From a virus (taxonomy: Duplodnaviria; Heunggongvirae; Uroviricota; Caudoviricetes): a stretch of DNA of 40,883 nt. Below, piece after piece: positions 1 through 40,883 of the stretch; within the stretch, counting starts at the first letter, position 1; every line of letters starts with the position of its first letter. The notes beneath the pieces were generated by a model. That model ran no database searches. It was given only the letters and a program-made list of their open reading frames with translations, and was not told where the DNA came from. The DNA lies in the IMG/VR virus record IMGVR_UViG_2909314774_000005; one strand, given 5' to 3'. A program made the translations under genes and the position numbers.

Positions 1-390
1 TTACTCTTTTTTCTCCGTATCTGCATCGGGTTCATCAGCAAATAGCTTGCCCTGCATCCGATCCAGTTCTTCTTTTCTTACCCGCTTAACCACGCTGTAG
101 ACCCACTGAAGCGAAACACCAAATTTGCGGGCCAGTTCGTGGTGGTTGCGTCCGTTAAACTCCCTGAAGATTTCCCGGTCGCGCTGACTGACCTTCCATA
201 CCATGCCCATCGGGAAATAAACGTTTTGCCCGCCCCAGACCTGCATCATTCGGTTCGCGACGGCCTGACCAATCTGGTCGGCAACTTCGGGCTCAATATC
301 AATAATCTCGCGAACGGTCTCAGAGGTATGCTGTGCCAGTTCCACCAGGAGTTCCGGCCCCTTACTTCGAAACTGATTCAGGTCGCTCAT
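1..390 (-). CDS. mor: Mor/C-family transcriptional activator (Mor-like, 129 aa)
   Basis: 129-aa ORF with Mor/C-family signature (GGQ.VY.P ... FNGRN ... C-terminal HTH), same length as Mu Mor; ATG preceded by GGGAG; last gene of the leftward early operon; its stop codon is the first 3 bases of the window. Confidence 0.85.
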   Translation of the reverse strand: MSDLNQFRSKGPELLVELAQHTSETVREIIDIEPEVADQIGQAVANRMMQVWGGQNVYFPMGMVWKVSQRDREIFREFNGRNHHELARKFGVSLQWVYSVVKRVRKEELDRMQGKLFADEPDADTEKKE

Positions 391-811
391 GTTTGACTCC
401 CGCAGCTCTGCGCTGCCACTTCTTCAGTTTCTCAATAACACTGCTTGCCTGTTCAGTACTGAGCCAGCGCAGGGCGCTGATGCCCGTTTCCCGCTTGATC
501 CACCTCGCTAATGCATTTTCTGAACGGTCACGAACAATGCCGGCAGCAGCCATTTCAAGCCATAGCGCACGAATTTTCCTGGACTGCGGATGGTTATCAA
601 GCGGTAAACCGGAGCTGGCTTTTCTGGCTGGTTTAACGCGAAAGCCTTTCTTTTTCATGGATTCCAGCACGCAGTTTAGTTGTGTGGTATCCATTCCTTT
701 GGTTGAGGCTTTACCGGTCAGCCCCTGTAACATCTGGCGGTAGGTGTCTTCATCCATACCCAGTTCATTACGGGCAATATGGATAAGCTGTATCAGGCGT
801 TTTTTCTGCAT
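362..811 (-). CDS. gemA: GemA-like early protein (Mu gp16/DUF1018-like)
   Basis: 149-aa ORF directly upstream of mor, overlapping it by 29 nt, as gemA-mor in Mu; N-terminal LIQLIHIARNELGMDEDTYRQML motif resembles the GemA family; ATG with AGGAG upstream. Confidence 0.7.
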   Translation of the reverse strand: MQKKRLIQLIHIARNELGMDEDTYRQMLQGLTGKASTKGMDTTQLNCVLESMKKKGFRVKPARKASSGLPLDNHPQSRKIRALWLEMAAAGIVRDRSENALARWIKRETGISALRWLSTEQASSVIEKLKKWQRRAAGVKHERPESVSK

Positions 812-812
812 A

Positions 813-1019
813 TCATCTCCTTTTTTTCAGTCTGTCGGCAACAATGTCGGTTGCAGCTGGCAGGGTGACTGGCCAGAACAACATGACGGCGGTCATGTAC
901 AGGATGTAATGCGCGGTGTCGTAGTGCCTGCCATAGCCCAGGGAACGATGAAGTCTTGCGCTGCATGATCCTGCGTACATATACCAGAAAAGAAAACAGA
1001 CAATGGTTTCAGTAGTCAT
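813..1019 (-). CDS. small hydrophobic protein (68 aa, two predicted TM segments)
   Basis: Internal ATG (residue 53) of the 813..1175 ORF, preceded by GGGGAGG; fills the gap between gemA and the upstream gene; hydrophobic stretches FLFWYMYAG and MTAVMLFWPVTLPAA. The longer 120-aa version would heavily overlap 1009..1239. Confidence 0.45.
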   Translation of the reverse strand: MTTETIVCFLFWYMYAGSCSARLHRSLGYGRHYDTAHYILYMTAVMLFWPVTLPAATDIVADRLKKRR

Positions 1020-1239
1020 TCTGAATACCTCCCCATTCGATATGAATATTACGGGCAGCAATGACAGGGTCGTTATTCCACCATGCACCTGACATGTATT
1101 TTTCAACCTGTTCGCGTCCGGCAATAACACCAATTGTGATCCCCGGCCTGACGTTCTTAAAAAAGGCGCGGGCAAAAAGGTATCTGGCAGATATTCGGCA
1201 GGCTTTTAATTTCCGGCTTTTACCTGATAGCGTAATCAT
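1009..1239 (-). CDS. hypothetical early protein (76 aa)
   Basis: ATG overlaps the stop of the upstream gene (ATGA) and is preceded by GGAGG; no recognisable motif. Confidence 0.55.
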   Translation of the reverse strand: MITLSGKSRKLKACRISARYLFARAFFKNVRPGITIGVIAGREQVEKYMSGAWWNNDPVIAARNIHIEWGGIQNDY

Positions 1240-1919
1240 CTGGCCTCCAGTTTCTGTTGTTCCTGCCCACTGACCGGGCGGTGCAGTCTGACGTTCTGCC
1301 CTTCACGAAACCCCGCATAGCGCGAGGCGTCGCCATTGCGGCTTCTTCCCGGTTTACGCGCCCTGGTGGTTTGCGTCTGCGGGTATTTATGTTCCAGCCA
1401 CTGCTGCATCAGTTCACGCTCATCATCGGTCAGGGCAAAGGACTGTATTTCACTGATAACGGCCAGCACCCAGCCTTCGGCAAACTGGTCTCCACGGCTG
1501 GTGCGGGTGGCGGTTTTTATTCTTTTGTTCTGTGCACTGATATACTGCTGACGCGCCTTTTTCAGCTGACGGGCCAGCACTTCCCAGGTGTATGCAGCCA
1601 GTGCCGCACGTTCCCGGTTGCCGTAGAACCCCACAGACGGATGCGTGCCGGGGTGAATGATGGAGTTAACACCAAATACCTCGCGGATGATGTTCATCAG
1701 GCCCAGCATGTAGCGCGGTGGACGGAGACTGCCTGTCGGCCAGTAGTGACTGATGGTTTCATCAATATCACTCATAGCAATGTCGGAATGTGTGATGCCG
1801 TGAACATCCATCAGTTTACGGGCTCGGCGCAGTGCCAGAGCGGCCTCGTGCGGGTTGCCGGATGCGGCCAGCGCCAGCAACTTTTTCAGTTTCTCAATGT
1901 GTTTATTCTGGTCTGTCAT
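1236..1919 (-). CDS. conserved phage early protein, DUF2786-like N-terminus (227 aa from the second ATG)
   Basis: N-terminal KLKKLLALAASGNPHEAALALRRARKLM helix typical of DUF2786-family phage proteins; start chosen at residue 13 ATG, which overlaps the upstream stop as ATGA; the ORF could also start at 1955. Confidence 0.65.
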   Translation of the reverse strand: MTDQNKHIEKLKKLLALAASGNPHEAALALRRARKLMDVHGITHSDIAMSDIDETISHYWPTGSLRPPRYMLGLMNIIREVFGVNSIIHPGTHPSVGFYGNRERAALAAYTWEVLARQLKKARQQYISAQNKRIKTATRTSRGDQFAEGWVLAVISEIQSFALTDDERELMQQWLEHKYPQTQTTRARKPGRSRNGDASRYAGFREGQNVRLHRPVSGQEQQKLEAR

Positions 1920-2131
1920 TGTTCTGTATCTCCGGTATTTTTCTGCCGTTTCCATGCCCGGACAGCGTCGGACAGCTCTTTCAGGCTGTATGCTGCTTTA
2001 AGCTTTTCCCATAACCACTGTGTTGTTATGTGCATCAGCAGGGCAGCCAGGGCTGCCCCCGCACTGAGGCATGTCGCCAGGCCAGTAAGAATCAGTGTCC
2101 ATGCGGTGATTTCCCTGAGTATGTCAGCCAT
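1916..2131 (-). CDS. small membrane protein (71 aa)
   Basis: ATG preceded by GGGAGG; one long hydrophobic segment WTLILTGLATCLSAGAALAALLM. Confidence 0.55.
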   Translation of the reverse strand: MADILREITAWTLILTGLATCLSAGAALAALLMHITTQWLWEKLKAAYSLKELSDAVRAWKRQKNTGDTEQ

Positions 2132-2145
2132 TGAATGCCTCCCGG

Positions 2146-2442
2146 TTACTCGTTCGTGTAAATCACGCCCAGTCGTGCAGCCAGACGTTCCAGTTTTTTC
2201 TGTTTGTGGAAGTCAATCAGCCGGTCCATCCCCTGAAGGCGCAGTTGCTCTGTCATGATTTCCACGTCTGCCAGCTCTGCCGCGAGGTCACTTTCGCTGC
2301 CCTGTCCGTTCAGGTTGCGGGCGGCACTGGCCGCCAGTTCAGCGGCCTCTTCTGCCAGTTTCAGGGCCTGTGCGTCCGGCCCGAAACGCTGCAGGGCCAG
2401 ACGGTAGAGGGCGGTGCGGGTGAGTTCGGTGTTTCGTGTCAT
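2146..2442 (-). CDS. MazG-like nucleotide pyrophosphohydrolase (98 aa)
   Basis: All-alpha MazG/NTP-PPase-like acidic motifs (LAEEAAELA ... ELADVEIM) at the expected spacing; ATG preceded by GAGGG. Confidence 0.55.
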   Translation of the reverse strand: MTRNTELTRTALYRLALQRFGPDAQALKLAEEAAELAASAARNLNGQGSESDLAAELADVEIMTEQLRLQGMDRLIDFHKQKKLERLAARLGVIYTNE

Positions 2443-2451
2443 GCCGCGCCC

Positions 2452-2724
2452 TCAGTGCTTCCGGCTGACGGTGATGTGCAGGCCGCCTTCTGCAGTGGTT
2501 TCCATCCGGTACGGCACCTCATGCTCTGCCGTGTGGGTGAGTGTGTTCATCAGTACCTGCAGGGCAGCCTCCTTTCCGTTGGTCGCCACAATGGCCTGTG
2601 TGGCCATGCTGATTAGCGCCGTCAGGACGTGCTTCACATCGGTGAGGTCGCGGCATTCACACTCGTTGACATAGTGTTCAACAAGGGTTCGGGTGCGCTG
2701 TCGTGCTTCCTGTGGGGTAATCAT
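2452..2724 (-). CDS. hypothetical early protein (90 aa)
   Basis: ATG overlapping the upstream stop (ATGA), GGGAGG upstream; no recognisable motif. Confidence 0.55.
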   Translation of the reverse strand: MITPQEARQRTRTLVEHYVNECECRDLTDVKHVLTALISMATQAIVATNGKEAALQVLMNTLTHTAEHEVPYRMETTAEGGLHITVSRKH

Positions 2725-2915
2725 TGCGAGTCCTCCCTGTCAGGGCGGGAGAATTCCATGACGGGCACGTCTGCCGAAAAATGCTGGCTGCAGTACGGGC
2801 AGACCAGGGTGACGCGTACCGCAGGGATGTGGTATTTACCGGACATCACGGCGATGGCGCTGTGAAAACGCAGGGCTGTTATATCCCTCTCGCACTGAAT
2901 ACATTTAAATATCAT
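2721..2915 (-). CDS. small zinc-ribbon-like protein (64 aa)
   Basis: Two CxxC pairs (CIQC ... CPYC) about 30 residues apart; ATG preceded by GAGGAG. Confidence 0.55.
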   Translation of the reverse strand: MIFKCIQCERDITALRFHSAIAVMSGKYHIPAVRVTLVCPYCSQHFSADVPVMEFSRPDREDSQ

Positions 2916-3012
2916 GATTTAATTCTCCTCTGTTTCCGGCGTGCAGAAGCCCGCGGCGCTGACGTCGGAATAAAAAAGAAAATGTTTTTATTAAATAATT
3001 AACGTGGTGTGT

Positions 3013-3543
3013 TTACTGCACATCCTGCTCAAAAGGAATTATTGAAAAATCCTCAATGTCGCTTTTAATGGAAATACCGGGAATATTTTTCACGGCCTCT
3101 TTTTCATTCAGGATAGCGTCTTTATTTATTTCCTCTTTTACACGAATAAAGCGCTCAAGCCCCAGACGTCTCAGTAATTCAATAACATTATCCGCCCCAC
3201 GGATACTGACTGATGGCGGACGGTTTCGCCACTGCACCTCGCCGGTGGTGAGGTTAGCGAACTTCACCTTCCCGTTGCCGGTCAGTTCATCACGGTGTGC
3301 CTCACACCATGTCTGAATACCGGACTGCAGTTCGGCCATGCGTTTTTTCAGGCTCTCGGTGAGCGGGGCATAACGTGCGGTGATATCGCCAATGGCGTCA
3401 TTCATTTCTGTTTCAGCCCTGACCAGTTCACGTTGTGCGTCACCGAGTAGTCTGATTCCCTCAATGACCTCTTCACGTGTCCCCGGCACCCAGAGTGCTG
3501 CTGCGGCCTTGATACGTTTTGCACCTTTTGTACTTTTTGCCAT
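3013..3543 (-). CDS. gam: host-nuclease inhibitor Gam (Mu Gam-like, Ku-like DNA end-binding)
   Basis: 176-aa ORF, length and sequence character of Mu Gam; position downstream of the B-like ATPase in the early operon matches Mu. Confidence 0.8.
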   Translation of the reverse strand: MAKSTKGAKRIKAAAALWVPGTREEVIEGIRLLGDAQRELVRAETEMNDAIGDITARYAPLTESLKKRMAELQSGIQTWCEAHRDELTGNGKVKFANLTTGEVQWRNRPPSVSIRGADNVIELLRRLGLERFIRVKEEINKDAILNEKEAVKNIPGISIKSDIEDFSIIPFEQDVQ

Positions 3544-3570
3544 TTTTTATGATTTCTCCAGTTGTGCTGA

Positions 3571-3840
3571 TTACCACAAAGATTCCGGCCACACGACGCG
3601 ACAGCCGTGCAGTTCGAAAACGCCCTGACGGAAATATCCCCTGTGGTCATGTCCGGTATACAGATAACAGGCCTTTCCCTGCTCAAGCATGCGCATGCAA
3701 TGCGCACTCCGGGAAACGCGGATGACAGGTTTGTTACCCCTGATGGTGATGCTTTGTACATCCGTGTTCGTCGCCTTAAGCGCCATAATGGCTGACTGCA
3801 CTTTGCTGATTTGCTGGTTGATACCTGTGGTGGATTTCAT
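3571..3840 (-). CDS. hypothetical early protein (89 aa), in the position of Mu kil-region genes
   Basis: ATG preceded by AAAGGGG, begins 3 nt after the ATPase gene stop; no recognisable motif. Confidence 0.5.
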   Translation of the reverse strand: MKSTTGINQQISKVQSAIMALKATNTDVQSITIRGNKPVIRVSRSAHCMRMLEQGKACYLYTGHDHRGYFRQGVFELHGCRVVWPESLW

Positions 3841-3842
3841 TA

Positions 3843-5009
3843 TTAAACCCCTTTGACAACGTCAGCGTTGACCTGTGGAACCCCGATTTCAGCGGCCAGA
3901 TTCATGGCGGCTATTACCAGGTTACTGACGGCCAGCGGATACAGCAGGCTGACCATATTTTTACGGTGACTTCCCGGATTGCTCAGGCGGGCACGTATGG
4001 CATCCACTGCACCGGCGTCCATAATGTCCGTCAGCTGTTTACCGGCCCGTTGCAGTTTGAACGTCAGAAATTCTTCAAGGTTATTGTCCAGAGGCAGAAG
4101 TTCGACCACCTCACAGCGCTGAACGACTTCACGGACTTCCATATTGCGTTCAGACAGTTTTGTCGCCAGTTCCGGCTGGCCAATCAGCACGATGGACAGC
4201 AGTTTTTTGAAACCGGACTCCAGCTCAAAAAAGCGTTTGAGGTGTTTCAGTGTCGGAATGGGCAGACTGTGGGCCTCCTCAATCACCAGAACGTGGCTGA
4301 ACCCCGCCTGGCTGCTGTCTTTCAGGACGCGATGCAACTGGCGAAAACGGGCGTCCTGACTGCGTCTGATGCTTTCCAGTGGTGCGATGGTACTGATAAT
4401 GGCTTCGGCAATAGCTGCTGCCTTCAGGGTTTTCCCTTTCACATCGTTGTCTTCCATAGCGATGATGTATGGCTCGATAACAATTACCGGCGCATTCTCG
4501 CGGTTGATACGTTCAGTCAGGTCGCGGCGCAGCGTGGATTTACCCGCACCGGACTCACCGATGACGGCCATAAACCCACCATGACGGGCTGTCTGGTACA
4601 GCGCCTCACGCACGTAGCGAATGTCCGGGGTGGTGAACACATCATCAGAACCCTGCATGGCTTCGTCGGCGAACGGGTCACGGAAAAGACCAAACGCTTT
4701 TTTGGTTGCTGGAAATAACACCTGTTTTTTGAGTAACATATTCTCTTCCTCACTGAGGCTCGTTTTATCTGTGGTACCCGCTGTACGGGGCGTGGCCGCG
4801 CCCTGTACAGCATCAAAACTCTTCGTTGTATCAATCCCCTGACTTTCCAGCCAGGACGCAAGACGCCGGCGCACTTCTCCGGGGCTGGTGCGGGGCCACG
4901 CGTTATGATTCACAATCTGGGCCAGCGTGGCCTCAGAAACATCGACAGCTCTCGCCACCACCGCCTGTGGAATACGGGCCTCTTTCAGTTGCTGCTTCAG
5001 TACCAGCAT
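3843..5009 (-). CDS. transposition AAA+ ATPase (MuB/TniB-like target DNA activator)
   Basis: Walker A GESGAGKST, Walker B-like VLVIEEAH; start taken at internal ATG (5009) preceded by GAGGAGGG, 10 nt after the transposase stop; the track ORF begins at an upstream GTG (5048). Confidence 0.85.
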   Translation of the reverse strand: MLVLKQQLKEARIPQAVVARAVDVSEATLAQIVNHNAWPRTSPGEVRRRLASWLESQGIDTTKSFDAVQGAATPRTAGTTDKTSLSEEENMLLKKQVLFPATKKAFGLFRDPFADEAMQGSDDVFTTPDIRYVREALYQTARHGGFMAVIGESGAGKSTLRRDLTERINRENAPVIVIEPYIIAMEDNDVKGKTLKAAAIAEAIISTIAPLESIRRSQDARFRQLHRVLKDSSQAGFSHVLVIEEAHSLPIPTLKHLKRFFELESGFKKLLSIVLIGQPELATKLSERNMEVREVVQRCEVVELLPLDNNLEEFLTFKLQRAGKQLTDIMDAGAVDAIRARLSNPGSHRKNMVSLLYPLAVSNLVIAAMNLAAEIGVPQVNADVVKGV

Positions 5010-5019
5010 GTTTCCCTCC

Positions 5020-6789
5020 TCAGTTGCCGTTAACAATGCTGATAACACTGCTGCGGGCCGGTGTGGTCAGCGTGGCCATGACTTCATCCAGTGCGGCTTC
5101 CGGTACGCCGTCCGGGTACTGTGCCGTTAACTGGCGGTAATGTTCCGGCGTCCAGGTAAGGCCGTCGGCGCTGAACTTATCGCGCAGGGCTTTCGCGGCC
5201 TCCACATGAGTCATGGGACGTTGTTCAGTGCGCGGCCCGCGTACGTCAGAGGCCTGACCACGCTTCGGCATATAGGCCGGAAGTGTGGTGTCGTCGATAT
5301 GTTTATACGGGTCAAGCCGCCCGCCGAACGGCAGCGCCTTCGCCTTGCGTGCGGCGGCTGCATCTGCGGCGTTGTCTGTACCGGTAACCAGCGCTTCGGT
5401 TTCTTTTGCCGCCATCTGTGCCGGGGTTTCCGGCAGGGCTTTGTAACTTTCGCCAAATACCGCCGCGCCTTCAGCAAAGCCAAACTCGTTCTTTCTGACC
5501 TCTTCGACCAGGAAGAACGTCTCGTGGCCGTCCTCACCGGTCAGAACCACCTGTGCCACATCGCTGCGCCATGGGTTACGGGTAATCATCAGTTTTTCAC
5601 CAACCAGTACGCCCGGTACCGTTGATACGTCAAATTCAGTGCCCCGGAACGAGACACGAAGTTTTGGCGTGACTTTGCGGAGTTCTGGTGCCGCCACAGC
5701 CAGTTCACGACATACCTCAACGGAAGGCGCTTTTTTCAGCTGCTCAGCAGTAATCTTCAGCCAGATATCCGTGCGGGTTTTACCGTGGCGGCTGTGAACA
5801 GCCGTGGCGTTAAAGTGGCTGCGCCATTTCGCGGCCAGCGCGTTGAGTTCTTCCAGACTGTGAACCGGCCGGAACTTCAGACCCGGCTCCAGCTTGCGTT
5901 CGATAATGTCACGCGCCTTTTCCACCTGTCCGGTGGCGCGGGCGTTATGCGGCTTGTGCGCTATCAGGTCGATGCCCAGTGAGCGGCACATGTTTTTCGT
6001 CATACCCGCGGTGTTTGCCGAGCCGGGGTCGAGATAGAGTATTTTCGGCACGCCGTGCAGCACGTCTGCGCCGCCACGCTCCTGCATGGCGTTGATAAGC
6101 ACAGAACACAGGTTCTCACCTGATTCCGCGCCCGTCACATACTCAACGTAAATCCAGCCGCTGGCATGGTCGGTAATCTCGTAACTCCACACGCGGTCAC
6201 TGGCGATACGGGCAAGGTTAGCGGGCTTGTTCTTGTAGAACTTCGCGCTGTCCATCACCTGCAGCCCTTTATGTCCATTGCTCAGGTAGTAAAGCGTGCA
6301 GAGTGAGGCGTCAATCTGCCAGACATGATTGGGATGCAGACTGGCCACTTCGGTATGTGGTGCAGGGGCATCCAGTTGTTCCGGGTGCAGGCCATAGTTA
6401 CGCAGAGCACGGCTGATGGCATCTTCAGACAACGGGAAAAACTCACTGGTGGTTTCATCTGTTCTGCCTGCGGTGATAAAGCCGTTAGCCCGCAGGGTTT
6501 CCACTGCATCTGCGATGGAATAGAGACGCTTACCGTTCTTGCGGGTGGCCTCACGCAGTGTGGCAGATATCAGCGCGGCTTCGTCGCGGGTCAGGGCGCT
6601 GCGCCCGGCATCGGCGCGTTTTTTGCGTTTATCAGTCACAGATACCTCCTTCAGCCTGCGCAGCAGAGTGGCGCGGGACATGCCAAGTTCAGCACAGGCA
6701 GCGTCGTATATTGCACCGCGTTTACCATGCCCCGCGTCACGTGCCGCGCGGGCTGTTTCAACCAGTTTTTCAGTCAGTGCCGGGGTCAT
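5020..6789 (-). CDS. DDE (rve/integrase-core) transposase of the transposable phage
   Basis: 589 aa; N-terminal HTH; DDE-like triad candidates (VWQIDAS, LYLDPGSAN, GQVEKA) in retroviral-integrase-like spacing; N-terminus unlike MuA as I recall it; sits just upstream of the AAA+ ATPase gene. Confidence 0.85.
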   Translation of the reverse strand: MTPALTEKLVETARAARDAGHGKRGAIYDAACAELGMSRATLLRRLKEVSVTDKRKKRADAGRSALTRDEAALISATLREATRKNGKRLYSIADAVETLRANGFITAGRTDETTSEFFPLSEDAISRALRNYGLHPEQLDAPAPHTEVASLHPNHVWQIDASLCTLYYLSNGHKGLQVMDSAKFYKNKPANLARIASDRVWSYEITDHASGWIYVEYVTGAESGENLCSVLINAMQERGGADVLHGVPKILYLDPGSANTAGMTKNMCRSLGIDLIAHKPHNARATGQVEKARDIIERKLEPGLKFRPVHSLEELNALAAKWRSHFNATAVHSRHGKTRTDIWLKITAEQLKKAPSVEVCRELAVAAPELRKVTPKLRVSFRGTEFDVSTVPGVLVGEKLMITRNPWRSDVAQVVLTGEDGHETFFLVEEVRKNEFGFAEGAAVFGESYKALPETPAQMAAKETEALVTGTDNAADAAAARKAKALPFGGRLDPYKHIDDTTLPAYMPKRGQASDVRGPRTEQRPMTHVEAAKALRDKFSADGLTWTPEHYRQLTAQYPDGVPEAALDEVMATLTTPARSSVISIVNGN

Positions 6790-6804
6790 AGCTTGTCTTC
6801 CCTG

Positions 6805-7122
6805 TTATCCGATTCTGGCGGCAATTTTTCTGGCGAGGTCGCACAGTGTTTCGCCATCGCAGGTTTTCACCACGGTATTTACCGGTTGCGGTGCAACTAC
6901 CGGGCGTAATGCTGACTGATTCTGCAGACGTCTTATCTGCTGCATCAGCATCACCTCCATCGTCAGTACAAACGGGTGCGTCTCCTGTGCGGGTACGCAG
7001 ATTTCACCGGAAGGGGTCACCACGCGGAAACCCTGCACCATCTCCGGCAGCAGATTACACAGTGCGTGCCCCAGTGCCTCCGGGCTGTCCATCAGGGTAT
7101 TTTGTGTGTTATTCGTATTCAT
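6805..7122 (-). CDS. hypothetical early protein (105 aa)
   Basis: ATG overlaps the upstream stop (TAATG), GGAGGAT upstream; no recognisable motif. Confidence 0.55.
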   Translation of the reverse strand: MNTNNTQNTLMDSPEALGHALCNLLPEMVQGFRVVTPSGEICVPAQETHPFVLTMEVMLMQQIRRLQNQSALRPVVAPQPVNTVVKTCDGETLCDLARKIAARIG

Positions 7123-8042
7123 TACTGCATATCCTCCGGTCGGTTGATTTCAGGTTCCGGTTCGGTCAGCCAGGCGGGGGCATCGTTACCCGATGGAGCG
7201 GCCTCAAGGTCAAACGTCTCACGTAATGCATGAACACTGCGTTCAATCTGGCAGACCAGACCGGCCATGAAATCTCTGGGGGTATCGATCATGTTTTTGG
7301 TGCAGTATTCACACAGGGTCTCAAAAACACTGGACAGCCGGACGGCGATAGCCGATTCGGCCTCAACCGCTAATGCCGTCACTTCCGCCCGCAATTTTTT
7401 CAGTTCTTCGTCTGGCGGCGGAGGTTGCAGGCGCGATTTCTTCTCCAGTTTTGTGGCCAGTTCGTTGATTTTTTCGTCCTTTCCGGCAAGCACCTGTTGC
7501 TGAGCTGCGTTGGTTTCGCGCGCTTCACGCAGGGCGGCCTTCAGTTCGCGGCTGGTCATGCGATCAATATCATCAAGCGTTGCACCGGCGACGGTTCCAC
7601 CATCAGCTAATGCGTCGAGTTCTTCGTCATCCAGAACCATCAGTTCATATAACTTGGTTTTTCCCAAAACGCTCAGCGCTGAGCGTTTTGGCTGTTCATC
7701 TCCATTGCCGAGAAATTTCACGCTGGCCTGCATCATGCGACGAGCTACCTGTGGTGCTAATCCGAGGTCGTTTTCCAGAATATTTGTGAAATCACCATGC
7801 GGTTCATTTTCTTTTAAGATGATCAGCCGCTTACCCGCTTCCAACATAGATTCAGCACTCTGCGCCATATAAAAACGTGCTTCGTGAACGATGCGTTCAC
7901 GTTCATAAGGCAGTCCATCACCAAACTGCTGCATGATCTCCATGCGATGCTGTGTCATGGCATTCAGGCTGACGTTGAGATCATCCGACAGCGGTACATC
8001 GGCGTTCAGTTCAGTGTTAATCGGTGATTTGGTACGTCCCAT
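7122..8042 (-). CDS. conserved Mu-like early protein (306 aa, possibly DUF3102-like; coiled-coil centre, Pro-rich linker)
   Basis: ATG preceded by AAGGAG; central EELKKLRAEV coiled-coil-like segment and PPPPDEE linker; family assignment is from memory and unverified. Confidence 0.6.
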   Translation of the reverse strand: MGRTKSPINTELNADVPLSDDLNVSLNAMTQHRMEIMQQFGDGLPYERERIVHEARFYMAQSAESMLEAGKRLIILKENEPHGDFTNILENDLGLAPQVARRMMQASVKFLGNGDEQPKRSALSVLGKTKLYELMVLDDEELDALADGGTVAGATLDDIDRMTSRELKAALREARETNAAQQQVLAGKDEKINELATKLEKKSRLQPPPPDEELKKLRAEVTALAVEAESAIAVRLSSVFETLCEYCTKNMIDTPRDFMAGLVCQIERSVHALRETFDLEAAPSGNDAPAWLTEPEPEINRPEDMQ

Positions 8043-8052
8043 TGATTACTCC

Positions 8053-8367
8053 TTACAAACGACTACCTGAAATGACACGTTGGTTAATTTCGTTAATACG
8101 ATCCTGTGCACGTGCCATCTCGTTACTGTGGGCCATGGCGATCTGCAGTAACTGGATGCCCGGTGCAAAACGTCCGTTCTCCAGTTTCAGAGCCAGCCCT
8201 TCTTCAATGAGGGTGTTGAGTGCCCGGTTGATGTTTGCCGGTGACTCGTGCAGTGCTGTCGCCAGTTCACCGTTAGAAATACCGTTCAGGGCATGACCGC
8301 GCAGCGCTTTGAGTACCCGGAGGATGCGACTGCCGGAGCTTGAAACATTCGTCTTACTCATCTGCAT
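8053..8367 (-). CDS. winged-helix DNA-binding protein (104 aa), second early regulator candidate
   Basis: RILRVLKALRGHALNGISNGELATALHESPANINRALNTLIEEGLA has a MarR/IclR-like wHTH pattern; ATG with AGAGG upstream. Confidence 0.55.
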   Translation of the reverse strand: MQMSKTNVSSSGSRILRVLKALRGHALNGISNGELATALHESPANINRALNTLIEEGLALKLENGRFAPGIQLLQIAMAHSNEMARAQDRINEINQRVISGSRL

Positions 8368-8413
8368 ACCTCTTTTGCGATATGTGATAACCTTTTACAA
8401 AGACTCAAAATAT

Positions 8414-8602
8414 TTAGGCCGCCTGAGCTGTTGATTTCAGTCCCAACTTCACGGCGATTTCATGGGATTTACCGTAACGGGCTTTGGTCTGCCCGTTGAG
8501 AACGCGGTATACCTCATTGCGGTTGTAGCCGTTTTCTTCTGCCCAGCGGGTGAAAGTGATCCCGCGCTGGCGGAAGAGAGCTTTGACTTGTTCTGCAGTC
8601 AT
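8414..8602 (-). CDS. Ner-like/Cro-like DNA-binding regulator, first gene of the early operon
   Basis: 62-aa basic HTH protein (FTRWAEENGYNRNEVYRVLNGQ), ATG preceded by AAGGAG; divergent from the repressor gene across a palindromic operator. Confidence 0.75.
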   Translation of the reverse strand: MTAEQVKALFRQRGITFTRWAEENGYNRNEVYRVLNGQTKARYGKSHEIAVKLGLKSTAQAA

Positions 8603-8654
8603 CGTTGTCTCCTTTGTTGATGCAATGATGTTTGCCTTATATGTGTTAGATTAT

Positions 8655-8672
8655 TGCTCATAATTATGAGCA
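8655..8672. promoter_or_regulatory. 18-bp perfect palindrome TGCTCATAATTATGAGCA in the divergent repressor/early-operon control region
   Basis: Read directly: 9+9 perfect inverted repeat centred in the 93-bp AT-rich spacer between the ner-like start (8602) and repressor start (8696). Confidence 0.5.
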
Positions 8673-8695
8673 TATCAAGATAGAGATTCACTTTT

Positions 8696-9052
8696 ATGAG
8701 CAAAGATATAGGAGAGCGCGTTATTTCTGTGAGGAAGAAAGCAGGGTTGAACCAGAGAGAATTTGCAGCTCGTTTAGGTATTTCTAATGGTGGTATCAGT
8801 CAGATTGAAAATGGAAAGGCGATGCCTGGAGGGGAGTTTCTGTTAAAGATGCATCAAGAGTTTAATGTTGATGTAAATTGGTTGCTCACTGGAATGAGCA
8901 CAGATGGTATGACTAGAAACCAGAATCAAATTTCCCCAGAAAAACAAAAACTAATAGATACTTTTGACGACATGACACCAGACCAACAACGCTCATTTCT
9001 TGAGATTGGGCGATTCTATACTCAGCCAAAACCAGGAAAAATCGCAGGCTGA
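8696..9052 (+). CDS. XRE-family HTH repressor (c-repressor analogue)
   Basis: 118-aa ORF with Cro/C1-type HTH (LNQREFAARLGISNGGISQIENG) and WLLTG motif; transcribed opposite to the early operon; weak SD, as is common for repressors. Confidence 0.8.
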   Translation: MSKDIGERVISVRKKAGLNQREFAARLGISNGGISQIENGKAMPGGEFLLKMHQEFNVDVNWLLTGMSTDGMTRNQNQISPEKQKLIDTFDDMTPDQQRSFLEIGRFYTQPKPGKIAG

Positions 9053-9137
9053 TACTGACCCGGACACAAAGGACAGGTGGTTGATCTGGATGCTTTCAGA
9101 AAACATCGCCAGTGACATAGTGGAAGTTGTTTGGTTT

Positions 9138-9170
9138 ACCGGAAAGCATTGTGCTTTCCGGTTTTGTTTC
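9138..9170 (+). terminator. Rho-independent terminator downstream of the repressor gene
   Basis: Perfect 10-bp stem ACCGGAAAGC / GCTTTCCGGT with 5-nt loop followed by TTTTGTTT on the + strand; the T tract overlaps the dam stop codon on the other strand. Confidence 0.55.
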
Positions 9171-9933
9171 AGAAGTTGCAGATTAGCAGTTCACGGCGCG
9201 GCGTGGGTTTACCCGCCAGACTGTAGTTGATATTCACTGTCTGTATGTTCAGTCCAGTGAACACCTCGCGCATCTGCGGGATGTCGTTCACCGAAATTAT
9301 CATTTTTCCTCTGATGCACCGGGCCAGCTCTGCCAGCCGCGAGTAGTTCCCTTCAGGAAAATCCACACCATAGCCTTCCGTACCCAGGTACGGTGGGTCG
9401 CAGTAGAACAGCGTGTGCGGACGATCATAACGCTCAATGCACTGTTGCCAGTCCATGTGTTCTATGACTGTTCTGGAAAGCCGCAGGTGTGCCGCTGACA
9501 GTTCTTCTTCAATACGTAGCAGGTTGAAGCGTGGCGGGGATGTGGTGGAGGTACCGAAGCTGTGCTCTGCCACCTTGCCGCCAAACGCCTGCTTCTGAAG
9601 GTAGTAGAACCGTGCCGCACGCTGGATATCCGTCAGTGTTTCTTCCGGGGTGATCTGCAGCCATTTGTAGATCTGACGGCTGACCAGCGCCCATTTGAAC
9701 TGGCGGACAAATTCTTCCAGGTGATGCTTTACCACCCGGTACAGATTCACCAGTTCACCGTTGATATCATTGATGACTTCGATCTTGCCGGGTGTCTTAA
9801 GAAAATAGAGCGCTGCTGCCCCACAAAACGGCTCCACATAACATTCATGCGCCGGAAACAGCGGCAGAATGTGTTTTGCAAGGCGGCGTTTGCCACCAAT
9901 CCACGGCACGATGGGTAATGTCTGCATTTTCAT
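9169..9933 (-). CDS. DNA adenine methyltransferase, Dam family (D12-class N6-MTase)
   Basis: N-terminal PWIGGKRRL and FxGxG-like VEPFCGAAALYF AdoMet motif, C-terminal catalytic DPPY (LFYCDPPYLG); start taken at ATG 9933 (MKMQTLP) rather than track start 10023. Confidence 0.85.
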   Translation of the reverse strand: MKMQTLPIVPWIGGKRRLAKHILPLFPAHECYVEPFCGAAALYFLKTPGKIEVINDINGELVNLYRVVKHHLEEFVRQFKWALVSRQIYKWLQITPEETLTDIQRAARFYYLQKQAFGGKVAEHSFGTSTTSPPRFNLLRIEEELSAAHLRLSRTVIEHMDWQQCIERYDRPHTLFYCDPPYLGTEGYGVDFPEGNYSRLAELARCIRGKMIISVNDIPQMREVFTGLNIQTVNINYSLAGKPTPRRELLICNF

Positions 9934-9981
9934 AATCTGCAAGCCTTTTACAATTATTAAAAAATATGGCAGTCTGGTCAG

Positions 9982-9993
9982 GTCTCGCGAGAC
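9982..9993. promoter_or_regulatory. 12-bp perfect palindrome GTCTCGCGAGAC about 50 bp upstream of the dam start
   Basis: Read directly; flanking arms extend the dyad imperfectly; no adjacent T tract on either strand, so more likely a protein-binding site than a terminator. Confidence 0.35.
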
Positions 9994-10123
9994 TGACTGA
10001 ACCTTGGTCGGCTCACAGCGCATTCCTGTGGGGCGATGACCAGCCCGGCTTTCGGGTGCCGGGCTGGTCGTTCTTTCATGATGCGGCAGGGATGGCGGGA
10101 TTTCTGTTAATGTGGTTTAGGGA

Positions 10124-10339
10124 TTATCCGGGGCGATTTTCTGACCTTATCCGGTCCAGGGCATAAGTAATACCTTCTGCAAAAACAGAAGTATCAAACT
10201 GCTTTTGTATTCCCTGAAAATGAAAAGCGGCACGACAGACACTCAGTTCTCCGCGGTATAACCGGATAATATCTTCCAGAACATTGTTCACTGCTTCAGC
10301 ACGGCGCTGATGTTCTGTTAACGTTAATCGGGGATTCAT
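10124..10339 (-). CDS. hypothetical protein (71 aa)
   Basis: ATG preceded by a strong TAAGGAG SD at 6-7 nt spacing; no recognisable motif; lies in an AT-richer stretch. Confidence 0.45.
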   Translation of the reverse strand: MNPRLTLTEHQRRAEAVNNVLEDIIRLYRGELSVCRAAFHFQGIQKQFDTSVFAEGITYALDRIRSENRPG

Positions 10340-10742
10340 GATGCACTCCTTAAATGATGATTTTTATGTACTCACCGGCAAAATATTCTGCCGATTACTG
10401 AACACGCATCCGGCACCTCAGGTTTTGATTTATTCTGGTTTTTTCGATATCCCGGACCAGGTTGATCACGACCAGAAAAAGTGCCGGTGTTTTATTGATA
10501 CGCTGATATGGCTTCGGGATAACAGCTATATTCGTTACTCTCAGTTGCTGGCTGTGGGAGCGGCTGATGTCGTCCTCACGGAAAAAACGCTCTGTCTGCT
10601 CAATGCCATGCCGACCTTTCTGCAGCCCCGGCCCGTACCATTTAAAGAGTCACTTCTGGATGCAGTAAAAACCGGTGAAAATGCAGTCATCGCTGAATGC
10701 GTATCCCGGATTATGCGTTACGTGTTTAATGAACGTAAGTGA
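10338..10742 (+). CDS. hypothetical protein (134 aa)
   Basis: ATG preceded by CGGGGA; exactly fills the 378-bp gap between the P-loop gene stop and the 71-aa ORF start; its start overlaps the 71-aa ORF start on the other strand (shared CATG), so one of the two may be spurious. Confidence 0.35.
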   Translation: MMHSLNDDFYVLTGKIFCRLLNTHPAPQVLIYSGFFDIPDQVDHDQKKCRCFIDTLIWLRDNSYIRYSQLLAVGAADVVLTEKTLCLLNAMPTFLQPRPVPFKESLLDAVKTGENAVIAECVSRIMRYVFNERK

Positions 10743-11446
10743 GGTTTATCCGCTGTCTGCATAATCCCGATAGCCAGTGCGAGGGGAAGTAATTCCGGGG
10801 AAACTCTTTCAAACAGCGATGCCCATTCTCCTCTCGCCATCACTCTGTCCAGCCCGCCCTCCAGTTGCATTTCAGCAATCTTCCTGATTTCCCGGAACAA
10901 CGCCGCTTTGATCTCTTCATGCTCAGCTTTATTTTCCGGTGTCAGAAGGTATTCGTCGAAGAACCGGGGAGGCTGGTTAATCGGGATGTGTTCCTGTTTG
11001 CCGTACTTCGGGGACGAACAACATTCTGTTGACTGACCAGTGAGTTTACGTAACTCCTTCATGAGCAGCTCCTGATCGTAAACTGTCATCAGTGCCGCAA
11101 TGGTGGCATGCAGTGCATCGGGCAGTATCCAGGGTTGCCGGCCCGTGGGGCATATAACATCCAGCAGCTCATTCGTCCGACAGATACGCTCCTCGCCGTA
11201 TGACAACAGGCCCTGTCCCGTGTATTCCTCCAGCCTGATCACTGTGCCAGCCCGTGGTTTCTGCCATGTGCTCAGATCATCCCCACTCATACGGCGCTCA
11301 CCGTCCACGTCTGCGGCGTCGACAATGACGCTGTTTCCGAATTCCTGTTTCACCACTTCCTCTATTCGCGCCAGTACGTAACTTTTACCGCTGCCCACAG
11401 GACCGGACACGGTGACAGTGATGACCGGATTCAGTGTCTGCGTCAT
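10718..11446 (-). CDS. uncharacterised P-loop NTPase (242 aa)
   Basis: Walker A GPVGSGKS at residues 15-22; ATG preceded by GAGGAG; divergently transcribed from the lysis operon; no family recognised for the C-terminal 160 residues. Confidence 0.75.
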   Translation of the reverse strand: MTQTLNPVITVTVSGPVGSGKSYVLARIEEVVKQEFGNSVIVDAADVDGERRMSGDDLSTWQKPRAGTVIRLEEYTGQGLLSYGEERICRTNELLDVICPTGRQPWILPDALHATIAALMTVYDQELLMKELRKLTGQSTECCSSPKYGKQEHIPINQPPRFFDEYLLTPENKAEHEEIKAALFREIRKIAEMQLEGGLDRVMARGEWASLFERVSPELLPLALAIGIMQTADKPHLRSLNT

Positions 11447-11576
11447 ATCGTATTCTCCTCTGTGAATAATTCATCGTTTATCCTGCACATCCCGTATCCC
11501 CGGCTCTCTTAACGCGCTTTAAAATCCTTCGCGCCCTGTATTTGTGATGCTGTCTCCACCAGATAAGGAGACACAC

Positions 11577-11927
11577 ATGAAAAACCTGAAAAAATTCATT
11601 CCCCCTGTTAAAAAACCTCGCCTCAGCGGCTGGCTGCTGACCTCAGTGCTGTTGCTGGGCACCATCGCTCTGGTCTCACCACAGCAGCTGCCTGTTGTGA
11701 TCTACAAGCTGGCACTCATCACGCTGGCAGCAGTGCTGGGTTACTGGCTTGACCGTTCGCTCTTCCCCAAAGCCCGTCCCGGTCAGTACCTGAAACATGA
11801 CGACAGGCTGATGGCTGAAGGGCGTTTCCCGGTACAGACCGGCCTTCACCTGGTGTTTTCTGCTGCGTTAATCCGCCGTGCACTGATTGTTGCAGCGGTC
11901 TGCCTGGCTGTTGCGATGGGGCTTTAA
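11577..11927 (+). CDS. putative holin-like membrane protein (116 aa, three predicted TM segments)
   Basis: First gene of the late/lysis operon; ATG preceded by AAGGAG (track ORF begins at upstream GTG 11544); three hydrophobic segments; holin role inferred from position only. Confidence 0.6.
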   Translation: MKNLKKFIPPVKKPRLSGWLLTSVLLLGTIALVSPQQLPVVIYKLALITLAAVLGYWLDRSLFPKARPGQYLKHDDRLMAEGRFPVQTGLHLVFSAALIRRALIVAAVCLAVAMGL

Positions 11928-11929
11928 TC

Positions 11930-12670
11930 ATGAACTGGCCGCAGATCACCTGGATTGTATGCATGTCCCTGAAACTGGCTTTCGAAGCCTTTCGGGTCTT
12001 CATCAGAACCGAACGCCTGTCAGTCCGCGCCGGGACCTTTCTGGTTCATATGGCATGGGTATTCTTTGTCGCAATGTTGCTCTGGTGTGGCGGCTTTTTC
12101 AGCCAGGCATGCGCAGCACAACCTCCGCAGGCTGCGCTGCAGTATCGCGATGATGTGATCCGTAATGCCCGGCTTGAATGGGGACTGTCTGCGCCGGTGG
12201 CCGATTTCGCCGCGCAACTGCATCAGGAAAGCGGCTGGCGACCTGATGCGATCTCGCCGGCTGGCGCTCAGGGACTGGCGCAGTTCATGCCTGCCACTGC
12301 CGACTGGATAAGCCAGTTGATACCGATGCTGAGCAGTCGTGAGCCGTTTAATCCGGCATGGGCTATCCGGGCGCTGGTCAGCTATGACCGCTGGCTGTGG
12401 CAGCGTGTCAGCGCCGCCAGTGACTGCGAGCGTATGGCCATGACACTGTCGGGCTATAACGGTGGTCTGGGCTGGGTACAACGGGACAGGCGGCTTGCAT
12501 CACAGAAAGGTCTGGACAGCACCCGCTGGTTCGGACATGTCGCCACGGTGAATGCCGGACGCAATGCGGCCAGCTGGCGGGAGAACCGCCATTATCCGCA
12601 GCGCATCCTGCGCGAACTGGCACCGCGATATCTCACATGGGGAGGCAGCAGTTGTGTGGCATCTGGTTAA
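11930..12670 (+). CDS. endolysin, lytic transglycosylase (SLT domain) with N-terminal hydrophobic signal/anchor segment
   Basis: Family-1 LT motif QESGWRPDAISPAGAQGLAQFMP; ATG 2 nt after the holin-like stop; N-terminal hydrophobic stretch (residues about 37-60) may be a signal peptide or SAR domain. Confidence 0.85.
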   Translation: MNWPQITWIVCMSLKLAFEAFRVFIRTERLSVRAGTFLVHMAWVFFVAMLLWCGGFFSQACAAQPPQAALQYRDDVIRNARLEWGLSAPVADFAAQLHQESGWRPDAISPAGAQGLAQFMPATADWISQLIPMLSSREPFNPAWAIRALVSYDRWLWQRVSAASDCERMAMTLSGYNGGLGWVQRDRRLASQKGLDSTRWFGHVATVNAGRNAASWRENRHYPQRILRELAPRYLTWGGSSCVASG

Positions 12671-13304
12671 AAAGCTGCCGTGGCGCGGCATTCTGCTGGC
12701 CATTCTTATCAATGCCTTTCTGGTCGGCCTGTATGCCATGGGATACAGAAGTGGTCATGACTCTGCAAAGCGTGACGGTGATACCGCGCTAAGTCAGTTG
12801 CAGTCAGCATTTGACGCGTACAAAACGGAGCAGGCAACGCTTGAGAATGCTGCGCTGCGGGCCTGGGCCAGACGGTATCAGGAGCAGGTGGCCGCCGGGC
12901 AGCGGGCTGAAGCCGGTTATCTTGAGCAGATTGCTCAACTGGAGAGCCGGAACAAACAACTACAGGGGCAAATTAACGATGTCACACAGCGCTGGATTGA
13001 TGAAAAAGGTAAGAGTCATCCCATTGAGTGCGTGTTTACTCGCGGTTTCGTGCGCCAGTACAACGCCGCACTCGGATATGACAACGCATCCGTCGACACC
13101 GGTCATTCAGACTCAGTTGCCGCCACTGGCACCCGCTCTGGCACAGCGACCGGGCAACCTGAAACCACTGACACCCGGTTACGCGATTCGGGTGTCTCCC
13201 AGCGTGACGTTCTCGCCAACATCATCGACAACGCATGGCAATGTCGTCGCTGGCGGAACCAGATAAACGCGCTGCTGGATGAACGGGAAGGATTACAGAA
13301 ATGA
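12654..13304 (+). CDS. Rz: Rz-like inner-membrane spanin (i-spanin)
   Basis: GTG start preceded by GGAGG, overlapping the endolysin 3' end; N-terminal TM (GILLAILINAFLVGLYAMGY) then a long coiled-coil-like periplasmic region; the track ORF start 12552 lies deep in the endolysin gene. Confidence 0.7.
   Translation: MWHLVKKLPWRGILLAILINAFLVGLYAMGYRSGHDSAKRDGDTALSQLQSAFDAYKTEQATLENAALRAWARRYQEQVAAGQRAEAGYLEQIAQLESRNKQLQGQINDVTQRWIDEKGKSHPIECVFTRGFVRQYNAALGYDNASVDTGHSDSVAATGTRSGTATGQPETTDTRLRDSGVSQRDVLANIIDNAWQCRRWRNQINALLDEREGLQK
13000..13266 (+). CDS. Rz1: Rz1-like outer-membrane lipoprotein spanin embedded in Rz (+1 frame)
   Basis: ATG within the +1-frame ORF inside Rz; MKKVRVIPLSACLLAVSC signal with lipobox-like cysteines followed by a Pro/Thr-rich short mature peptide. 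Confidence 0.6.
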   Translation: MKKVRVIPLSACLLAVSCASTTPHSDMTTHPSTPVIQTQLPPLAPALAQRPGNLKPLTPGYAIRVSPSVTFSPTSSTTHGNVVAGGTR

Positions 13305-13627
13305 CACTGCAGGTTGAATTCTGGACGGTGGTGAGTTTTCTGCTCACCTTCATGAGGTTTGTGGGAGGGCTCGCCAAATGGTTGTTCAGTAAAACAGAAG
13401 AACGCCAGGCGGCACGATTCGCCTCCCTTGAACAGGCCCTGCAACAATCCGCCTCCAACTGGGGCGAGCTGGAAAAAGAATTTATGCGATTTAAAGCGGA
13501 TTTACCGCTGAATTATGTCCGTCGAGAGGATTATATCCGTGGCCAGACAGTCATTGAGGCCAAACTGGACGCGCTTTATAACAAACTGGAAGTGGTACAG
13601 CAGTACCGCAATACCGGAGGTCAATAA
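13301..13627 (+). CDS. small membrane protein (108 aa, Mu gp25-like position)
   Basis: ATG overlaps the Rz stop (ATGA); N-terminal TM segment FWTVVSFLLTFMRFVGGLAKWLF. Confidence 0.65.
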   Translation: MTLQVEFWTVVSFLLTFMRFVGGLAKWLFSKTEERQAARFASLEQALQQSASNWGELEKEFMRFKADLPLNYVRREDYIRGQTVIEAKLDALYNKLEVVQQYRNTGGQ

Positions 13628-13938
13628 TGGTCGATATTACCCGGGTACGCCGCGAATCCCTGCGCTGGAGTCTGCTGGTTGCCCTGAACAAGACCCGCCC
13701 TTACACCGCCAGCGAGACGCTGCTGCTGGATGTGTCCCGTGCCATCTACCCGGACACCACACCGCTGGAACTGCGCCGCGAACTGGATTATCTGGCTGAC
13801 CGTAAAATGGTTGAGCTGGAGAAAAAACCTTCTGGCGACTGGTTTGCTGACCTGACCCGCCTCGGCGTAGACCTGGTGGAATACACCGTGGAATGTGGTC
13901 CGGGTATTGCCCGCCCGGAAAAGTACTGGAGTGAATAA
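13627..13938 (+). CDS. conserved hypothetical late protein (103 aa, Mu gp26-like position)
   Basis: ATG preceded by GGAGG at 6 nt, overlapping the upstream stop. Confidence 0.7.
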   Translation: MVDITRVRRESLRWSLLVALNKTRPYTASETLLLDVSRAIYPDTTPLELRRELDYLADRKMVELEKKPSGDWFADLTRLGVDLVEYTVECGPGIARPEKYWSE

Positions 13939-14483
13939 TGGCCAGACGCAGCACAATAGAAAAGCTGCCGGAAGACGTGCGCCGCTGGCTTGAACGGGCG
14001 CTGACTGAATCCGGCTTCAGCGGGTATAACGAGCTGGAGTCACTGTTGCGTGAGCGGGGGTACGTCATCAGCAAATCCGCTATCCATCGCTATGGACAGA
14101 AGATTGAGCGCCGCTATGGTGCTATCCGTGCGGCAACAGAAGCGGCCCGCATGCTGACCGAAGGCGCAGCAGACGATCAGGATGCGCGTTCGGAGGCTGT
14201 GATAGCCCTTATTCAGACCGAGCTGTTCGAGAGTATTGTCCAGTTGCAGGAGGCGGAAGAAGGCGAAGTCGATCCTAAAGAACGCGTGGCCCTGCTGTCG
14301 AAGGTGGCGAAGAATGTGGCTACGCTGTCCCGCGCGTCCGTCAACCTCAAAAAGTTCCAGTCTGAAGTACGGGCCAGAGCGCAGCAGGCAGCCAGCAACG
14401 CCGAGAAAATTGCCCGTAAGGGGGGACTGTCAAGCGACGCAGTACAGGCGCTTCGTCGCGAGATTCTGGGGATTGCCACATGA
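13938..14483 (+). CDS. terminase small subunit-like protein (Mu gp27/DUF3486-like)
   Basis: 181-aa helical protein immediately upstream of the terminase large subunit gene, start/stop overlap; family recalled from Mu-like phages. Confidence 0.7.
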   Translation: MARRSTIEKLPEDVRRWLERALTESGFSGYNELESLLRERGYVISKSAIHRYGQKIERRYGAIRAATEAARMLTEGAADDQDARSEAVIALIQTELFESIVQLQEAEEGEVDPKERVALLSKVAKNVATLSRASVNLKKFQSEVRARAQQAASNAEKIARKGGLSSDAVQALRREILGIAT

Positions 14484-16075
14484 CAAAATCATCCGGAGTG
14501 ATTTTAAACGCCGCTGGCGGCGGCCCCGAAGGGATGAGTCCCATGGACGGGAGGAATAACCTTGCTCCCGTTTTGCCTGATACCTCGGCGCTGGATGCCC
14601 CTCCCGTTCTGTTGCCTTACCAGCAGCGCTGGGTGGCAGACACCTCTCCGCTTAAGGTGATAGAAAAGAGCCGTCGTACCGGTATTACATGGGCTGAGGC
14701 ATCCGATAACGTACTGACCGCCGCCTCTTCTGCGCCAGCAGGCGGGATGAATGTGTATTACATCGCTTATAACCAGGACATGACCGTCGAATACATTCAG
14801 GCGTGTGCGATGTGGGCACGGGCATTCAACTATGCGGCCAGTGAAATTGAAGAAGGATTCTGGGAAGAGGACGACGACGACAAACACATCAAGACTTACA
14901 CCATCAAATTTCCTGACTCCGGCTTTCGTATTGTTGCGCTCTCCAGCCGCCCGTCTAACCTGCGTGGCCGTCAGGGTATTATTGTTATCGACGAAGCGGC
15001 GTTCCATGAGCAACTGGACGAACTGCTGAAAGCGGCGCTGGCGATGCTTATCTGGGGGGGAAAGGTACGCGTTATCTCCACCCATGACGGTGACGACAAT
15101 CCGTTCAATACGCTTATCGGGGATATCCGTGCCGGACGTCAGGGAGGCAGCATACATCGCATCACTTTCCGGGAAGCCGTATCTGAGGGGCTGTTCCGGC
15201 GCGTCTGTCTGCGCACCGGGAAGGAATGGTCGGAGGCATCCGAGCAGGCCTGGATGGCATCGGTGTACAAATTCTACGGTGCCGGCGCATCCGAAGAGCT
15301 TGACTGTATTCCGGCCAACGGTGGCGGTGCCTGGCTGTCCCGTGCCCTGATAGAGTCCCGCATGTCCGCTGATACGCCGGTATTGCGTCTGACCTGCAAG
15401 GAAGGTTATGAACTGCTGTCTGATGAGGTTCGCTTCCGCGAGACGCAGGACTGGCTTGATGAGTATCTGAAACCATTGCTGGAGGCACTCCCCACTGATG
15501 CCCGCTCTTTCCTGGGGCGCGACTTTGGCCGTAGCGGTGATTTGTCGGTGGACTATCCCCTGCTGCAGGAGAAGAACCTGGTACGACGCGTGCCATTCGT
15601 ACTGGAGCTGCGTAACGTGCCGTTCAGACAGCAGGAGCAAATCACCTGGTATCTGATGGATGGCCTGCCCGGTCTGCTGGGTGCAGCGTTTGATGCCCGT
15701 GGTAATGGTGCCTATCTGGCTGAATACGCCATGCAGCGCTACGGCTCCGGCCGGGTTCAGCAGGTGATGCCAACCGAAGGCTGGTACCGGGAGCATATGC
15801 CTCCGGTCAAAGCTGCACTGGAAGACGGCAACCTGGTGGACTTACCAAAGGATGAAGACACACTGGATGACCTGCGGGCCGTTCAGGTGGTGAACGGTGT
15901 CCCCCGCGTACCGGAGCAACGCTCAAAAGCAAAGGCTGACGGTGGTAAACGCCACGGGGATTCAGCCATCGCACTGGCGCTGGCGTATTTCGCCAGCCGT
16001 GAAATTAACAAAGGGCCGGTGAAGGCAAGCTCACGCCGTCGTCGTCAGGCGGCCCGTATGCTGGAGGGATTCTGA
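14480..16075 (+). CDS. terminase large subunit (Mu gp28-like)
   Basis: 531-aa ORF; position before portal; Walker B-like GIIVIDEAAF and C-terminal nuclease-like acidic residues; stop overlaps the portal start. Confidence 0.85.
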   Translation: MTKSSGVILNAAGGGPEGMSPMDGRNNLAPVLPDTSALDAPPVLLPYQQRWVADTSPLKVIEKSRRTGITWAEASDNVLTAASSAPAGGMNVYYIAYNQDMTVEYIQACAMWARAFNYAASEIEEGFWEEDDDDKHIKTYTIKFPDSGFRIVALSSRPSNLRGRQGIIVIDEAAFHEQLDELLKAALAMLIWGGKVRVISTHDGDDNPFNTLIGDIRAGRQGGSIHRITFREAVSEGLFRRVCLRTGKEWSEASEQAWMASVYKFYGAGASEELDCIPANGGGAWLSRALIESRMSADTPVLRLTCKEGYELLSDEVRFRETQDWLDEYLKPLLEALPTDARSFLGRDFGRSGDLSVDYPLLQEKNLVRRVPFVLELRNVPFRQQEQITWYLMDGLPGLLGAAFDARGNGAYLAEYAMQRYGSGRVQQVMPTEGWYREHMPPVKAALEDGNLVDLPKDEDTLDDLRAVQVVNGVPRVPEQRSKAKADGGKRHGDSAIALALAYFASREINKGPVKASSRRRRQAARMLEGF

Positions 16076-17571
16076 TGGCGAGGGGTATCTGGGTTTCACC
16101 CGATGAATTTGTTGCTTTTTCTGAGCCTCAGAAATCACTGACCGCGCAGATTGCCTCCCGCAGCCGCGCGATCGACTTTTACGGACTGGGCATGTATCTG
16201 CCCAATCCTGATCCCATTCTCAAGGCTCAGGGACGGGATATCCGTATCTACCGCGAACTGCGCACCGACCCGCTGGTCGGGGGCTGTATCCGCAGACGTA
16301 AAGCAGCGCTCAAATCGCTGGAGCGTGGACTGGAGCGTGGTCACGCCTCTGCCCGGGTCTTCCGTTTCATCCGCGACATGCTCGACGATCTGGATCTGTC
16401 CCGCATCATCGGTGAAATGAGCGATGCCGTGCTCTACGGGTATCAGCCCTGTGAAATCATGTGGGGCCGTTCGGTCAGGTCGTGGGCGGTGACGGATATT
16501 GTCGGCAAACCGCCTGAGTGGTTTCAGTTTGATACGGACAACTGCCTGCGCTTTCGGGCGCGTGATGCGGGTGTGGAGGGTGAGCTGCTGTCACCGTCAA
16601 AATTCGTGGTGCCGGCACAGGATGCCTCGTATGACAATCCTTACGGTTTCCCGGACCTGTCCATGTGCTTCTGGCCGGTCGCCTTCAAGAAAGGCGGGAT
16701 GAAATTCTGGCTCCGCTTTGCCGAAAAGTTTGGCTCCCCGTGGGTGATCGGTAAGCACCCGAGGGGCGCAAATGATGCAGAGATTGAAAAACTGCTGGAC
16801 TCCATGGAGCAGATGGTGGAGGACGCGGTGGCCGCCATCCCCGATGACAGCAGTATTGAGCTCAGGGCAGCGGATGGCAAGGCAGACAGCAGCGAGGTAT
16901 TTCGCGAGCTGATCACACTGTCACGCAGTGAGATCTCCATTGCATTACTCGGTCAGAATCAGACCACGGAAGCGAACAGTAACAAGGCCTCTGCACAGGC
17001 CGGGCTGGAGGTAACGGCTGATATCCGCGATGCGGATGCGGACATCATTCAGGCGGCAGTGAATCAGGTCATCAGAACGGTGGTCACCCTGAACTTCGGC
17101 GATGTGCCGTGTCCGGTCTGGGCCATGTGGGAACAGGAGGCCATTGATGACACCCGTGCCACCCGCGACGAAAAACTCACCCGGGCGGGTCTGCGTCTGA
17201 CCCCGCAGTACTTCAAGCGTGAGTACCAACTGCAGGACGGCGATATTGACGAGACACCACCGTCGGAACGCCAGAATAACATGCTGCCGCTGTCATTTGC
17301 CGAGGCGATTGATGCTGATATTCAGGCTCAGCAGCAGCTTGACGACGCGCTGGACATTCTGATGAACGGAGGCGCGTTAAATGGCACGCTGGAACCCGTC
17401 CTGGCACCTCTGTTCAGGCGGGTCGAAAACGGGGTTAACCCGTCTGAGCTGCTGGGCGAACTGGCGGAGCTCTACCCTCAGATGAACACGGACGATCTGC
17501 AGGAGCGGCTGGCCCGCATTCTCTTTGTGGCAAATATCCGGGGACGTCTGCATGAGCGTGACAACGGCTGA
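16075..17571 (+). CDS. portal protein (Mu gp29-like, DUF935)
   Basis: 498-aa ORF between terminase and Mu F-like gene; ATG preceded by GGAGGG. Confidence 0.85.
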   Translation: MARGIWVSPDEFVAFSEPQKSLTAQIASRSRAIDFYGLGMYLPNPDPILKAQGRDIRIYRELRTDPLVGGCIRRRKAALKSLERGLERGHASARVFRFIRDMLDDLDLSRIIGEMSDAVLYGYQPCEIMWGRSVRSWAVTDIVGKPPEWFQFDTDNCLRFRARDAGVEGELLSPSKFVVPAQDASYDNPYGFPDLSMCFWPVAFKKGGMKFWLRFAEKFGSPWVIGKHPRGANDAEIEKLLDSMEQMVEDAVAAIPDDSSIELRAADGKADSSEVFRELITLSRSEISIALLGQNQTTEANSNKASAQAGLEVTADIRDADADIIQAAVNQVIRTVVTLNFGDVPCPVWAMWEQEAIDDTRATRDEKLTRAGLRLTPQYFKREYQLQDGDIDETPPSERQNNMLPLSFAEAIDADIQAQQQLDDALDILMNGGALNGTLEPVLAPLFRRVENGVNPSELLGELAELYPQMNTDDLQERLARILFVANIRGRLHERDNG

Positions 17572-18373
17572 ACTGGCGTACTGCATGACGCTTCCCCCGA
17601 AGCGGGCAATCAACTACCTGAAGTCCAAAGGATATCAGATTACCTGGGACTGGGAAGAAATGTGGCAGGAGGCCCATGCCCGCGCCTTTACCGTTGCTAA
17701 AGTGACCCGCCTGGATATCCTGGAAGATATTCGCGGGGCACTGCAGCAGGCTGTCGATGAAGGAAAAACCGATCGCTGGTTCCGGCAGGAGCTGGAGCCG
17801 GTGCTGAAGCGTAAGGGATGGTGGGGACCACGTGACACGACTGACCCGGTAACGGGTGAGCCGGTCACCATTCAGCAGGGCAGTCCGTGGCGGCTCGATA
17901 CCATCTTTCGCACCAATATGTCCGTACTCTACAGCGCCGGTCGTTGGGCGGAACAGATGGAAAACGTCGACGACAGGCCGTACTGGATGTATACCGGCAT
18001 CAACGACAGCCATACCCGCAGGAGCCATCTGGCGCTGCATGGTCTGGTGCTGCGCTGGGATGACCCGTTCTGGCAGGCATTTTACCCGCCGAACGGCTGG
18101 CGCTGCCGCTGTAGTGTTATTGCCCTGAGTGCGGCGGATGTACGTGCCCGTGGCCTGAAGGTTATCAGCTCCGGCTCTGCCATGGGCCAGGAACTGAAAC
18201 TGGTCTCAGAGAAAACCGGCGAAATGCGGAACGTGGCCACCTTTAATACCGGCACCACGAAGGTGACCACCGACGTCGGCTGGTCTTATGCTCCGGGGGC
18301 AGCATACCGTCCCGACCTGGCCCGCTATCAGGGTACGCTTCAGCCACTGGCACAACAGGAACTGAGAGGATAA
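17552..18373 (+). CDS. head morphogenesis protein (Mu F/gp30-like)
   Basis: Start taken at first ATG (17552; the track ORF begins at an upstream TTG); conserved position after portal. Confidence 0.8.
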   Translation: MSVTTAELAYCMTLPPKRAINYLKSKGYQITWDWEEMWQEAHARAFTVAKVTRLDILEDIRGALQQAVDEGKTDRWFRQELEPVLKRKGWWGPRDTTDPVTGEPVTIQQGSPWRLDTIFRTNMSVLYSAGRWAEQMENVDDRPYWMYTGINDSHTRRSHLALHGLVLRWDDPFWQAFYPPNGWRCRCSVIALSAADVRARGLKVISSGSAMGQELKLVSEKTGEMRNVATFNTGTTKVTTDVGWSYAPGAAYRPDLARYQGTLQPLAQQELRG

Positions 18374-18375
18374 CA

Positions 18376-18834
18376 ATGGCTTCCGATAACCTGGTCAGTA
18401 TCACCATTAACGATAAGTCCCTGCGCCGGAGCCTCCGTGCGCTGGATCTTGCTGCCACAGACCTGGAGCCCGCGATGCGCAAAATCGCCGGAACCCTGCT
18501 GGCGGAAACACAGTTTAACTTTCTTGATGAGGGGCGTCCGGGGTGGATGCCCTCGCTGGCAGCGGAAGAACGTGACGGGCAGACACTGCAGGATACCGGG
18601 CGTCTGATGGGGTCAGTATCAACCGACCATGACGACCGGCAGGCTGTTGTGGGGACCAACGTTGTTTACGGTGCCATTCACCAGTTCGGGGGTAAAACGG
18701 GGCGTAATGAGTCTGTTGAACTTCCGGCCCGCCCGTTCCTGCCGGTGACGGGGGATGGAGAACTACAGCCTGAAGTGGTAATCCCCATCCTCGATACCAT
18801 TGTCCGCCATCTTGAATCAGCGGCCCGTCGCTGA
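18376..18834 (+). CDS. virion morphogenesis protein (Mu G/gp31-like)
   Basis: 152-aa ORF, ATG preceded by GAGAGGA; conserved position. Confidence 0.75.
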   Translation: MASDNLVSITINDKSLRRSLRALDLAATDLEPAMRKIAGTLLAETQFNFLDEGRPGWMPSLAAEERDGQTLQDTGRLMGSVSTDHDDRQAVVGTNVVYGAIHQFGGKTGRNESVELPARPFLPVTGDGELQPEVVIPILDTIVRHLESAARR

Positions 18835-18867
18835 GTTTTCTCTCTTCAGGCGGGTGATTTATCATTG

Positions 18868-18920
18868 CCAGCGAATGAGGGGCTGTATTACCTTTATAAA
18901 GGCTTTACAGCCTCTGTTTT
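18868..18920 (+). terminator. possible weak terminator/late-promoter spacer hairpin after the G-like gene
   Basis: Imperfect stem AGGGGCTGTA ... TACAGCCTCT (with inner AGGCT/AGCCT hairpin) followed by GTTTT; long loop, so weak. Confidence 0.25.
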
Positions 18921-19048
18921 ATAACCGCCTCCGGTTCACCGCATTGCTTTCCCTGTCCTTCTCCCCTGATGTTTTCTAAAGCAGATTAAAATCGCCGGGC
19001 CTGCATTTCTCACAAACTGTCTCCGACAACATAACGCGGGACAGCAAA

Positions 19049-20164
19049 ATGTCAGCCATTCACATTTTTAAAGCCGGTACTCATACCGATATGCACGGCA
19101 AAAAACTGCCGTTCACGCCAGACGATCTTGCCGCCTGCGTGAAAGCCTATGACCCGTCCGTCCATGAAGCACCACTCGTGATTGGTCATCCCAGAACGGA
19201 AGACCCGGCGTGGGGCTGGGTGAAAGCCCTGTCGCTCAGCGGCGTCGATCTGATGGCAGAGCCTGCCCAGCTGGACCCGCAGTTTGCTGAGATGGTCACC
19301 GACGGACGATTCAAAAAAGTGTCCGCCTCTTTCTACCTCCCGGATTCACCGTCCAATCCGAAGCCCGGCGTGCTCTACCTTCGCCATGTGGGCTTTCTCG
19401 GGGCACAGCCACCTTCCGTCAAGGGGCTGAAACAGGTGTCCTTCAGTGAGCAGGAAGAAGGTGTGGTGGAGTTCGCCGACTGGCAGGCCATCACGAATGC
19501 CTCCCTGTGGGGAAAGCTGCGCGATTTTCTGATCGCCCGCTTCAGTCTGGACGAGGCAGAAAAAGTCCTGCCGGAATGGCAGCTCAACAGTCTGCGCGAA
19601 GAGGCGTACCGCGACACACTGTCGCAGGATGCAGCAGGTGCACAATTCAGTGAGACAGGCCCGGGGCCGTCTTCCGCAAGTAACGAGGAATCATCGATGA
19701 CAAAAGAAGAGATTGAAGCCCTTCAGGAGGAGAACCGCCGCCTGAAGCAGCAGGCTGCTGATCGCGATGCGCGTGATGCACAGGTCAGACAGGAGCAACT
19801 GCATAAGGACAATGTGGCCTTTGCAGAAAAACTGGTCGCAGAGGGCCGTCTGGCTCCCCGCGCCTCCTCCGTGGTGGTTGCCCTGCTGGATGCCGTCGCC
19901 GGTGGCGACAAGCCGGTGGAGTTTGCTGAGGGGGAAAGCCGCACACCGCTGGCCACCGCCTTTCGTTCATTGCTCTCCGACGGGGAGCCGGTGATGAATT
20001 TCGCCGAACAGGCCACAAAAGAGCGTGTCGGCGACACGGTGAAGGTGGATGTGGCAGAGTTTGCGGAAGCCGATCCTGAGCGTCTGGCCCTGCATCAGAA
20101 AGCAGTGGCCCTGTCCAAAAAAGAAGGCATCAGCTATGAGGCTGCTGTCGCACGCTGCCTGTAA
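19049..20164 (+). CDS. head maturation protease/scaffold (Mu I/gp32-like)
   Basis: 371-aa ORF preceding the major capsid gene; C-terminal coiled-coil-like scaffold region (EEIEALQEENRRLKQQ); preceded by a 215-bp intergenic region that may carry a late promoter. Confidence 0.8.
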   Translation: MSAIHIFKAGTHTDMHGKKLPFTPDDLAACVKAYDPSVHEAPLVIGHPRTEDPAWGWVKALSLSGVDLMAEPAQLDPQFAEMVTDGRFKKVSASFYLPDSPSNPKPGVLYLRHVGFLGAQPPSVKGLKQVSFSEQEEGVVEFADWQAITNASLWGKLRDFLIARFSLDEAEKVLPEWQLNSLREEAYRDTLSQDAAGAQFSETGPGPSSASNEESSMTKEEIEALQEENRRLKQQAADRDARDAQVRQEQLHKDNVAFAEKLVAEGRLAPRASSVVVALLDAVAGGDKPVEFAEGESRTPLATAFRSLLSDGEPVMNFAEQATKERVGDTVKVDVAEFAEADPERLALHQKAVALSKKEGISYEAAVARCL

Positions 20165-20178
20165 TTTAAGGAGAGAGC

Positions 20179-21132
20179 ATGTCTGATTACTTAAAAGGTA
20201 AACGTGTCGTTGATCCGGTACTGACCAGTATCGCCCGTGGCTATAAAAATGCCGCATTCATCGGCGAACGTATTTTCCCCGTCGTGCTGACGGACAAGGA
20301 AGGCGTGCGTGTACCGACCTTCGGGAAAACCGCCTTTGTGGAATATGACACCGAGCGTGCCGTCGGGGCGGACAGCAATGTTCTGGTCCGTGAAAAAACA
20401 GGCACGCTGGACCTGGTGCTGGGTGAACACGATCTGGCTGCGCCGGTGGACTATCGCGAGCAGGCGGAGTCCATGTTTAACGAAGAGAGCAAGGCCATCC
20501 GTCGCGCCACGAATGGCGTGAACCTGCGCCGTGAACTTATCGCTGCCCGTCTGGCTCAGGATGAAAAGGTCTACCGTACCGGGCACGTCAAAAAACTGAC
20601 AGCCAGTGATCGCTGGGCCGGTGGTAAGGGGGACCCCATCGGGGTGATTGAAGCCGGTATGGAAGCGGTCCGTACGGCCACGGGGCTGCGTCCTAACCTG
20701 ATGACCATGGGGGCCGGCGTGATGGCGCTGCTGAAGTTCCACCCGGCGATTCAGGCCGCCATCGGAGCCAACGAACGCAAGCGCATCACCACAGAAATCC
20801 TGCAGGACCTCTTTCAGATCGAAGAGATCGTCATCGGTGCCCCAGTCTCCCTGCCGTCCATGAAAGCGGCAATGGATAAGAACAGCGTGCCGGCGGATAT
20901 CTGGGGAGACAATCTGATGCTGCACTATGTCGGCAAACCGCAGCCGGGGGCGGACAGCGCGGACGAGAACGAGCCGTCCTTCGGCTACACCCTGCGTCGT
21001 AAGGGGATGCCTGTTGCCGACAAATACGACGGAGCCGGTGGCAAGGTGAAGTACTGCCGTTATACCGATATCTACAAAGTCGCCGTGGTTGGTGGCGATG
21101 CCGGGTATCTCATTACCGGTATCAGTAAATAA
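20179..21132 (+). CDS. major capsid protein (Mu T/gp34-like)
   Basis: 317-aa ORF with strong SD (AAGGAGAGAG), directly after the protease/scaffold gene. Confidence 0.85.
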   Translation: MSDYLKGKRVVDPVLTSIARGYKNAAFIGERIFPVVLTDKEGVRVPTFGKTAFVEYDTERAVGADSNVLVREKTGTLDLVLGEHDLAAPVDYREQAESMFNEESKAIRRATNGVNLRRELIAARLAQDEKVYRTGHVKKLTASDRWAGGKGDPIGVIEAGMEAVRTATGLRPNLMTMGAGVMALLKFHPAIQAAIGANERKRITTEILQDLFQIEEIVIGAPVSLPSMKAAMDKNSVPADIWGDNLMLHYVGKPQPGADSADENEPSFGYTLRRKGMPVADKYDGAGGKVKYCRYTDIYKVAVVGGDAGYLITGISK

Positions 21133-21141
21133 GGAGGCGTT

Positions 21142-21480
21142 ATGGGAACCACTCAGCAGGTCATTCTGATCACAACCGTAACGGCAGGGGCAGCACTGGC
21201 ACAGCAGCGTTTTGTCGGGGCAGATAATACCCCCTGTAAAGCCGGTGCCGCAGCGCTCGGGGTTGCCGAAGTGGATGCTGTTACCGGCGACAGCACGCCG
21301 GTGAGCGTTCTGGGCATTATTGCTGTCGAGGCCGGGGCCGCTGTCAGCCGTGGTGTGGCTGTTCAGTCAGATGCTCAGGCCAGAGCCGTGCCGCAGTCCG
21401 GCGACGGTAAATCCTGTGGTATTGCACTTGATGAAGCCGGGGGTGAAGGCGACGTCATTCGTATCCTGCGCGGGGTGTGA
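21142..21480 (+). CDS. small Ala/Gly/Val-rich head-associated protein (112 aa)
   Basis: ATG preceded by AAGGAGG; conserved position after the capsid gene. Confidence 0.7.
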   Translation: MGTTQQVILITTVTAGAALAQQRFVGADNTPCKAGAAALGVAEVDAVTGDSTPVSVLGIIAVEAGAAVSRGVAVQSDAQARAVPQSGDGKSCGIALDEAGGEGDVIRILRGV

Positions 21481-21481
21481 C

Positions 21482-21928
21482 ATGTACTGCACCCTGGAGG
21501 ATTTGCTTGCGCAGGTGCCGGAGCGGACGCTTATCGAGCTCACCAGTGAAGAGATGGACTTCGACTCACCTGCAACAGTGAATACCCGTGTGGTGGACAG
21601 CTGTATCCGCTATGCCGACGAGCTGATTGATGCCCATCTGCGCGGACGCTATATCCTGCCACTGGCAGAGATACCGACTGTTCTGCGGGACATTGCCATC
21701 ACGCTGGTCCGTTACCGGCTCTACGCCCGCCGCCCGGAAGGTGACCTCCCGGATACGGTGAAGGATGACCACAAAGAAGCGCTGCGGCAACTCAGGGAGT
21801 TACGTGATAACAGGCTCACGCTGGGGCTGCCGTCCACTCAGAAAGATGTGCCTGAGCCTGGCGAGTTTCGTGTACGCAGTCGCCCGGCCACTTTCGGCGG
21901 TCGTGACGGTTTACTGGAGAAATACTGA
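21482..21928 (+). CDS. head completion/connector-like protein (Mu gp36-like, DUF1320)
   Basis: Start at ATG 21482, 1 nt after the upstream stop; the track ORF extends upstream into the previous gene. Confidence 0.65.
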   Translation: MYCTLEDLLAQVPERTLIELTSEEMDFDSPATVNTRVVDSCIRYADELIDAHLRGRYILPLAEIPTVLRDIAITLVRYRLYARRPEGDLPDTVKDDHKEALRQLRELRDNRLTLGLPSTQKDVPEPGEFRVRSRPATFGGRDGLLEKY

Positions 21929-22392
21929 TGAACGTTCTGCCCGTCCTTGATGCGGTACTGGCCCGGTTACGCGAGAAGCTGCCGCAACTGCAGGTGGAGT
22001 ACTTCCCGGAGAAACCGGCTGAATATCGCCTGAACCATCCGGTTGGCGCGTTGCTGTTGAGCTATGCCGGTTCGCGCTTTGACAGGCCGGATGATACCGG
22101 TGCGGTGATCCAGTCTCAGACTATCCAGCTCTGCGTCACGGTGGTCTTCCGCCAGCTCAACGGTAAAAAAGGGGCGATTAATGTCCTGGATGCTGTCCGC
22201 CGCATTCTCGGTGGCCACACCCCGCCCGGCTGCCGCCGCCGTATCTGGCTGACCCGCGAGGTGTTTATCGGTGAAGTCAGGGGGCTGTGGCAGTACGCCC
22301 TCGACTTCGCGACTGAAAGCGTCTTTATCGAAGACAGCGATTTACCGTCCGGCCCGCTGTTAACCGAAGTGAACTATGAGGAAAGCGAGTGA
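21928..22392 (+). CDS. virion structural protein (Mu gp37-like)
   Basis: 154-aa ORF, ATG overlaps the upstream stop, GGAGA upstream. Confidence 0.7.
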   Translation: MNVLPVLDAVLARLREKLPQLQVEYFPEKPAEYRLNHPVGALLLSYAGSRFDRPDDTGAVIQSQTIQLCVTVVFRQLNGKKGAINVLDAVRRILGGHTPPGCRRRIWLTREVFIGEVRGLWQYALDFATESVFIEDSDLPSGPLLTEVNYEESE

Positions 22393-22643
22393 TGAAAGAA
22401 TACCGCTATTCCGGCCCGGCCAGCGGCGTCACGCTGTCGGACGGAACCGAAATCCTGCTCTGGCCGGGGAAGACGGTTTCCCTGCCGGAGGAGCATGACT
22501 ACGTGAAGGTACTGGTGGCGCTGAAACATCTGACGCCGGTACCTGAAGAGACTAAACCCGCCGGCACACCGGCTGTGCAGTCACCAAAGCGCAGAAGCAG
22601 CAGTGACAGCGAAGTGAAAACGGAGGACACCCATGGCAGCTAA
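22392..22643 (+). CDS. small virion-associated protein (83 aa)
   Basis: ATG overlapping the upstream stop (TGATG); C-terminus overlaps the sheath gene start. Confidence 0.6.
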   Translation: MKEYRYSGPASGVTLSDGTEILLWPGKTVSLPEEHDYVKVLVALKHLTPVPEETKPAGTPAVQSPKRRSSSDSEVKTEDTHGS

Positions 22644-24060
22644 CTATCTGCATGGTCCCGAAACCATTGAGGTGGAAAACGGTGCCCGCCCGGTTAAAAC
22701 GGTGAAATCTGCCGTTATTGGCCTGATTGGTACCGCCCCGATGGGGGATGTCAATACGCTGGTACAGTGCCTGTCTGAGAAAGACGCAGCGGCATTTGGC
22801 AGCCAGTTCACCGGCTTTACCATTCCGCAGGCGCTGGATGCGATTTATGACCATGGTGCAGGCACCGTTCTGGTCATTAACGTCCTCGACCCGGCGAAAC
22901 ATAAAACGGCGATCGAGGATGAGGTGGTTACCTTTGACAAATCGACAGGGCAGGCCAGACTGGCGCATCCGGTTGTCGCTAATGTGGTGGTGAAAAACAG
23001 TGAAGGCAGCACCACCCACACGGCGAACACGGACTACCGTGTTGATGCGCAGGCGGGTGTGCTCACGAACCTGGGCAAGGCTATTGAGGCCGGTGGCAGC
23101 GTGAAGGTGAGCTATGAGTACGCGGACCCGTCGAAGGTGACTGCGGCGGACATCATCGGCGGGGTGAACAGCGCCGGAAACCGAACCGGCATGAAGCTGC
23201 TTAACGACAGCTTCAACCTGTACGGCTATTTCGCCAAAATTCTGATTGCGCCGGTGTTCTGCACCCAGAAGAGTGTCGCAGTTGAGCTTATCGCCATGGC
23301 AGAGAAGCTGGGCGCGGTAACCTACATTGATGCGCCTGTCGGTACCACCTTTGCACAGGCTCTGGCAGGTCGTGGCCCGGAAGGCACCATCAACTTCAAT
23401 ACCAGCTCCGACCGCGTCCGTCTGTGCTATCCGCATGTGAAGGTATATGACCCGGTGACAAACACAGAGCGTCTGGAGCCGCTCAGCCAGCGTGCAGCAG
23501 GTCTGCGTGCCAGAGTCGATCTGGACAAGGGCTACTGGTGGTCATCCTCCAATCAGGAGATTCTGGGGATCACCGGCGTGGAGCGCCAGCTGTCCGCGAT
23601 GATTGATGACCCGCAGAGTGAGGTGAACCTGCTTAACGAACAGGGGATCACCACGGTATTCAGCAGTTACGGCAGCGGCCTTCGTCTGTGGGGTAACCGG
23701 ACGGCAGCATGGCCAACGGTCACCCATATGCGTAACTTTGAGAACGTTCGCCGCACCGGTGATGTGATCAACGAGTCCATTCGTTATTTCAGCCAGCAGT
23801 ACATCGACATGCCGATTACTCAGGCGCTGATTGATGCACTGACGGAGTCGGTCAACGCCTACGGTCGCAAAATGACTGGTGATGGTGCGGTACTGGGCTT
23901 CCGTTGCTGGTTTGATCCGGCCCGCAATCCGGAGACGGAGCTGGCCGCCGGGCACCTGTTGCTGAGCTACAAATATACGCCACCACCGCCGCTGGAGCGA
24001 CTGACGTTTGAGACTGAGATCACCTCGGAATACCTGTTAACCCTGAAAGGGGGCAACTGA
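22633..24060 (+). CDS. contractile tail sheath protein (Mu L-like)
   Basis: 475-aa ORF, ATG preceded by GGAGGA, followed directly by the tube gene. Confidence 0.85.
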   Translation: MAANYLHGPETIEVENGARPVKTVKSAVIGLIGTAPMGDVNTLVQCLSEKDAAAFGSQFTGFTIPQALDAIYDHGAGTVLVINVLDPAKHKTAIEDEVVTFDKSTGQARLAHPVVANVVVKNSEGSTTHTANTDYRVDAQAGVLTNLGKAIEAGGSVKVSYEYADPSKVTAADIIGGVNSAGNRTGMKLLNDSFNLYGYFAKILIAPVFCTQKSVAVELIAMAEKLGAVTYIDAPVGTTFAQALAGRGPEGTINFNTSSDRVRLCYPHVKVYDPVTNTERLEPLSQRAAGLRARVDLDKGYWWSSSNQEILGITGVERQLSAMIDDPQSEVNLLNEQGITTVFSSYGSGLRLWGNRTAAWPTVTHMRNFENVRRTGDVINESIRYFSQQYIDMPITQALIDALTESVNAYGRKMTGDGAVLGFRCWFDPARNPETELAAGHLLLSYKYTPPPPLERLTFETEITSEYLLTLKGGN

Positions 24061-24581
24061 TGTCAAAGATTGAGATAAACCGCATCACGAATGCCAACAT
24101 CTATCTGGATGGTACTAACCTGCTGGGACGGGCTGAGGAAGTTAAACTCCCCGATGTCTCCATGATTATGCAGGAACACAAGGCGCTGGGGATGGTGGGT
24201 AAGGTGGAACTCCCGGCTGGTTTTGACAAACTGGAAGGCGAAATCAAATGGAACAGCTTTTACCGCGATGCGATGCTGTCTGCCGCGAACCCGTACAGGT
24301 CGCTGGCACTGCAGTGTCGTTCCAGCGTCCAGCGCTACAGCTCGCAGGGGCTGATTGACGAAATCCCGCTGGTCACCTTCCTGACGATTATGTTCAAGAA
24401 GAACCCGCTGGGGACGTTCAAACAGCACGAGAACGCCGAGTTCTCCAGTAGCTTCACCTGCACGTATATCAGACAGGTACTGGATGGTGAAGAGCTGCTG
24501 CAACTGGACTATCTGGCCAACATCTTCCGGGTCGGCGGTGTTGATCAACTGACTGACTACCGTATCAATATCGGGGGCTGA
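24060..24581 (+). CDS. tail tube protein (Mu M-like)
   Basis: 173-aa ORF, start overlaps the sheath stop; AAAGGGGG upstream. Confidence 0.8.
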   Translation: MSKIEINRITNANIYLDGTNLLGRAEEVKLPDVSMIMQEHKALGMVGKVELPAGFDKLEGEIKWNSFYRDAMLSAANPYRSLALQCRSSVQRYSSQGLIDEIPLVTFLTIMFKKNPLGTFKQHENAEFSSSFTCTYIRQVLDGEELLQLDYLANIFRVGGVDQLTDYRINIGG

Positions 24582-24583
24582 CG

Positions 24584-24865
24584 GTGAGTGTTGAACTGAC
24601 GGATAAAGGAGGACGATGTGCGGCACTGGGCATGTCAAATGGTACGTGGTTTACCCTCCTTGATATTCCGGGGGTGGAAACCCTTTTTAATACCCGTAAA
24701 ACCAATGACCCGATTGACTGCACACGTTCAAAGGCCCGCAAACTGGCGGATTTGATTGAAGCATGGGAGCCTCCCGACCACTGGTTCTCCGGCATCGGCA
24801 AATCTGAGGGAAAGACGCTTCTCATCGCTTTCCTGCGTAACTGCAAGGGGTTTCGCACTTGCTGA
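24584..24865 (+). CDS. hypothetical protein (93 aa, GTG start) between tube and chaperone genes
   Basis: GTG preceded by GGGGG; immediately followed by a strong terminator; no counterpart in Mu at this position as far as I recall. Confidence 0.45.
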   Translation: MSVELTDKGGRCAALGMSNGTWFTLLDIPGVETLFNTRKTNDPIDCTRSKARKLADLIEAWEPPDHWFSGIGKSEGKTLLIAFLRNCKGFRTC

Positions 24866-24871
24866 CATCAC

Positions 24872-24897
24872 AGGGGCTCCGGCCCCTTCTTCTTAAT
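24872..24897 (+). terminator. Rho-independent terminator
   Basis: GC stem AGGGGC / GCCCCT with 4-nt loop followed by TTCTTCTTAAT. Confidence 0.55.
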
Positions 24898-24962
24898 CTC
24901 CTTTAATATCCGTCACGCGCTTCTCCCGACATACTGCCCTGAACTTACACAGGAGCACAATC

Positions 24963-25298
24963 ATGTCACAGACCCCATCCGATACTTTTAAATTGTCTTA
25001 TCCCTTCACCACTGCTGCAGGCACCAGAATTGAGCTGGTTGAACTGAAACGCCTGACGGTAAAAGACCTGAAGCAGGTGCGCAAAATCAGCAAAAACCCG
25101 GCAGACTGGGACGAACCGCTGATTGCCCGCAGTACTGGTCTTCTCCCGGAGGATCTCGACAATATGGATCTGGCTGATTACCTGCAGTTACAGAAACGAT
25201 TTCAGCTCATCACGGGGATGGGTGAGAGCAACCAGGGCGCTGACGCAGGCGCAGGGGCTGCTGGCGAGATGGTTCCGGTTTCAGCCGGGGGAGATTGA
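24963..25298 (+). CDS. tail assembly chaperone (Mu gp41-like), possibly with a frameshifted extension to 25380
   Basis: 111-aa acidic ORF directly upstream of the tape-measure gene; overlapping +1-frame ORF (25123..25380) extends past its stop. Confidence 0.65.
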   Translation: MSQTPSDTFKLSYPFTTAAGTRIELVELKRLTVKDLKQVRKISKNPADWDEPLIARSTGLLPEDLDNMDLADYLQLQKRFQLITGMGESNQGADAGAGAAGEMVPVSAGGD

Positions 25299-25455
25299 TG
25301 CCCTCGATACTGACGATCTGGAGATGTGGCTGGAGCAGGCTGAAGAGCAAATCAAAAGCGAGTACGGCGACAAATCATAGTACAGACAGCCGCCAGTAGC
25401 GGCTGTTCTGCGTTATCCCCTCACGTCTTTTCACCTTCCCCGGAGGTTAACCACT

Positions 25456-28407
25456 ATGTCGGGACAGTTTTCAGTCGGCGTTGTTATCGGCGGGATGATT
25501 GGCAGCACATTCCGTTCTGCAATGAGCGGTACCCGCCGTGCGCTTGATTCCCTGAGCGATACCTCACGCCGCCTGCAGGAACGTCAGAACGCTTTAACCC
25601 GTGCAACAGAACGTTATGGTCAACTGGGTTCTTCCCGGATGCAGCATCTCAACAGCGAGCTGCTGCGGGTAAGCCGCACCATGGAGCAAATTGAGCGCCA
25701 GCAGCGCCGTCTGTCAGCGGCATCCGCTACCAGTGATGCGCTGAAAGCTAACCGCATGGCGCTGTATGGTCAGGGGATTGAAGCGTATGGCATGGCACAG
25801 ACTGTTTATCATACGGTTTCCCCTGCCGTTCAGCAGTCCATGTCTTTTCAGGACAAAATGATTGATATGTCGATCACCGCAAAATATGACAATAAAACGC
25901 GGGATGCACTTGCCGGACAGATAAAAGGCTGGGCGCTTAAATACAATCAGTATCAGGATGAGCTGCAGGAGGCGATGGGTTCACTCATCAGCGACAATAT
26001 TGATAATGTGTCAGATATCGGTTTTCTGATGCCGGATATTGCCCGCGCGGCAACGGCAACACGCACGTCTGCTCAGGACTGGGCAAAAGTGGCCGCAGTC
26101 TGGCAAAACTCCCTGAAAGGCGCGGCCAGAGATTTTGGTGCCGTTCAGAATATTATGGCTTATGCCGGTGACCAGGGGTCATTTGAAATCCCGGATCAGG
26201 TCAAGTGGATGCAGTCCCTGGCCCCAATGATGGCGGGTATTGCCAGTGGAAAAGAGGCTGTTGCTGAAATCGGGGCCAGTCTCCAGATAGCAAAAATCGG
26301 TGCAGGTTCCACCGACGAAGCAGCCAATAATTTTAAAAACTTTCTTACCAAAATTTTTGCCCGCGATACTCAGAAACAGTTTGCTGATCTGGGTATTGAT
26401 TTGCAGGGATCTATTGCGAGTTATAAAGCTGCGGGGATCTCTCCGATTGAAGGGATGTTGAGTGTTATAGAACGTTACCTCAATGCCAAAAGCCCCGAAG
26501 CGCTGGCCGGCTTCAAATCAGCCATGAAAATAAAGAATGATACGGCAAGAGATGAGGCACTTCAGGCTCTGGCGAAAAACTTTGGTCTGGGCGATATGTT
26601 CGCGGATATGCAGGTCATGGCATTTATCCGCCCGATGCTGGCCAACATGGACAGATATCGAGAGATCCGTGCCGGTGCTCTCAGGGCTGCGGATAACGAT
26701 TTGCTTGCCAGTGCTTATGATCAGCGGCTGAAATCTCCCCTTGAAGCCACTAAAACACTTATGGTCAGCAGTCGCGATCTGGCAATTACGCTGGGCGATC
26801 AATTAGCTCCATCTTTTATTTCTCTGACTCAGGACTTGCTCCCACTCATTCAGGGGACAAAACACTGGGTGGCGACTCACCCGCAATTTGTCAGTGGGGC
26901 TTTTAAGCTCATCAGTGCGCTCCTTGCGATTAAGATAGCGACTGTTGGTCTCAAACTGGGGCTGAATCTCCTTATTTCCCCCTTTGTGAACGTCTGGAAA
27001 ACTGCTGTTTTACTCCGGACCAACTGGCATCGACTGACTACCGCACTCGGAGAAGGTGGCAAATTACGCTGGCTTGTCACTGGATTCAGCCGACTGACCA
27101 GCGGAGGACTGAAACTCAGCAAAGTTCTGGCGGGCAGCCTCGTTCGCGGTTTTATGAGCGCTGCACGTGCCGTTCTCTGGATTGGGCGAGCGCTGATGAT
27201 GAATCCCATCGGTCTCGTTATCACCGCTGTCGCGGCAGCAGCTTACCTTATCTACCGCAACTGGGGGGCAGTCAGTGGCTGGTTTAAACAGCGCTGGGCT
27301 GACATTCAGGAAGCCTTTAACGGCGGTATCGCGGGAACTGGTAAGCTGCTGATTAACTGGTCGCCGGCAGGCCTGCTCTATAAAGCCTTTGCGGCTGCGC
27401 TGAAATATTTCGGCGTTACTCTGCCGGCAAAGTTCACCGACTTCGGTGGCCATCTTATCGACGGTTTGATTAACGGTATCAAAAACAAATGGGGGTCGCT
27501 CAAATCCAGTGTAACCGGAATGGGTGACAGCATCAGTAGCTGGTTTAAACAATGCTGGGCTGACATTCAGGAAGCCTTTAACGGCGGTATCGCGGGAACT
27601 GGTAAGCTGCTGATTAACTGGTCGCCGGCAGGTCTGCTCTATAAAGCCTTTGCAGCTGCGCTGAAATATCTTGGTGTTGATCTGCCGGCAAAGTTTACCG
27701 ACTTCGGTGGCCATCTTGTCGATGGTCTGATTAACGGTATCAAAAACAAATGGGAGTCGCTCAAATCCAGTGTAACCGGAATGGGCGACAGCATCAGTGG
27801 CTGGTTCAGCGAAAAGCTGGGCATTCATTCGCCGAGCCGCGTGTTTATGGGCTTTGGTGACAATATCGCGCAGGGGGCCGCCATTGGCCTGCAGCGGACC
27901 ACTCCGCTTGCAGCTCTGGCCGGGCAGCGAATGGCCAGTGAACTGCTCCCCAGAATGCCCGTGAGCATTCAGGGGCCAGAAATACGGGATAACACTTCAG
28001 GTGTTCGCTTCAGTATGCCGTTGCCCGATATCAATGGGTTTATGTCGTCTGCTAAAAATGCGATCGGAGCCGTAATCAATAGTTTGTCTTCCATGCCCGC
28101 TATTCCGCTCTCCACCCGGGCATCGATTTTACCAGGGCAACGTCTGGCAAATGAGATGACACCGGATGTTCCCCGTATCCCCTCGCCTGAAATCCTGGCT
28201 GCCGGATATTCAGGCCGTGGTGCAGCTGCAACCGGCGGTGGAACGTCTGGTGGTATCCAGGTCAGCTTTAATCCTCAGTTTTTCCTCAATGGCAGGGAAA
28301 CCACAGCGCCTGCAGGACTGACTGGTGCCCTGAATATGAGTCTGCATGAGCTGGAAAAAATGCTGGAGCGTCTGCTGGCTCAGAAACAACGTAAGGAGTA
28401 CCGCTGA
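25456..28407 (+). CDS. tail tape-measure protein
   Basis: 983-aa largely helical ORF between chaperone and baseplate genes; ATG preceded by GGAGG. Confidence 0.9.
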   Translation: MSGQFSVGVVIGGMIGSTFRSAMSGTRRALDSLSDTSRRLQERQNALTRATERYGQLGSSRMQHLNSELLRVSRTMEQIERQQRRLSAASATSDALKANRMALYGQGIEAYGMAQTVYHTVSPAVQQSMSFQDKMIDMSITAKYDNKTRDALAGQIKGWALKYNQYQDELQEAMGSLISDNIDNVSDIGFLMPDIARAATATRTSAQDWAKVAAVWQNSLKGAARDFGAVQNIMAYAGDQGSFEIPDQVKWMQSLAPMMAGIASGKEAVAEIGASLQIAKIGAGSTDEAANNFKNFLTKIFARDTQKQFADLGIDLQGSIASYKAAGISPIEGMLSVIERYLNAKSPEALAGFKSAMKIKNDTARDEALQALAKNFGLGDMFADMQVMAFIRPMLANMDRYREIRAGALRAADNDLLASAYDQRLKSPLEATKTLMVSSRDLAITLGDQLAPSFISLTQDLLPLIQGTKHWVATHPQFVSGAFKLISALLAIKIATVGLKLGLNLLISPFVNVWKTAVLLRTNWHRLTTALGEGGKLRWLVTGFSRLTSGGLKLSKVLAGSLVRGFMSAARAVLWIGRALMMNPIGLVITAVAAAAYLIYRNWGAVSGWFKQRWADIQEAFNGGIAGTGKLLINWSPAGLLYKAFAAALKYFGVTLPAKFTDFGGHLIDGLINGIKNKWGSLKSSVTGMGDSISSWFKQCWADIQEAFNGGIAGTGKLLINWSPAGLLYKAFAAALKYLGVDLPAKFTDFGGHLVDGLINGIKNKWESLKSSVTGMGDSISGWFSEKLGIHSPSRVFMGFGDNIAQGAAIGLQRTTPLAALAGQRMASELLPRMPVSIQGPEIRDNTSGVRFSMPLPDINGFMSSAKNAIGAVINSLSSMPAIPLSTRASILPGQRLANEMTPDVPRIPSPEILAAGYSGRGAAATGGGTSGGIQVSFNPQFFLNGRETTAPAGLTGALNMSLHELEKMLERLLAQKQRKEYR
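27280..27801 (+). repeat. in-frame tandem duplication, 2 x 261 bp (87 aa), within the tape-measure gene
   Basis: Read directly: unit 1 (27280-27540, WFKQRWADIQ...DSISS) and unit 2 (27541-27801, WFKQCWADIQ...DSISG) are near-identical; the 261-nt period is also visible as duplicated antisense ORFs in the track (27378 and 27639). Confidence 0.85.
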
Positions 28408-29291
28408 TGTTTGCCGTACTGGGTGATATTGAGTTTGAGCTGATTACCTACTGGGACGGCTTCGAGGCCACGTTCGGCGTCGATTATGCGGAGCATGCCC
28501 GCATCGGGGGTAAGCCTGGTCTGCAGTTCGTCGGCGACAGGCTGGACGAAATCCAGATAACTCTGGTTTTCCATCAGCATTATTGTGTACCCGATGTGGA
28601 GCTGGCGAGACTGCGAACAGCCATGAAAGCCCATCAGGCACTGGCGCTGGTCTTCGGCAACGGTGACTATCGCGGCTGGTTCGTGATCACCGATGTGACT
28701 GCAACCAGCGAGCAGACTGACAGTACCGGCAACGTGCTGGCTGTCAGTGCCACCGTGTCTCTCCGGGAATACACCGGTGACCCGAAAAATCCTCTGCAAC
28801 CACCGGCAATACGCACGAAGCTCCCGGGTGTCGGGGCGGTCTCCGGTGCCATACCTTCACCTTCAGGGGTGGCGCAGTTCATCCGCAACGGCGTCAACTA
28901 TGCGAAACAGGCGCAGTCTGTACTCCAGACCACTATCAGCGCCGTTCGGGTGACACAGAAAATGAAGGATAACCCCGTTGTCGCACTGACCCGTGTGCCG
29001 GGGCTGATGAGCGGACTGGGTAATATCTCCGGGGCTCTGGGGAAAAGTGTTCCGGCGTTTAACGCACTCTCTGAATCCATGCCCGATGCCATCAGTCTGG
29101 CCAGAACAGCCAGCGAAGCAGCCACGTATGTACAGCAGGCACAGTCTGCGCTGAGTGGTGTGGACAAAAGAAATATTGCAGGTGCTCTGGATACCGTTTC
29201 CGGGCAGCTTAACGCCGTCGGCACAGCATTCAACCGCATGTCTCCGGGATTAAGTGCAATGGCCGCCAGAATACTGACGAGGAGTGTGTGA
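28407..29291 (+). CDS. tail protein, DNA-circularisation protein N-like (Mu gp43-like)
   Basis: 294-aa ORF, ATG overlaps the tape-measure stop; AAGGAG upstream. Confidence 0.7.
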   Translation: MFAVLGDIEFELITYWDGFEATFGVDYAEHARIGGKPGLQFVGDRLDEIQITLVFHQHYCVPDVELARLRTAMKAHQALALVFGNGDYRGWFVITDVTATSEQTDSTGNVLAVSATVSLREYTGDPKNPLQPPAIRTKLPGVGAVSGAIPSPSGVAQFIRNGVNYAKQAQSVLQTTISAVRVTQKMKDNPVVALTRVPGLMSGLGNISGALGKSVPAFNALSESMPDAISLARTASEAATYVQQAQSALSGVDKRNIAGALDTVSGQLNAVGTAFNRMSPGLSAMAARILTRSV

Positions 29292-29503
29292 TGTTTCTTG
29301 AACATGTTACCCGTGACGGAGAGCGCTGGGATTCGCTGGCATGGCAGTACTACGGTGACCCGCTGGGCTATCCCCGGATTATTGCCGCCAATCCGCACGT
29401 GGCCATCACGCCGGTGCTGCCCTCCGGGCTGTTGTTACTGATCCCGGTGATTGAGGCTGAAGAAGCCCGTACAGAAGAGGATATTGCCCCATGGCTGAGA
29501 TAA
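29291..29503 (+). CDS. tail protein X-like (LysM-like, P2 gpX family)
   Basis: 70-aa ORF with RWDSLAWQYYGDP...IIAANPHV motif resembling P2 X; start at ATG overlapping the upstream stop. Confidence 0.7.
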   Translation: MFLEHVTRDGERWDSLAWQYYGDPLGYPRIIAANPHVAITPVLPSGLLLLIPVIEAEEARTEEDIAPWLR

Positions 29504-30645
29504 ACAGCACTGCGCAAGTCACATCAGCGTTAACCGGCGTCAGCGATGTGCTGACACCGGTGTTCACTCTGTGGTATCTGCAGAAAAACATCACCTCTGA
29601 TATCGCGCCTTATGTCACCCGTGTGACCTGGAGCGATAACATCAAAAATGAGTCCGATACCATTGAGGTGGAGCTGGACGACACCGATGGCCGCTGGCTG
29701 GATAAATGGTATCCGGGCAAGGGTGACACGCTGACGCTGAAAATGGGCTATCAGGGCGAGAAGCTGCTGTCCTGCGGTACGTTCTCTATAGACGAGATCG
29801 AAGTGAGTTCGCCCGCTTCCGTTGTTTCTATCCGTGGGGTGGCCACCTCGGTTAACAGTGCCCTGCGGACTAAAACCAGTCGTGGTTTTGAGAACACCAC
29901 GCTGGCAGCTGTTGCGGGGCGGATTGCCAGAAAGCACCGGCTGAAACTGGTGGGCAGCATTGAGTCCATCAGAATCGACCGGGTGACCCAGTATGCTGAA
30001 ACCGACGTGGGTTTTCTGCGCCGGCTGGCCAGCGAGTATGGTTATGCAGTGAAAGTGGTCAGTGACCAGCTGATTTTTTCTCATCTGGCCACACTGCGCA
30101 GTCAGGAGCCGGTCAGGCAGTTAAAACCGCAGGATGTGGCCCGCTTTTCCCTGCGTGACACCATCAACCGGGTCTATAAATCTGCAAAGGTAAAACACCA
30201 GAAAAGCAGCAGTAAAAAACTGATCGTCTACGAAGCTGATGGTGGTACCCGTGAAAGCGACAAAAAGCTCAAAGGTGGTAAGGTTACCAGCGCTGACTCA
30301 CTTAAAGTTAACAGCCGCGTCAGCGACCCGGACAGTGCCCGGATTAAAGCGGATTCAGCACTGGCCAGACATAACGAATACCAGCAGAACGGCTCCCTGA
30401 CGCTGACGGGAACACCTCAACTGACAGCAGGCAACAAAATTGAACTGGTGAGTTTTGGGCAGTTATCCGGGCCATGGCTCATAACCACTGCCCGCCATGC
30501 GTTTGACCGTAACAGCGGCTACACCACAGAGCTGGAAGTGGCACGGGGGCCAGTCACAAGAGGGAAAAAACAAAAAACTCAGAAACTCACGGTTTATCAC
30601 CCGGATGGCAGTACATCGACGGTGATTAAGGAGAAGAAAAAATGA
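29491..30645 (+). CDS. tail/baseplate hub protein (Mu P/gp44-like, P2 gpD-like)
   Basis: 384-aa ORF in the conserved position upstream of the spike gene. Confidence 0.8.
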   Translation: MAEINSTAQVTSALTGVSDVLTPVFTLWYLQKNITSDIAPYVTRVTWSDNIKNESDTIEVELDDTDGRWLDKWYPGKGDTLTLKMGYQGEKLLSCGTFSIDEIEVSSPASVVSIRGVATSVNSALRTKTSRGFENTTLAAVAGRIARKHRLKLVGSIESIRIDRVTQYAETDVGFLRRLASEYGYAVKVVSDQLIFSHLATLRSQEPVRQLKPQDVARFSLRDTINRVYKSAKVKHQKSSSKKLIVYEADGGTRESDKKLKGGKVTSADSLKVNSRVSDPDSARIKADSALARHNEYQQNGSLTLTGTPQLTAGNKIELVSFGQLSGPWLITTARHAFDRNSGYTTELEVARGPVTRGKKQKTQKLTVYHPDGSTSTVIKEKKK

Positions 30646-31238
30646 CTGGTGTCACTCGTCAGGTCGGTACGGTCAGTGCCGTTGATGCCGACAGGGTTCA
30701 GGCCCGCGTTCGTCTGCCTGAATGCGATAACCTGCGCACAAACTGGCTTAACGTGCTGCAGCGCAATACCCAGGATAACAAAGATTACTGGCTCCCTGAC
30801 GTGGGGGAGCAGGTTGAGGTGCTGCTCGATGCCAACGGCGAGGATGGTGTTATTCTGGGCGCGGTGTATTCAGACGTCGATAAACCACCGTTCAGTGACA
30901 AAAATATCCGGGGAACCCGGTTTGCTGATGGTGCAGAGTACAGCTACAACCGGAAGACGCACACTCTGATCATCCGGGGCGGCATTGAGCATATTGTCAT
31001 TGAGTGTGGTGCTGATGTGGTATTGAAAACACAGAAAGCCACGATTGACGCACCGGAAACCGAACTTACCGGAGATCTGCGTGTCAGGGGTAAGCTGATT
31101 TACGAAGGAGGCATGGCGGGTTCTGGTGGTGAAGGTGTTACCGCGACCATCCATGGCAATATCGAGATTAAAGGGAATGTCCATGCCACGGGCAGTATGT
31201 TGTCTGATGGCGAAAACTCCAGCCACCACTCCCACTGA
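30642..31238 (+). CDS. baseplate spike protein (gpV-like, Mu gp45-like)
   Basis: 198-aa ORF, strong SD (AAGGAGAAG); C-terminal Gly-rich beta-helix-like region. Confidence 0.8.
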   Translation: MTGVTRQVGTVSAVDADRVQARVRLPECDNLRTNWLNVLQRNTQDNKDYWLPDVGEQVEVLLDANGEDGVILGAVYSDVDKPPFSDKNIRGTRFADGAEYSYNRKTHTLIIRGGIEHIVIECGADVVLKTQKATIDAPETELTGDLRVRGKLIYEGGMAGSGGEGVTATIHGNIEIKGNVHATGSMLSDGENSSHHSH

Positions 31239-31274
31239 GCTTTTTAAACGCCTTTAATATCAGCGTTCCCGCAC

Positions 31275-31292
31275 GGGGGCAATACTGCCCCC
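31275..31292 (+). other. perfect hairpin GGGGGCA-ATAC-TGCCCCC ending 1 nt before the start codon of the next gene
   Basis: Read directly; 7-bp GC-rich stem immediately upstream of ATG 31293; no T tract follows. Confidence 0.4.
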
Positions 31293-31640
31293 ATGAAAAC
31301 AACCTCAGTATTCTGGCAACCAGCCCTGCAGGCTCCCGGCGAAATTGTCCGGGGGCTGGATGATATCCGGCAGGCGATTCAAATTATCCTGCGGACTCCC
31401 CGCGGCAGCGACCCGCATCGCCCGGAGTTCGGCAGCAATCTGCATCTTTATATCGACTGGCCTGTAGACCGGGCCATTCCGCATGTGGTGCGCGAATCCG
31501 TCGATGCCATCCGGCGCTGGGAGCCCCGCTGCCAGCTTATGTCAGTTAAACCCGCCGTCGACGGCGAACATCTTACGCTCCGGGTGAGCTGGAAAGGCTC
31601 AGACGGACAGACCCGGACTCAGGAGCTGCTATGGCGCTGA
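31293..31640 (+). CDS. baseplate wedge protein, GPW/gp25-like (Mu gp46-like)
   Basis: 115-aa ORF with GPW-like N-terminal motif (IRQAIQIILRTPRGSDPHRPEFGSNL). Confidence 0.75.
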   Translation: MKTTSVFWQPALQAPGEIVRGLDDIRQAIQIILRTPRGSDPHRPEFGSNLHLYIDWPVDRAIPHVVRESVDAIRRWEPRCQLMSVKPAVDGEHLTLRVSWKGSDGQTRTQELLWR

Positions 31641-32734
31641 CAGAACCCGATTTTATTGAACGCGATGCCGACAAAATCACGGCAGAAATGATTGCGAAGT
31701 ATGAAGCGGATACCGGCAAAACGCTGTACCCGGCACAGGCAGAACGTCTGCTGATTGATCTGTGGGCCTATCGCGAAATGCTGGTCAGGGTTGCGGTACA
31801 GGAGGCAGCAAAGCAGAATCTGGTCGCCTTTGCCCGTGAGCCGATGATTGATTACCTCGGTGAACTGGTCGGTGTATACCGTCTTGCCGCGCAGCCTGCC
31901 ACCACCACGCTCCAGTTCTCCGTAGATGAGGCACTGGCCATTGATGTGCTGATCCCGGCAGGCACCCGCGTCAGCGCTTCCGACAGCGTTATTTTTGCCA
32001 CCGATACAGATGTGGTACTGAAGGCCGGATTGCTGCTGGTCAATGTCACGGCCACCTGTACCGAACCCGGTACCGCTGGTAACGGCTGGCAACCTGCGCA
32101 GGTCAGTCAGTTACTCGATGAGATTGATAACGTTAACCTGCTGGTGAGCAATCTGATGGCCAGTTCCGGCGGTTCAGAACAGGAAGACGATGACAGGCTC
32201 CGGGAGCGTATCAGGCTGGCCCCGGAGTCATTCACCAATGCCGGAAGCCGTGGCGCATACCGCTTTCATGCCATGCAGGCCCATCCCAACATTGTCGATG
32301 TTGCTGTGCTTTCCCCGGTTCCCGGGACCGTAGATCTGTATCCGCTGCTCAGTACCGGTCTGCCGGACGGCGGTGTTCTCACGCTGGTAGAGAGTTTCTG
32401 CTCTGATGAGAAAGTCAGGCCACTCACTGATACAGTGCGGGCTAAAACACCAGTGAAGGTGGATTACACCATTGAAGCCAGGATTACGATCTATCGTGAT
32501 CAGGATGCCAGGTCTGTAAAAGATGCCGCTAACAGCGCCATACAGAACTGGGTGGCATCACGTGCCGCCACGCTGGGGCGCGATATTGTCCCCAGCCAGA
32601 TTATCAGTGCATTGTCCGTTTCCGGGGTGTACCAGGTTGAACTGGTGACACCGGCACTGCGGGTGGTGGCAGAAAACGAATGGGCAAACTGTACGGCAAT
32701 CACTCTTAACATGACTGGAGTGTCTGATGACTGA
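31631..32734 (+). CDS. baseplate J-like protein (Mu gp47-like)
   Basis: 367-aa ORF, ATG preceded by AGGAG, overlaps neighbours on both sides. Confidence 0.8.
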   Translation: MALTEPDFIERDADKITAEMIAKYEADTGKTLYPAQAERLLIDLWAYREMLVRVAVQEAAKQNLVAFAREPMIDYLGELVGVYRLAAQPATTTLQFSVDEALAIDVLIPAGTRVSASDSVIFATDTDVVLKAGLLLVNVTATCTEPGTAGNGWQPAQVSQLLDEIDNVNLLVSNLMASSGGSEQEDDDRLRERIRLAPESFTNAGSRGAYRFHAMQAHPNIVDVAVLSPVPGTVDLYPLLSTGLPDGGVLTLVESFCSDEKVRPLTDTVRAKTPVKVDYTIEARITIYRDQDARSVKDAANSAIQNWVASRAATLGRDIVPSQIISALSVSGVYQVELVTPALRVVAENEWANCTAITLNMTGVSDD

Positions 32735-33305
32735 GCCATTACAACTCCCGCCACCGCTTGAGGGTGATATCAGTCTCAGGACGCTGGGAAGACTGGCAGG
32801 ACGGCTGGATAACATCGACCTGAGCGTACTGATGGTCTTTCTCGTCGATATCGTCGACAGTTCCGCGCTGCCATGGCTGGGCGAGCAGTTCTCACTGTCT
32901 GGCGATGGCTGGGAGCTGGCGGAATCGGACGATGTTCGCCGCATGCTTATAAAAGCAGCCATCGAACTGCACCGGTATAAAGGGACGCCGTGGTCAATCC
33001 GGGAAGTTATCCGCCGTTTTGGCTTTGGTGAAGTGGATCTGATTGAAGGCACAGGTCGTCTCAGTTACGACGGCAATCGCAGCTATAACGGACTGTTTGT
33101 TCATGGAGATGCAGCCGCCTGGGCAGTTTATCGCGTTATTCTGAAACAGCCCATTACTAACGATCAGGCCGCGATGCTGCGTCAGACGCTGGCTGCATTT
33201 GCACCGGCCCGCTGCCATCTGGCCAGCCTGGAGTATCAGTCTGTGGCCATTCGCTATAACAATACCGCCATCCATGATGGCAGTTATAACCACGGGAGCA
33301 GTTGA
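32727..33305 (+). CDS. tail protein I-like (Mu gp48-like, P2 gpI-like)
   Basis: 192-aa ORF between the J-like and tail-fibre genes. Confidence 0.75.
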   Translation: MTEPLQLPPPLEGDISLRTLGRLAGRLDNIDLSVLMVFLVDIVDSSALPWLGEQFSLSGDGWELAESDDVRRMLIKAAIELHRYKGTPWSIREVIRRFGFGEVDLIEGTGRLSYDGNRSYNGLFVHGDAAAWAVYRVILKQPITNDQAAMLRQTLAAFAPARCHLASLEYQSVAIRYNNTAIHDGSYNHGSS

Positions 33306-33307
33306 TT

Positions 33308-34639
33308 ATGGGAAACCTGAATGAAACAGAAAAGTGGGAAGAAAATATCTATCAACTGGAGACATCAGATCCGGTTCTGGGTGGTGCAGACGGGATATCA
33401 AATCGAGCCCCCCGGCAACTGGCAAACAGGACGAAATGGCTGAAGAAGAAAACGGAGGAAGCCGCACAGTCACTGGCTGAACACGTACGTTCCCGTAACC
33501 ACCCGGACGCGACACTGACAGCTAAGGGGTTCACCCAACTGAGCAGTGCCACCAACAGCACCTCTGAAACGCTGGCCGCCACACCAAAAGCGGTCAAGGC
33601 TGCATACGACCTGGCAGCCGGCAAGGCGCCTGCCAGCCACACTCACCCGTGGAGTCAGATAACGGGAGTGCCTGCGGCTTCACTGACGGCAAAAGGCACC
33701 GTACAACTGAGCAGCGCCACGGACAGTCAATCAGAAACTGAGGCTGCCACGCCGAAGGCGGTCAAGGCTGCATACGACCTTGCAGCCGGCAAGGCGCCCG
33801 TCAGCCACACTCACCCGTGGAGTCAGATAACGGGAGTGCCTGCTGCCTCGCTGACGGCAAAAGGCACCGTACAATTGAGCAGTGCCATCAACAGCACGTC
33901 TGAAATACTGGCCGCCACACCGAAAGCGGTCAAGGCTGCATACGATCTGGCAAACGGAAAACAACCGGCAGATGCCACGCTCACTGCTCTGGCAGGACTT
34001 GCCACTGCAGCAGATCGGTTGCCTTATTTTACCGGAGCAGACCGCGCAGAGCTGGCAACCCTTACAGCTATTGGTCGCGCTATTATCGCTAAGGGCAGTA
34101 TAAAAGATGTCCTCAATTACCTTGGTTTAGGAGAAGGCTCGGCGCTACCCGTTGGTGTGCCTGTTCCGTGGCCCACCGCCACACCGCCAGCAGGCTGGTT
34201 AAAGTGCGACGGGCGCGCCTTTACAAAAGAACAATATCCTGTTCTGGCCAGAGTCTACCCGACCCTCCGTCTTCCCGATTTACGCGGTGAGTTTATCCGT
34301 GGATGGGACGACGGGCGCAAAGTTGATACAGGACGTAAGTTGCTGTCCGCACAAGGGGCAACGCTGTTAAGAACAGCAATGCTGGATTATTATAACCAGG
34401 ACACTACGGGAACCTCGGGGATAGTCGGCATGGGATTCAACAATGAAGATTCCATTACAGACCTTCGTGAGGGCAGCTTTAAAATGCCGGACGGGACAAC
34501 ATTCAGCGATCCTGTCGTGGCAATGTCAGACAATGGTATGCAGGCTACTATTCTGACCTCTATCAGAAGCGGGTATGCGAAGGGTATCACTGTCAGACCC
34601 CGTAGCATTGCACTTAATTACATTGTGAGGGCAGTTTAA
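33308..34639 (+). CDS. tail fibre protein (constant N-terminal part plus currently expressed C-terminal variable cassette)
   Basis: 443-aa ORF from first ATG; internal 56-aa tail-fibre repeats; C-terminal part after the gix-like site (from LGEGSALPVGVPVPWP) is homologous to the two inverted cassettes downstream. Confidence 0.85.
   Translation: MGNLNETEKWEENIYQLETSDPVLGGADGISNRAPRQLANRTKWLKKKTEEAAQSLAEHVRSRNHPDATLTAKGFTQLSSATNSTSETLAATPKAVKAAYDLAAGKAPASHTHPWSQITGVPAASLTAKGTVQLSSATDSQSETEAATPKAVKAAYDLAAGKAPVSHTHPWSQITGVPAASLTAKGTVQLSSAINSTSEILAATPKAVKAAYDLANGKQPADATLTALAGLATAADRLPYFTGADRAELATLTAIGRAIIAKGSIKDVLNYLGLGEGSALPVGVPVPWPTATPPAGWLKCDGRAFTKEQYPVLARVYPTLRLPDLRGEFIRGWDDGRKVDTGRKLLSAQGATLLRTAMLDYYNQDTTGTSGIVGMGFNNEDSITDLREGSFKMPDGTTFSDPVVAMSDNGMQATILTSIRSGYAKGITVRPRSIALNYIVRAV
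33518..33961 (+). repeat. tandem 168-bp (56-aa) repeats, about 2.6 copies, inside the tail-fibre gene
   Basis: Protein repeats TAKG(F/T)xQLSSAxxSxSExxAATPKAVKAAYDLAAGKAPxSHTHPWSQITGVPAASL starting at residues 73, 129 and 185. Confidence 0.8.
34110..34135 (+). other. gix-like recombination site (expression-locus copy) at the constant/variable junction of the tail-fibre gene
   Basis: Right half-site GGTTTAGGAGAA resembles the Gin/Hin site half GGTTTACAGGAA (from memory); the same half-site recurs inverted at 35713-35738 and 38692-38717, exactly where homology to the fibre C-terminus begins. Confidence 0.55.
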
Positions 34640-35253
34640 TGAGTAACACTGCAGTTCTGGATGAAAACGGTATCGCCACTGTAGCGGGCGATATCACTGT
34701 ATATCACTATGACGAGGAAACCCGGGAATACACCTCATCCTCTGTGGAGTATCTCGCCCTTGGGGTGGGTACTCCGGCACATTCGTGCGCCGATGCACCG
34801 CCGGAAGCAATTTCGGGTTACGTGGTTTGCCGGACTGCCACGCTGAACGGGTGGGAGCATGTGCCTGATCACCGCGGCGAGACGGTATACAGCACGGAGA
34901 ACGGTAACCCCGTTCTGATTACCCAACCGGGTGATTACCCGGCGGACACCACCACAAAACAGCCAGCCACGCCATGGGATACCTGGAACGGTGAGGCGTG
35001 GGTAACCGATACTGAACGGCAGCGAGCCGCAGAACTGGAGGTTGCCAGACAGCAACGCCAGCAACGGGTGAAACAGGCGATGGCGTCCGTCGATCTTATC
35101 AACCTCAAACTGCGTGCTGGTCGCAGTCTGAAACCAGAAGAAACGGCAAAACTGAACGCCGTGCTGGATTATATCGACGAGCTGAACGCACTGGATATCA
35201 GCAAGGCACCTGAAATCAGCTGGCCGGAAGCGCCACTGGCGCTTGCCGGCTGA
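34639..35253 (+). CDS. tail fibre assembly chaperone (Tfa family, Mu U-like)
   Basis: 204-aa ORF with Tfa-like motifs (VPDHRGETVY ... WNGEAWVTDTE ... ISKAPEISWPEAP), directly after the fibre gene. Confidence 0.8.
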   Translation: MSNTAVLDENGIATVAGDITVYHYDEETREYTSSSVEYLALGVGTPAHSCADAPPEAISGYVVCRTATLNGWEHVPDHRGETVYSTENGNPVLITQPGDYPADTTTKQPATPWDTWNGEAWVTDTERQRAAELEVARQQRQQRVKQAMASVDLINLKLRAGRSLKPEETAKLNAVLDYIDELNALDISKAPEISWPEAPLALAG

Positions 35254-35259
35254 ACGGTA

Positions 35260-35721
35260 TCACGCCGCCCTCACGATATAGTTAAATGCGATATTGCGGG
35301 GGCGAGCTGATACATAAGCCCACCAGTCATATCTTTGTGCACCTTTAGAGGATGCATCAAATATCCACTTTTTGCCATTTAAGACCCCCAGTTGATTAGA
35401 GGTTAAAGCGTCACCAAATCCGTATTGTGTAGAGCCGAGCGAACTGATATCTCCGGTATCATTATCATCAAAACCGGATACGATAGTCCCTTCCTGAAAT
35501 GAAAGTAGCGCACGCCCGGTATCAACCTTGCGACCACCGTCCCATCCACGGATAAACTCACCGCGCAAATCGGGAAGACGGAGGGTCGGGTAGACTCTGA
35601 CCAGAACAGGATATTGTTCTTTGGTGAACGTAGCTCCGTTGCACTGTAACCAGCCTGCTGGCGGTGTGGCGGTGGGCCATGGAACCGGTACACCAACAGG
35701 CAATGCAGAGCCTTCCCCCAA
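35260..35721 (-). CDS. silent, inverted alternative tail-fibre C-terminal cassette (153 codons, begins with Leu TTG at the gix site)
   Basis: First about 70 residues near-identical to the expressed fibre C-terminal region (GEGSALPVGVPVPWPTATPPAGWL...), divergent tip, same C-terminal ending (RPRNIAFNYIVRAA); no ATG, so expression requires inversion. Confidence 0.7.
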   Translation of the reverse strand: MGEGSALPVGVPVPWPTATPPAGWLQCNGATFTKEQYPVLVRVYPTLRLPDLRGEFIRGWDGGRKVDTGRALLSFQEGTIVSGFDDNDTGDISSLGSTQYGFGDALTSNQLGVLNGKKWIFDASSKGAQRYDWWAYVSARPRNIAFNYIVRAA

Positions 35722-35738
35722 ACCAACGTTTCTATGCC
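35713..35738 (-). other. gix-like recombination site (inverted copy 1)
   Basis: TTCCCCCAAACC-AA-CGTTT on the + strand, reverse complement of the GGTTTGGGGGAA half-site, located at the 5' end of the silent cassette. Confidence 0.5.
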
Positions 35739-35905
35739 GCCCTTACGATGTAATTAAACGCAATGTTACGGGGACGAATGGTCACATAATTAACCCCATC
35801 GCCTCGCGAAGGACCTGCAAATGAAAAACGGGAGAATCCAGGTTGGTTGTCAACGATTTGGTCATAGTTATTGATTGAATGACCAGACCCAATGTCAAAA
35901 TTACC
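35732..35905 (-). pseudogene. 3' fragment of a second silent tail-fibre cassette, separated from its 5' part by the IS66-family insertion
   Basis: - strand reading frame open from the IS boundary to a stop at 35732-35734, ending ...IRPRNIAFNYIVRAA like the other cassettes; joins in frame with fragment 38438..38700 when the IS and one target-duplication copy are removed. Confidence 0.7.
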
Positions 35906-35935
35906 GTAAGCGTCAACGGAGCACCGTATTGACGC

Positions 35936-37549
35936 TTATTTATTGGTGAGTACTACGTTCCATGGCAGGAGTTCGTCAACTCGGTTGGAAGGCCATTCCG
36001 GCAGTACGCTCAGGATATGGCGCAGATACGCTTCCGGATCGATACCGTTCAGACGGCAGGTGCCGATCAGCCCGTACAACAGTGCTCCACGCTCGCCGCC
36101 GTGATCGCTGCCAAAGAACATAAAGTTTTTCTTTCCGAGACAGACTGCACGAAGCGCTCTTTCCGCAGCATTATTATCCGCCTCCGCCAGACCGTCATCA
36201 CTGTAATAACAGAGGGCATCCCACTGATTCAGTACATAGCTGAACGCTTCGCCCAGTCTGGATTTTTTCGACAGCGTACCATTCTTCTCCACCATCCATT
36301 CATGCAGCGACGTCAGTAACACTTTGCTTCGCTGCTGCCTGACGGCAAGACGCTCTGACTCCGGTAATCCCCGTATTTCATCCTCGATGGCGTACAGTTC
36401 ACTGATTCGCTTCAGGGCTTCTTCTGCCGTCGCACTTTTGCTGCTGATGTATACATCGTGGATTTTTCGCCGGGCATGGGCCCAGCACGCAACTTCTGTC
36501 AGTGCACCACCTTCACGTTCTGCACTGAACAACCTGTCGTAACCTGTGAACGCATCCGCCTGCAGGATACCCCGGAAGGGGCGGAGGTGTTGCTCCGGGT
36601 GTTTCCCCTGCCGGTTCGGCGAGTACGCGAACCAGACCGCTGGAGGAGATGACGAACCCACATTGCGATCATCCCGGACATACGTCCAGATACGCCCTGT
36701 TTTCGCCTTTTTCTGACCCGGTGCCAGTACCTTTACCGGTGTGTCATCAGTGTGAACCTTGCGGGTGTTCATTACATAACGGTACAGGGCATCATTCACC
36801 GGTGTCATTAACTGGCAGCACGCGTCAACCCAGTTGGAGAGTAAGGCCCGGCTCAGTTCGACACCCTGGCGGGCAAAGATTTCACTCTGACGATACAGTG
36901 GCAGATGTTCGCAGTATTTTCCCGTTAACACGCGGGCAAGTAATCCGGGGCCCGCGATACCACGCTCTATCGGGCGGGACGGCGCCGGTGCTTCAACAAT
37001 ACAGTCACATTTTGTACAGGCTTTTTTTACCCGTTCTGTGCGGATCACTTTCAGGGCACTGCTCACCAGTTCCAGCTGTTCAGCGCTGACTTCCCCCAGA
37101 TAATCCAGCTCACCGCCACACTCCGGGCAACAGCTTTCTTCTGGCTCCAGGCGGTGTATTTCACGGGGAAGGTGTGCCGGTAACGGACGACGATGGCGCG
37201 ACTGTCGCAACTGGCGGGGAACCTGAGGATCGTCTTCCCGCCCACTGTAACGATCGCTGTCCTGTTCACGTTGTTTCAGCAGAGCCTCAGCCAGTTCAAC
37301 TTCACGACGCAGTTTTTCAGAACGGGTACCGAACAGCATCCGGCGCAGTTTTTCTATCTGAGCCCGCAGATGTTCTATTTCCCGTTCATCTTCTTCGATC
37401 TTTTCTTCGGCACGTGTCAGTGCAGAGCGCAGGAAGGCTTCCGTCTCTTCAACCAGACTCAGTTGCTGGTCTTTCTGACGGAGGGCTTCAGCCTGCTCAG
37501 AGAGCAACCTTTCCAGCTCTGCGATGCGAATGAGGTATTTCTGACTCAT
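35936..37549 (-). CDS. IS66-family transposase (orf3/TnpC-like, 537 aa)
   Basis: N-terminal leucine-zipper-like region, CxxC...CxxC zinc motif and DDE core typical of IS66 transposases as I recall them. Confidence 0.8.
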   Translation of the reverse strand: MSQKYLIRIAELERLLSEQAEALRQKDQQLSLVEETEAFLRSALTRAEEKIEEDEREIEHLRAQIEKLRRMLFGTRSEKLRREVELAEALLKQREQDSDRYSGREDDPQVPRQLRQSRHRRPLPAHLPREIHRLEPEESCCPECGGELDYLGEVSAEQLELVSSALKVIRTERVKKACTKCDCIVEAPAPSRPIERGIAGPGLLARVLTGKYCEHLPLYRQSEIFARQGVELSRALLSNWVDACCQLMTPVNDALYRYVMNTRKVHTDDTPVKVLAPGQKKAKTGRIWTYVRDDRNVGSSSPPAVWFAYSPNRQGKHPEQHLRPFRGILQADAFTGYDRLFSAEREGGALTEVACWAHARRKIHDVYISSKSATAEEALKRISELYAIEDEIRGLPESERLAVRQQRSKVLLTSLHEWMVEKNGTLSKKSRLGEAFSYVLNQWDALCYYSDDGLAEADNNAAERALRAVCLGKKNFMFFGSDHGGERGALLYGLIGTCRLNGIDPEAYLRHILSVLPEWPSNRVDELLPWNVVLTNK

Positions 37550-37579
37550 GACCGTTTTTATAATGCGGTCAGGAGTTTT

Positions 37580-37930
37580 TTACAACATTGTCAGTGAGTT
37601 ACGGCTGGATGTTTTTGGCTGACGCCAGTCCAGCTTATCGAGGAGCATTGCCAGTTGCGAGCGGGTAATGGATACCTTGCCGTCACGTACCGCAGGCCAG
37701 ATAAACTGGCCTTCCTCCAGGCGTTTGGTGAACAGGCACAGACCATCAGCATCAGCCCAAAGAATTTTGACGGTGTCACCCCGTCGGCCACGGAAGATAA
37801 ACAGGTGACCGGAGAAGGGATTATCATTCAGCACATGTTGTACCTGTTCTCCCAGTCCGTTGAAGGATTTACGCATATCGGTAACGCCGGCAACGAGCCA
37901 GATACGGGTACCTGATGGGAGTGAGATCAT
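37580..37930 (-). CDS. IS66-family accessory protein (orf2/TnpB-like, 116 aa)
   Basis: Size, position and 4-nt overlap with orf1 typical of IS66 elements. Confidence 0.75.
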   Translation of the reverse strand: MISLPSGTRIWLVAGVTDMRKSFNGLGEQVQHVLNDNPFSGHLFIFRGRRGDTVKILWADADGLCLFTKRLEEGQFIWPAVRDGKVSITRSQLAMLLDKLDWRQPKTSSRNSLTML

Positions 37931-38352
37931 CTTCCCCTCCCGGTCAGTTCACGGATCAACACTGTGAGCAGCTCTGGCGATGGATTTTCCAGCGTCATGT
38001 TACCGTGACGGAATTCCACCTTGCAGGAACTGGCACTGACTCTGGTCTGAGTGGAAGTGGATAAAGACGGCGCAATGGCCGCCACAGGTTCTTTCTGCTC
38101 ATCCGGCGTTATTTCTACAGGTAATAATTCAACGCCAGTGTCAGAAGAGGTCGTTACCGGAAGACGCCGCGAAACACGCCCTTCGTTCTGCCAGAGCCTG
38201 AGCCATTTGAAAATAACATTATCATTGACGCCATTTTCACGTGCAATCTGTGCAACACAAGCTCCAGGTTGTGATGCCAGTTCCACCATACGAAGTTTGA
38301 ATTCATTCGAATAGTTTTTACGAGGTTCTTTTCGCCAGTCCTGTAATTCCAT
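37927..38352 (-). CDS. IS66-family accessory protein (orf1/TnpA-like, 141 aa, HTH)
   Basis: N-terminal HTH (FKLRMVELASQPGACVAQIARENGV); first ORF inside the IS. Confidence 0.75.
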   Translation of the reverse strand: MELQDWRKEPRKNYSNEFKLRMVELASQPGACVAQIARENGVNDNVIFKWLRLWQNEGRVSRRLPVTTSSDTGVELLPVEITPDEQKEPVAAIAPSLSTSTQTRVSASSCKVEFRHGNMTLENPSPELLTVLIRELTGRGR

Positions 38353-38437
38353 ACTTAGATGTCCGTCTATATCAGATGGGCGTCTAAGTTACCAATTCTC
38401 GTCTGATGGCTACATACGGCGGTCAGTTTACGCTTAC

Positions 38438-38700
38438 AAATTACCTGCGTAATGAGAAAAACTTGTACCATCCTGCCGTGAAAGCAGATCGCGCCCTGTA
38501 TCCACTTTTCGCCCGTCGTCCCATCCACGGATAAACTCACCGCGTAAATCGGGAAGACGGAGGGTCGGGTAGACTCTGGCCAGAACAGGATATTGTTCTT
38601 TTGTAAAGGCGCGCCCGTCGCACTTTAACCAGCCTGCTGGCGGTGTGGCAGTGGGCCACGGAACAGGTACACCAACGGGCAGCGCCGAGCCTTCCCCCAA
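38438..38700 (-). pseudogene. 5' fragment of the IS-disrupted silent tail-fibre cassette (begins with Leu TTG at the gix site)
   Basis: About 85 codons near-identical to the start of the expressed cassette (GEGSALPVGVPVPWPTATPPAGWLKCDGRAFTKEQYPVLARVYPTLRLPDLRGEFIRGWDDGRKVDTGR), then runs into the IS end. Confidence 0.7.
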
Positions 38701-38717
38701 ACCAACGTTTATCTCTC
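38692..38717 (-). other. gix-like recombination site (inverted copy 2), adjacent to gin
   Basis: TTCCCCCAAACC-AA-CGTTT, identical core and half-site to copy 1; lies about 55 bp upstream of the invertase gene. Confidence 0.5.
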
Positions 38718-38771
38718 AAATCCTCCCCACATTATCTCAGTACTTTAACCACTCAAAAGGGAGTATTTTTA

Positions 38772-39344
38772 ATGCTGATTGGCTACATACGTGTGTCAAC
38801 AAATGACCAAAACACAGATTTGCAACGCAATGCATTAATGTGCGCAGGATGTGAACAGATTTTTGAGGACAAAATGAGCGGAACCAAGTCGGAACGACCA
38901 GGCCTGAAACGCGCTTTAAAGTGCCTTAAAAGAGGGGATACATTGGTGGTCTGGAAGCTGGATCGGTTGGGTAGAAGAATGAAACACCTCATTGCTCTCA
39001 CAGAAGAGCTACGCGCAAAAGGTGTCAATTTTCGCAGTCTGACGGATTCAATCGATACCAGCACTCCGATGGGAAGGTTCTTTTTTCATATGATGGGTGC
39101 ACTGGCAGAAATGGAGCGTGAACTGATAGTTGAGCGCACGCTGGCTGGACTGGCTGCTGCGCGAGCACAAGGAAGAGTTGGAGGACGTCGCCCGAAACTG
39201 ACGAAGGAGCAGCATGAGCAGATCGCAAGATTGCTCCAGAAAGGGTATGACAGAAAGCGGCTGGCAATTATCTATGATATTGGACTGTCAACGATCTACC
39301 GCTATCACCCTGTTGGGACTGTCATAACGCAACCTGAAATGTAA
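38772..39344 (+). CDS. gin: serine DNA invertase, Gin/Pin/Hin family
   Basis: 190-aa ORF from ATG 38772 (AAGGGAG upstream); near-identical over much of its length to Mu Gin as recalled (MLIGYIRVSTNDQNTDLQRNAL ... GRFFFH.MGALAEMERELI.ERT); catalytic Ser in RVSTNDQ. Confidence 0.9.
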   Translation: MLIGYIRVSTNDQNTDLQRNALMCAGCEQIFEDKMSGTKSERPGLKRALKCLKRGDTLVVWKLDRLGRRMKHLIALTEELRAKGVNFRSLTDSIDTSTPMGRFFFHMMGALAEMERELIVERTLAGLAAARAQGRVGGRRPKLTKEQHEQIARLLQKGYDRKRLAIIYDIGLSTIYRYHPVGTVITQPEM

Positions 39345-39378
39345 TTCTTTTTCAAATAATGAAACGCCGCGTGGATGC

Positions 39379-39422
39379 CATTTATCGCACAAGATAGAGT
39401 GCATTTATCGCGCGGCGCATCA
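39379..39422 (+). other. prophage right terminus with Mu-like transposase-binding repeats, ending ...CGCGGCGCATCA
   Basis: Two direct CATTTATCGC repeats and a TGAAACGCCGCG motif resembling the Mu right-end sites (Mu end recalled as ...CGTTTTTCGTGCGCCGCTTCA); terminal CA-3'. Confidence 0.55.
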
Positions 39423-39528
39423 TTCTTCATGTGAATCATCCGTTGATTAATTATATATAAACATTATGTATCAACAAGTTACATTGATAATTAACGCTAC
39501 CATTAATAAAAATACCCCACAAGGTCCG

Positions 39529-39557
39529 AAAAAAAACGCCGGCAATGTGCCGACGTC
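39529..39557 (-). terminator. Rho-independent terminator of host aroA
   Basis: On the - strand: 7-bp stem (CGUCGGC / GCCGGCG, one G-U pair) with 5-nt loop followed by eight U; about 45 nt downstream of the aroA stop. Confidence 0.6.
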
Positions 39558-39599
39558 TTTGAAAAGAAAGGATTGTCTATGTTATCGCCCGTTATTCAT

Positions 39600-40883
39600 T
39601 CAGCCGGGTTGACTTATCCGCGCCAATTGCTCGAAATAGTCTGGAAAAGTTTTAGCGGTACATTTTGGATCAAGAATCGTCACAGGCGTATCTGATAATG
39701 CGACCAGCGAGAAACACATCGCCATCCGGTGATCATTATAAGTGGCGATCTCAGCAAATTTCAGTTTTTCCGGTGGCGTAATGCGAATGAAATCATGCCC
39801 CTCTTCGACTTCCGCACCGACTTTACGCAGTTCTGTTGCCATCGCAAACAGGCGATCGGTCTCTTTAACACGCCAGTTATAGATATTGCGCAGCGTGGTG
39901 GTGCCTTTTGCAAATAACGCCGCGGTGGCAATGGTCATCGCCGCATCGGGAATATGGTTCATATCCATATCAATGGCGTTCAGTTCACCACGCGTGCAGG
40001 AAATATAATCATCGCCCCAGCAAATGGTCGCGCCCATTTTTTCCAGAACATCAGCAAAGCGAATATCACCCTGCATACTGTTGCGTCCAATGCCGGTCAC
40101 TTTTACAGTGCCGCCTCTGATTGCTGCTGCTGCCAGGAAATAAGAAGCCGAAGATGCATCGCCTTCAACCAAATAAGTGCCCGGAGACTGGTAAGACTGC
40201 CCCCCTTTTACGACAAATTGTTGATAGTGCTGATTTTCAATTTCAACACCAAACGTCTTCATCAGATTGAGGGTGATATCGATATAAGGTTTAGAAACCA
40301 GATCGCCTTTAATACGAATCACCGTATCTTCCGGCGCAAGAGGCGCAGTCATTAACAGTGCGGTGAGGAACTGGCTGGAAACGGAGCCATCAACATCAAC
40401 GTTGCCGCCAGTAAAGCCGCCCTGTAAACGCAATGGCGGATAATTTTCTTGTTCCAGGTAAGTGATCTTCGCCCCGCCCTGGCGCAGCGCATCCACCAGA
40501 TGACCAATCGGGCGTTCTTTCATTCGCGGTTCACCGCTCAGTACAATATCATTGCTACCCAGGCAAAGTGCTGCCGCCAGCGGACGCATTGCCGTTCCGG
40601 CGTTACCGAGGAACAACTCCCGGGCACTTTCTGCGTGTAATGGACCACCGTTACCGATAATTTCGCAACGCGTACGATCGGCTGAAAGCGTATAGCTTAC
40701 CCCTAACGCTGTTAATGCATTCAGCATATGGCGCACGTCATCGCTATCCAGCAGATTGGTTAATACTGTTTTGCCGTGTGCTAATGCCGCCAGCAATAAA
40801 GCGCGGTTAGAAACGCTCTTGGAACCGGGCAGATTAATAGTGCCATCGACACGAGCGATGGGTTGTAACGTTAGGGATTCCAT
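39600..40883 (-). CDS. aroA: 3-phosphoshikimate 1-carboxyvinyltransferase (EPSP synthase), host gene, complete
   Basis: 427-aa ORF matching Escherichia/Shigella AroA throughout as recalled ([35 protein letters not shown] ...); its ATG is the last 3 bases of the window. Confidence 0.95.

Follow-up and report, generated by a model that had tools for sequence, protein, structure and literature searches.

A prophage in which the early and late genes diverge, the transposase does not look like MuA and the right end resembles that of Mu raises the question of whether it is a rearranged relative of Mu, something new, or a member of a phage group that is already described. The window (the whole stretch of DNA analyzed, 40,883 nucleotides) carries such an element. 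The data showed that positions 1-39422 are almost certainly a BcepMu/B3-type transposable (Mu-like) myovirus prophage, the same as EC958 Phi2 and isolated as phage PhiKM. These positions hold most of a 37.0-kb transposable prophage together with a 2.5-kb ISEc23 insertion; without the IS, the prophage is 37,045 bp long, which is inside the 36-39 kb range of BcepMu/B3-type phages. It is inserted at the 5' end of ycaL, adjoining aroA, in ST131-type E. coli.

The gene layout was analyzed using ORF strands, the annotations of identical DNA and the BcepMu record, all of which gave divergent early (-) and late (+) arms with a regulatory region between them. As the original prediction had it, every ORF between mor (1-390) and the first early gene (8414-8602), these two included, was on the - strand, and the genes for lysis, head and tail (11577-35253) were on the + strand throughout. 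Position 1 was also confirmed to lie exactly at the stop codon of mor, the last gene of the early arm, which encodes a late-transcription activator of the Mor/C family (- strand; Pfam Mor, 1.3e-43). Pfam matches showed that homologues of both Mor and GemA are present, with gemA (Mu gp16 family; Pfam GemA, 8.3e-41) at 362-811 on the - strand, and the host-nuclease inhibitor gene gam (Phage_Mu_Gam, 9.9e-41) was found at 3013-3543 on the same strand. The first gene of the early operon (8414-8602, -) encodes a small HTH protein with weak matches to HTH_31 and HTH_35; it is in the Ner/Cro position, which is also that of BcepMu gp16. Between the arms, from 8.6 to 11.6 kb, the strands are mixed, and this region contains a repressor gene (+), a Dam methylase gene (-) and three small or unknown ORFs. 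The cI-type repressor (8696-9052, +; Pfam HTH_3, 4.6e-15, and Phage_CI_repr) is divergent from the early operon and has the position of BcepMu gp17, with 23% identity. The accessory Dam-type N6-adenine methyltransferase of this central region lies at 9169-10023 on the - strand (Pfam MethyltransfD12, 8.7e-29; PADLOC MTase_II, 9e-112).

The late arm, on the + strand, begins with a lysis cassette at 11577-13304, which encodes a holin (Pfam Holin_2-3, 1e-41), an SLT transglycosylase (1.8e-14) and an Rz-like spanin (PHROG, 4e-92). This is followed by a Mu-type head module at 13938-21132, with genes for the gp27 small terminase (Phage_Mu_Gp27, 1.3e-56), the large terminase, the Mu portal (Portal_Mu, 1.6e-89), Mu F (Phage_Mu_F, 1.1e-25), Mu G, the protease/scaffold and the capsid, and by a P2-type contractile tail and baseplate module at 22633-33305 (Pfam sheath, tube FII, GPD, Baseplate_J and Tail_P2_I).

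The transposase, TnpA (5020-6789, -), was assigned to the BcepMu/B3 (Tn552-related) family of DD(35)E transposases. Its residues D160, D254 and E290 were invariant in 102 homologues, with 35 residues as the spacing from D254 to E290. TnpA was 67.8% identical to BcepMu TnpA (gp09) over 98% of its length and 56% identical to the TnpA of Pseudomonas phage B3 over 100% of its length, and it matched PHROG 310 at 3.7e-147. The adjacent gene (3843-5009, -) encodes a TnpB-type transposition ATPase (ExeA/AAA_22; Pfam AAA_22, 3.6e-20; PHROG 296 'DNA transposition protein', 8e-93), a functional analogue of MuB and TnsC, which was 59% identical to BcepMu gp08 over its full length. Taken with the gene order and strands, these identities bear out the prediction of a transposable prophage with a BcepMu-type layout.

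The transposase had also been predicted not to be MuA-like, and this held in every comparison made. A MuA-type transposase was defined by Mu HTH domains, a DDE motif with a spacing of about 55 residues and a Mu-transpos_C domain, and TnpA is not of this type: no MuA-specific Pfam domain was detected in it, and its sole Pfam match was rve (35.8 bits). Comparison of TnpA with MuA gave a BLASTP E value of 0.48 and an hhalign probability of 0.2%, and the ATPase showed no similarity to MuB (E = 2.6). A search of the PDB with the TnpA family profile matched retroviral integrase cores (2.5e-7) and TnsB (0.089), and MuA was not among the matches. Structural comparison likewise did not group TnpA with MuA, which was more distant than TnsB, IstA and the retroviral integrases; TnpA combines an RNase H-fold DD(35)E core with HTH domains at its N-terminus and a beta-barrel at its C-terminus, and TnsB is the closest fold. 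The nearest non-phage matches were transposases of the IS481 family, about 25% identical (E = 1e-12). The link to Tn552 TnpA (p480) is taken from a note in the BcepMu record and from PMC2628397 and PMC8705779.

We analyzed the ends of the element and its target duplication. The right end was placed exactly at position 39422, where ...GCGCGGCGCATCA meets TTCTTCATGTG, because comparison with the empty site of K-12 and two other insertions ending at the same base all agreed; this is the position that had been predicted. The left end had been expected about 100 bp beyond position 1, but was located 162 bp to the left in strain 81009 and in the PhiKM record, and it reads TGATTAGACTTGAGATAAATG, the left terminus of the prophage beginning TGATTAGAC... 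It had further been expected to be an inverted copy of the right end, and the terminal TG was indeed present (left TGATTAG..., right ...GCGCATCA at 39422), but the inverted repeat is imperfect (left TGATTAGACTTGAGATAAATGAC, right TGATGCGCCGCGCGATAAATGCAC). The motif GNGATAWWT occurred four times, twice at each end with repeat starts 23 bp apart and nowhere else, against 1.6 occurrences expected by chance, and from their sequence these repeats are putative TnpA sites. At the right end (39380-39422, -), the terminal ...CA is accompanied by two such putative sites, GCGATAAAT, at 39403-39411 and 39380-39388.

The target duplication was 6 bp, not the 5 bp that had been predicted, at three independent insertions: TTCTTC in ycaL, TCCTGT in kefF and GTCCAA in eamA, of which GTCCAA is the unambiguous 6-bp duplication. 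The K-12 empty site and both junctions were read directly. The right copy of TTCTTC is at 39423-39428 and corresponds to ycaL codons 2-3; with these exact borders, the ST131 copy of the prophage interrupts ycaL after codon 3. Host aroA (39600-40883, -; RefSeq annotation of identical DNA) is outside the element.

Could the element be a true Mu-family (MuA-type) prophage in which a rearrangement inverted the early region, or a pair of elements lying side by side? It does have the Mu-family genes mor, gemA, gam, gp27, portal and F, it encodes an invertase 77% identical to Mu Gin near its right end, and 17 of 22 bases of that end agree with Mu R1, all of which would fit such an origin. Against it, there is no similarity to MuA or MuB, and the duplication is 6 bp instead of 5 bp. 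An internal left end near 9.0-11.5 kb would have pointed to two elements or an inversion, but no end-like sequence was found there or elsewhere inside positions 1-39422. Moreover, the same layout was found in BcepMu, in B3 and in independent E. coli insertions, and it is therefore the native arrangement of the family and not a local inversion. With internal ends absent, and with TnpA and the ATPase showing full-length identity to BcepMu proteins, the MuA-type or juxtaposed-elements reading was refuted, and we give it practically no credence.

The resemblance of the right end to Mu R1, which had been predicted, was confirmed. The first 22 bases matched Mu R1 at 17 of 22 in the same register, and CGATAAATG at the right end matched the core of Mu R2 exactly. 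However, the match to Mu R1 ended short of 28 bases, the left end was unlike Mu L1, and a stretch inside tnpA (6718-6739) matches Mu R1 just as well (17/22) by chance. One explanation is that a Mu-like phage supplied the right end along with gin and the tail-fibre module. BcepMu has no gin, and the Gin of the present element, which is so close to that of Mu, is encoded 78 bp from the right end; these facts and the matches to R1 and R2 would suit an acquisition. However, right ends of this kind are also found in the gin-less BcepMu and B3 (TGAAGCGCGGCGCGATA.. and TGTAGCGCGGCGCGAAA..), where they match Mu R1 at 13-14 of 22 bases (B3 hand-counted from its printed end), and a GCGC-rich terminal block was present in both of these gin-less right ends. 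Nucleotide similarity to Mu also stops inside gin, at 39160, and the right-end repeats have the spacing and core of those at the element's left end. An acquired right end is therefore very improbable, given these points and the chance match in tnpA. A Mu-like end beside a non-Mu transposase, which had seemed a tension, is not peculiar to this element, since the right ends of BcepMu and B3 show it too.

The region before the right end contains the tail-fibre genes. The expressed tail-fibre gene and a tail-fibre assembly gene are at 33308-35253 on the + strand (Pfam Phage_fiber_2, Collar and Caudo_TAP). Invertase crossover site 1 (34110-34135, +), at the head of a 229-bp repeat (34119-34347), matched the Phi2_5prime site of EC958 exactly (PMC4134206). 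An alternative C-terminal cassette B (Pfam Collar) with crossover site 2 (35713-35738) lies at 35260-35738 on the - strand, and its repeat is 85% complementary to repeat copy 1. Crossover site 3 (38692-38717, -), at the head of the repeat at 38480-38708, matched the Phi2_3prime site of EC958 exactly. The serine DNA invertase of the Gin family (38772-39344, +; Pfam Resolvase, 8e-51, and HTH_7) flips the tail-fibre C-terminal cassettes among the three crossover sites. Alternative fibre cassette C contains ISEc23 (35906-38437, -; IS66 family with tnpA, tnpB and tnpC; Pfam IS66 domains and RefSeq annotation), flanked by the 8-bp duplication AAATTACC at 35898-35905 and 38438-38445. This IS is missing from the otherwise 100% identical prophage of strain 81009.

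The IS bears on whether the prophage is a defective, immobile remnant fixed in ST131, in which the ends and transposase are relics and ISEc23 marks decay. The same ycaL insertion was found in 359 complete genomes, which suggests clonal inheritance; in addition, RefSeq marks the tail-fibre gene of 81009 as a pseudogene. In contrast, the tail-fibre ORF in the window was intact (443 aa), all core genes had full-length ORFs, and the IS sits in a silent alternative cassette. The DNA was also 100% identical to that of PhiKM, a deposited isolate in which the left end adjoins other DNA, from a plasmid, and close relatives were found in kefF, in eamA and in plasmid records, each with fresh 6-bp duplications. 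We consider a dead remnant unlikely.

A lifestyle for the BcepMu/B3-type prophage can be proposed by analogy with Mu, B3 and Tn552/Tn7-type elements. TnpA would bind the paired putative sites at both ends, nick at the terminal CA-3' and join the ends 6 bp apart to target DNA captured by the ATPase. Lytic growth would proceed via repeated replicative transposition, Mor would then activate the late genes of the rightward arm, and flanking host DNA would probably enter the virion by headful packaging.

The element was compared with named systems. The PhiKM record (PQ738613), a partial and partly chimeric assembly, showed 100% nucleotide identity to the prophage over 1-27369 and 99.9% over 27556-34254 (blastn, on either side of the record's sequencing gap). 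Its left end is joined to plasmid DNA, unlike that of the ycaL copy. EC958 Phi2 has exactly the same invertase crossover sites and shares the 227/229-bp inverted repeat. The early region was found in 639 of 5,426 complete E. coli genomes, and many ST131 genomes share the ycaL/aroA site; ISEc23 in the silent tail-fibre cassette distinguishes the present copy from PhiKM and Phi2. The prophage already exists as a deposited phage isolate and has been catalogued in reference genomes of ST131.

In BcepMu (NC_005882, the type of Bcepmuvirus), the genes of the early (-) and late (+) arms follow the same order on the same strands, the TG..CA ends each have two repeats at offsets equal to those of the prophage, and the head is likewise Mu-type and the tail P2-type; the BcepMu genome is 36.7 kb in comparison with 37.0 kb here. 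BcepMu lacks gin and has an acyltransferase at its right end, whereas the E. coli element has the Dam methylase, Gin and the invertible tail-fibre region. The DNA matches are collinear, but 30% of the prophage aligned by blastn, at a mean identity of 67.7%, and a megablast search gave no BcepMu match. For a genus, the ICTV guideline asks for nucleotide similarity of about 70% or more across the genome, and membership in the same genus as BcepMu in the strict ICTV sense is doubtful because of this limited alignment. The GenBank taxonomy nonetheless places PhiKM in Bcepmuvirus.

Phage B3 (Beetrevirus) is alike in its early operon, inverted relative to Mu, its 6-bp duplication and its TG-CA ends (PMC5977238, PMC8705779), and its right-end sequence is similar to that of the prophage, but its tail module differs, B3 being a siphovirus (PMC8705779). 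The divergent-arm layout has been described (PMC5977238, PMC8705779), as have the inverted early operon and the transposition proteins, other than those of Mu, of B3-like phages (PMC5977238), the 6-bp duplication and TG-CA ends of B3/Tn552-family transposases (PMC8705779), and the BcepMu-type ends with an rve-core, Tn552-related transposase (PMC2628397). The suspected novelty was therefore not borne out: element, family, layout, transposase type and 6-bp footprint were all previously described, and the finding is real but ordinary, because the unusual layout and non-Mu transposase are defining, published traits of the BcepMu/B3 group. Its value for discovery is small, but it is useful as a worked annotation example: when a "Mu-like" prophage has divergent arms and its transposase shows rve only, BcepMu/B3-type is the proper assignment, and TG...CA ends, GNGATAWWT repeats in pairs and a 6-bp duplication can be used to find its borders.

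TnsB (of Tn7 and type V-K CAST) and Tn552-type systems share with the prophage the DD(35)E spacing, a partner AAA+ ATPase and repeated sites of about 22 bp at each end, but sequence identity is only about 12-16%, and the prophage is a phage and not a transposon. Mu shares the transposable lifestyle, the mor, gemA, gam, gp27, portal, F and G families, TG..CA ends and an invertible fibre segment near the right end. However, its transposase and ATPase have no detectable sequence similarity to those of the prophage, and its early arm is in the opposite orientation. In Mu, the early and late genes are co-directional, the duplication is 5 bp and each end has three sites, whereas the prophage has divergent arms, a 6-bp duplication and two sites per end.

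Comparison with sequence records showed that the type of element and this specific prophage are both already known. Over window 1-12000, identity with Escherichia phage PhiKM (PQ738613) was 100%, and blastn with the whole PhiKM record gave 100% over window 1-27369 and 99.9% over 27556-34254, the two stretches being separated by a sequencing gap in that record. The record, a partial genome from uropathogenic E. coli, is assigned to Bcepmuvirus in GenBank; it ends within the tail-fibre repeat and lacks the rightmost 5 kb of the phage. Many E. coli chromosomes matched the right part of the window, and 639 of the 5,426 complete E. coli genomes carried the early region; O25b:H4/ST131 strains made up many of these. 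The host gene aroA lies at 39600-40883. Strain 81009 has the same sequence over window 1-3000, and there window base 1 is preceded on the left by ycaL, cmk, rpsA, and ihfB. Since aroA adjoins ycaL in K-12, the element is an insertion between these two genes, with a size of 39,585 bp in the window and 37,045 bp without the IS.

The borders were read by comparing the empty site of K-12 (...AGTATTCTTCATGTGAATC...) with both junctions. The left junction was ...AGTATTCTTC/TGATTAGACTTGAG..., with the element starting at position 3838 of the strain 81009 DNA (L002), or window coordinate -162. On the right the junction was ...GCGCGGCGCATCA/TTCTTCATGTG..., and the element ended at window 39422, exactly as the original prediction had placed it. 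PhiKM bases 20577-34674 correspond to window -162 to 13935, and the 343 bp upstream belong to a plasmid-borne ABC-permease gene, not to ycaL; because the left end is joined there to other DNA, it is independently confirmed. In the PhiKM record this 343-bp stretch (PQ738613 20234-20576), from an IncF-type plasmid, is fused to the phage left end; the junction represents a chimeric assembly or else host DNA that was packaged or transposed.

The duplication at ycaL was TTCTTC, 6 bp given TG...CA ends, and 7 bp also fits there owing to a chance A. In close relatives, two independent insertions showed the duplications TCCTGT in kefF (NZ_CP097711) and GTCCAA in eamA (NZ_CP178667), and that in eamA was unambiguous on both sides; the length is therefore 6 bp. 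The 5-bp duplication that had been expected, which is that of Mu, was thus not borne out at any of the three sites. The prophage interrupts ycaL behind codon 3 (window 39423-39431; L002 3830-3857). In RefSeq, the lysogen ycaL has been re-annotated with an ATT start inside the phage left end, so that, in the 359 complete genomes with the same junction, ycaL may be silent or expressed from the phage end. Between mor and the left end, the relatives in eamA (L007 37142-37939) and kefF (L008 2801-3598) carry two additional small genes (633 and 162 bp); both genes are absent from the window's element, where the gap from mor to the end is only 162 bp. The left-end interval beyond mor looks like a variable cargo slot.

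We analyzed the gene layout of the element. Every ORF from mor (1-390) to the small HTH gene (8414-8602) was on the - strand, with gemA (362-811), gam (3013-3543), the AAA+ ATPase gene (3843-5009), and the gene for the transposase TnpA (5020-6789) between them, and a cI-type repressor gene (8696-9052, + strand) faced these early genes. The late genes (11577-35253, + strand) encode holin, SLT endolysin, and spanin, then a head part with Mu gp27, terminase, Mu portal, and Mu F, and a tail part with P2-type sheath, tube, baseplate, and fibre. The ORF strands agreed with the predicted divergence of early (-) and late (+) arms, and the BcepMu record matched the layout of the element in every gene and strand. 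A Dam methylase gene (9169-10023, - strand) lies in a mixed accessory stretch with three further ORFs (10124-10339, -; 10338-10742, +; 10718-11446, -), which are located between it and the lysis genes. Scanning of 10124-11446 with PADLOC and PHROGs assigned them no function: the PHROG families that matched are all of unknown function, and PADLOC gave nothing credible. Compared with its counterpart at this position in the kefF relative, the ORF at 10718-11446 differed in length, which makes the interval a possible variable accessory locus.

The transposase had been predicted not to be MuA-like, and the sequence searches were in accord with this. Pfam detected rve alone in TnpA (35.8 bits) and no Mu-specific domain. 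BLASTP gave an E value of 0.48 for TnpA against MuA, and the partner ATPase matched MuB with an E value of 2.6. No link to MuA was found by BLASTP, by hhalign with a 23-sequence profile, or by hmmsearch of the PDB with 23- and 102-sequence profiles; the family profile matched retroviral integrase cores (2.5e-7), TnsB (0.089), and IstA (1.2) in the PDB, and MuA was absent. In the 102-sequence alignment, which covers three clades, D160, D254, and E290 were invariant and form the DD(35)E triad. TnpA was 67.8% identical to BcepMu gp09, which is annotated in the BcepMu record as 'Tn552/IS1604 rve transposase', and 56% identical to B3 TnpA, while the ATPase was 59% identical to BcepMu gp08 and gave only generic P-loop matches by sequence against the PDB. 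The nearest non-phage relatives of TnpA were IS481-family transposases (~25% identity).

The structure of TnpA was also modelled. The alignment behind a first model was shallow (67-93% identity); this model had a pLDDT of 57 and was discarded as unusable, whereas a second, from an alignment widened by two clades, reached 84.4. The second model matched TnsB of the type V-K CAST (ShCAST) (7.8e-18; 21.9), IstA (4.8e-15; 20.9), Tn7 TnsB (9.6e-13; 21.1), retroviral integrases (about 1e-9 to 5e-8; 13-20), and MuA (4.9e-9; 12.9). From these matches, TnpA is predicted to be a multi-domain TnsB/Tn552-like enzyme, with MuA no more than a remote structural cousin. One distant TnpA homologue (P0298) has a precomputed Pfam match to Mu-transpos_C (PF09299) beside rve, which hints that the C-terminal beta-barrels of the TnpA family and of MuA may be related.

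The right part of the element holds a tail-fibre system that is invertible at three sites, with only one tail-fibre assembly gene but two cassettes for alternative C termini. The invertase (38772-39344) was 77% identical to Mu Gin, and the crossover sites at 34110-34135 (site 1, +), 35713-35738 (site 2, -), and 38692-38717 (site 3, -) are each headed by a 229-bp repeat. Inversion at the crossover sites of Phi2, the same prophage in ST131 strain EC958, has been observed in PacBio reads (PMC4134206). Sites 1 and 3 were exact matches to Phi2 crossover sites, and site 2 is absent from those given in the available part of that article. ISEc23 (IS66 family; tnpA/tnpB/tnpC; 35906-38437, -), flanked by the 8-bp duplication AAATTACC, breaks the second silent alternative cassette, and the expressed tail-fibre gene is intact. 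The prophage of strain 81009 is without ISEc23 but otherwise identical.

The motif G[AC]GATA[AT][AT]T occurred only four times in the window and left flank, against a chance expectation of 1.6. Each end carried two copies in inverted orientation, their starts separated by 23 bp, and the BcepMu ends showed the same arrangement with the same offsets. We infer that these copies are putative TnpA binding sites. An internal left end was sought with both 24-mers (<=7 mismatches) and the degenerate repeat motif, and no end-like sequence was found inside the window, neither at 9-11.5 kb, where the original prediction had considered a left end that would speak against it, nor elsewhere.

The defining features of BcepMu/B3-type phages were found in all cases tested. 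B3-like phages differ from Mu in an inverted early operon and different transposition proteins (PMC5977238); B3/Tn552-family transposases make 6-bp duplications, and TG-CA ends are found in their phages (PMC8705779); and BcepMu-type elements have TG...CA termini and a Tn552-related transposase with an rve core (PMC2628397). Membership at the family level is secure. The original observation was confirmed, and the BcepMu-type reading is supported by the layout and the identities with gp09 and gp08. However, only 30% of the element's DNA aligned with BcepMu, at 67.7% identity, and by this measure the GenBank label Bcepmuvirus is generous.

The sole loose thread is that BcepMu/B3-type right ends resemble the Mu right end in sequence. 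The predicted likeness to Mu R1 is real: TGATGCGCCGCGCGATAAATGC at the right end of the element and TGAAGCGGCGCACGAAAAACGC of Mu R1 agreed at 17/22 positions, in register, and CGATAAATG was present in the second right-end repeat and also in Mu R2. The weight of this likeness is lowered by four observations: the match stopped short of 28 bases, the left end of the element was dissimilar to Mu L1, a second 17/22 match occurred by chance inside tnpA, and the right ends of BcepMu and B3 shared the GC-rich terminal block of the element. Import of the right end from Mu along with gin was rejected; it does not explain the likeness to Mu R1, because the nucleotide similarity to Mu stops within gin, and ends of this type also occur in BcepMu and B3, which lack gin. 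Across the right ends of the three phages (window 39380-39422; records L004, L014, and L012), likeness to Mu R1 was 13-17/22, with an inner CGATAAATG, and their left ends were purine-rich and not Mu L1-like. The Mu R1 likeness belongs to the family, not to the element alone, and the resemblance between BcepMu/B3-type and Mu right ends may stem from an ancient common ancestor or from a constraint that both share.

Follow-up and report, generated by a model that had tools for sequence, protein, structure and literature searches.

The window analysed here, a stretch of 40,883 nucleotides, is prophage Phi2 of the E. coli ST131 strain EC958, a BcepMu-like transposable element. Phage PhiKM (Bcepmuvirus) is 100% identical to the window, and so are hundreds of E. 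coli genomes. The region of interest starts downstream of the repressor gene (8696-9052, + strand), whose 118-aa product matches Pfam HTH_3 (4.6e-15) and Phage_CI_repr (1.8e-5) and which forms the left boundary of a variable region. The right flank is the holin gene (11577-11927, + strand; phrog_1528; Pfam Holin_2-3, 1.5e-41), the first late gene, followed by the gene for an SLT endolysin; the two lysis genes span 11577-12670 on the + strand. The right boundary of the variable region is a dyad-symmetric late-promoter box, TTAACG-CG-CTTTAA(AA), located at 11509-11524 in the centre of a 130-nt divergent intergenic region. The initial annotation had placed four ORFs between the repressor and the lysis genes, and we recovered all four at the same coordinates and on the same strands. 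Each has homologues or a family match and all are annotated in RefSeq, indicating that they are real genes and not chance ORFs. None of them matched a function in transposition, lysis or morphogenesis, in agreement with that annotation. The AT-richer stretch that it had noted by eye at 10.1-10.75 kb is real but modest: the GC content was 0.444 and 0.462 in the two inner genes (71 and 134 codons), 0.531 in the methylase gene, 0.534 in the P-loop gene and 0.545 in the whole window, and base composition sets the inner gene pair apart from the genes beside it. An Rfam scan of positions 8300-11700 found no RNA family.

The first gene encodes an orphan N6-adenine DNA methyltransferase of the D12 class on the - strand. 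The frame originally reported, 9169-10023, does contain a gene, but the start codon is most likely at 9933, which gives a 254-aa protein (9169-9933) as in RefSeq and in the 256-aa homologues; the ORF merely stays open to 10023. The Pfam D12 profile (PF02086) matched at 8.7e-29 (101.4 bits against a cut-off of 22) over profile positions 1-248 of 253. Motif I for SAM binding (EPFCGAAA) and the catalytic motif IV (DPPY, within CDPPYLG) are intact and align with those of DpnM and Dam. The identical protein, WP_000783854.1, is present in EC958 and JJ1887, and the methylase of ST131 prophage Phi2 is already known as M.EcoMIV (PMC4659465, PMC4134206). According to PMC4659465, its REBASE entry is a putative type IIA enzyme, homologues of more than 65% identity have no determined recognition site, transcript levels of the gene in the EC958 lysogen are low, and the methylation motifs found in that strain include no new one ascribed to this methylase.

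The name Dam, given to this protein at first, was justified as to class only. The protein is of the D12 class and narrowly passed TIGR00571 (116.6 bits against 114.85), but it is not the E. coli Dam equivalog, as it reached 67 bits with NF008152 against a cut-off of 441. In E. coli Dam, the residues of the recognition hairpin that contact GATC are N120, L122, R124 and P134. M.EcoMIV may differ from Dam in this hairpin: in a phmmer alignment, in which the placement of the loop is uncertain, Dam GLCRYN lies opposite GKVAEH, and R124, L122 and N120 lie opposite A, K and G. GATC is also strongly avoided in the phage genome, which makes a simple Dam-like protective role hard to reconcile.

Three features surround the methylase gene. 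A terminator-like hairpin with a T-run (9138-9162, + strand; 11-bp stem with 6 GC pairs, then TTTTGTTT) follows the repressor gene and lies just past the methylase stop codon. A sigma-70-like promoter candidate for the methylase, CTGACC-17-AATAAT (9953-9981, - strand), has 9 of 12 consensus positions and is a candidate by consensus match only. Upstream of the gene, at 10036-10070, there is a GC-rich hairpin of 12 bp, followed on the + strand by GTTCTTTC, with a minimum free energy of -32.8 kcal/mol and a z-score of -4.8. This hairpin travels with the methylase, for it still lies between methylase and holin in a locus without the other three genes (L004). It is possibly an insulator that blocks rightward read-through into the lysis genes.

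The two inner genes form a head-to-head pair. The small partner (10124-10339, - strand; phrog_4490) encodes a 71-aa protein with a Serratia homologue at 31% identity (E 1e-10), and the large partner (10338-10742, + strand; phrog_2266) a 134-aa protein with homologues at 53% identity in Serratia and about 30-34% in P2-like phages. The two start codons overlap by 2 nt in the sequence CATG. Among 43 diverged loci, all 43 had an ORF of 63-86 aa in the same head-to-head position with overlapping ATGs, and these small-partner ORFs share a conserved protein motif. Both proteins are under purifying selection. All but one of the diverged loci (42/43) are in P2-like phages, between the portal gene and the replication gene A, and none of these 42 has the methylase or the P-loop gene. 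This position is the tin/old hotspot of P2, which has been experimentally validated for defence (PMC9519451).

The 134-aa protein had no match in Pfam, NCBIfam, PADLOC or the PDB, and a profile search of the PDB sequences with its family returned nothing. DUF2513, the UniRef name of the Serratia homologue, found no Pfam match when seven family members were searched at E values up to 1. The AlphaFold2 model of the protein was poor (pLDDT 53.8). A sigma-70 scan gave only weak candidates for the pair, none of them convincing. We considered a winged-helix DNA binder, a guess from the sequence pattern and from the annotation of phage Midge; it was weakened by the family pI of 4.7-6.8 and by the lack of any match to an HTH model, and Midge gp047 was unrelated to the window proteins. 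A further apparent homologue, P0042 (2018 aa, 18 repeats), was discarded as a low-complexity artefact.

The fourth gene (10718-11446, - strand; phrog_3787) is tail-to-tail with the 134-aa gene, with a 25-nt overlap. Its 242-aa product has an N-terminal mini P-loop domain (residues 1-76; 11219-11446, - strand) and a modular C-terminal part with a middle module (residues ~104-140) and a C-terminal module (~170-232). Of the original designation as a P-loop NTPase, the Walker A motif stood (GPVGSGKS, residues 15-22), but membership of a curated ATPase family did not, since no Pfam family reached its gathering score: the best was AAA_30 with 16.5 bits against a cut-off of 27, and ABC_tran, T2SSE and AAA_19 were also below threshold. 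PADLOC gave the protein only marginal Walker-A-type matches (E 0.003 or worse), and a fold search with the protein and the domain found no match. Only the strand-loop-helix part of the N-domain matches known NTPases, and the PDB profile matches cover 20-45 residues around Walker A. The N-domain was modelled with a pLDDT of about 90; DSSP reports no strands on this AlphaFold2 model.

The family of this protein comprises about 60 cluster representatives, and its members carry shuffled C-terminal modules. About 50 cluster representatives, some of them stand-alone proteins of 73-92 aa, have the N-domain of about 75 aa, with identities of 35-57%, and G20 and K21 do not vary among 26 family members. 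The Walker B candidate VIRLEE (residues 69-74) is common, not invariant, and is deleted in the allele of strain PKF4. A word-indexed protein search with the family alignment yielded hardly anything beyond close E. coli relatives. The domain shares with ABC proteins, AAA+ proteins and nucleotide kinases the strand/GxxGxGKS/helix arrangement, the invariant Gly-Lys and a later hydrophobic strand with an acidic end (VIRLEE). In contrast to these NTPases, its conserved unit falls short of the length of a canonical NTPase core. Variant alleles are truncated (158 aa) or internally deleted (182 aa), in some members the Walker A motif is degenerate (GAESSGKN), and some lineages lack the third strand of the N-domain or the whole domain. 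The Serratia relatives keep only the C-terminal module (89 aa) and have no P-loop domain, with the arrangement otherwise retained. In view of these deletions, nucleotide binding by the P-loop protein may be dispensable or absent. Distant homologues of the domain are located in late regions of other phages.

The initial annotation regarded the P-loop gene as transcribed independently of the late genes. This is probably not the case. The late-promoter box is conserved 5' of the holin gene in every variant, including Burkholderia BcepMu, and the window has six matches to it against 0.23 expected, some of which precede the operons for the head (18976) and the baseplate (31242). In 23 of 23 loci, the start codon of the P-loop gene is 130-132 nt from the holin ATG, across this shared box. 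A sigma-70 scan found no promoter for the P-loop gene. The fixed spacing suggests, as far as gene positions can tell, that the P-loop gene is co-regulated with the late genes. The methylase start is likewise fixed, 246-250 nt from the holin ATG.

We then compared the interval among related phages. The synteny comparison showed a high turnover of content, in keeping with the proposal that the locus is accessory and variable. More than 30 architectures were present in 66 related loci on IMG/VR viral contigs, and the interval ranged from 2352 to 4806 nt with its right boundary fixed at the late box. Alternative contents occurred in related prophages of E. coli, Klebsiella, Salmonella and Serratia and in BcepMu itself, and relatives have another repressor allele with other cargo downstream. 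The census is biased to Enterobacteriaceae and used a custom reference set in which unrecognised cassettes were scored as absent; a scan of genome contigs yielded four loci only. The methylase was the most frequent resident (50/66 loci), followed by the P-loop domain (21/66) and the pair (12/66). Ten loci had none of the four genes, and BcepMu also lacks all of them; its gp18-20 show no relationship to the enterobacterial cassettes. The methylase occurred without the P-loop domain in 35 loci, the P-loop domain without the methylase in 6, and both together in 15. In 34 loci the methylase was alone, and in many relatives it stands by itself beside the holin gene. In all 12 E. coli loci with the pair, the methylase lay on one side of it and the P-loop gene on the other. 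Hence the four genes do not make up one system, as their grouping into a single cargo locus had implied; the interval is a mosaic of three swappable cassettes with separate distributions, gained and lost independently. A functional link between methylase and NTPase had rightly been called speculation, given that the two genes occur independently.

Within this mosaic, the methylase is the most conserved, near-core resident. It was at least 81% identical at the amino acid level across genera in the 50 loci that have it, compared with at least 66% for the holin. Such conservation, the scarce transcripts in the lysogen and the absence of an assigned new motif are more easily reconciled with a phage function in the lytic phase than with a role as lysogenic-conversion cargo. 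The gene is not essential, because it is absent from 16 of the 66 relatives and from BcepMu, and a methylase gene remnant in one locus (L006) demonstrates that it can be lost.

A defence function, also raised at first for this locus, received no support from PADLOC-DB v2.0, which found no known system. Of the four proteins, only the methylase was significant, with the generic type II methylase model MTase_II (9e-112), and the 71-aa and 134-aa proteins had no match. Neither a nuclease nor another effector domain was found in the neighbours of the methylase with Pfam, PADLOC or NCBIfam, and the same searches showed no adjoining cognate restriction endonuclease. The methylase also matched PD-Lambda-5_B weakly (8.7e-16). 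PD-Lambda-5 is a compact prophage system that combines restriction-modification and abortive infection (PMC9519451), and no protein matched its component A in PADLOC. Among ten alternative cargo proteins scanned for validated defence genes, there was only a weak KwaA-like match (8e-5), apart from HTH matches. The presence of the methylase, a known near-core gene that is silent in the lysogen, does not point to a defence system.

These observations lead us to consider that 9.06-11.5 kb of the window is a hypervariable accessory region of the BcepMu-like prophage (ST131 Phi2/PhiKM), and we regard this explanation, taken jointly with the three independent cassettes and the following roles, as reasonably probable. 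Of its elements, the genes present, their variability, the separate distributions of the cassettes, the fixed geometry and the published identity of the methylase were observed, and the timing of expression and the biochemical roles are inferred. M.EcoMIV would be made mainly during lytic growth and would methylate replicating phage DNA, and the progeny would then escape restriction in the next host; it would be a functional counterpart of Mu Mom. Since the start codons of the pair overlap in CATG, the promoter of each gene must lie inside its partner, and their expression would be mutually interfering. A Mor-family activator would switch on the P-loop gene together with the late genes through the dyad site. 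The pair would most likely serve phage-phage or phage-host conflict, either exclusion or counter-defence, and the data suggest that it is the best candidate of the locus for something new.

Other explanations were weighed against this one. The four genes might be a single anti-phage system of the prophage, of a restriction-modification/Abi-like or methylase-plus-ATPase type, in which the methylase marks self DNA and the NTPase and the small proteins act as sensor and effector. A variable region beside the repressor is a typical position for prophage defence cargo, the methylase has its weak PD-Lambda-5_B match, and the E. coli pair is always flanked by the other two cassettes. However, the components are found apart from one another (the methylase alone, the P-loop domain without methylase, the pair in P2-like phages without either), Serratia relatives keep the arrangement without the P-loop domain, the three partners have no PADLOC match and no nuclease or effector domain, a homologue of PD-Lambda-5_A is missing, and in the EC958 lysogen the methylase is little transcribed and the methylome contains no new motif. 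We consider such an integrated system highly improbable. Only slightly less improbable is that the P-loop gene has no function and is a mosaic remnant in decay. The truncated and deleted alleles, the 89-aa Serratia remainder, the degenerate Walker A and the absence of a fold or family assignment would agree with decay, but the ORF is uninterrupted and identical (100%) across hundreds of genomes, its N-domain persists in distant phages even in stand-alone form with G20 and K21 unchanged, and its position relative to the late box is strict.

The genes could instead be ordinary lytic-cycle functions and not cargo, in which case efficient lytic growth would depend on the methylase and the P-loop protein, for instance through DNA modification, packaging or the timing of lysis. 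The methylase is better conserved than the holin or the endolysin, the distances of both genes to the holin ATG are fixed, and distant P-loop-domain homologues reside in late regions elsewhere. The 10 loci and BcepMu without any of the four genes argue against this, as do the 16 loci without methylase and the 45 without the P-loop domain; in addition, the methylase remnant shows that loss is tolerated, and the P-loop protein has deletion variants. We judge this account unlikely. It is also conceivable, at somewhat better though still low odds, that the pair alone is a new anti-phage or superinfection-exclusion module, unconnected with the methylase and P-loop genes beside it. The pair is an autonomous mobile cassette found in the variable regions of two unrelated temperate phages, one of which is the validated tin/old hotspot; it is compositionally foreign, its gene arrangement is strictly conserved, and selection acts on both proteins. 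The argument is one of location, though, and hotspots also hold counter-defence, regulatory and selfish cargo. The proteins are small, unmatched in PADLOC and devoid of any recognisable enzymatic or membrane effector domain, and in strain PKF4 the 134-aa gene is frameshifted in a prophage without obvious consequence. A more specific version, which we put forward tentatively and hold to be doubtful, is that the pair is a new autonomous two-gene conflict module for exclusion or counter-defence, whose head-to-head genes act as a compact bistable switch and which has moved horizontally between BcepMu-like phages and the P2-like tin/old hotspot.

The region of independent cassettes that we favour has its closest parallel in the tin/old locus of P2 (Rousset 2022; Vassallo 2022, PMC9519451), between the replication gene A and the portal gene Q. 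It is likewise a short interval bounded by conserved genes, its mostly hypothetical content is swapped wholesale, and it shares the head-to-head pair cassette with the BcepMu-like interval. Here, by contrast, the phage family is another one, transposable and BcepMu-like, and the interval extends from the repressor to the lysis promoter. The variants examined contained no experimentally validated defence gene, only the weak KwaA-like match, and one resident, the methylase, is near-core and not variable. As for the individual cassettes, M.EcoMIV resembles T4 Dam, P1 Dmt and the Stx-phage Dam in being phage-borne, in its D12-class motifs (FxGxG-like, DPPY), in having no cognate nuclease and in its likely use in protecting phage DNA. 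Its gene sits beside the late promoter, as does mom in Mu. Phages of the P2/186 type have face-to-face promoter switches (C/Cox, CI/Apl). Like these, the pair consists of divergent genes whose transcripts would overlap at their 5' ends and favour mutually exclusive expression. Unlike in those switches, the coding regions themselves meet at overlapping start codons, neither protein is related to C/Cox, and the promoters are predicted.

Most ST131 E. coli of clade C harbour Phi2, so that the accessory genes of this prophage are present in very many clinical isolates of a pandemic, multidrug-resistant lineage. The demonstration that the BcepMu-like interval is a true hotspot brings to three, with P2 and P4, the temperate-phage families of enterobacteria that are open to position-based mining of candidate conflict genes. 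The candidates that emerge are the conserved head-to-head pair shared with the P2 defence hotspot and a phage-specific mini-Walker-A family with shuffled C-terminal modules.

Over region 8400-11950, the window and Escherichia phage PhiKM (genus Bcepmuvirus) shared 100% identity. Of the 635 complete E. coli genomes with a match to this region, 381 matched at 99% identity or more, and many of the 381 belong to ST131. The window opens with a Mor-family activator (encoded at 1-390), followed by the early transposition operon (Gam, ExeA-like TnpB and DDE transposase), the repressor, the holin/SLT endolysin lysis cassette, Mu-type terminase and portal genes and tail genes. It ends with an IS66 element, a DNA invertase and host aroA (39600-40883). 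In strain EC958, the same element is flanked by aroA and ycaL, and the coordinates of its invertible tail-fibre segment are those published for prophage Phi2 (PMC4134206). The three-ORF IS66 element (35936-38352) separates the tail-fibre region, with an assembly gene (34639-35253) and an inverted Collar-domain fragment (35260-35721), from the resolvase-type invertase gene (38643-39344). Since inversion of a 2,067-bp tail-fibre segment in EC958 Phi2 is on record (PMC4134206), the invertase apparently still works across the IS66 element. A single CTAG was present in the 35.8 kb of phage sequence at 1-35800, an extreme case of the usual enterobacterial CTAG avoidance.

The four ORFs recognized in the initial annotation between the repressor and holin genes were confirmed in position and strand, and RefSeq annotates all four. 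The methylase ORF is open to 10023, and RefSeq and the homologues place its start at 9933 (9169-9933, minus strand, 254 aa). The 71-aa gene (10124-10339, minus strand) and the 134-aa gene (10338-10742, plus strand) are arranged head-to-head with a 2-nt overlap of their start codons (CATG at 10337-10340). The 134-aa gene overlaps the 242-aa P-loop gene (10718-11446, minus strand) tail-to-tail by 25 nt. The 71-aa gene had a GC content of 0.444 and the 134-aa gene one of 0.462, compared with 0.531 for the methylase, 0.534 for the P-loop gene and 0.545 for the whole window. Therefore, the AT-richer stretch previously noticed by eye is real, and its extent coincides exactly with this gene pair.

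We gathered 80 IMG/VR loci by their holin gene, and both flanks were present in 66 of them. Among these 66, the repressor-holin interval measured 2352-4806 nt and displayed more than 30 architectures, which bears out the earlier idea of a variable cargo locus. E. coli GIMC1410 carries a nucleoid-associated protein, a 401-aa protein and the methylase, and another E. coli locus has two unrelated proteins and a truncated P-loop gene without the methylase. E. coli 503440 contains DUF2441 cargo and a 23-codon remnant of the methylase N-terminus (4380-4448 of its locus). The same four genes are found in E. coli PKF4 with an internally deleted P-loop gene; its 134-aa gene is frameshifted and split into two frames (3932-4332 of its locus), and the 71-aa partner is intact. 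The split gene of PKF4 and the methylase remnant of 503440 point to a hotspot whose content is still decaying and being replaced. In Klebsiella KP12, the methylase is accompanied by a DUF2441 protein; in Burkholderia BcepMu, all four window genes are missing and three unrelated genes, read rightward, are present. The right edge of the interval is sharp: the box TTAACGCGCTTTAAAA (11509-11524) is kept before the holin in every variant, BcepMu included, and to its left sequence identity among the variants vanishes at once.

The cassettes are independent of one another. The methylase was present in 50 of the 66 loci, the P-loop N-domain in 21 and the 71/134 pair in 12, and ten loci had none of the four genes. 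The P-loop domain occurred without the methylase in 6/66 loci and the methylase without the P-loop domain in 35/66. The P-loop gene and the methylase are immediate neighbours, in that order and without the pair between them, in Salmonella and other relatives; this looks like the older arrangement, into which the AT-richer pair was inserted later. A link between the methylase and the NTPase had been raised as speculation. Serratia prophages keep the order methylase, 73 aa and 139 aa, and their holin-adjacent gene encodes only 89 aa, corresponding to the 242-aa protein's C-terminal module and lacking the Walker A motif; an obligate partnership is therefore excluded. The idea of a single defence locus was not supported either: its genes occur separately, and PADLOC on the window genes yielded generic methylase matches only. 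For ten alternative cargo proteins from relatives, PADLOC gave a weak KwaA-like match and HTH matches. The former (Kiwa, 8e-5) belongs to the 401-aa protein of GIMC1410, encoded after a 37-kDa nucleoid-associated protein (NA37, 1e-80) at 237-2452 of that locus. Several IMG/VR relatives carry this cargo too, and it may represent a further candidate conflict module.

The methylase belongs to the D12 class (Pfam, 8.7e-29), and both its EPFCGAAA and DPPY motifs are intact. No other gene of the region is as well conserved: amino acid identity across genera is at least 81%, compared with at least 66% for the holin. The label 'Dam' held in part: the protein narrowly passed the Dam subfamily model but fell short of the E. 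coli Dam equivalog. In the alignment, which is uncertain in this loop, the residues with which E. coli Dam reads GATC appear not to be conserved, and no nuclease gene was found adjoining the methylase. The protein is already known, being published as M.EcoMIV (EC958_1101) of prophage Phi2; in mid-log culture its transcription was significantly lower than that of dam, and no methylation motif was attributable to it (PMC4659465). In REBASE it is entered as putative type IIA, and homologues of >65% identity have no determined site (PMC4659465); its distribution is covered in PMC5654935. In 23 loci without an intervening P-loop gene, its start codon lies 246-250 nt from that of the holin. Because the methylase is near-core, silent in the lysogen and beside a late promoter, we infer that it may be a self-protection enzyme of the lytic phase, functionally like Mu Mom.

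GATC itself was absent from 6,149 nt (1138-7287) spanning almost the whole early operon. Gaps this long have an expected number of about 1e-5, and none of the other palindromic 4-mers showed anything similar. GATC was depleted overall (112 observed vs. 157-200 expected) and also in enterobacterial relatives, and was over-represented in Burkholderia BcepMu. This pattern may be related to Dam/SeqA control of a transposition-replicating phage, and it sits oddly with the phage's own 'Dam-like' methylase.

Serratia BcepMu-like prophages encode a homologue of the 134-aa protein with 53% identity, and P2-like phages encode homologues of about 30-34% identity. In 43 of 43 diverged IMG/VR loci, an ORF of 63-86 aa stood head-to-head with the 134-aa homologue with overlapping ATGs; the overlap took the CATG form in 30 and was conditional on the choice of start ATG in the remaining 13. 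The small proteins form a family with the conserved motif NNDLSSREV..YT.K.VEQAS (31 distinct P2-type sequences), and the window's 71-aa protein is 31% identical to its Serratia counterpart, indicating that both genes are coding. All but one of the 43 pair loci (42/43) are housed between the P2 portal gene and replication gene A. This interval is the tin/old hotspot, where several anti-phage systems have been validated (PMC9519451). Searches of Pfam, NCBIfam, PADLOC and PDB sequences returned nothing for the pair, the UniRef name 'DUF2513' of the larger protein's Serratia homologue was not reproducible, and the structure model of the 134-aa protein was unreliable. A DNA-binding regulator was our initial guess for this protein, and the acidic to neutral character of the family argues against it. 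As the start codons abut, each promoter would lie inside the partner gene and the transcripts would overlap at their 5' ends, so the two genes may interfere with each other's expression. In P2-like phages (42 IMG/VR loci, and 44-316 of locus L008), a 90-aa gene usually lies between the pair and the portal gene. It is a homologue of phage Midge gp047 and has no counterpart in the window. Since it usually accompanies the pair, the P2 version may be a three-gene unit. The C-terminal ~25 residues of the P2-type 134-aa homologues are hydrophobic and glycine-rich (GVIAGAVTNLLTLGVNLV) and could be a membrane anchor; the window's protein is more polar there (AVIAECVSRIMRYVF).

An exhaustive HMMER search for the P-loop protein family returned 60 cluster representatives. 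Conservation is confined to residues 1-76, which show 35-57% identity and include two invariant positions, G20 and K21. This N-domain also occurs alone in proteins of 73-92 aa. Beyond it, the proteins are mosaics in which C-terminal modules have been shuffled, and clean internal deletions and truncations are seen among E. coli alleles. The N-domain was modelled at a pLDDT of about 90 and found no match in fold searches. Profile matches to PDB chains were limited to the strand/Walker A/helix element, and no ATPase family reached threshold. The close relatives are all in BcepMu-like prophages, divergent from the holin. More distant ones come from a Pseudomonas lambdoid prophage and from large uncultured phages, where they occupy late regions.

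The distance from the P-loop ATG to the holin ATG was 130-132 nt in 23 of 23 loci, and an imperfect dyad (TTAAAG-N2-CTTTAA), the late box, is almost centred in the spacer. The dyad motif TTAAMGCNNTTTAAAA had six copies in the window, compared with 0.23 expected, and is conserved as far as BcepMu. Copies lie just upstream of the lysis operon (11509-11524) and immediately upstream of the head (18976-18991) and baseplate (31242-31257) operons; these are probably late promoters served by the Mor-family activator. Another copy is within the invertase gene (38914-38931). The Mu activators Mor and C bind dyad sites centred near -43.5, and with this geometry the late box could serve both directions. 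Considering the fixed spacing, the near-central box and the copies before other late operons, we think that the P-loop gene would be late-activated, contrary to the earlier suggestion of independent transcription.

The region is a prophage accessory hotspot by its structure but, on the PADLOC scans of the window genes and of ten alternative cargo proteins, not by function. There is one positive defence lead, namely that the 71/134 pair also resides in the P2 hotspot. The mini-P-loop family is, like this pair, uncharacterised, and both are open to testing.

Follow-up and report, generated by a model that had tools for sequence, protein, structure and literature searches.

The window that we analysed, a 40,883-nucleotide stretch of DNA, contains what is very probably a multiple-inversion system of the Pin/Min type that switches host range in prophage Phi2 of E. 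coli ST131, with one invertase, three sites and four isomers. Sequence identity places the locus as the tail-fibre host-range switch of this P88-like prophage: positions 30302-35905 and 38438-40883, the parts aligned outside an IS element, are 100.000% identical to strain EC958. The fibre gene lies within an apparently complete late operon with baseplate genes V, W, J and I upstream. The locus and its inversion are already known, as a real, active and published system. Forde et al. 2014 (PLoS One 9:e104400; PMC4134206) published two outer Phi2 sites, Phi2_5prime and Phi2_3prime (Table 3), which are our sites A and C, and saw both orientations among EC958 PacBio reads from one culture, with high-frequency switching. 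That account gives Phi2 only these outer sites and a single 2,067-bp invertible segment, and the paper's figure legend has all three ST131 prophage switches drawn as mirror-image units of a tip and a cognate minor fibre gene. New here is the middle site B; with it, Phi2 has three sites and four isomers and counts as a p15B Min-type switch. Neither that site, nor the four isomers, nor the missing second tfa appears in the paper.

The module's elements are listed in the table, and an earlier note made from the DNA letters had correctly placed the fibre, tfa, two silent cassettes, the IS and the invertase. The constant part of the fibre gene, Sc, holds three 168-nt tandem repeats (33513-34016) corresponding to the encoded Phage_fiber_2 repeats, and is identical in EC958, where the RefSeq annotation shows it as fragments. 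The Collar region of Sv1 matches T4 gp37 (2XGF) and a short tail fibre (9CUY). The ATG of tfa overlaps the Sv1 stop (TAATG), with a GAGGG upstream as a possible ribosome-binding site, and the gene is the one match to the Caudo_TAP/tfa profile in the entire 40.9-kb window. The Mu G-segment pattern, with a co-oriented tfa of its own after each tip, was not found in the window, since cas2 and cas3 are directly followed by the next element; cas2 shares its invertible segment with tfa, to which it is convergent. Intact cas3 encodes 142 aa in EC958 and strain 2/0. Fusions of Sc to the cassettes were in frame in three cases of three. The cassettes appear to evolve as coding sequence, because the Collar dN/dS is 0.06-0.16 among them (about 0.10 for the cas2 Collar) and divergence in the C-terminal motif is purely synonymous, with nine synonymous and no non-synonymous changes between cas2 and cas3 over the final 14 codons.

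Table. Features of the Phi2 fibre module, with positions in the window
Feature	Position	Strand	Remarks
Tail-fibre ORF	33302-34639	+	445 aa; three Phage_fiber_2 repeats and a Collar domain
Sc, constant 5' fibre part	33302..34121	+	TTG start overlaps gpI stop
Crossover site A	34110..34135	+	TCCTCAATTACC TT GGTTTAGGAGAA; within fibre reading frame (N Y L G L G E)
Sv1, currently expressed variable fibre C-terminus	34124..34639	+	Collar, variable tip, then ...RPRSIALNYIVRAV
tfa, tail-fibre assembly protein gene	34639..35253	+	204 aa; Pfam Caudo_TAP, E = 5.6e-27
cas2, silent alternative tip cassette	35260..35724 (ORF 35260-35721)	-	Collar, variable tip, RPRNIAFNYIVRAA; no tfa of its own
Crossover site B	35713..35738	-	- strand reading: GGCATAGAAACG TT GGTTTGGGGGAA
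cas3 3' part	35732..35905	-	TAG stop 35732-35734; ends at left target duplication 35898-35905
IS66-family element (ISEc23-like)	35906..38437	-	2,532 bp; separates cas3 halves
cas3 5' part	38438..38703	-	Collar domain and first variable-tip residues
Crossover site C	38692..38717	-	- strand reading: GAGAGATAAACG TT GGTTTGGGGGAA; 54 bp 5' of invertase ATG
pin, Gin/Pin/Min-type serine DNA invertase	38772..39344	+	190 aa; Resolvase and HTH_7

The window has exactly three copies of the half-site GGTTTRGGRGAA, starting points being 34124 (+), 35724 (-) and 38703 (-), against 0.01 matches expected by chance, and none of 100 shuffles contained three. Each 26-bp site consists of two imperfect inverted 12-bp half-sites round an identical 2-bp core, and all three have in common a TT core and a right half of GGTTT(A/G)GG(A/G)GAA. 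Each half-site starts a 229-nt inverted repeat, in which the fibre arm has 94% complementarity with the arm of cas3 and 85% with that of cas2; the stop codon of cas3 sits in the left half of site B. Site C is identical at 20 of 26 positions to the e14 site beside pinE, and it aligns with Mu gixR at an equal distance to the start codon. Next to it, Pin is placed by its domains (PF00239, E = 8e-51; PF02796, E = 1e-12; YIRVSTNDQ motif present) in the Gin/Pin/Cin/Hin/Min family of serine DNA invertases, with 77% identity to Mu Gin, 76% to e14 PinE and 85% to the invertase of the P1-like plasmid pSA186_4. The gene is intact and 100% identical in DNA to that of EC958. In invertases of this family the 5' part of the gene carries a Fis-dependent recombinational enhancer. 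A 271-nt stretch that takes in site C and 189 nt from the start of pin gives a gap-free alignment to Mu gixR-gin, with 82% of columns identical, for which coding constraint is a possible cause, and Fis sites are not reliably callable from sequence. Two proposals of the earlier note, an invertible multi-cassette fibre region beside a Gin-family invertase and gix-like sites resembling validated ones, are borne out by these comparisons.

In the mechanism that we propose, one serine invertase would act on the three 26-bp sites, A lying inside the fibre gene and B and C being inverted relative to it, each at the start of a promoter-less tip cassette. The sites mark off two segments, X, in which Sv1 and then tfa face a convergent cas2, and Y, which holds cas3 in reverse orientation, and exchange at the central TT would give four arrangements. 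State 1, that of the window, would express Sc-Sv1 with tfa in sense; state 2, Sc-cas2 with tfa antisense; state 3, Sc-cas3 followed by cas2 in sense and tfa antisense; and state 4, Sc-cas3 followed by Sv1-tfa in sense. We built states 2, 3 and 4 in silico with the exchange at the central TT and searched them against complete genomes. Each was found as one 2,513-bp piece at 100.0% identity in complete ST131 genomes (e.g., state 2 in AR_0055, state 3 in JJ1886 and state 4 in AR_0086 and U12A; state 1 is that of EC958 and JJ1887). State 2 matched at least 25 genomes at 100.0% over the 2,513 bases, and states 3 and 4 matched at least 12 apiece. Solving from four counts at ≥80% coverage put approximately 165 genomes in state 1, 139 in state 2, 101 in state 3 and 83 in state 4, very rough figures that depend on an assumption about the joining of pieces by the search tool; tfa is antisense in about half of the genomes. 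All four isomers thus exist with exactly the predicted junctions, beside an intact invertase and with cassettes that join Sc in frame. With three sites, three in-frame tips and four isomers, the locus has the more than two sites, overlapping segments and more than two fibre variants of a multiple-inversion system. The earlier note had proposed looking for both orientations, which the EC958 reads contain (PMC4134206) and to which the complete genomes add every isomer; the simple flips that it had envisaged are replaced by four arrangements.

A Mu-like two-state switch, in which one segment between the outer sites carries mirror-image units of tip and chaperone, is the layout that really occurs in Mu and e14 and would agree with the two sites and one segment of Forde et al.; it is nevertheless scarcely credible for Phi2, where cas2 and cas3 are separated by a third site that shares the right half-site and central dinucleotide of the others, and the window has one tfa only. 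States 2 and 4 need exchange at site B, and their presence in genomes at 100% identity refutes the two-state model. We consider RecA-dependent homologous recombination between the inverted repeats just as improbable a source of the isomers. The repeats are long and similar enough (229 nt, 85-94% identical) for occasional homologous exchange, but such exchange would put junctions inside the diverged repeats, with chimeric Collar segments as the result, whereas exchange exactly at the 2-bp core reproduces the genomes at 100.0% over 2,513 bases. Moreover, the invertase is intact, with 76-85% identity to invertases that are proven or typical, and the switching within one culture was reported to be of high frequency (PMC4134206). 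As judged from the aligned genomes, then, exchange is site-specific and not due to RecA, since the repeats differ at 6-15% of positions and yet the isomers listed contain no chimeric repeat.

Site-specific multiple inversion has counterparts on phage-plasmids, and pB2C_96, a P1-like plasmid, carries the same module (97% over 3.1 kb) with an identical Pin protein. Sandmeier and colleagues are said to have described p15B Min in 1990 and 1992 as a multiple-inversion system with more than two crossover sites and overlapping invertible segments, in which a constant 5' part of the fibre gene is reportedly joined to several 3' cassettes and the invertase is Pin-like. Compared with p15B and P1-like Min modules, Phi2 is a chromosomal P88-like prophage with three sites and four isomers, its likeness to p15B being judged via modern P1-like relatives. 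The P1-like plasmid pSA186_4 has nine sites, eight Collar cassettes and one tfa, phage 503046 has two sites and one tfa, and the one-tfa layout also occurs in several other genera. In the sequences compared, Min-type modules of P1-like phage-plasmids as a rule combine one tfa with several cassettes that lack their own, and this layout is common; the single tfa, which the earlier note set against Mu, accordingly belongs to a pattern that extends to eight tfa-less cassettes beside one tfa.

The Mu G segment resembles Phi2 in fusing a constant fibre part to alternative C-termini and in having fibre, tfa and invertase co-directional, but it has two sites, two states, mirror-image tfa genes U and U', tips that are not of Collar type and the central dinucleotide GA as against AA in Phi2. 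The e14 P segment of E. coli K-12, with PinE, shares the central dinucleotide and the L-G-E-G-S cassette start, and differs in having two sites and two tfa genes (tfaP and tfaE). As controls, Mu and e14 each showed two tfa genes in mirror-image Sv-U / U'-S'v units, so that the contrast with Mu drawn by the earlier note, a single tfa co-oriented with the expressed tip, was upheld. The R64 shufflon works in a like manner, Rci shuffling clustered cassettes so that one joins a constant 5' gene part and alters adhesin specificity, but it is not known to be related to Phi2 by descent. Its recombinase is of the tyrosine type, its sites are different, and it acts on the gene for the pilus tip protein PilV.

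For P1-like plasmid modules, a role in host range is established. That the switch instead serves the host, inversion yielding fibre-derived cell-surface proteins that, for example, block adsorption of other phages, we regard as very unlikely. The idea has a precedent in E. coli K-12 cryptic prophages, in PinQ and StfE2 of e14 (PMC12529663), and the module is fixed next to aroA across ST131; there is, however, no evidence for it from the Phi2 locus itself, the fibre gene sits in the late operon without a separate promoter, and the identical module occurs in the P1-like plasmids.

To have just one chaperone gene is a genuine and frequent trait of switches of this type, and the chaperone question that it leaves is modest. 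The earlier note had expected an antisense tfa after inversion, and this is so always for cas2 and, in state 3, for cas3, but not in state 4, where tfa is in sense downstream of Sc-cas3. For cas2 no isomer offers a sense tfa, because the two share an invertible segment and are convergent. Tfa probably belongs to a Collar-tip-associated family, its N-terminal 95 residues being 47-77% identical across loci with dissimilar tips, and we infer that it recognises a conserved tip feature; when transcribed (states 1 and 4) it could probably serve any cassette. A promoter-like site able to express the inverted tfa was looked for in the region and none was found, nor a separate promoter for the fibre gene, so for cas2 either supply in trans or independence must be assumed. 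The chance that cas2-type tips assemble without a cognate Tfa we put a little short of even; supply of Tfa in trans from other prophages of the same cell is somewhat less probable, and cas2-state virions with poor or no fibres are unlikely. A P2-like cluster of Rahnella laticis (J-I-H-FI-FII), whose sole tip is 76% identical to cas2 and in which no tfa gene was found, lends some support to chaperone independence of cas2, although this cluster could be defective or reliant on a distant tfa and the evidence is mixed. Absence of an adjacent tfa does not prove independence, since two tfa-less pSA186_4 cassettes share 79-89% identity with tips that are accompanied by a cognate tfa elsewhere.

It is rather improbable that the locus is a decaying remnant, with tfa-less cassettes as relics of tip and tfa units, non-functional alternative fibres and a switch unselected against in the lysogen. 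In most related loci a tfa does follow each Collar tip (immediately downstream in 74 of about 115 tips), such regions are repeatedly struck by IS elements, the chromosomal site of the prophage is fixed within a clonal lineage, and the share of tfa-antisense genomes is that expected without selection. Every tfa-less cassette is open, however, with the coding constraint given above; P1-like phage-plasmids, with as many as eight intact cassettes, and several genera retain the layout, and a cas2-type tip is the only one of the Rahnella cluster. Improbable in turn, and slightly more so, is a reading in which the four isomers are four functional states, states 3 and 4 making the same Sc-cas3 fibre and differing in tfa transcription, cas2 is a truly self-assembling Collar tip, and P1-like plasmid modules mix chaperoned and autonomous tips by design rather than being a degenerate Mu layout. 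Mu Tfa stays bound to the fibre tip, and if Tfa does so here, the switch would vary tip identity and Tfa cap independently.

The window differs from EC958 Phi2 in its IS insertion, which EC958 lacks. The element has the three ORFs of an IS66-family member (tnpA-like, 37927-38352; tnpB, 37580-37930; tnpC, 35936-37549), with Pfam matches to DDE_Tnp_IS66, TnpB_IS66 and HTH_Tnp_1, terminal inverted repeats (GTAAGCG.../...CGCTTAC) and an 8-bp target duplication, AAATTACC, at 35898-35905 and 38438-38445. Its boundaries were set by the 100% EC958 alignment with an 8-bp overlap, and the name ISEc23-like follows the RefSeq annotation of the same transposase. As this element has destroyed cas3, Sv1 and cas2 are the sole remaining tips predicted to be usable in the window.

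Comparison of the window with E. coli O25b:H4-ST131 EC958 found the two to be 100.000% identical over 30302-35905 and 38438-40883, with an insertion sequence (IS) in the window as the sole difference. EC958 and many further ST131 genomes carry the same prophage beside aroA-serC without the IS, and the locus is the P88-like prophage Phi2 of Forde et al. 2014 (PMC4134206). The locus, both of its outer crossover sites and the inversion itself were already published in that study: its Table 3 gives site A, in the fibre reading frame, and site C, at the head of silent cassette cas3, as the Phi2 crossover sites, with an invertible segment of 2,067 bp, and a single culture gave PacBio reads of the Phi2 segment in both orientations (PMC4134206). 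The two orientations that the earlier note had proposed to look for in long reads are thus already on record for EC958. Site B, which heads the other silent cassette (cas2), is absent from the published site list, and by its legend every one of the three ST131 switches has a mirror-image layout that includes a cognate minor fibre gene (PMC4134206), which is wrong for Phi2. Switching of this prophage, as 'Entero_P88', also appears in a later preprint. What we add is that Phi2 has three sites and four isomers, as against the earlier mirror-image, two-state picture. The system is a real, active and already published prophage switch of a long-known kind, multi-site fibre switches having been known since p15B; it matters little for discovery, and the useful additions are corrective.

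Features of the Phi2 fibre switch in the window (L001, a comparison locus; site sequences are in fibre sense, around the central TT)
Feature	Position	Length	Description
Fibre ORF	33302-34639 (L001 3001-4338)	445 aa	Intact; TTG start overlapping gpI stop; three Phage_fiber_2 repeats and Collar domain
tfa (tail-fibre assembly gene)	34639-35253	204 aa	Caudo_TAP; start overlaps fibre stop (TAATG)
cas2	35260-35721	153 aa	Collar cassette; strand opposite to fibre
cas3	5' part 38438-38703; final 57 codons 35732-35905		Strand opposite to fibre
IS66-family element	35906-38437	2,532 bp	With its three ORFs, between both cas3 parts
pin (invertase gene)	ATG at 38772	190 aa	Resolvase/HTH_7
Site A		26 bp	TCCTCAATTACC TT GGTTTAGGAGAA
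Site B		26 bp	GGCATAGAAACG TT GGTTTGGGGGAA
Site C		26 bp	GAGAGATAAACG TT GGTTTGGGGGAA

The structural description in the earlier note was accurate, and we could confirm every detail of the observation, including the placing of half-site GGTTTRGGRGAA at three positions (three occurrences in 40.9 kb, where 0.01 would be expected by chance). Sites B and C are inverted relative to A, and behind each site a 229-nt repeat encodes the conserved Collar domain, complementarity to the fibre arm being 94% for the cas3 arm and 85% for the cas2 arm. The cas3 stop codon falls inside the left half of site B, so that the cassettes directly abut, head to tail. The likeness to validated systems that the earlier note supposed was seen on alignment: site C matches the e14 site beside pinE at 20 of 26 positions, with the central dinucleotide shared, and lies at the same start-codon distance as Mu gixR, while the invertase shares 77% identity with Mu Gin, 76% with e14 PinE and 85% with a P1-like plasmid invertase. 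Upstream of the sites, the Phage_fiber_2 shaft repeats are encoded by three tandem 168-nt units (33513-34016), of which the second and third share 83% and 65% identity with the first. Relatives have other repeat numbers, with fibres of 545 aa (phage 503046) and ~930 aa (pB2C_96), so shaft length varies through repeat gain and loss. At the other end, host aroA lies beyond pin on the opposite strand; pin is the final prophage gene, followed by ~255 bp of AT-rich DNA (39345-39599) up to the aroA stop, so that the prophage end (attachment site) would have to fall within this short spacer.

The three sites delimit a segment X, holding the currently expressed variable C-terminus (Sv1), tfa and inverted cas2, and a segment Y, holding inverted cas3; since inversion is possible only between inverted sites, four isomers are reachable. 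State 1, that of the window, joins the constant 5' part of the fibre gene (Sc) to Sv1, followed by sense tfa. Exchange between A and B gives state 2 (Sc-cas2 followed by antisense tfa and Sv1), exchange between A and C gives state 3 (Sc-cas3, sense cas2, antisense tfa), and inversion of X from state 3 gives state 4 (Sc-cas3 followed by sense Sv1 and tfa). The Sc fusions to all three tips are in frame. We assembled states 2, 3 and 4 in silico from the EC958 sequence, with exchange exactly at the central TT, and searched 5,426 complete E. coli genomes with 2,513-bp versions of the isomers. For each of these three states many genomes gave an unbroken match with 100% coverage and 100.0% identity: AR_0055 is one of those in state 2, JJ1886 is in state 3, and AR_0086 and U12A are in state 4. 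Genomes in state 1 include EC958 and JJ1887. Because 6-15% of positions differ between the repeats, homologous recombination would have left chimeras of them; matches this exact speak for a site-specific exchange at the core. Records with at least 80% coverage numbered 350, 324, 406 and 388 for the four queries, each of which also covers ~81-82% of two other states; the counts solve to ~165, 139, 101 and 83 genomes in states 1-4, rough figures that assume how the search tool joins pieces, and tfa is antisense in about half of lysogens. Each of the four isomers is common in ST131 genomes, and differences between assemblies in this region therefore represent switching, not phylogenetic signal or mis-assembly.

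The window itself retains an intact invertase and three intact sites. Its IS66-family element, flanked by the 8-bp target duplication AAATTACC (35898-35905 and 38438-38445), has destroyed cas3, so states 3 and 4 would yield a truncated fibre in this strain. The target sits in a cas3 stretch, GTCAAAATTACCTGCGTAATGAGAAA (L001 5593-5618; loose site pattern), with a weak likeness to a crossover site that is probably coincidence. No match to the exact configuration of the window, state 1 plus an IS-split cas3, was found among the 5,426 complete E. coli genomes. Strains R4 and 1434 (L088) were rejected as carriers of the same event, the IS being in pin in the former and an IS66-family element being in a cassette of a different, related prophage switch in the latter. 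The R4 element (NZ_CP107182, L003 2104-5216) is an ISEc23 copy inside the Phi2 invertase gene, by which the switch of that strain, in state 3 (Sc-cas3, antisense tfa), is presumably locked. Fibre-switch regions seem to be hit repeatedly by IS66-family elements.

The earlier note had also remarked on a single tfa, and the window does hold only one in its whole 40.9 kb, whereas Mu and e14 each have two mirror-image tfa genes. Judging from related loci, one tfa per multi-cassette switch is typical of the kind rather than unusual; we found no discussion in the literature of tfa number in such switches. Phage 503046 has the same Sv1-tfa unit with two sites and one different cassette lacking tfa. 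The P1-like phage-plasmid pB2C_96 (NZ_CP035876, L087 3918-7031) carries the Phi2 switch module (the end of Sc, Sv1, tfa, cas2, cas3 and pin) at 97.2% DNA identity over 3.1 kb and with an identical Pin protein (WP_000904922.1), which indicates a recent transfer of the whole module between a P88-like prophage on a chromosome and P1-like plasmids. Another P1-like plasmid, pSA186_4 (NZ_CP022733, L086 3409-10924), has nine sites, one in the fibre gene and eight heading tandem Collar cassettes without tfa (145-175 aa), together with one tfa and one invertase; each cassette begins at a crossover site, and the preceding cassette has its stop codon in the left half of that site. In principle very many isomers could be formed. 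Punavirus vB_EcoM-673R5 (L004), with five sites and one tfa, was set aside for its frameshift-ridden sequence, and these two RefSeq plasmids were used instead. Among 79 related loci from other Enterobacterales the Mu-like mirror layout was commonest, single-tfa segments recurred in Pantoea, Pseudocitrobacter, Photorhabdus, Siccibacter and Rosenbergiella, and Arsenophonus had a segment without any tfa. Directly downstream of Collar tips, tfa was present in 74 of ~115 cases and absent in 41.

A modest but testable point is the need of Collar-type fibre tips for the Tfa chaperone when tfa is inverted, which bears on host-range engineering of phages and tailocins, where a cognate chaperone is usually assumed necessary. 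While tfa lies in sense (states 1 and 4), Tfa would serve whichever tip is expressed. The tfa-less cassettes are kept as coding sequence, with Collar dN/dS of 0.06-0.16 and, between the final 14 codons of cas2 and those of cas3, nine synonymous and zero non-synonymous changes. Evidence on their need for Tfa is mixed. A full-length Rahnella laticis fibre has a tip 76% identical to that of cas2, and the P2-like cluster of R. laticis SAP-17 (L068 4953-9296; order J, I, H, FI (sheath), FII (tube)) has a fibre-sheath gap of 165 bp, lacks the usual gene G/tfa and has no tfa within 7 kb. Nor was a nearby tfa detected for full-length Collar-tip fibres of Yersinia pestis/similis, Xenorhabdus and other loci (L057, L060, L061, L067, L073, L075), and no close relative (>46% identity) of cas2-type or cas3-type tips in this sample had a cognate tfa. 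Autonomy of cas2 is the likeliest reading, though at somewhat less than even odds. Two of the tfa-less pSA186_4 cassettes are 79-89% identical to tips having a cognate tfa, a similarity that counts against independence as a general rule. Over their N-terminal 95 residues these Tfa proteins keep 47-77% identity between loci whose tips are quite dissimilar, suggesting that Tfa binds a conserved part of the tip. Help for cas2 in trans from Tfa of other ST131 prophages is somewhat less likely than autonomy, and poor assembly of cas2 is the least likely of the three. An orientation-independent promoter that would express inverted tfa found no support in a promoter and terminator scan of 33200-39500, which gave nothing in the invertible DNA except the IS and fewer sites than shuffles. 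A C-terminal motif failed to separate tips with and without a cognate tfa, both groups ending RPRNIAFNYIVRAA, and a PDB sequence search with Tfa returned no solved relative.

In the RefSeq entries for EC958 and strain 2/0, the intact fibre ORF is split into partial pseudogene fragments and a short 'phage tail protein', and the silent cassettes are given as independent genes with TTG starts; this fragmentary annotation looks like an artefact of the unusual start codon and the switch.

Follow-up and report, generated by a model that had tools for sequence, protein, structure and literature searches.

Invertible tail-fibre switches have been described in several phages and related elements. The Gin/G segment of Mu, the Cin/C segment of P1, Pin of e14 and Min of p15B have in common a serine invertase, 26-bp crossover sites and an in-frame exchange of the fibre C-terminus. 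The closest described system is that of prophage Phi2 of Escherichia coli EC958, for which a Gin-like invertase system and its crossover sites have been published (Forde et al. 2014, PMC4134206). In that study, both orientations of the 2,067-bp Phi2 segment were seen in PacBio reads of EC958 cultures. Insertion sequences of the IS66 family are also well defined, and their definition includes inverted repeats 20-30 bp in length and beginning with GTAAGCG (PMC11946415). A copy of one member, ISEc23, is found on the ST131 plasmid pEC958 (PMC4398462). The locus described here brings the two together: in the window (the whole 40.9-kb stretch of DNA that was analysed), an intact ISEc23 almost certainly transposed recently into the third cassette of the Phi2 invertible tail-fibre module, in an ST131 strain.

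The host element was identified as EC958 prophage Phi2, a Mu-like prophage of the Bcepmuvirus type located between aroA and ycaL in E. coli ST131, in agreement with the original prediction of a transposable prophage. The insertion sequence and one 3-bp indel are the only differences between the window and EC958 Phi2. In the annotation of the identical EC958 prophage, Phi2 encodes a DDE transposase, a MuB-like ATPase, Gam, Mor, and Mu-type portal and head-morphogenesis proteins, together with tail genes of the P2 type. Phage PhiKM, which is 99.9% identical, is classified as Bcepmuvirus, and the backbone is of this type rather than that of Mu proper. The prophage terminates in TG...CA, and comparison with the K-12 aroA-ycaL interval reveals a duplicated GAAGAA, a target duplication of 6 bp for the prophage if its ends are taken as TG/CA, as expected of insertion by transposition and not at an att site. 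This comparison places the invertase-side end, with its terminal TG/CA dinucleotide, at 39421..39422, and the insertion sequence sits 977 bp inside it.

The gene content of the invertible module closely follows that of the known switches. The expressed tail-fibre gene (33302..34639, + strand) encodes 445 aa, made up of a constant part of 274 residues and the cassette Sv1, with Phage_fiber_2 repeats and a Collar domain. Next to it lies the tail-fibre assembly gene (34639..35253, + strand; PF02413), the only one of the module, which is linked to Sv1 inside the invertible segment. A second cassette, Sv2 (35260..35721, - strand), is intact, carries a Collar domain and is silent in the present orientation. 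The module also encodes a DNA invertase of the Gin type (190 aa; 38772..39344, + strand) with Resolvase and HTH_7 domains, which matched the Gin structures 4M6F and 3UJ3 with an E-value of 2e-93 and displayed 76% identity to Mu Gin. Three 26-bp crossover sites share a half-site and the central dinucleotide. Site A (34110..34135, + strand; TCCTCAATTACCTT followed by GGTTTAGGAGAA) lies within the expressed fibre gene and is the Phi2_5prime site of PMC4134206. Site C (38692..38717, - strand; GAGAGATAAACGTT followed by GGTTTGGGGGAA) lies at the start of the third cassette, Sv3, and is the Phi2_3prime site of Table 3 in the same paper. Site B (35713..35738, - strand) lies at the start of Sv2. Site A is thus inverted relative to both B and C.

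The locus is the same as the Phi2 segment of EC958, with identical crossover sites and flanks, but whereas two sites were described in PMC4134206, the locus has three, B being the additional one, and likewise three cassettes. The segment from A to C measures 4,582 bp in the window as opposed to 2,042 bp in EC958. The three cassettes are reminiscent of multiple-inversion systems, but there is a single fibre-assembly gene, which the inversions to Sv2 and Sv3 turn away from the late operon. In-frame fusions to the constant part exist for all three cassettes in different natural genomes, with Sv2 in TUM2802 and Sv3 in R4 and AZ184. These different fibre states across genomes are consistent with inversion of the segment, and simulated inversions gave in-frame products of 417 aa (without the insertion sequence) and 428 aa.

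The inserted sequence spans 2,532 bp (35906..38437, - strand) and encodes, all on the - strand, the genes tnpA, tnpB and tnpC in this order, with all three reading frames intact. Each product fits IS66 family models from Pfam and NCBIfam. TnpA (141 aa; 37927..38352) is a helix-turn-helix accessory protein matching PF01527 and NF047595 (83 bits, cut-off 74). TnpB (116 aa; 37580..37930) corresponds to IS66 Orf2, matching PF05717 (E = 1e-36) and scoring above the cut-off of NF033819, and its start codon overlaps the tnpA stop codon as ATGA. TnpC (537 aa; 35936..37549) is a DDE transposase of the IS66 type, with matches to PF03050 (E = 9e-98), PF13817, PF13005 and PF13007, zf-IS66, LZ and C-terminal domains included, and to NF033517 (452 bits, above the cut-off). 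The terminal inverted repeats, here IRL adjoining tnpC (GTAAGCGTCAACGGAGCACCGTAT; 35906..35929, + strand) and IRR adjoining tnpA (GTAAGCGTAAACTGACCGCCGTAT; 38414..38437, - strand), both begin with GTAAGCGT and agree at 20 of their first 24 positions, as expected of the 20-30 bp repeats of the family. The 8-bp target duplication typical of IS66 elements is also present: AAATTACC stands on both sides of the element (35898..35905 and, as an exact repeat, 38438..38445), occurs nowhere else on either strand of the window, and is single-copy in the empty site. The original prediction of a 2.53-kb IS66-family element with identical 8-bp direct repeats and GTAAGCGT-initiated inverted repeats was therefore confirmed, the repeats on exact alignment.

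Over its full length, the element shows 100% identity to ISEc23 copies found in numerous E. coli genomes, and its name was taken from the RefSeq annotation of these identical copies ("IS66-like element ISEc23 family"). The likeness extends to the tnpA-tnpB-tnpC order, the ATGA overlap, the GTAAGCG inverted repeats and the 8-bp duplication; the sole difference from known copies is the insertion site. By sequence identity, this is the already catalogued ISEc23 and not a new insertion sequence.

The insertion splits Sv3 in two. Its N-terminal part (38446..38703, - strand) amounts to 88 residues with the right repeat copy, and its frame terminates within the end of the insertion sequence (..SHYAGNL*). 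Its C-terminal part (35732..35897, - strand) consists of 55 residues, FDIGSGHS...RPRNIAFNYIVRAA, and a stop codon. When the flanks are joined with one copy of the repeat, a single continuous - strand frame results, GLGEGSALPVG...RPRNIAFNYIVRAA*. The restored cassette counts 143 residues if read from the crossover glycine and 142 if read from the leucine, which bears out the in-frame cassette of about 142 residues with a conserved ending that had been foreseen. A comparison with related prophages lacking the element had been suggested as a check, and it gave a clear answer: the joined 861 bp matched the unoccupied site at 861 of 861 positions, in one alignment piece, in every genome among the matches listed; these include many ST131 genomes, EC958 among them, and JJ1887. 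In 201 records, the best match to these 861 bp had at least 99% identity, and an intact Sv3 copy with 100% identity is present in PV468777.1. The expectation of a recent event likewise held. Two other parts of the original prediction stand in narrower form. The cassette is silent in the present orientation, but not elsewhere, as it is fused in frame in other genomes. As for precise excision restoring the cassette, the joined sequence is indeed identical to the empty site, but this describes the sequence formally and does not amount to a demonstrated or frequent event; excision would be possible on paper and is expected to be rare.

A 44-aa ORF across the left junction had no match by exact protein sequence, and an exact protein search with the truncated 88-aa fragment matched only ENA metagenome contigs, in which the insertion sequence has the opposite orientation. 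A promoter and terminator scan of positions 35200-39500 gave counts not above those of shuffled sequence.

Based on these findings, ISEc23 almost certainly transposed into Sv3, the third and at present unexpressed C-terminal cassette, duplicating the 8-bp target AAATTACC. No observation speaks against this identification. In the present orientation, the normal Sv1 fibre would still be made. Inversion between A and C would instead place the broken Sv3 behind the constant part. In simulation, this inversion gave a fibre of 417 aa without the insertion sequence and of 363 aa with it, the last 55 residues of Sv3 being missing from the latter, and the truncated fibre is presumably non-functional. 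Late transcription would in this state enter the genes of the insertion sequence in the sense direction. Because Sv3 is silent only in the present orientation, we infer that the insertion converts one state of the switch into a truncated-fibre state.

The insertion may also affect packaging. The DNA packaged by Mu carries host sequence at both ends, about 50 bp on one side and about 2,000 bp on the other (PMC5557969). By analogy with Mu, the original remark on the added length of a headful-packaged genome is reasonable. The insertion adds 2,540 bp to Phi2, bringing the prophage from about 37.0 to about 39.6 kb. Since the added length is greater than the stretch of host DNA at the long end of Mu (roughly 2 kb), the headful slack is probably surpassed, and packaging may remove one prophage end. 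In this respect Phi2 resembles Mu derivatives with insertions, with which it shares a transposable prophage, head and packaging genes of the Mu type and an insertion longer than the host DNA at the long end (PMC5557969).

The insertion in the window is one of many. Among the genomes mapped, we found at least 14 independent ISEc23 insertions in Phi2, 13 in other genomes and that of the present window, and because of these the sequences show that ISEc23 is active in the lineage. Four independent hits fall within a 90-bp stretch of the invertase gene, and others lie in the fibre gene, one head-morphogenesis gene and one early-region gene. A first query, which covered the fibre/invertase module alone, returned ten independent hits, nine in Phi2 and one in another prophage. 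A prophage-wide control, in which one orientation of the insertion sequence was detectable, added five further Phi2 hits at approximately 1.0, 10.9, 11.0, 11.4 and 18.7 kb. We therefore do not claim the module as a special hot region for ISEc23, and regional enrichment is weak at best, since these five hits lie outside it. The 24 insertion sites share a weak target consensus, with G/C at position 1 and an A/T-rich core. They also lie in locally low GC (0.479 versus 0.549; permutation P of about 4e-5, indicative only given uneven detection).

The number of hits raises the question of selection, in which the insertion would have been favoured for crippling or locking the prophage in the course of its domestication in ST131. 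The many independent insertions in Phi2, four of them in the invertase gene, would fit such a process. We nevertheless consider it unlikely, as nothing expressed is inactivated in the orientation of the window, the hits follow locally low GC, and ISEc23, with several copies per genome, is simply abundant in these genomes.

A different question is posed by strain Ec-U4 and an ENA metagenome contig, in both of which ISEc23 occupies the same 8-bp target with the same duplication in the opposite orientation. The present allele might descend from such an insertion with no separate transposition, either through flipping of the element in place, with its identical GTAAGCGT termini recombining or being rejoined by the transposase, or through import of the interrupted cassette by homologous recombination. 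Apart from the shared target and duplication with reversed orientation, this reading draws on the improbability of two hits on one octamer among some 15 mapped in 37 kb, for which our own estimate is roughly 0.3% if all positions are equal. We regard such descent as quite improbable. We know of no described mechanism for the in-place flipping of an IS66 element. Moreover, the weak but real target consensus of the 24 sites favours a local hot spot hit twice, as does the base composition around the target, which has the lowest GC of all the mapped sites (41% over 100 bp).

A separate transposition in the window is thus the reading we prefer, and the doubly used target bears on how ISEc23 chooses its sites. 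Under a hot-spot reading, AAATTACC was used at least twice, with one orientation in the window and the other in Ec-U4 and the metagenome contig, and the 90-bp stretch of the invertase gene received its four hits independently. It is possible, although we hold it only tentatively and consider it somewhat doubtful, that the fine-scale targeting of ISEc23 is non-random, AAATTACC in Sv3 being a true hot spot, or else that the element flips in place in an undescribed way. A literature search on IS66 target hot spots found nothing relevant, and to our knowledge the target preferences of this family are poorly characterised. If true, hot spots would point to a structural target preference, such as for locally A/T-rich or bent DNA. 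Whether through a hot spot or a flip, ISEc23 would then repeatedly disable the phase-variable host-range modules of ST131 prophages.

On a further reading, Sv3 was already a dead remnant, and the insertion would have no host-range consequence. Sv3 lacks both a start codon and a promoter of its own, is labelled a pseudogene by PGAP in EC958 ("missing N-terminus") and has no linked fibre-assembly gene. Still, a dead cassette is very unlikely: Sv3 begins right at a crossover site, shares 53-72% identity with sequences annotated as tail-fibre proteins in other phage genomes, and forms the in-frame fusions of R4 and AZ184. In EC958 cultures, the segment bounded by its crossover site was seen either way round (PMC4134206).

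No copy of the exact insertion allele turned up in 5,426 complete E. coli genomes, in JGI metagenome contigs or in GTDB species representatives, and because of this its authenticity rests on one assembly and the perfect target duplication. Multi-copy repeats are a typical cause of assembly mis-joins, and ISEc23 has several copies per genome, but an artefact in which the source genome was assembled with one of them wrongly placed in the cassette is extremely improbable even with the junction missing from these collections. The target is single-copy in the empty site, and its perfect 8-bp duplication around the element is a signature of transposition and not of a mis-join. The occupation of the same target in Ec-U4 and the metagenome contig shows it to be a real landing place.

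Collectively, the element, the prophage and the switch are all of known kinds, and the insertion is real but ordinary, one of many in Phi2. It represents one more strain-level polymorphism of ST131, in which ISEc23 breaks one of the three host-range variants of Phi2. It provides a clean worked example of such an event, with verification of the empty site, the duplicated target and the restored reading frame. It may also contribute to prophage decay, as the packaging limit is probably passed. For specialists, the repeated use of an 8-bp target and the tight clusters of hits hint at target preferences in the IS66 family. More broadly, the insertion points to high activity of ISEc23 in the ST131 clone.

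The element interrupting the tail-fibre cassette belongs to the IS66 family, as the original prediction had stated. It spans 2,532 bp (35906-38437) and is bounded by the two copies of the 8-bp direct repeat AAATTACC (35898-35905 and 38438-38445), the only ones found when both strands of the window were scanned. Both ends begin with GTAAGCGT and match at 20 of their first 24 positions, bearing out the predicted direct and inverted repeats. Terminal repeats initiated by GTAAGCG and 8-bp duplications are hallmarks of this family (PMC11946415). The genes of the element are intact, lie on the minus strand and match IS66-family models of Pfam and NCBIfam: tnpA (37927-38352, 141 aa), tnpB (37580-37930, 116 aa), whose start overlaps the tnpA stop as ATGA, and tnpC (35936-37549, 537 aa). 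Over its full length the element is 100% identical to copies annotated by RefSeq as ISEc23, and by sequence identity it is this known element and not a new one. A match spanning 80% or more of its length occurs in 2,488 of the 5,426 complete E. coli genomes, on both chromosomes and plasmids, and one copy has been described on the ST131 plasmid pEC958 (PMC4398462). Exact ISEc23 ends were also present on contigs labelled Lachnospiraceae, Clostridia, Rikenellaceae, Bacillota, Streptococcus sanguinis and Moraxella osloensis (records L012, L013, L015 and L021-L024). These contigs are mostly short, and their labels look like binning errors or contamination with Enterobacteriaceae DNA, not true hosts.

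The window is Phi2, the Mu-like prophage of the E. coli ST131 strain EC958, located between aroA and ycaL. Phi2 encodes a DDE transposase, a MuB-like ATPase, Gam, Mor, Mu-type portal and head-morphogenesis genes and a P2-type tail; the phage record PhiKM is 99.9% identical and is classified as Bcepmuvirus. Comparison with the K-12 aroA-ycaL interval gave prophage ends TG...CA with a duplicated GAAGAA (window 39416-39422; record L003, 1830-1837 and 38878-38890), placing the invertase-side end at window position 39422 and giving a length of 37,048 bp in EC958. The prophage is inserted within the first ycaL codons, and in EC958 a start of ycaL is annotated within the end of the prophage. Early genes, from transposase to Mor, occupy 1-12000 on the minus strand, while late genes, from holin to fibre, occupy 12000-35253 on the plus strand. 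Transcription thus diverges from mid-prophage, unlike in Mu, a layout shared with PhiKM.

The interrupted cassette is part of an invertible tail-fibre switch. A 274-residue constant part and cassette Sv1 make up the expressed fibre gene (33302-34639, 445 aa), which is followed by the only fibre-assembly gene (34639-35253); the alternative cassettes Sv2 (35260-35721) and Sv3 (35732-38703, IS-interrupted) lie on the minus strand. Every cassette begins at a 26-bp crossover site, respectively A (34110-34135, plus), B (35713-35738, minus) and C (38692-38717, minus), and next comes a serine invertase of 190 aa (38772-39344) that is 76% identical to Mu Gin. Sites A and C have been listed for Phi2, and the 2,067-bp segment was present in both orientations among EC958 PacBio reads (Forde et al. 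2014, PMC4134206). The constant part contains three tandem 168-bp repeats (Phage_fiber_2, 33513-34016), and RefSeq annotates the 445-aa frame merely as fragments and pseudogenes in EC958 and related genomes.

Sequenced genomes display all three fusions: Sv1 in EC958 and the window, Sv2 in TUM2802, and Sv3 in R4 and AZ184. PV468777.1 carries an intact copy of the cassette with 100% identity to Sv3, and sequences annotated as tail-fibre proteins in other phage genomes, such as P2-like and lambdoid phages, are 53-72% identical to it. Because Sv3 is fused elsewhere and has tail-fibre relatives, its description as a silent cassette is right for the present orientation only. The single assembly gene is common to the three cassettes and tied to Sv1 inside the invertible segment. 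With Sv2 or Sv3 in the expressed position, it faces away from the late operon; therefore, those fibres may be chaperone-free, or the gene may be expressed in another way.

Deleting the element and one repeat copy in silico joined the minus-strand fragments into a single frame, GLGEGSALPVG...RPRNIAFNYIVRAA followed by a stop, as had been predicted; the restored Sv3 cassette has 143 residues counted from the crossover glycine. In every genome listed, EC958 and JJ1887 among them, the unoccupied site aligns to this 861-bp joined sequence in one piece and at 100% identity; in 201 records the best match reached 99% identity or more. The window differs from the EC958 chromosome solely by the element and one 3-bp (GTA) indel near 10210. 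Since flanks, duplication and element show zero divergence, the insertion event is real and very recent, in agreement with the original prediction, which was right in both observation and interpretation. Precise excision would restore Sv3, and nothing suggests a useful excision rate.

In the present orientation, the insertion appears to disrupt nothing expressed. Simulated inversion between A and C yielded a 417-aa fibre from the IS-free sequence and, from the window, a 363-aa product ending in SHYAGNL that lacks the last 55 residues; we therefore infer that one of the three switch states is now dead. In that state, late transcripts would run on into the IS genes in sense orientation. With 2,540 bp added, the prophage measures about 39.6 kb. 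The host DNA that Mu takes into its virions amounts to only about 50 bp on one side and about 2 kb on the opposite side (PMC5557969); by analogy, a full head would now be reached before one end of the prophage has been packaged.

Phi2 in ST131 is a frequent ISEc23 landing place, with many other independent insertions, each with its own 8-bp duplication. These interrupt the fibre gene (AREA_494, E302, AZ 186), a hypothetical gene of 729 bp at around 11 kb, upstream of the holin (sites at about 10900-11370; strains 21319, KA0011, MB1341), an early-region gene (about 1022; 2406_w1) and the Mu G-like head-morphogenesis gene (about 18650; strain 23070). Other ST131 genomes show four independent insertions clustered in a 90-bp stretch inside the invertase gene (38945-39033), in R4 (AGACCACC), TUM2802 (GAATGAAA), S5 (GGTGTTTC) and FXCREC145 (GAAAATTG), two of their targets overlapping by 4 bp. 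Each disrupts the gene, and the switch would therefore be locked unless another invertase acts in trans. In AZ184 and 1434, ISEc23 sits in an Sv2-type cassette of a prophage other than Phi2.

The AAATTACC target itself is occupied in Ec-U4 (L025, 1493-4040), where the broken cassette takes the expressed position, and in an ENA gut-metagenome contig (L010, 1079-1138), with the same duplication and the opposite orientation. This points to either two independent insertions on one octamer or an in-place flip of the element. The junction of the window type was not found elsewhere in 5,426 complete E. coli genomes, JGI metagenomes and GTDB representatives. Only a weak target consensus emerges from 24 sites, and the ISEc23 sites fall in locally low-GC DNA. 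An apparent enrichment of ISEc23 in the fibre module was mostly removed by a prophage-wide control.

The insertion allele is a strain-level polymorphism, and its components, namely ISEc23, the Phi2 inversion system and Mu-like prophages, are all of known kinds and already described. The sole lead of specialist value is that ISEc23 may possess a fine-scale target preference.
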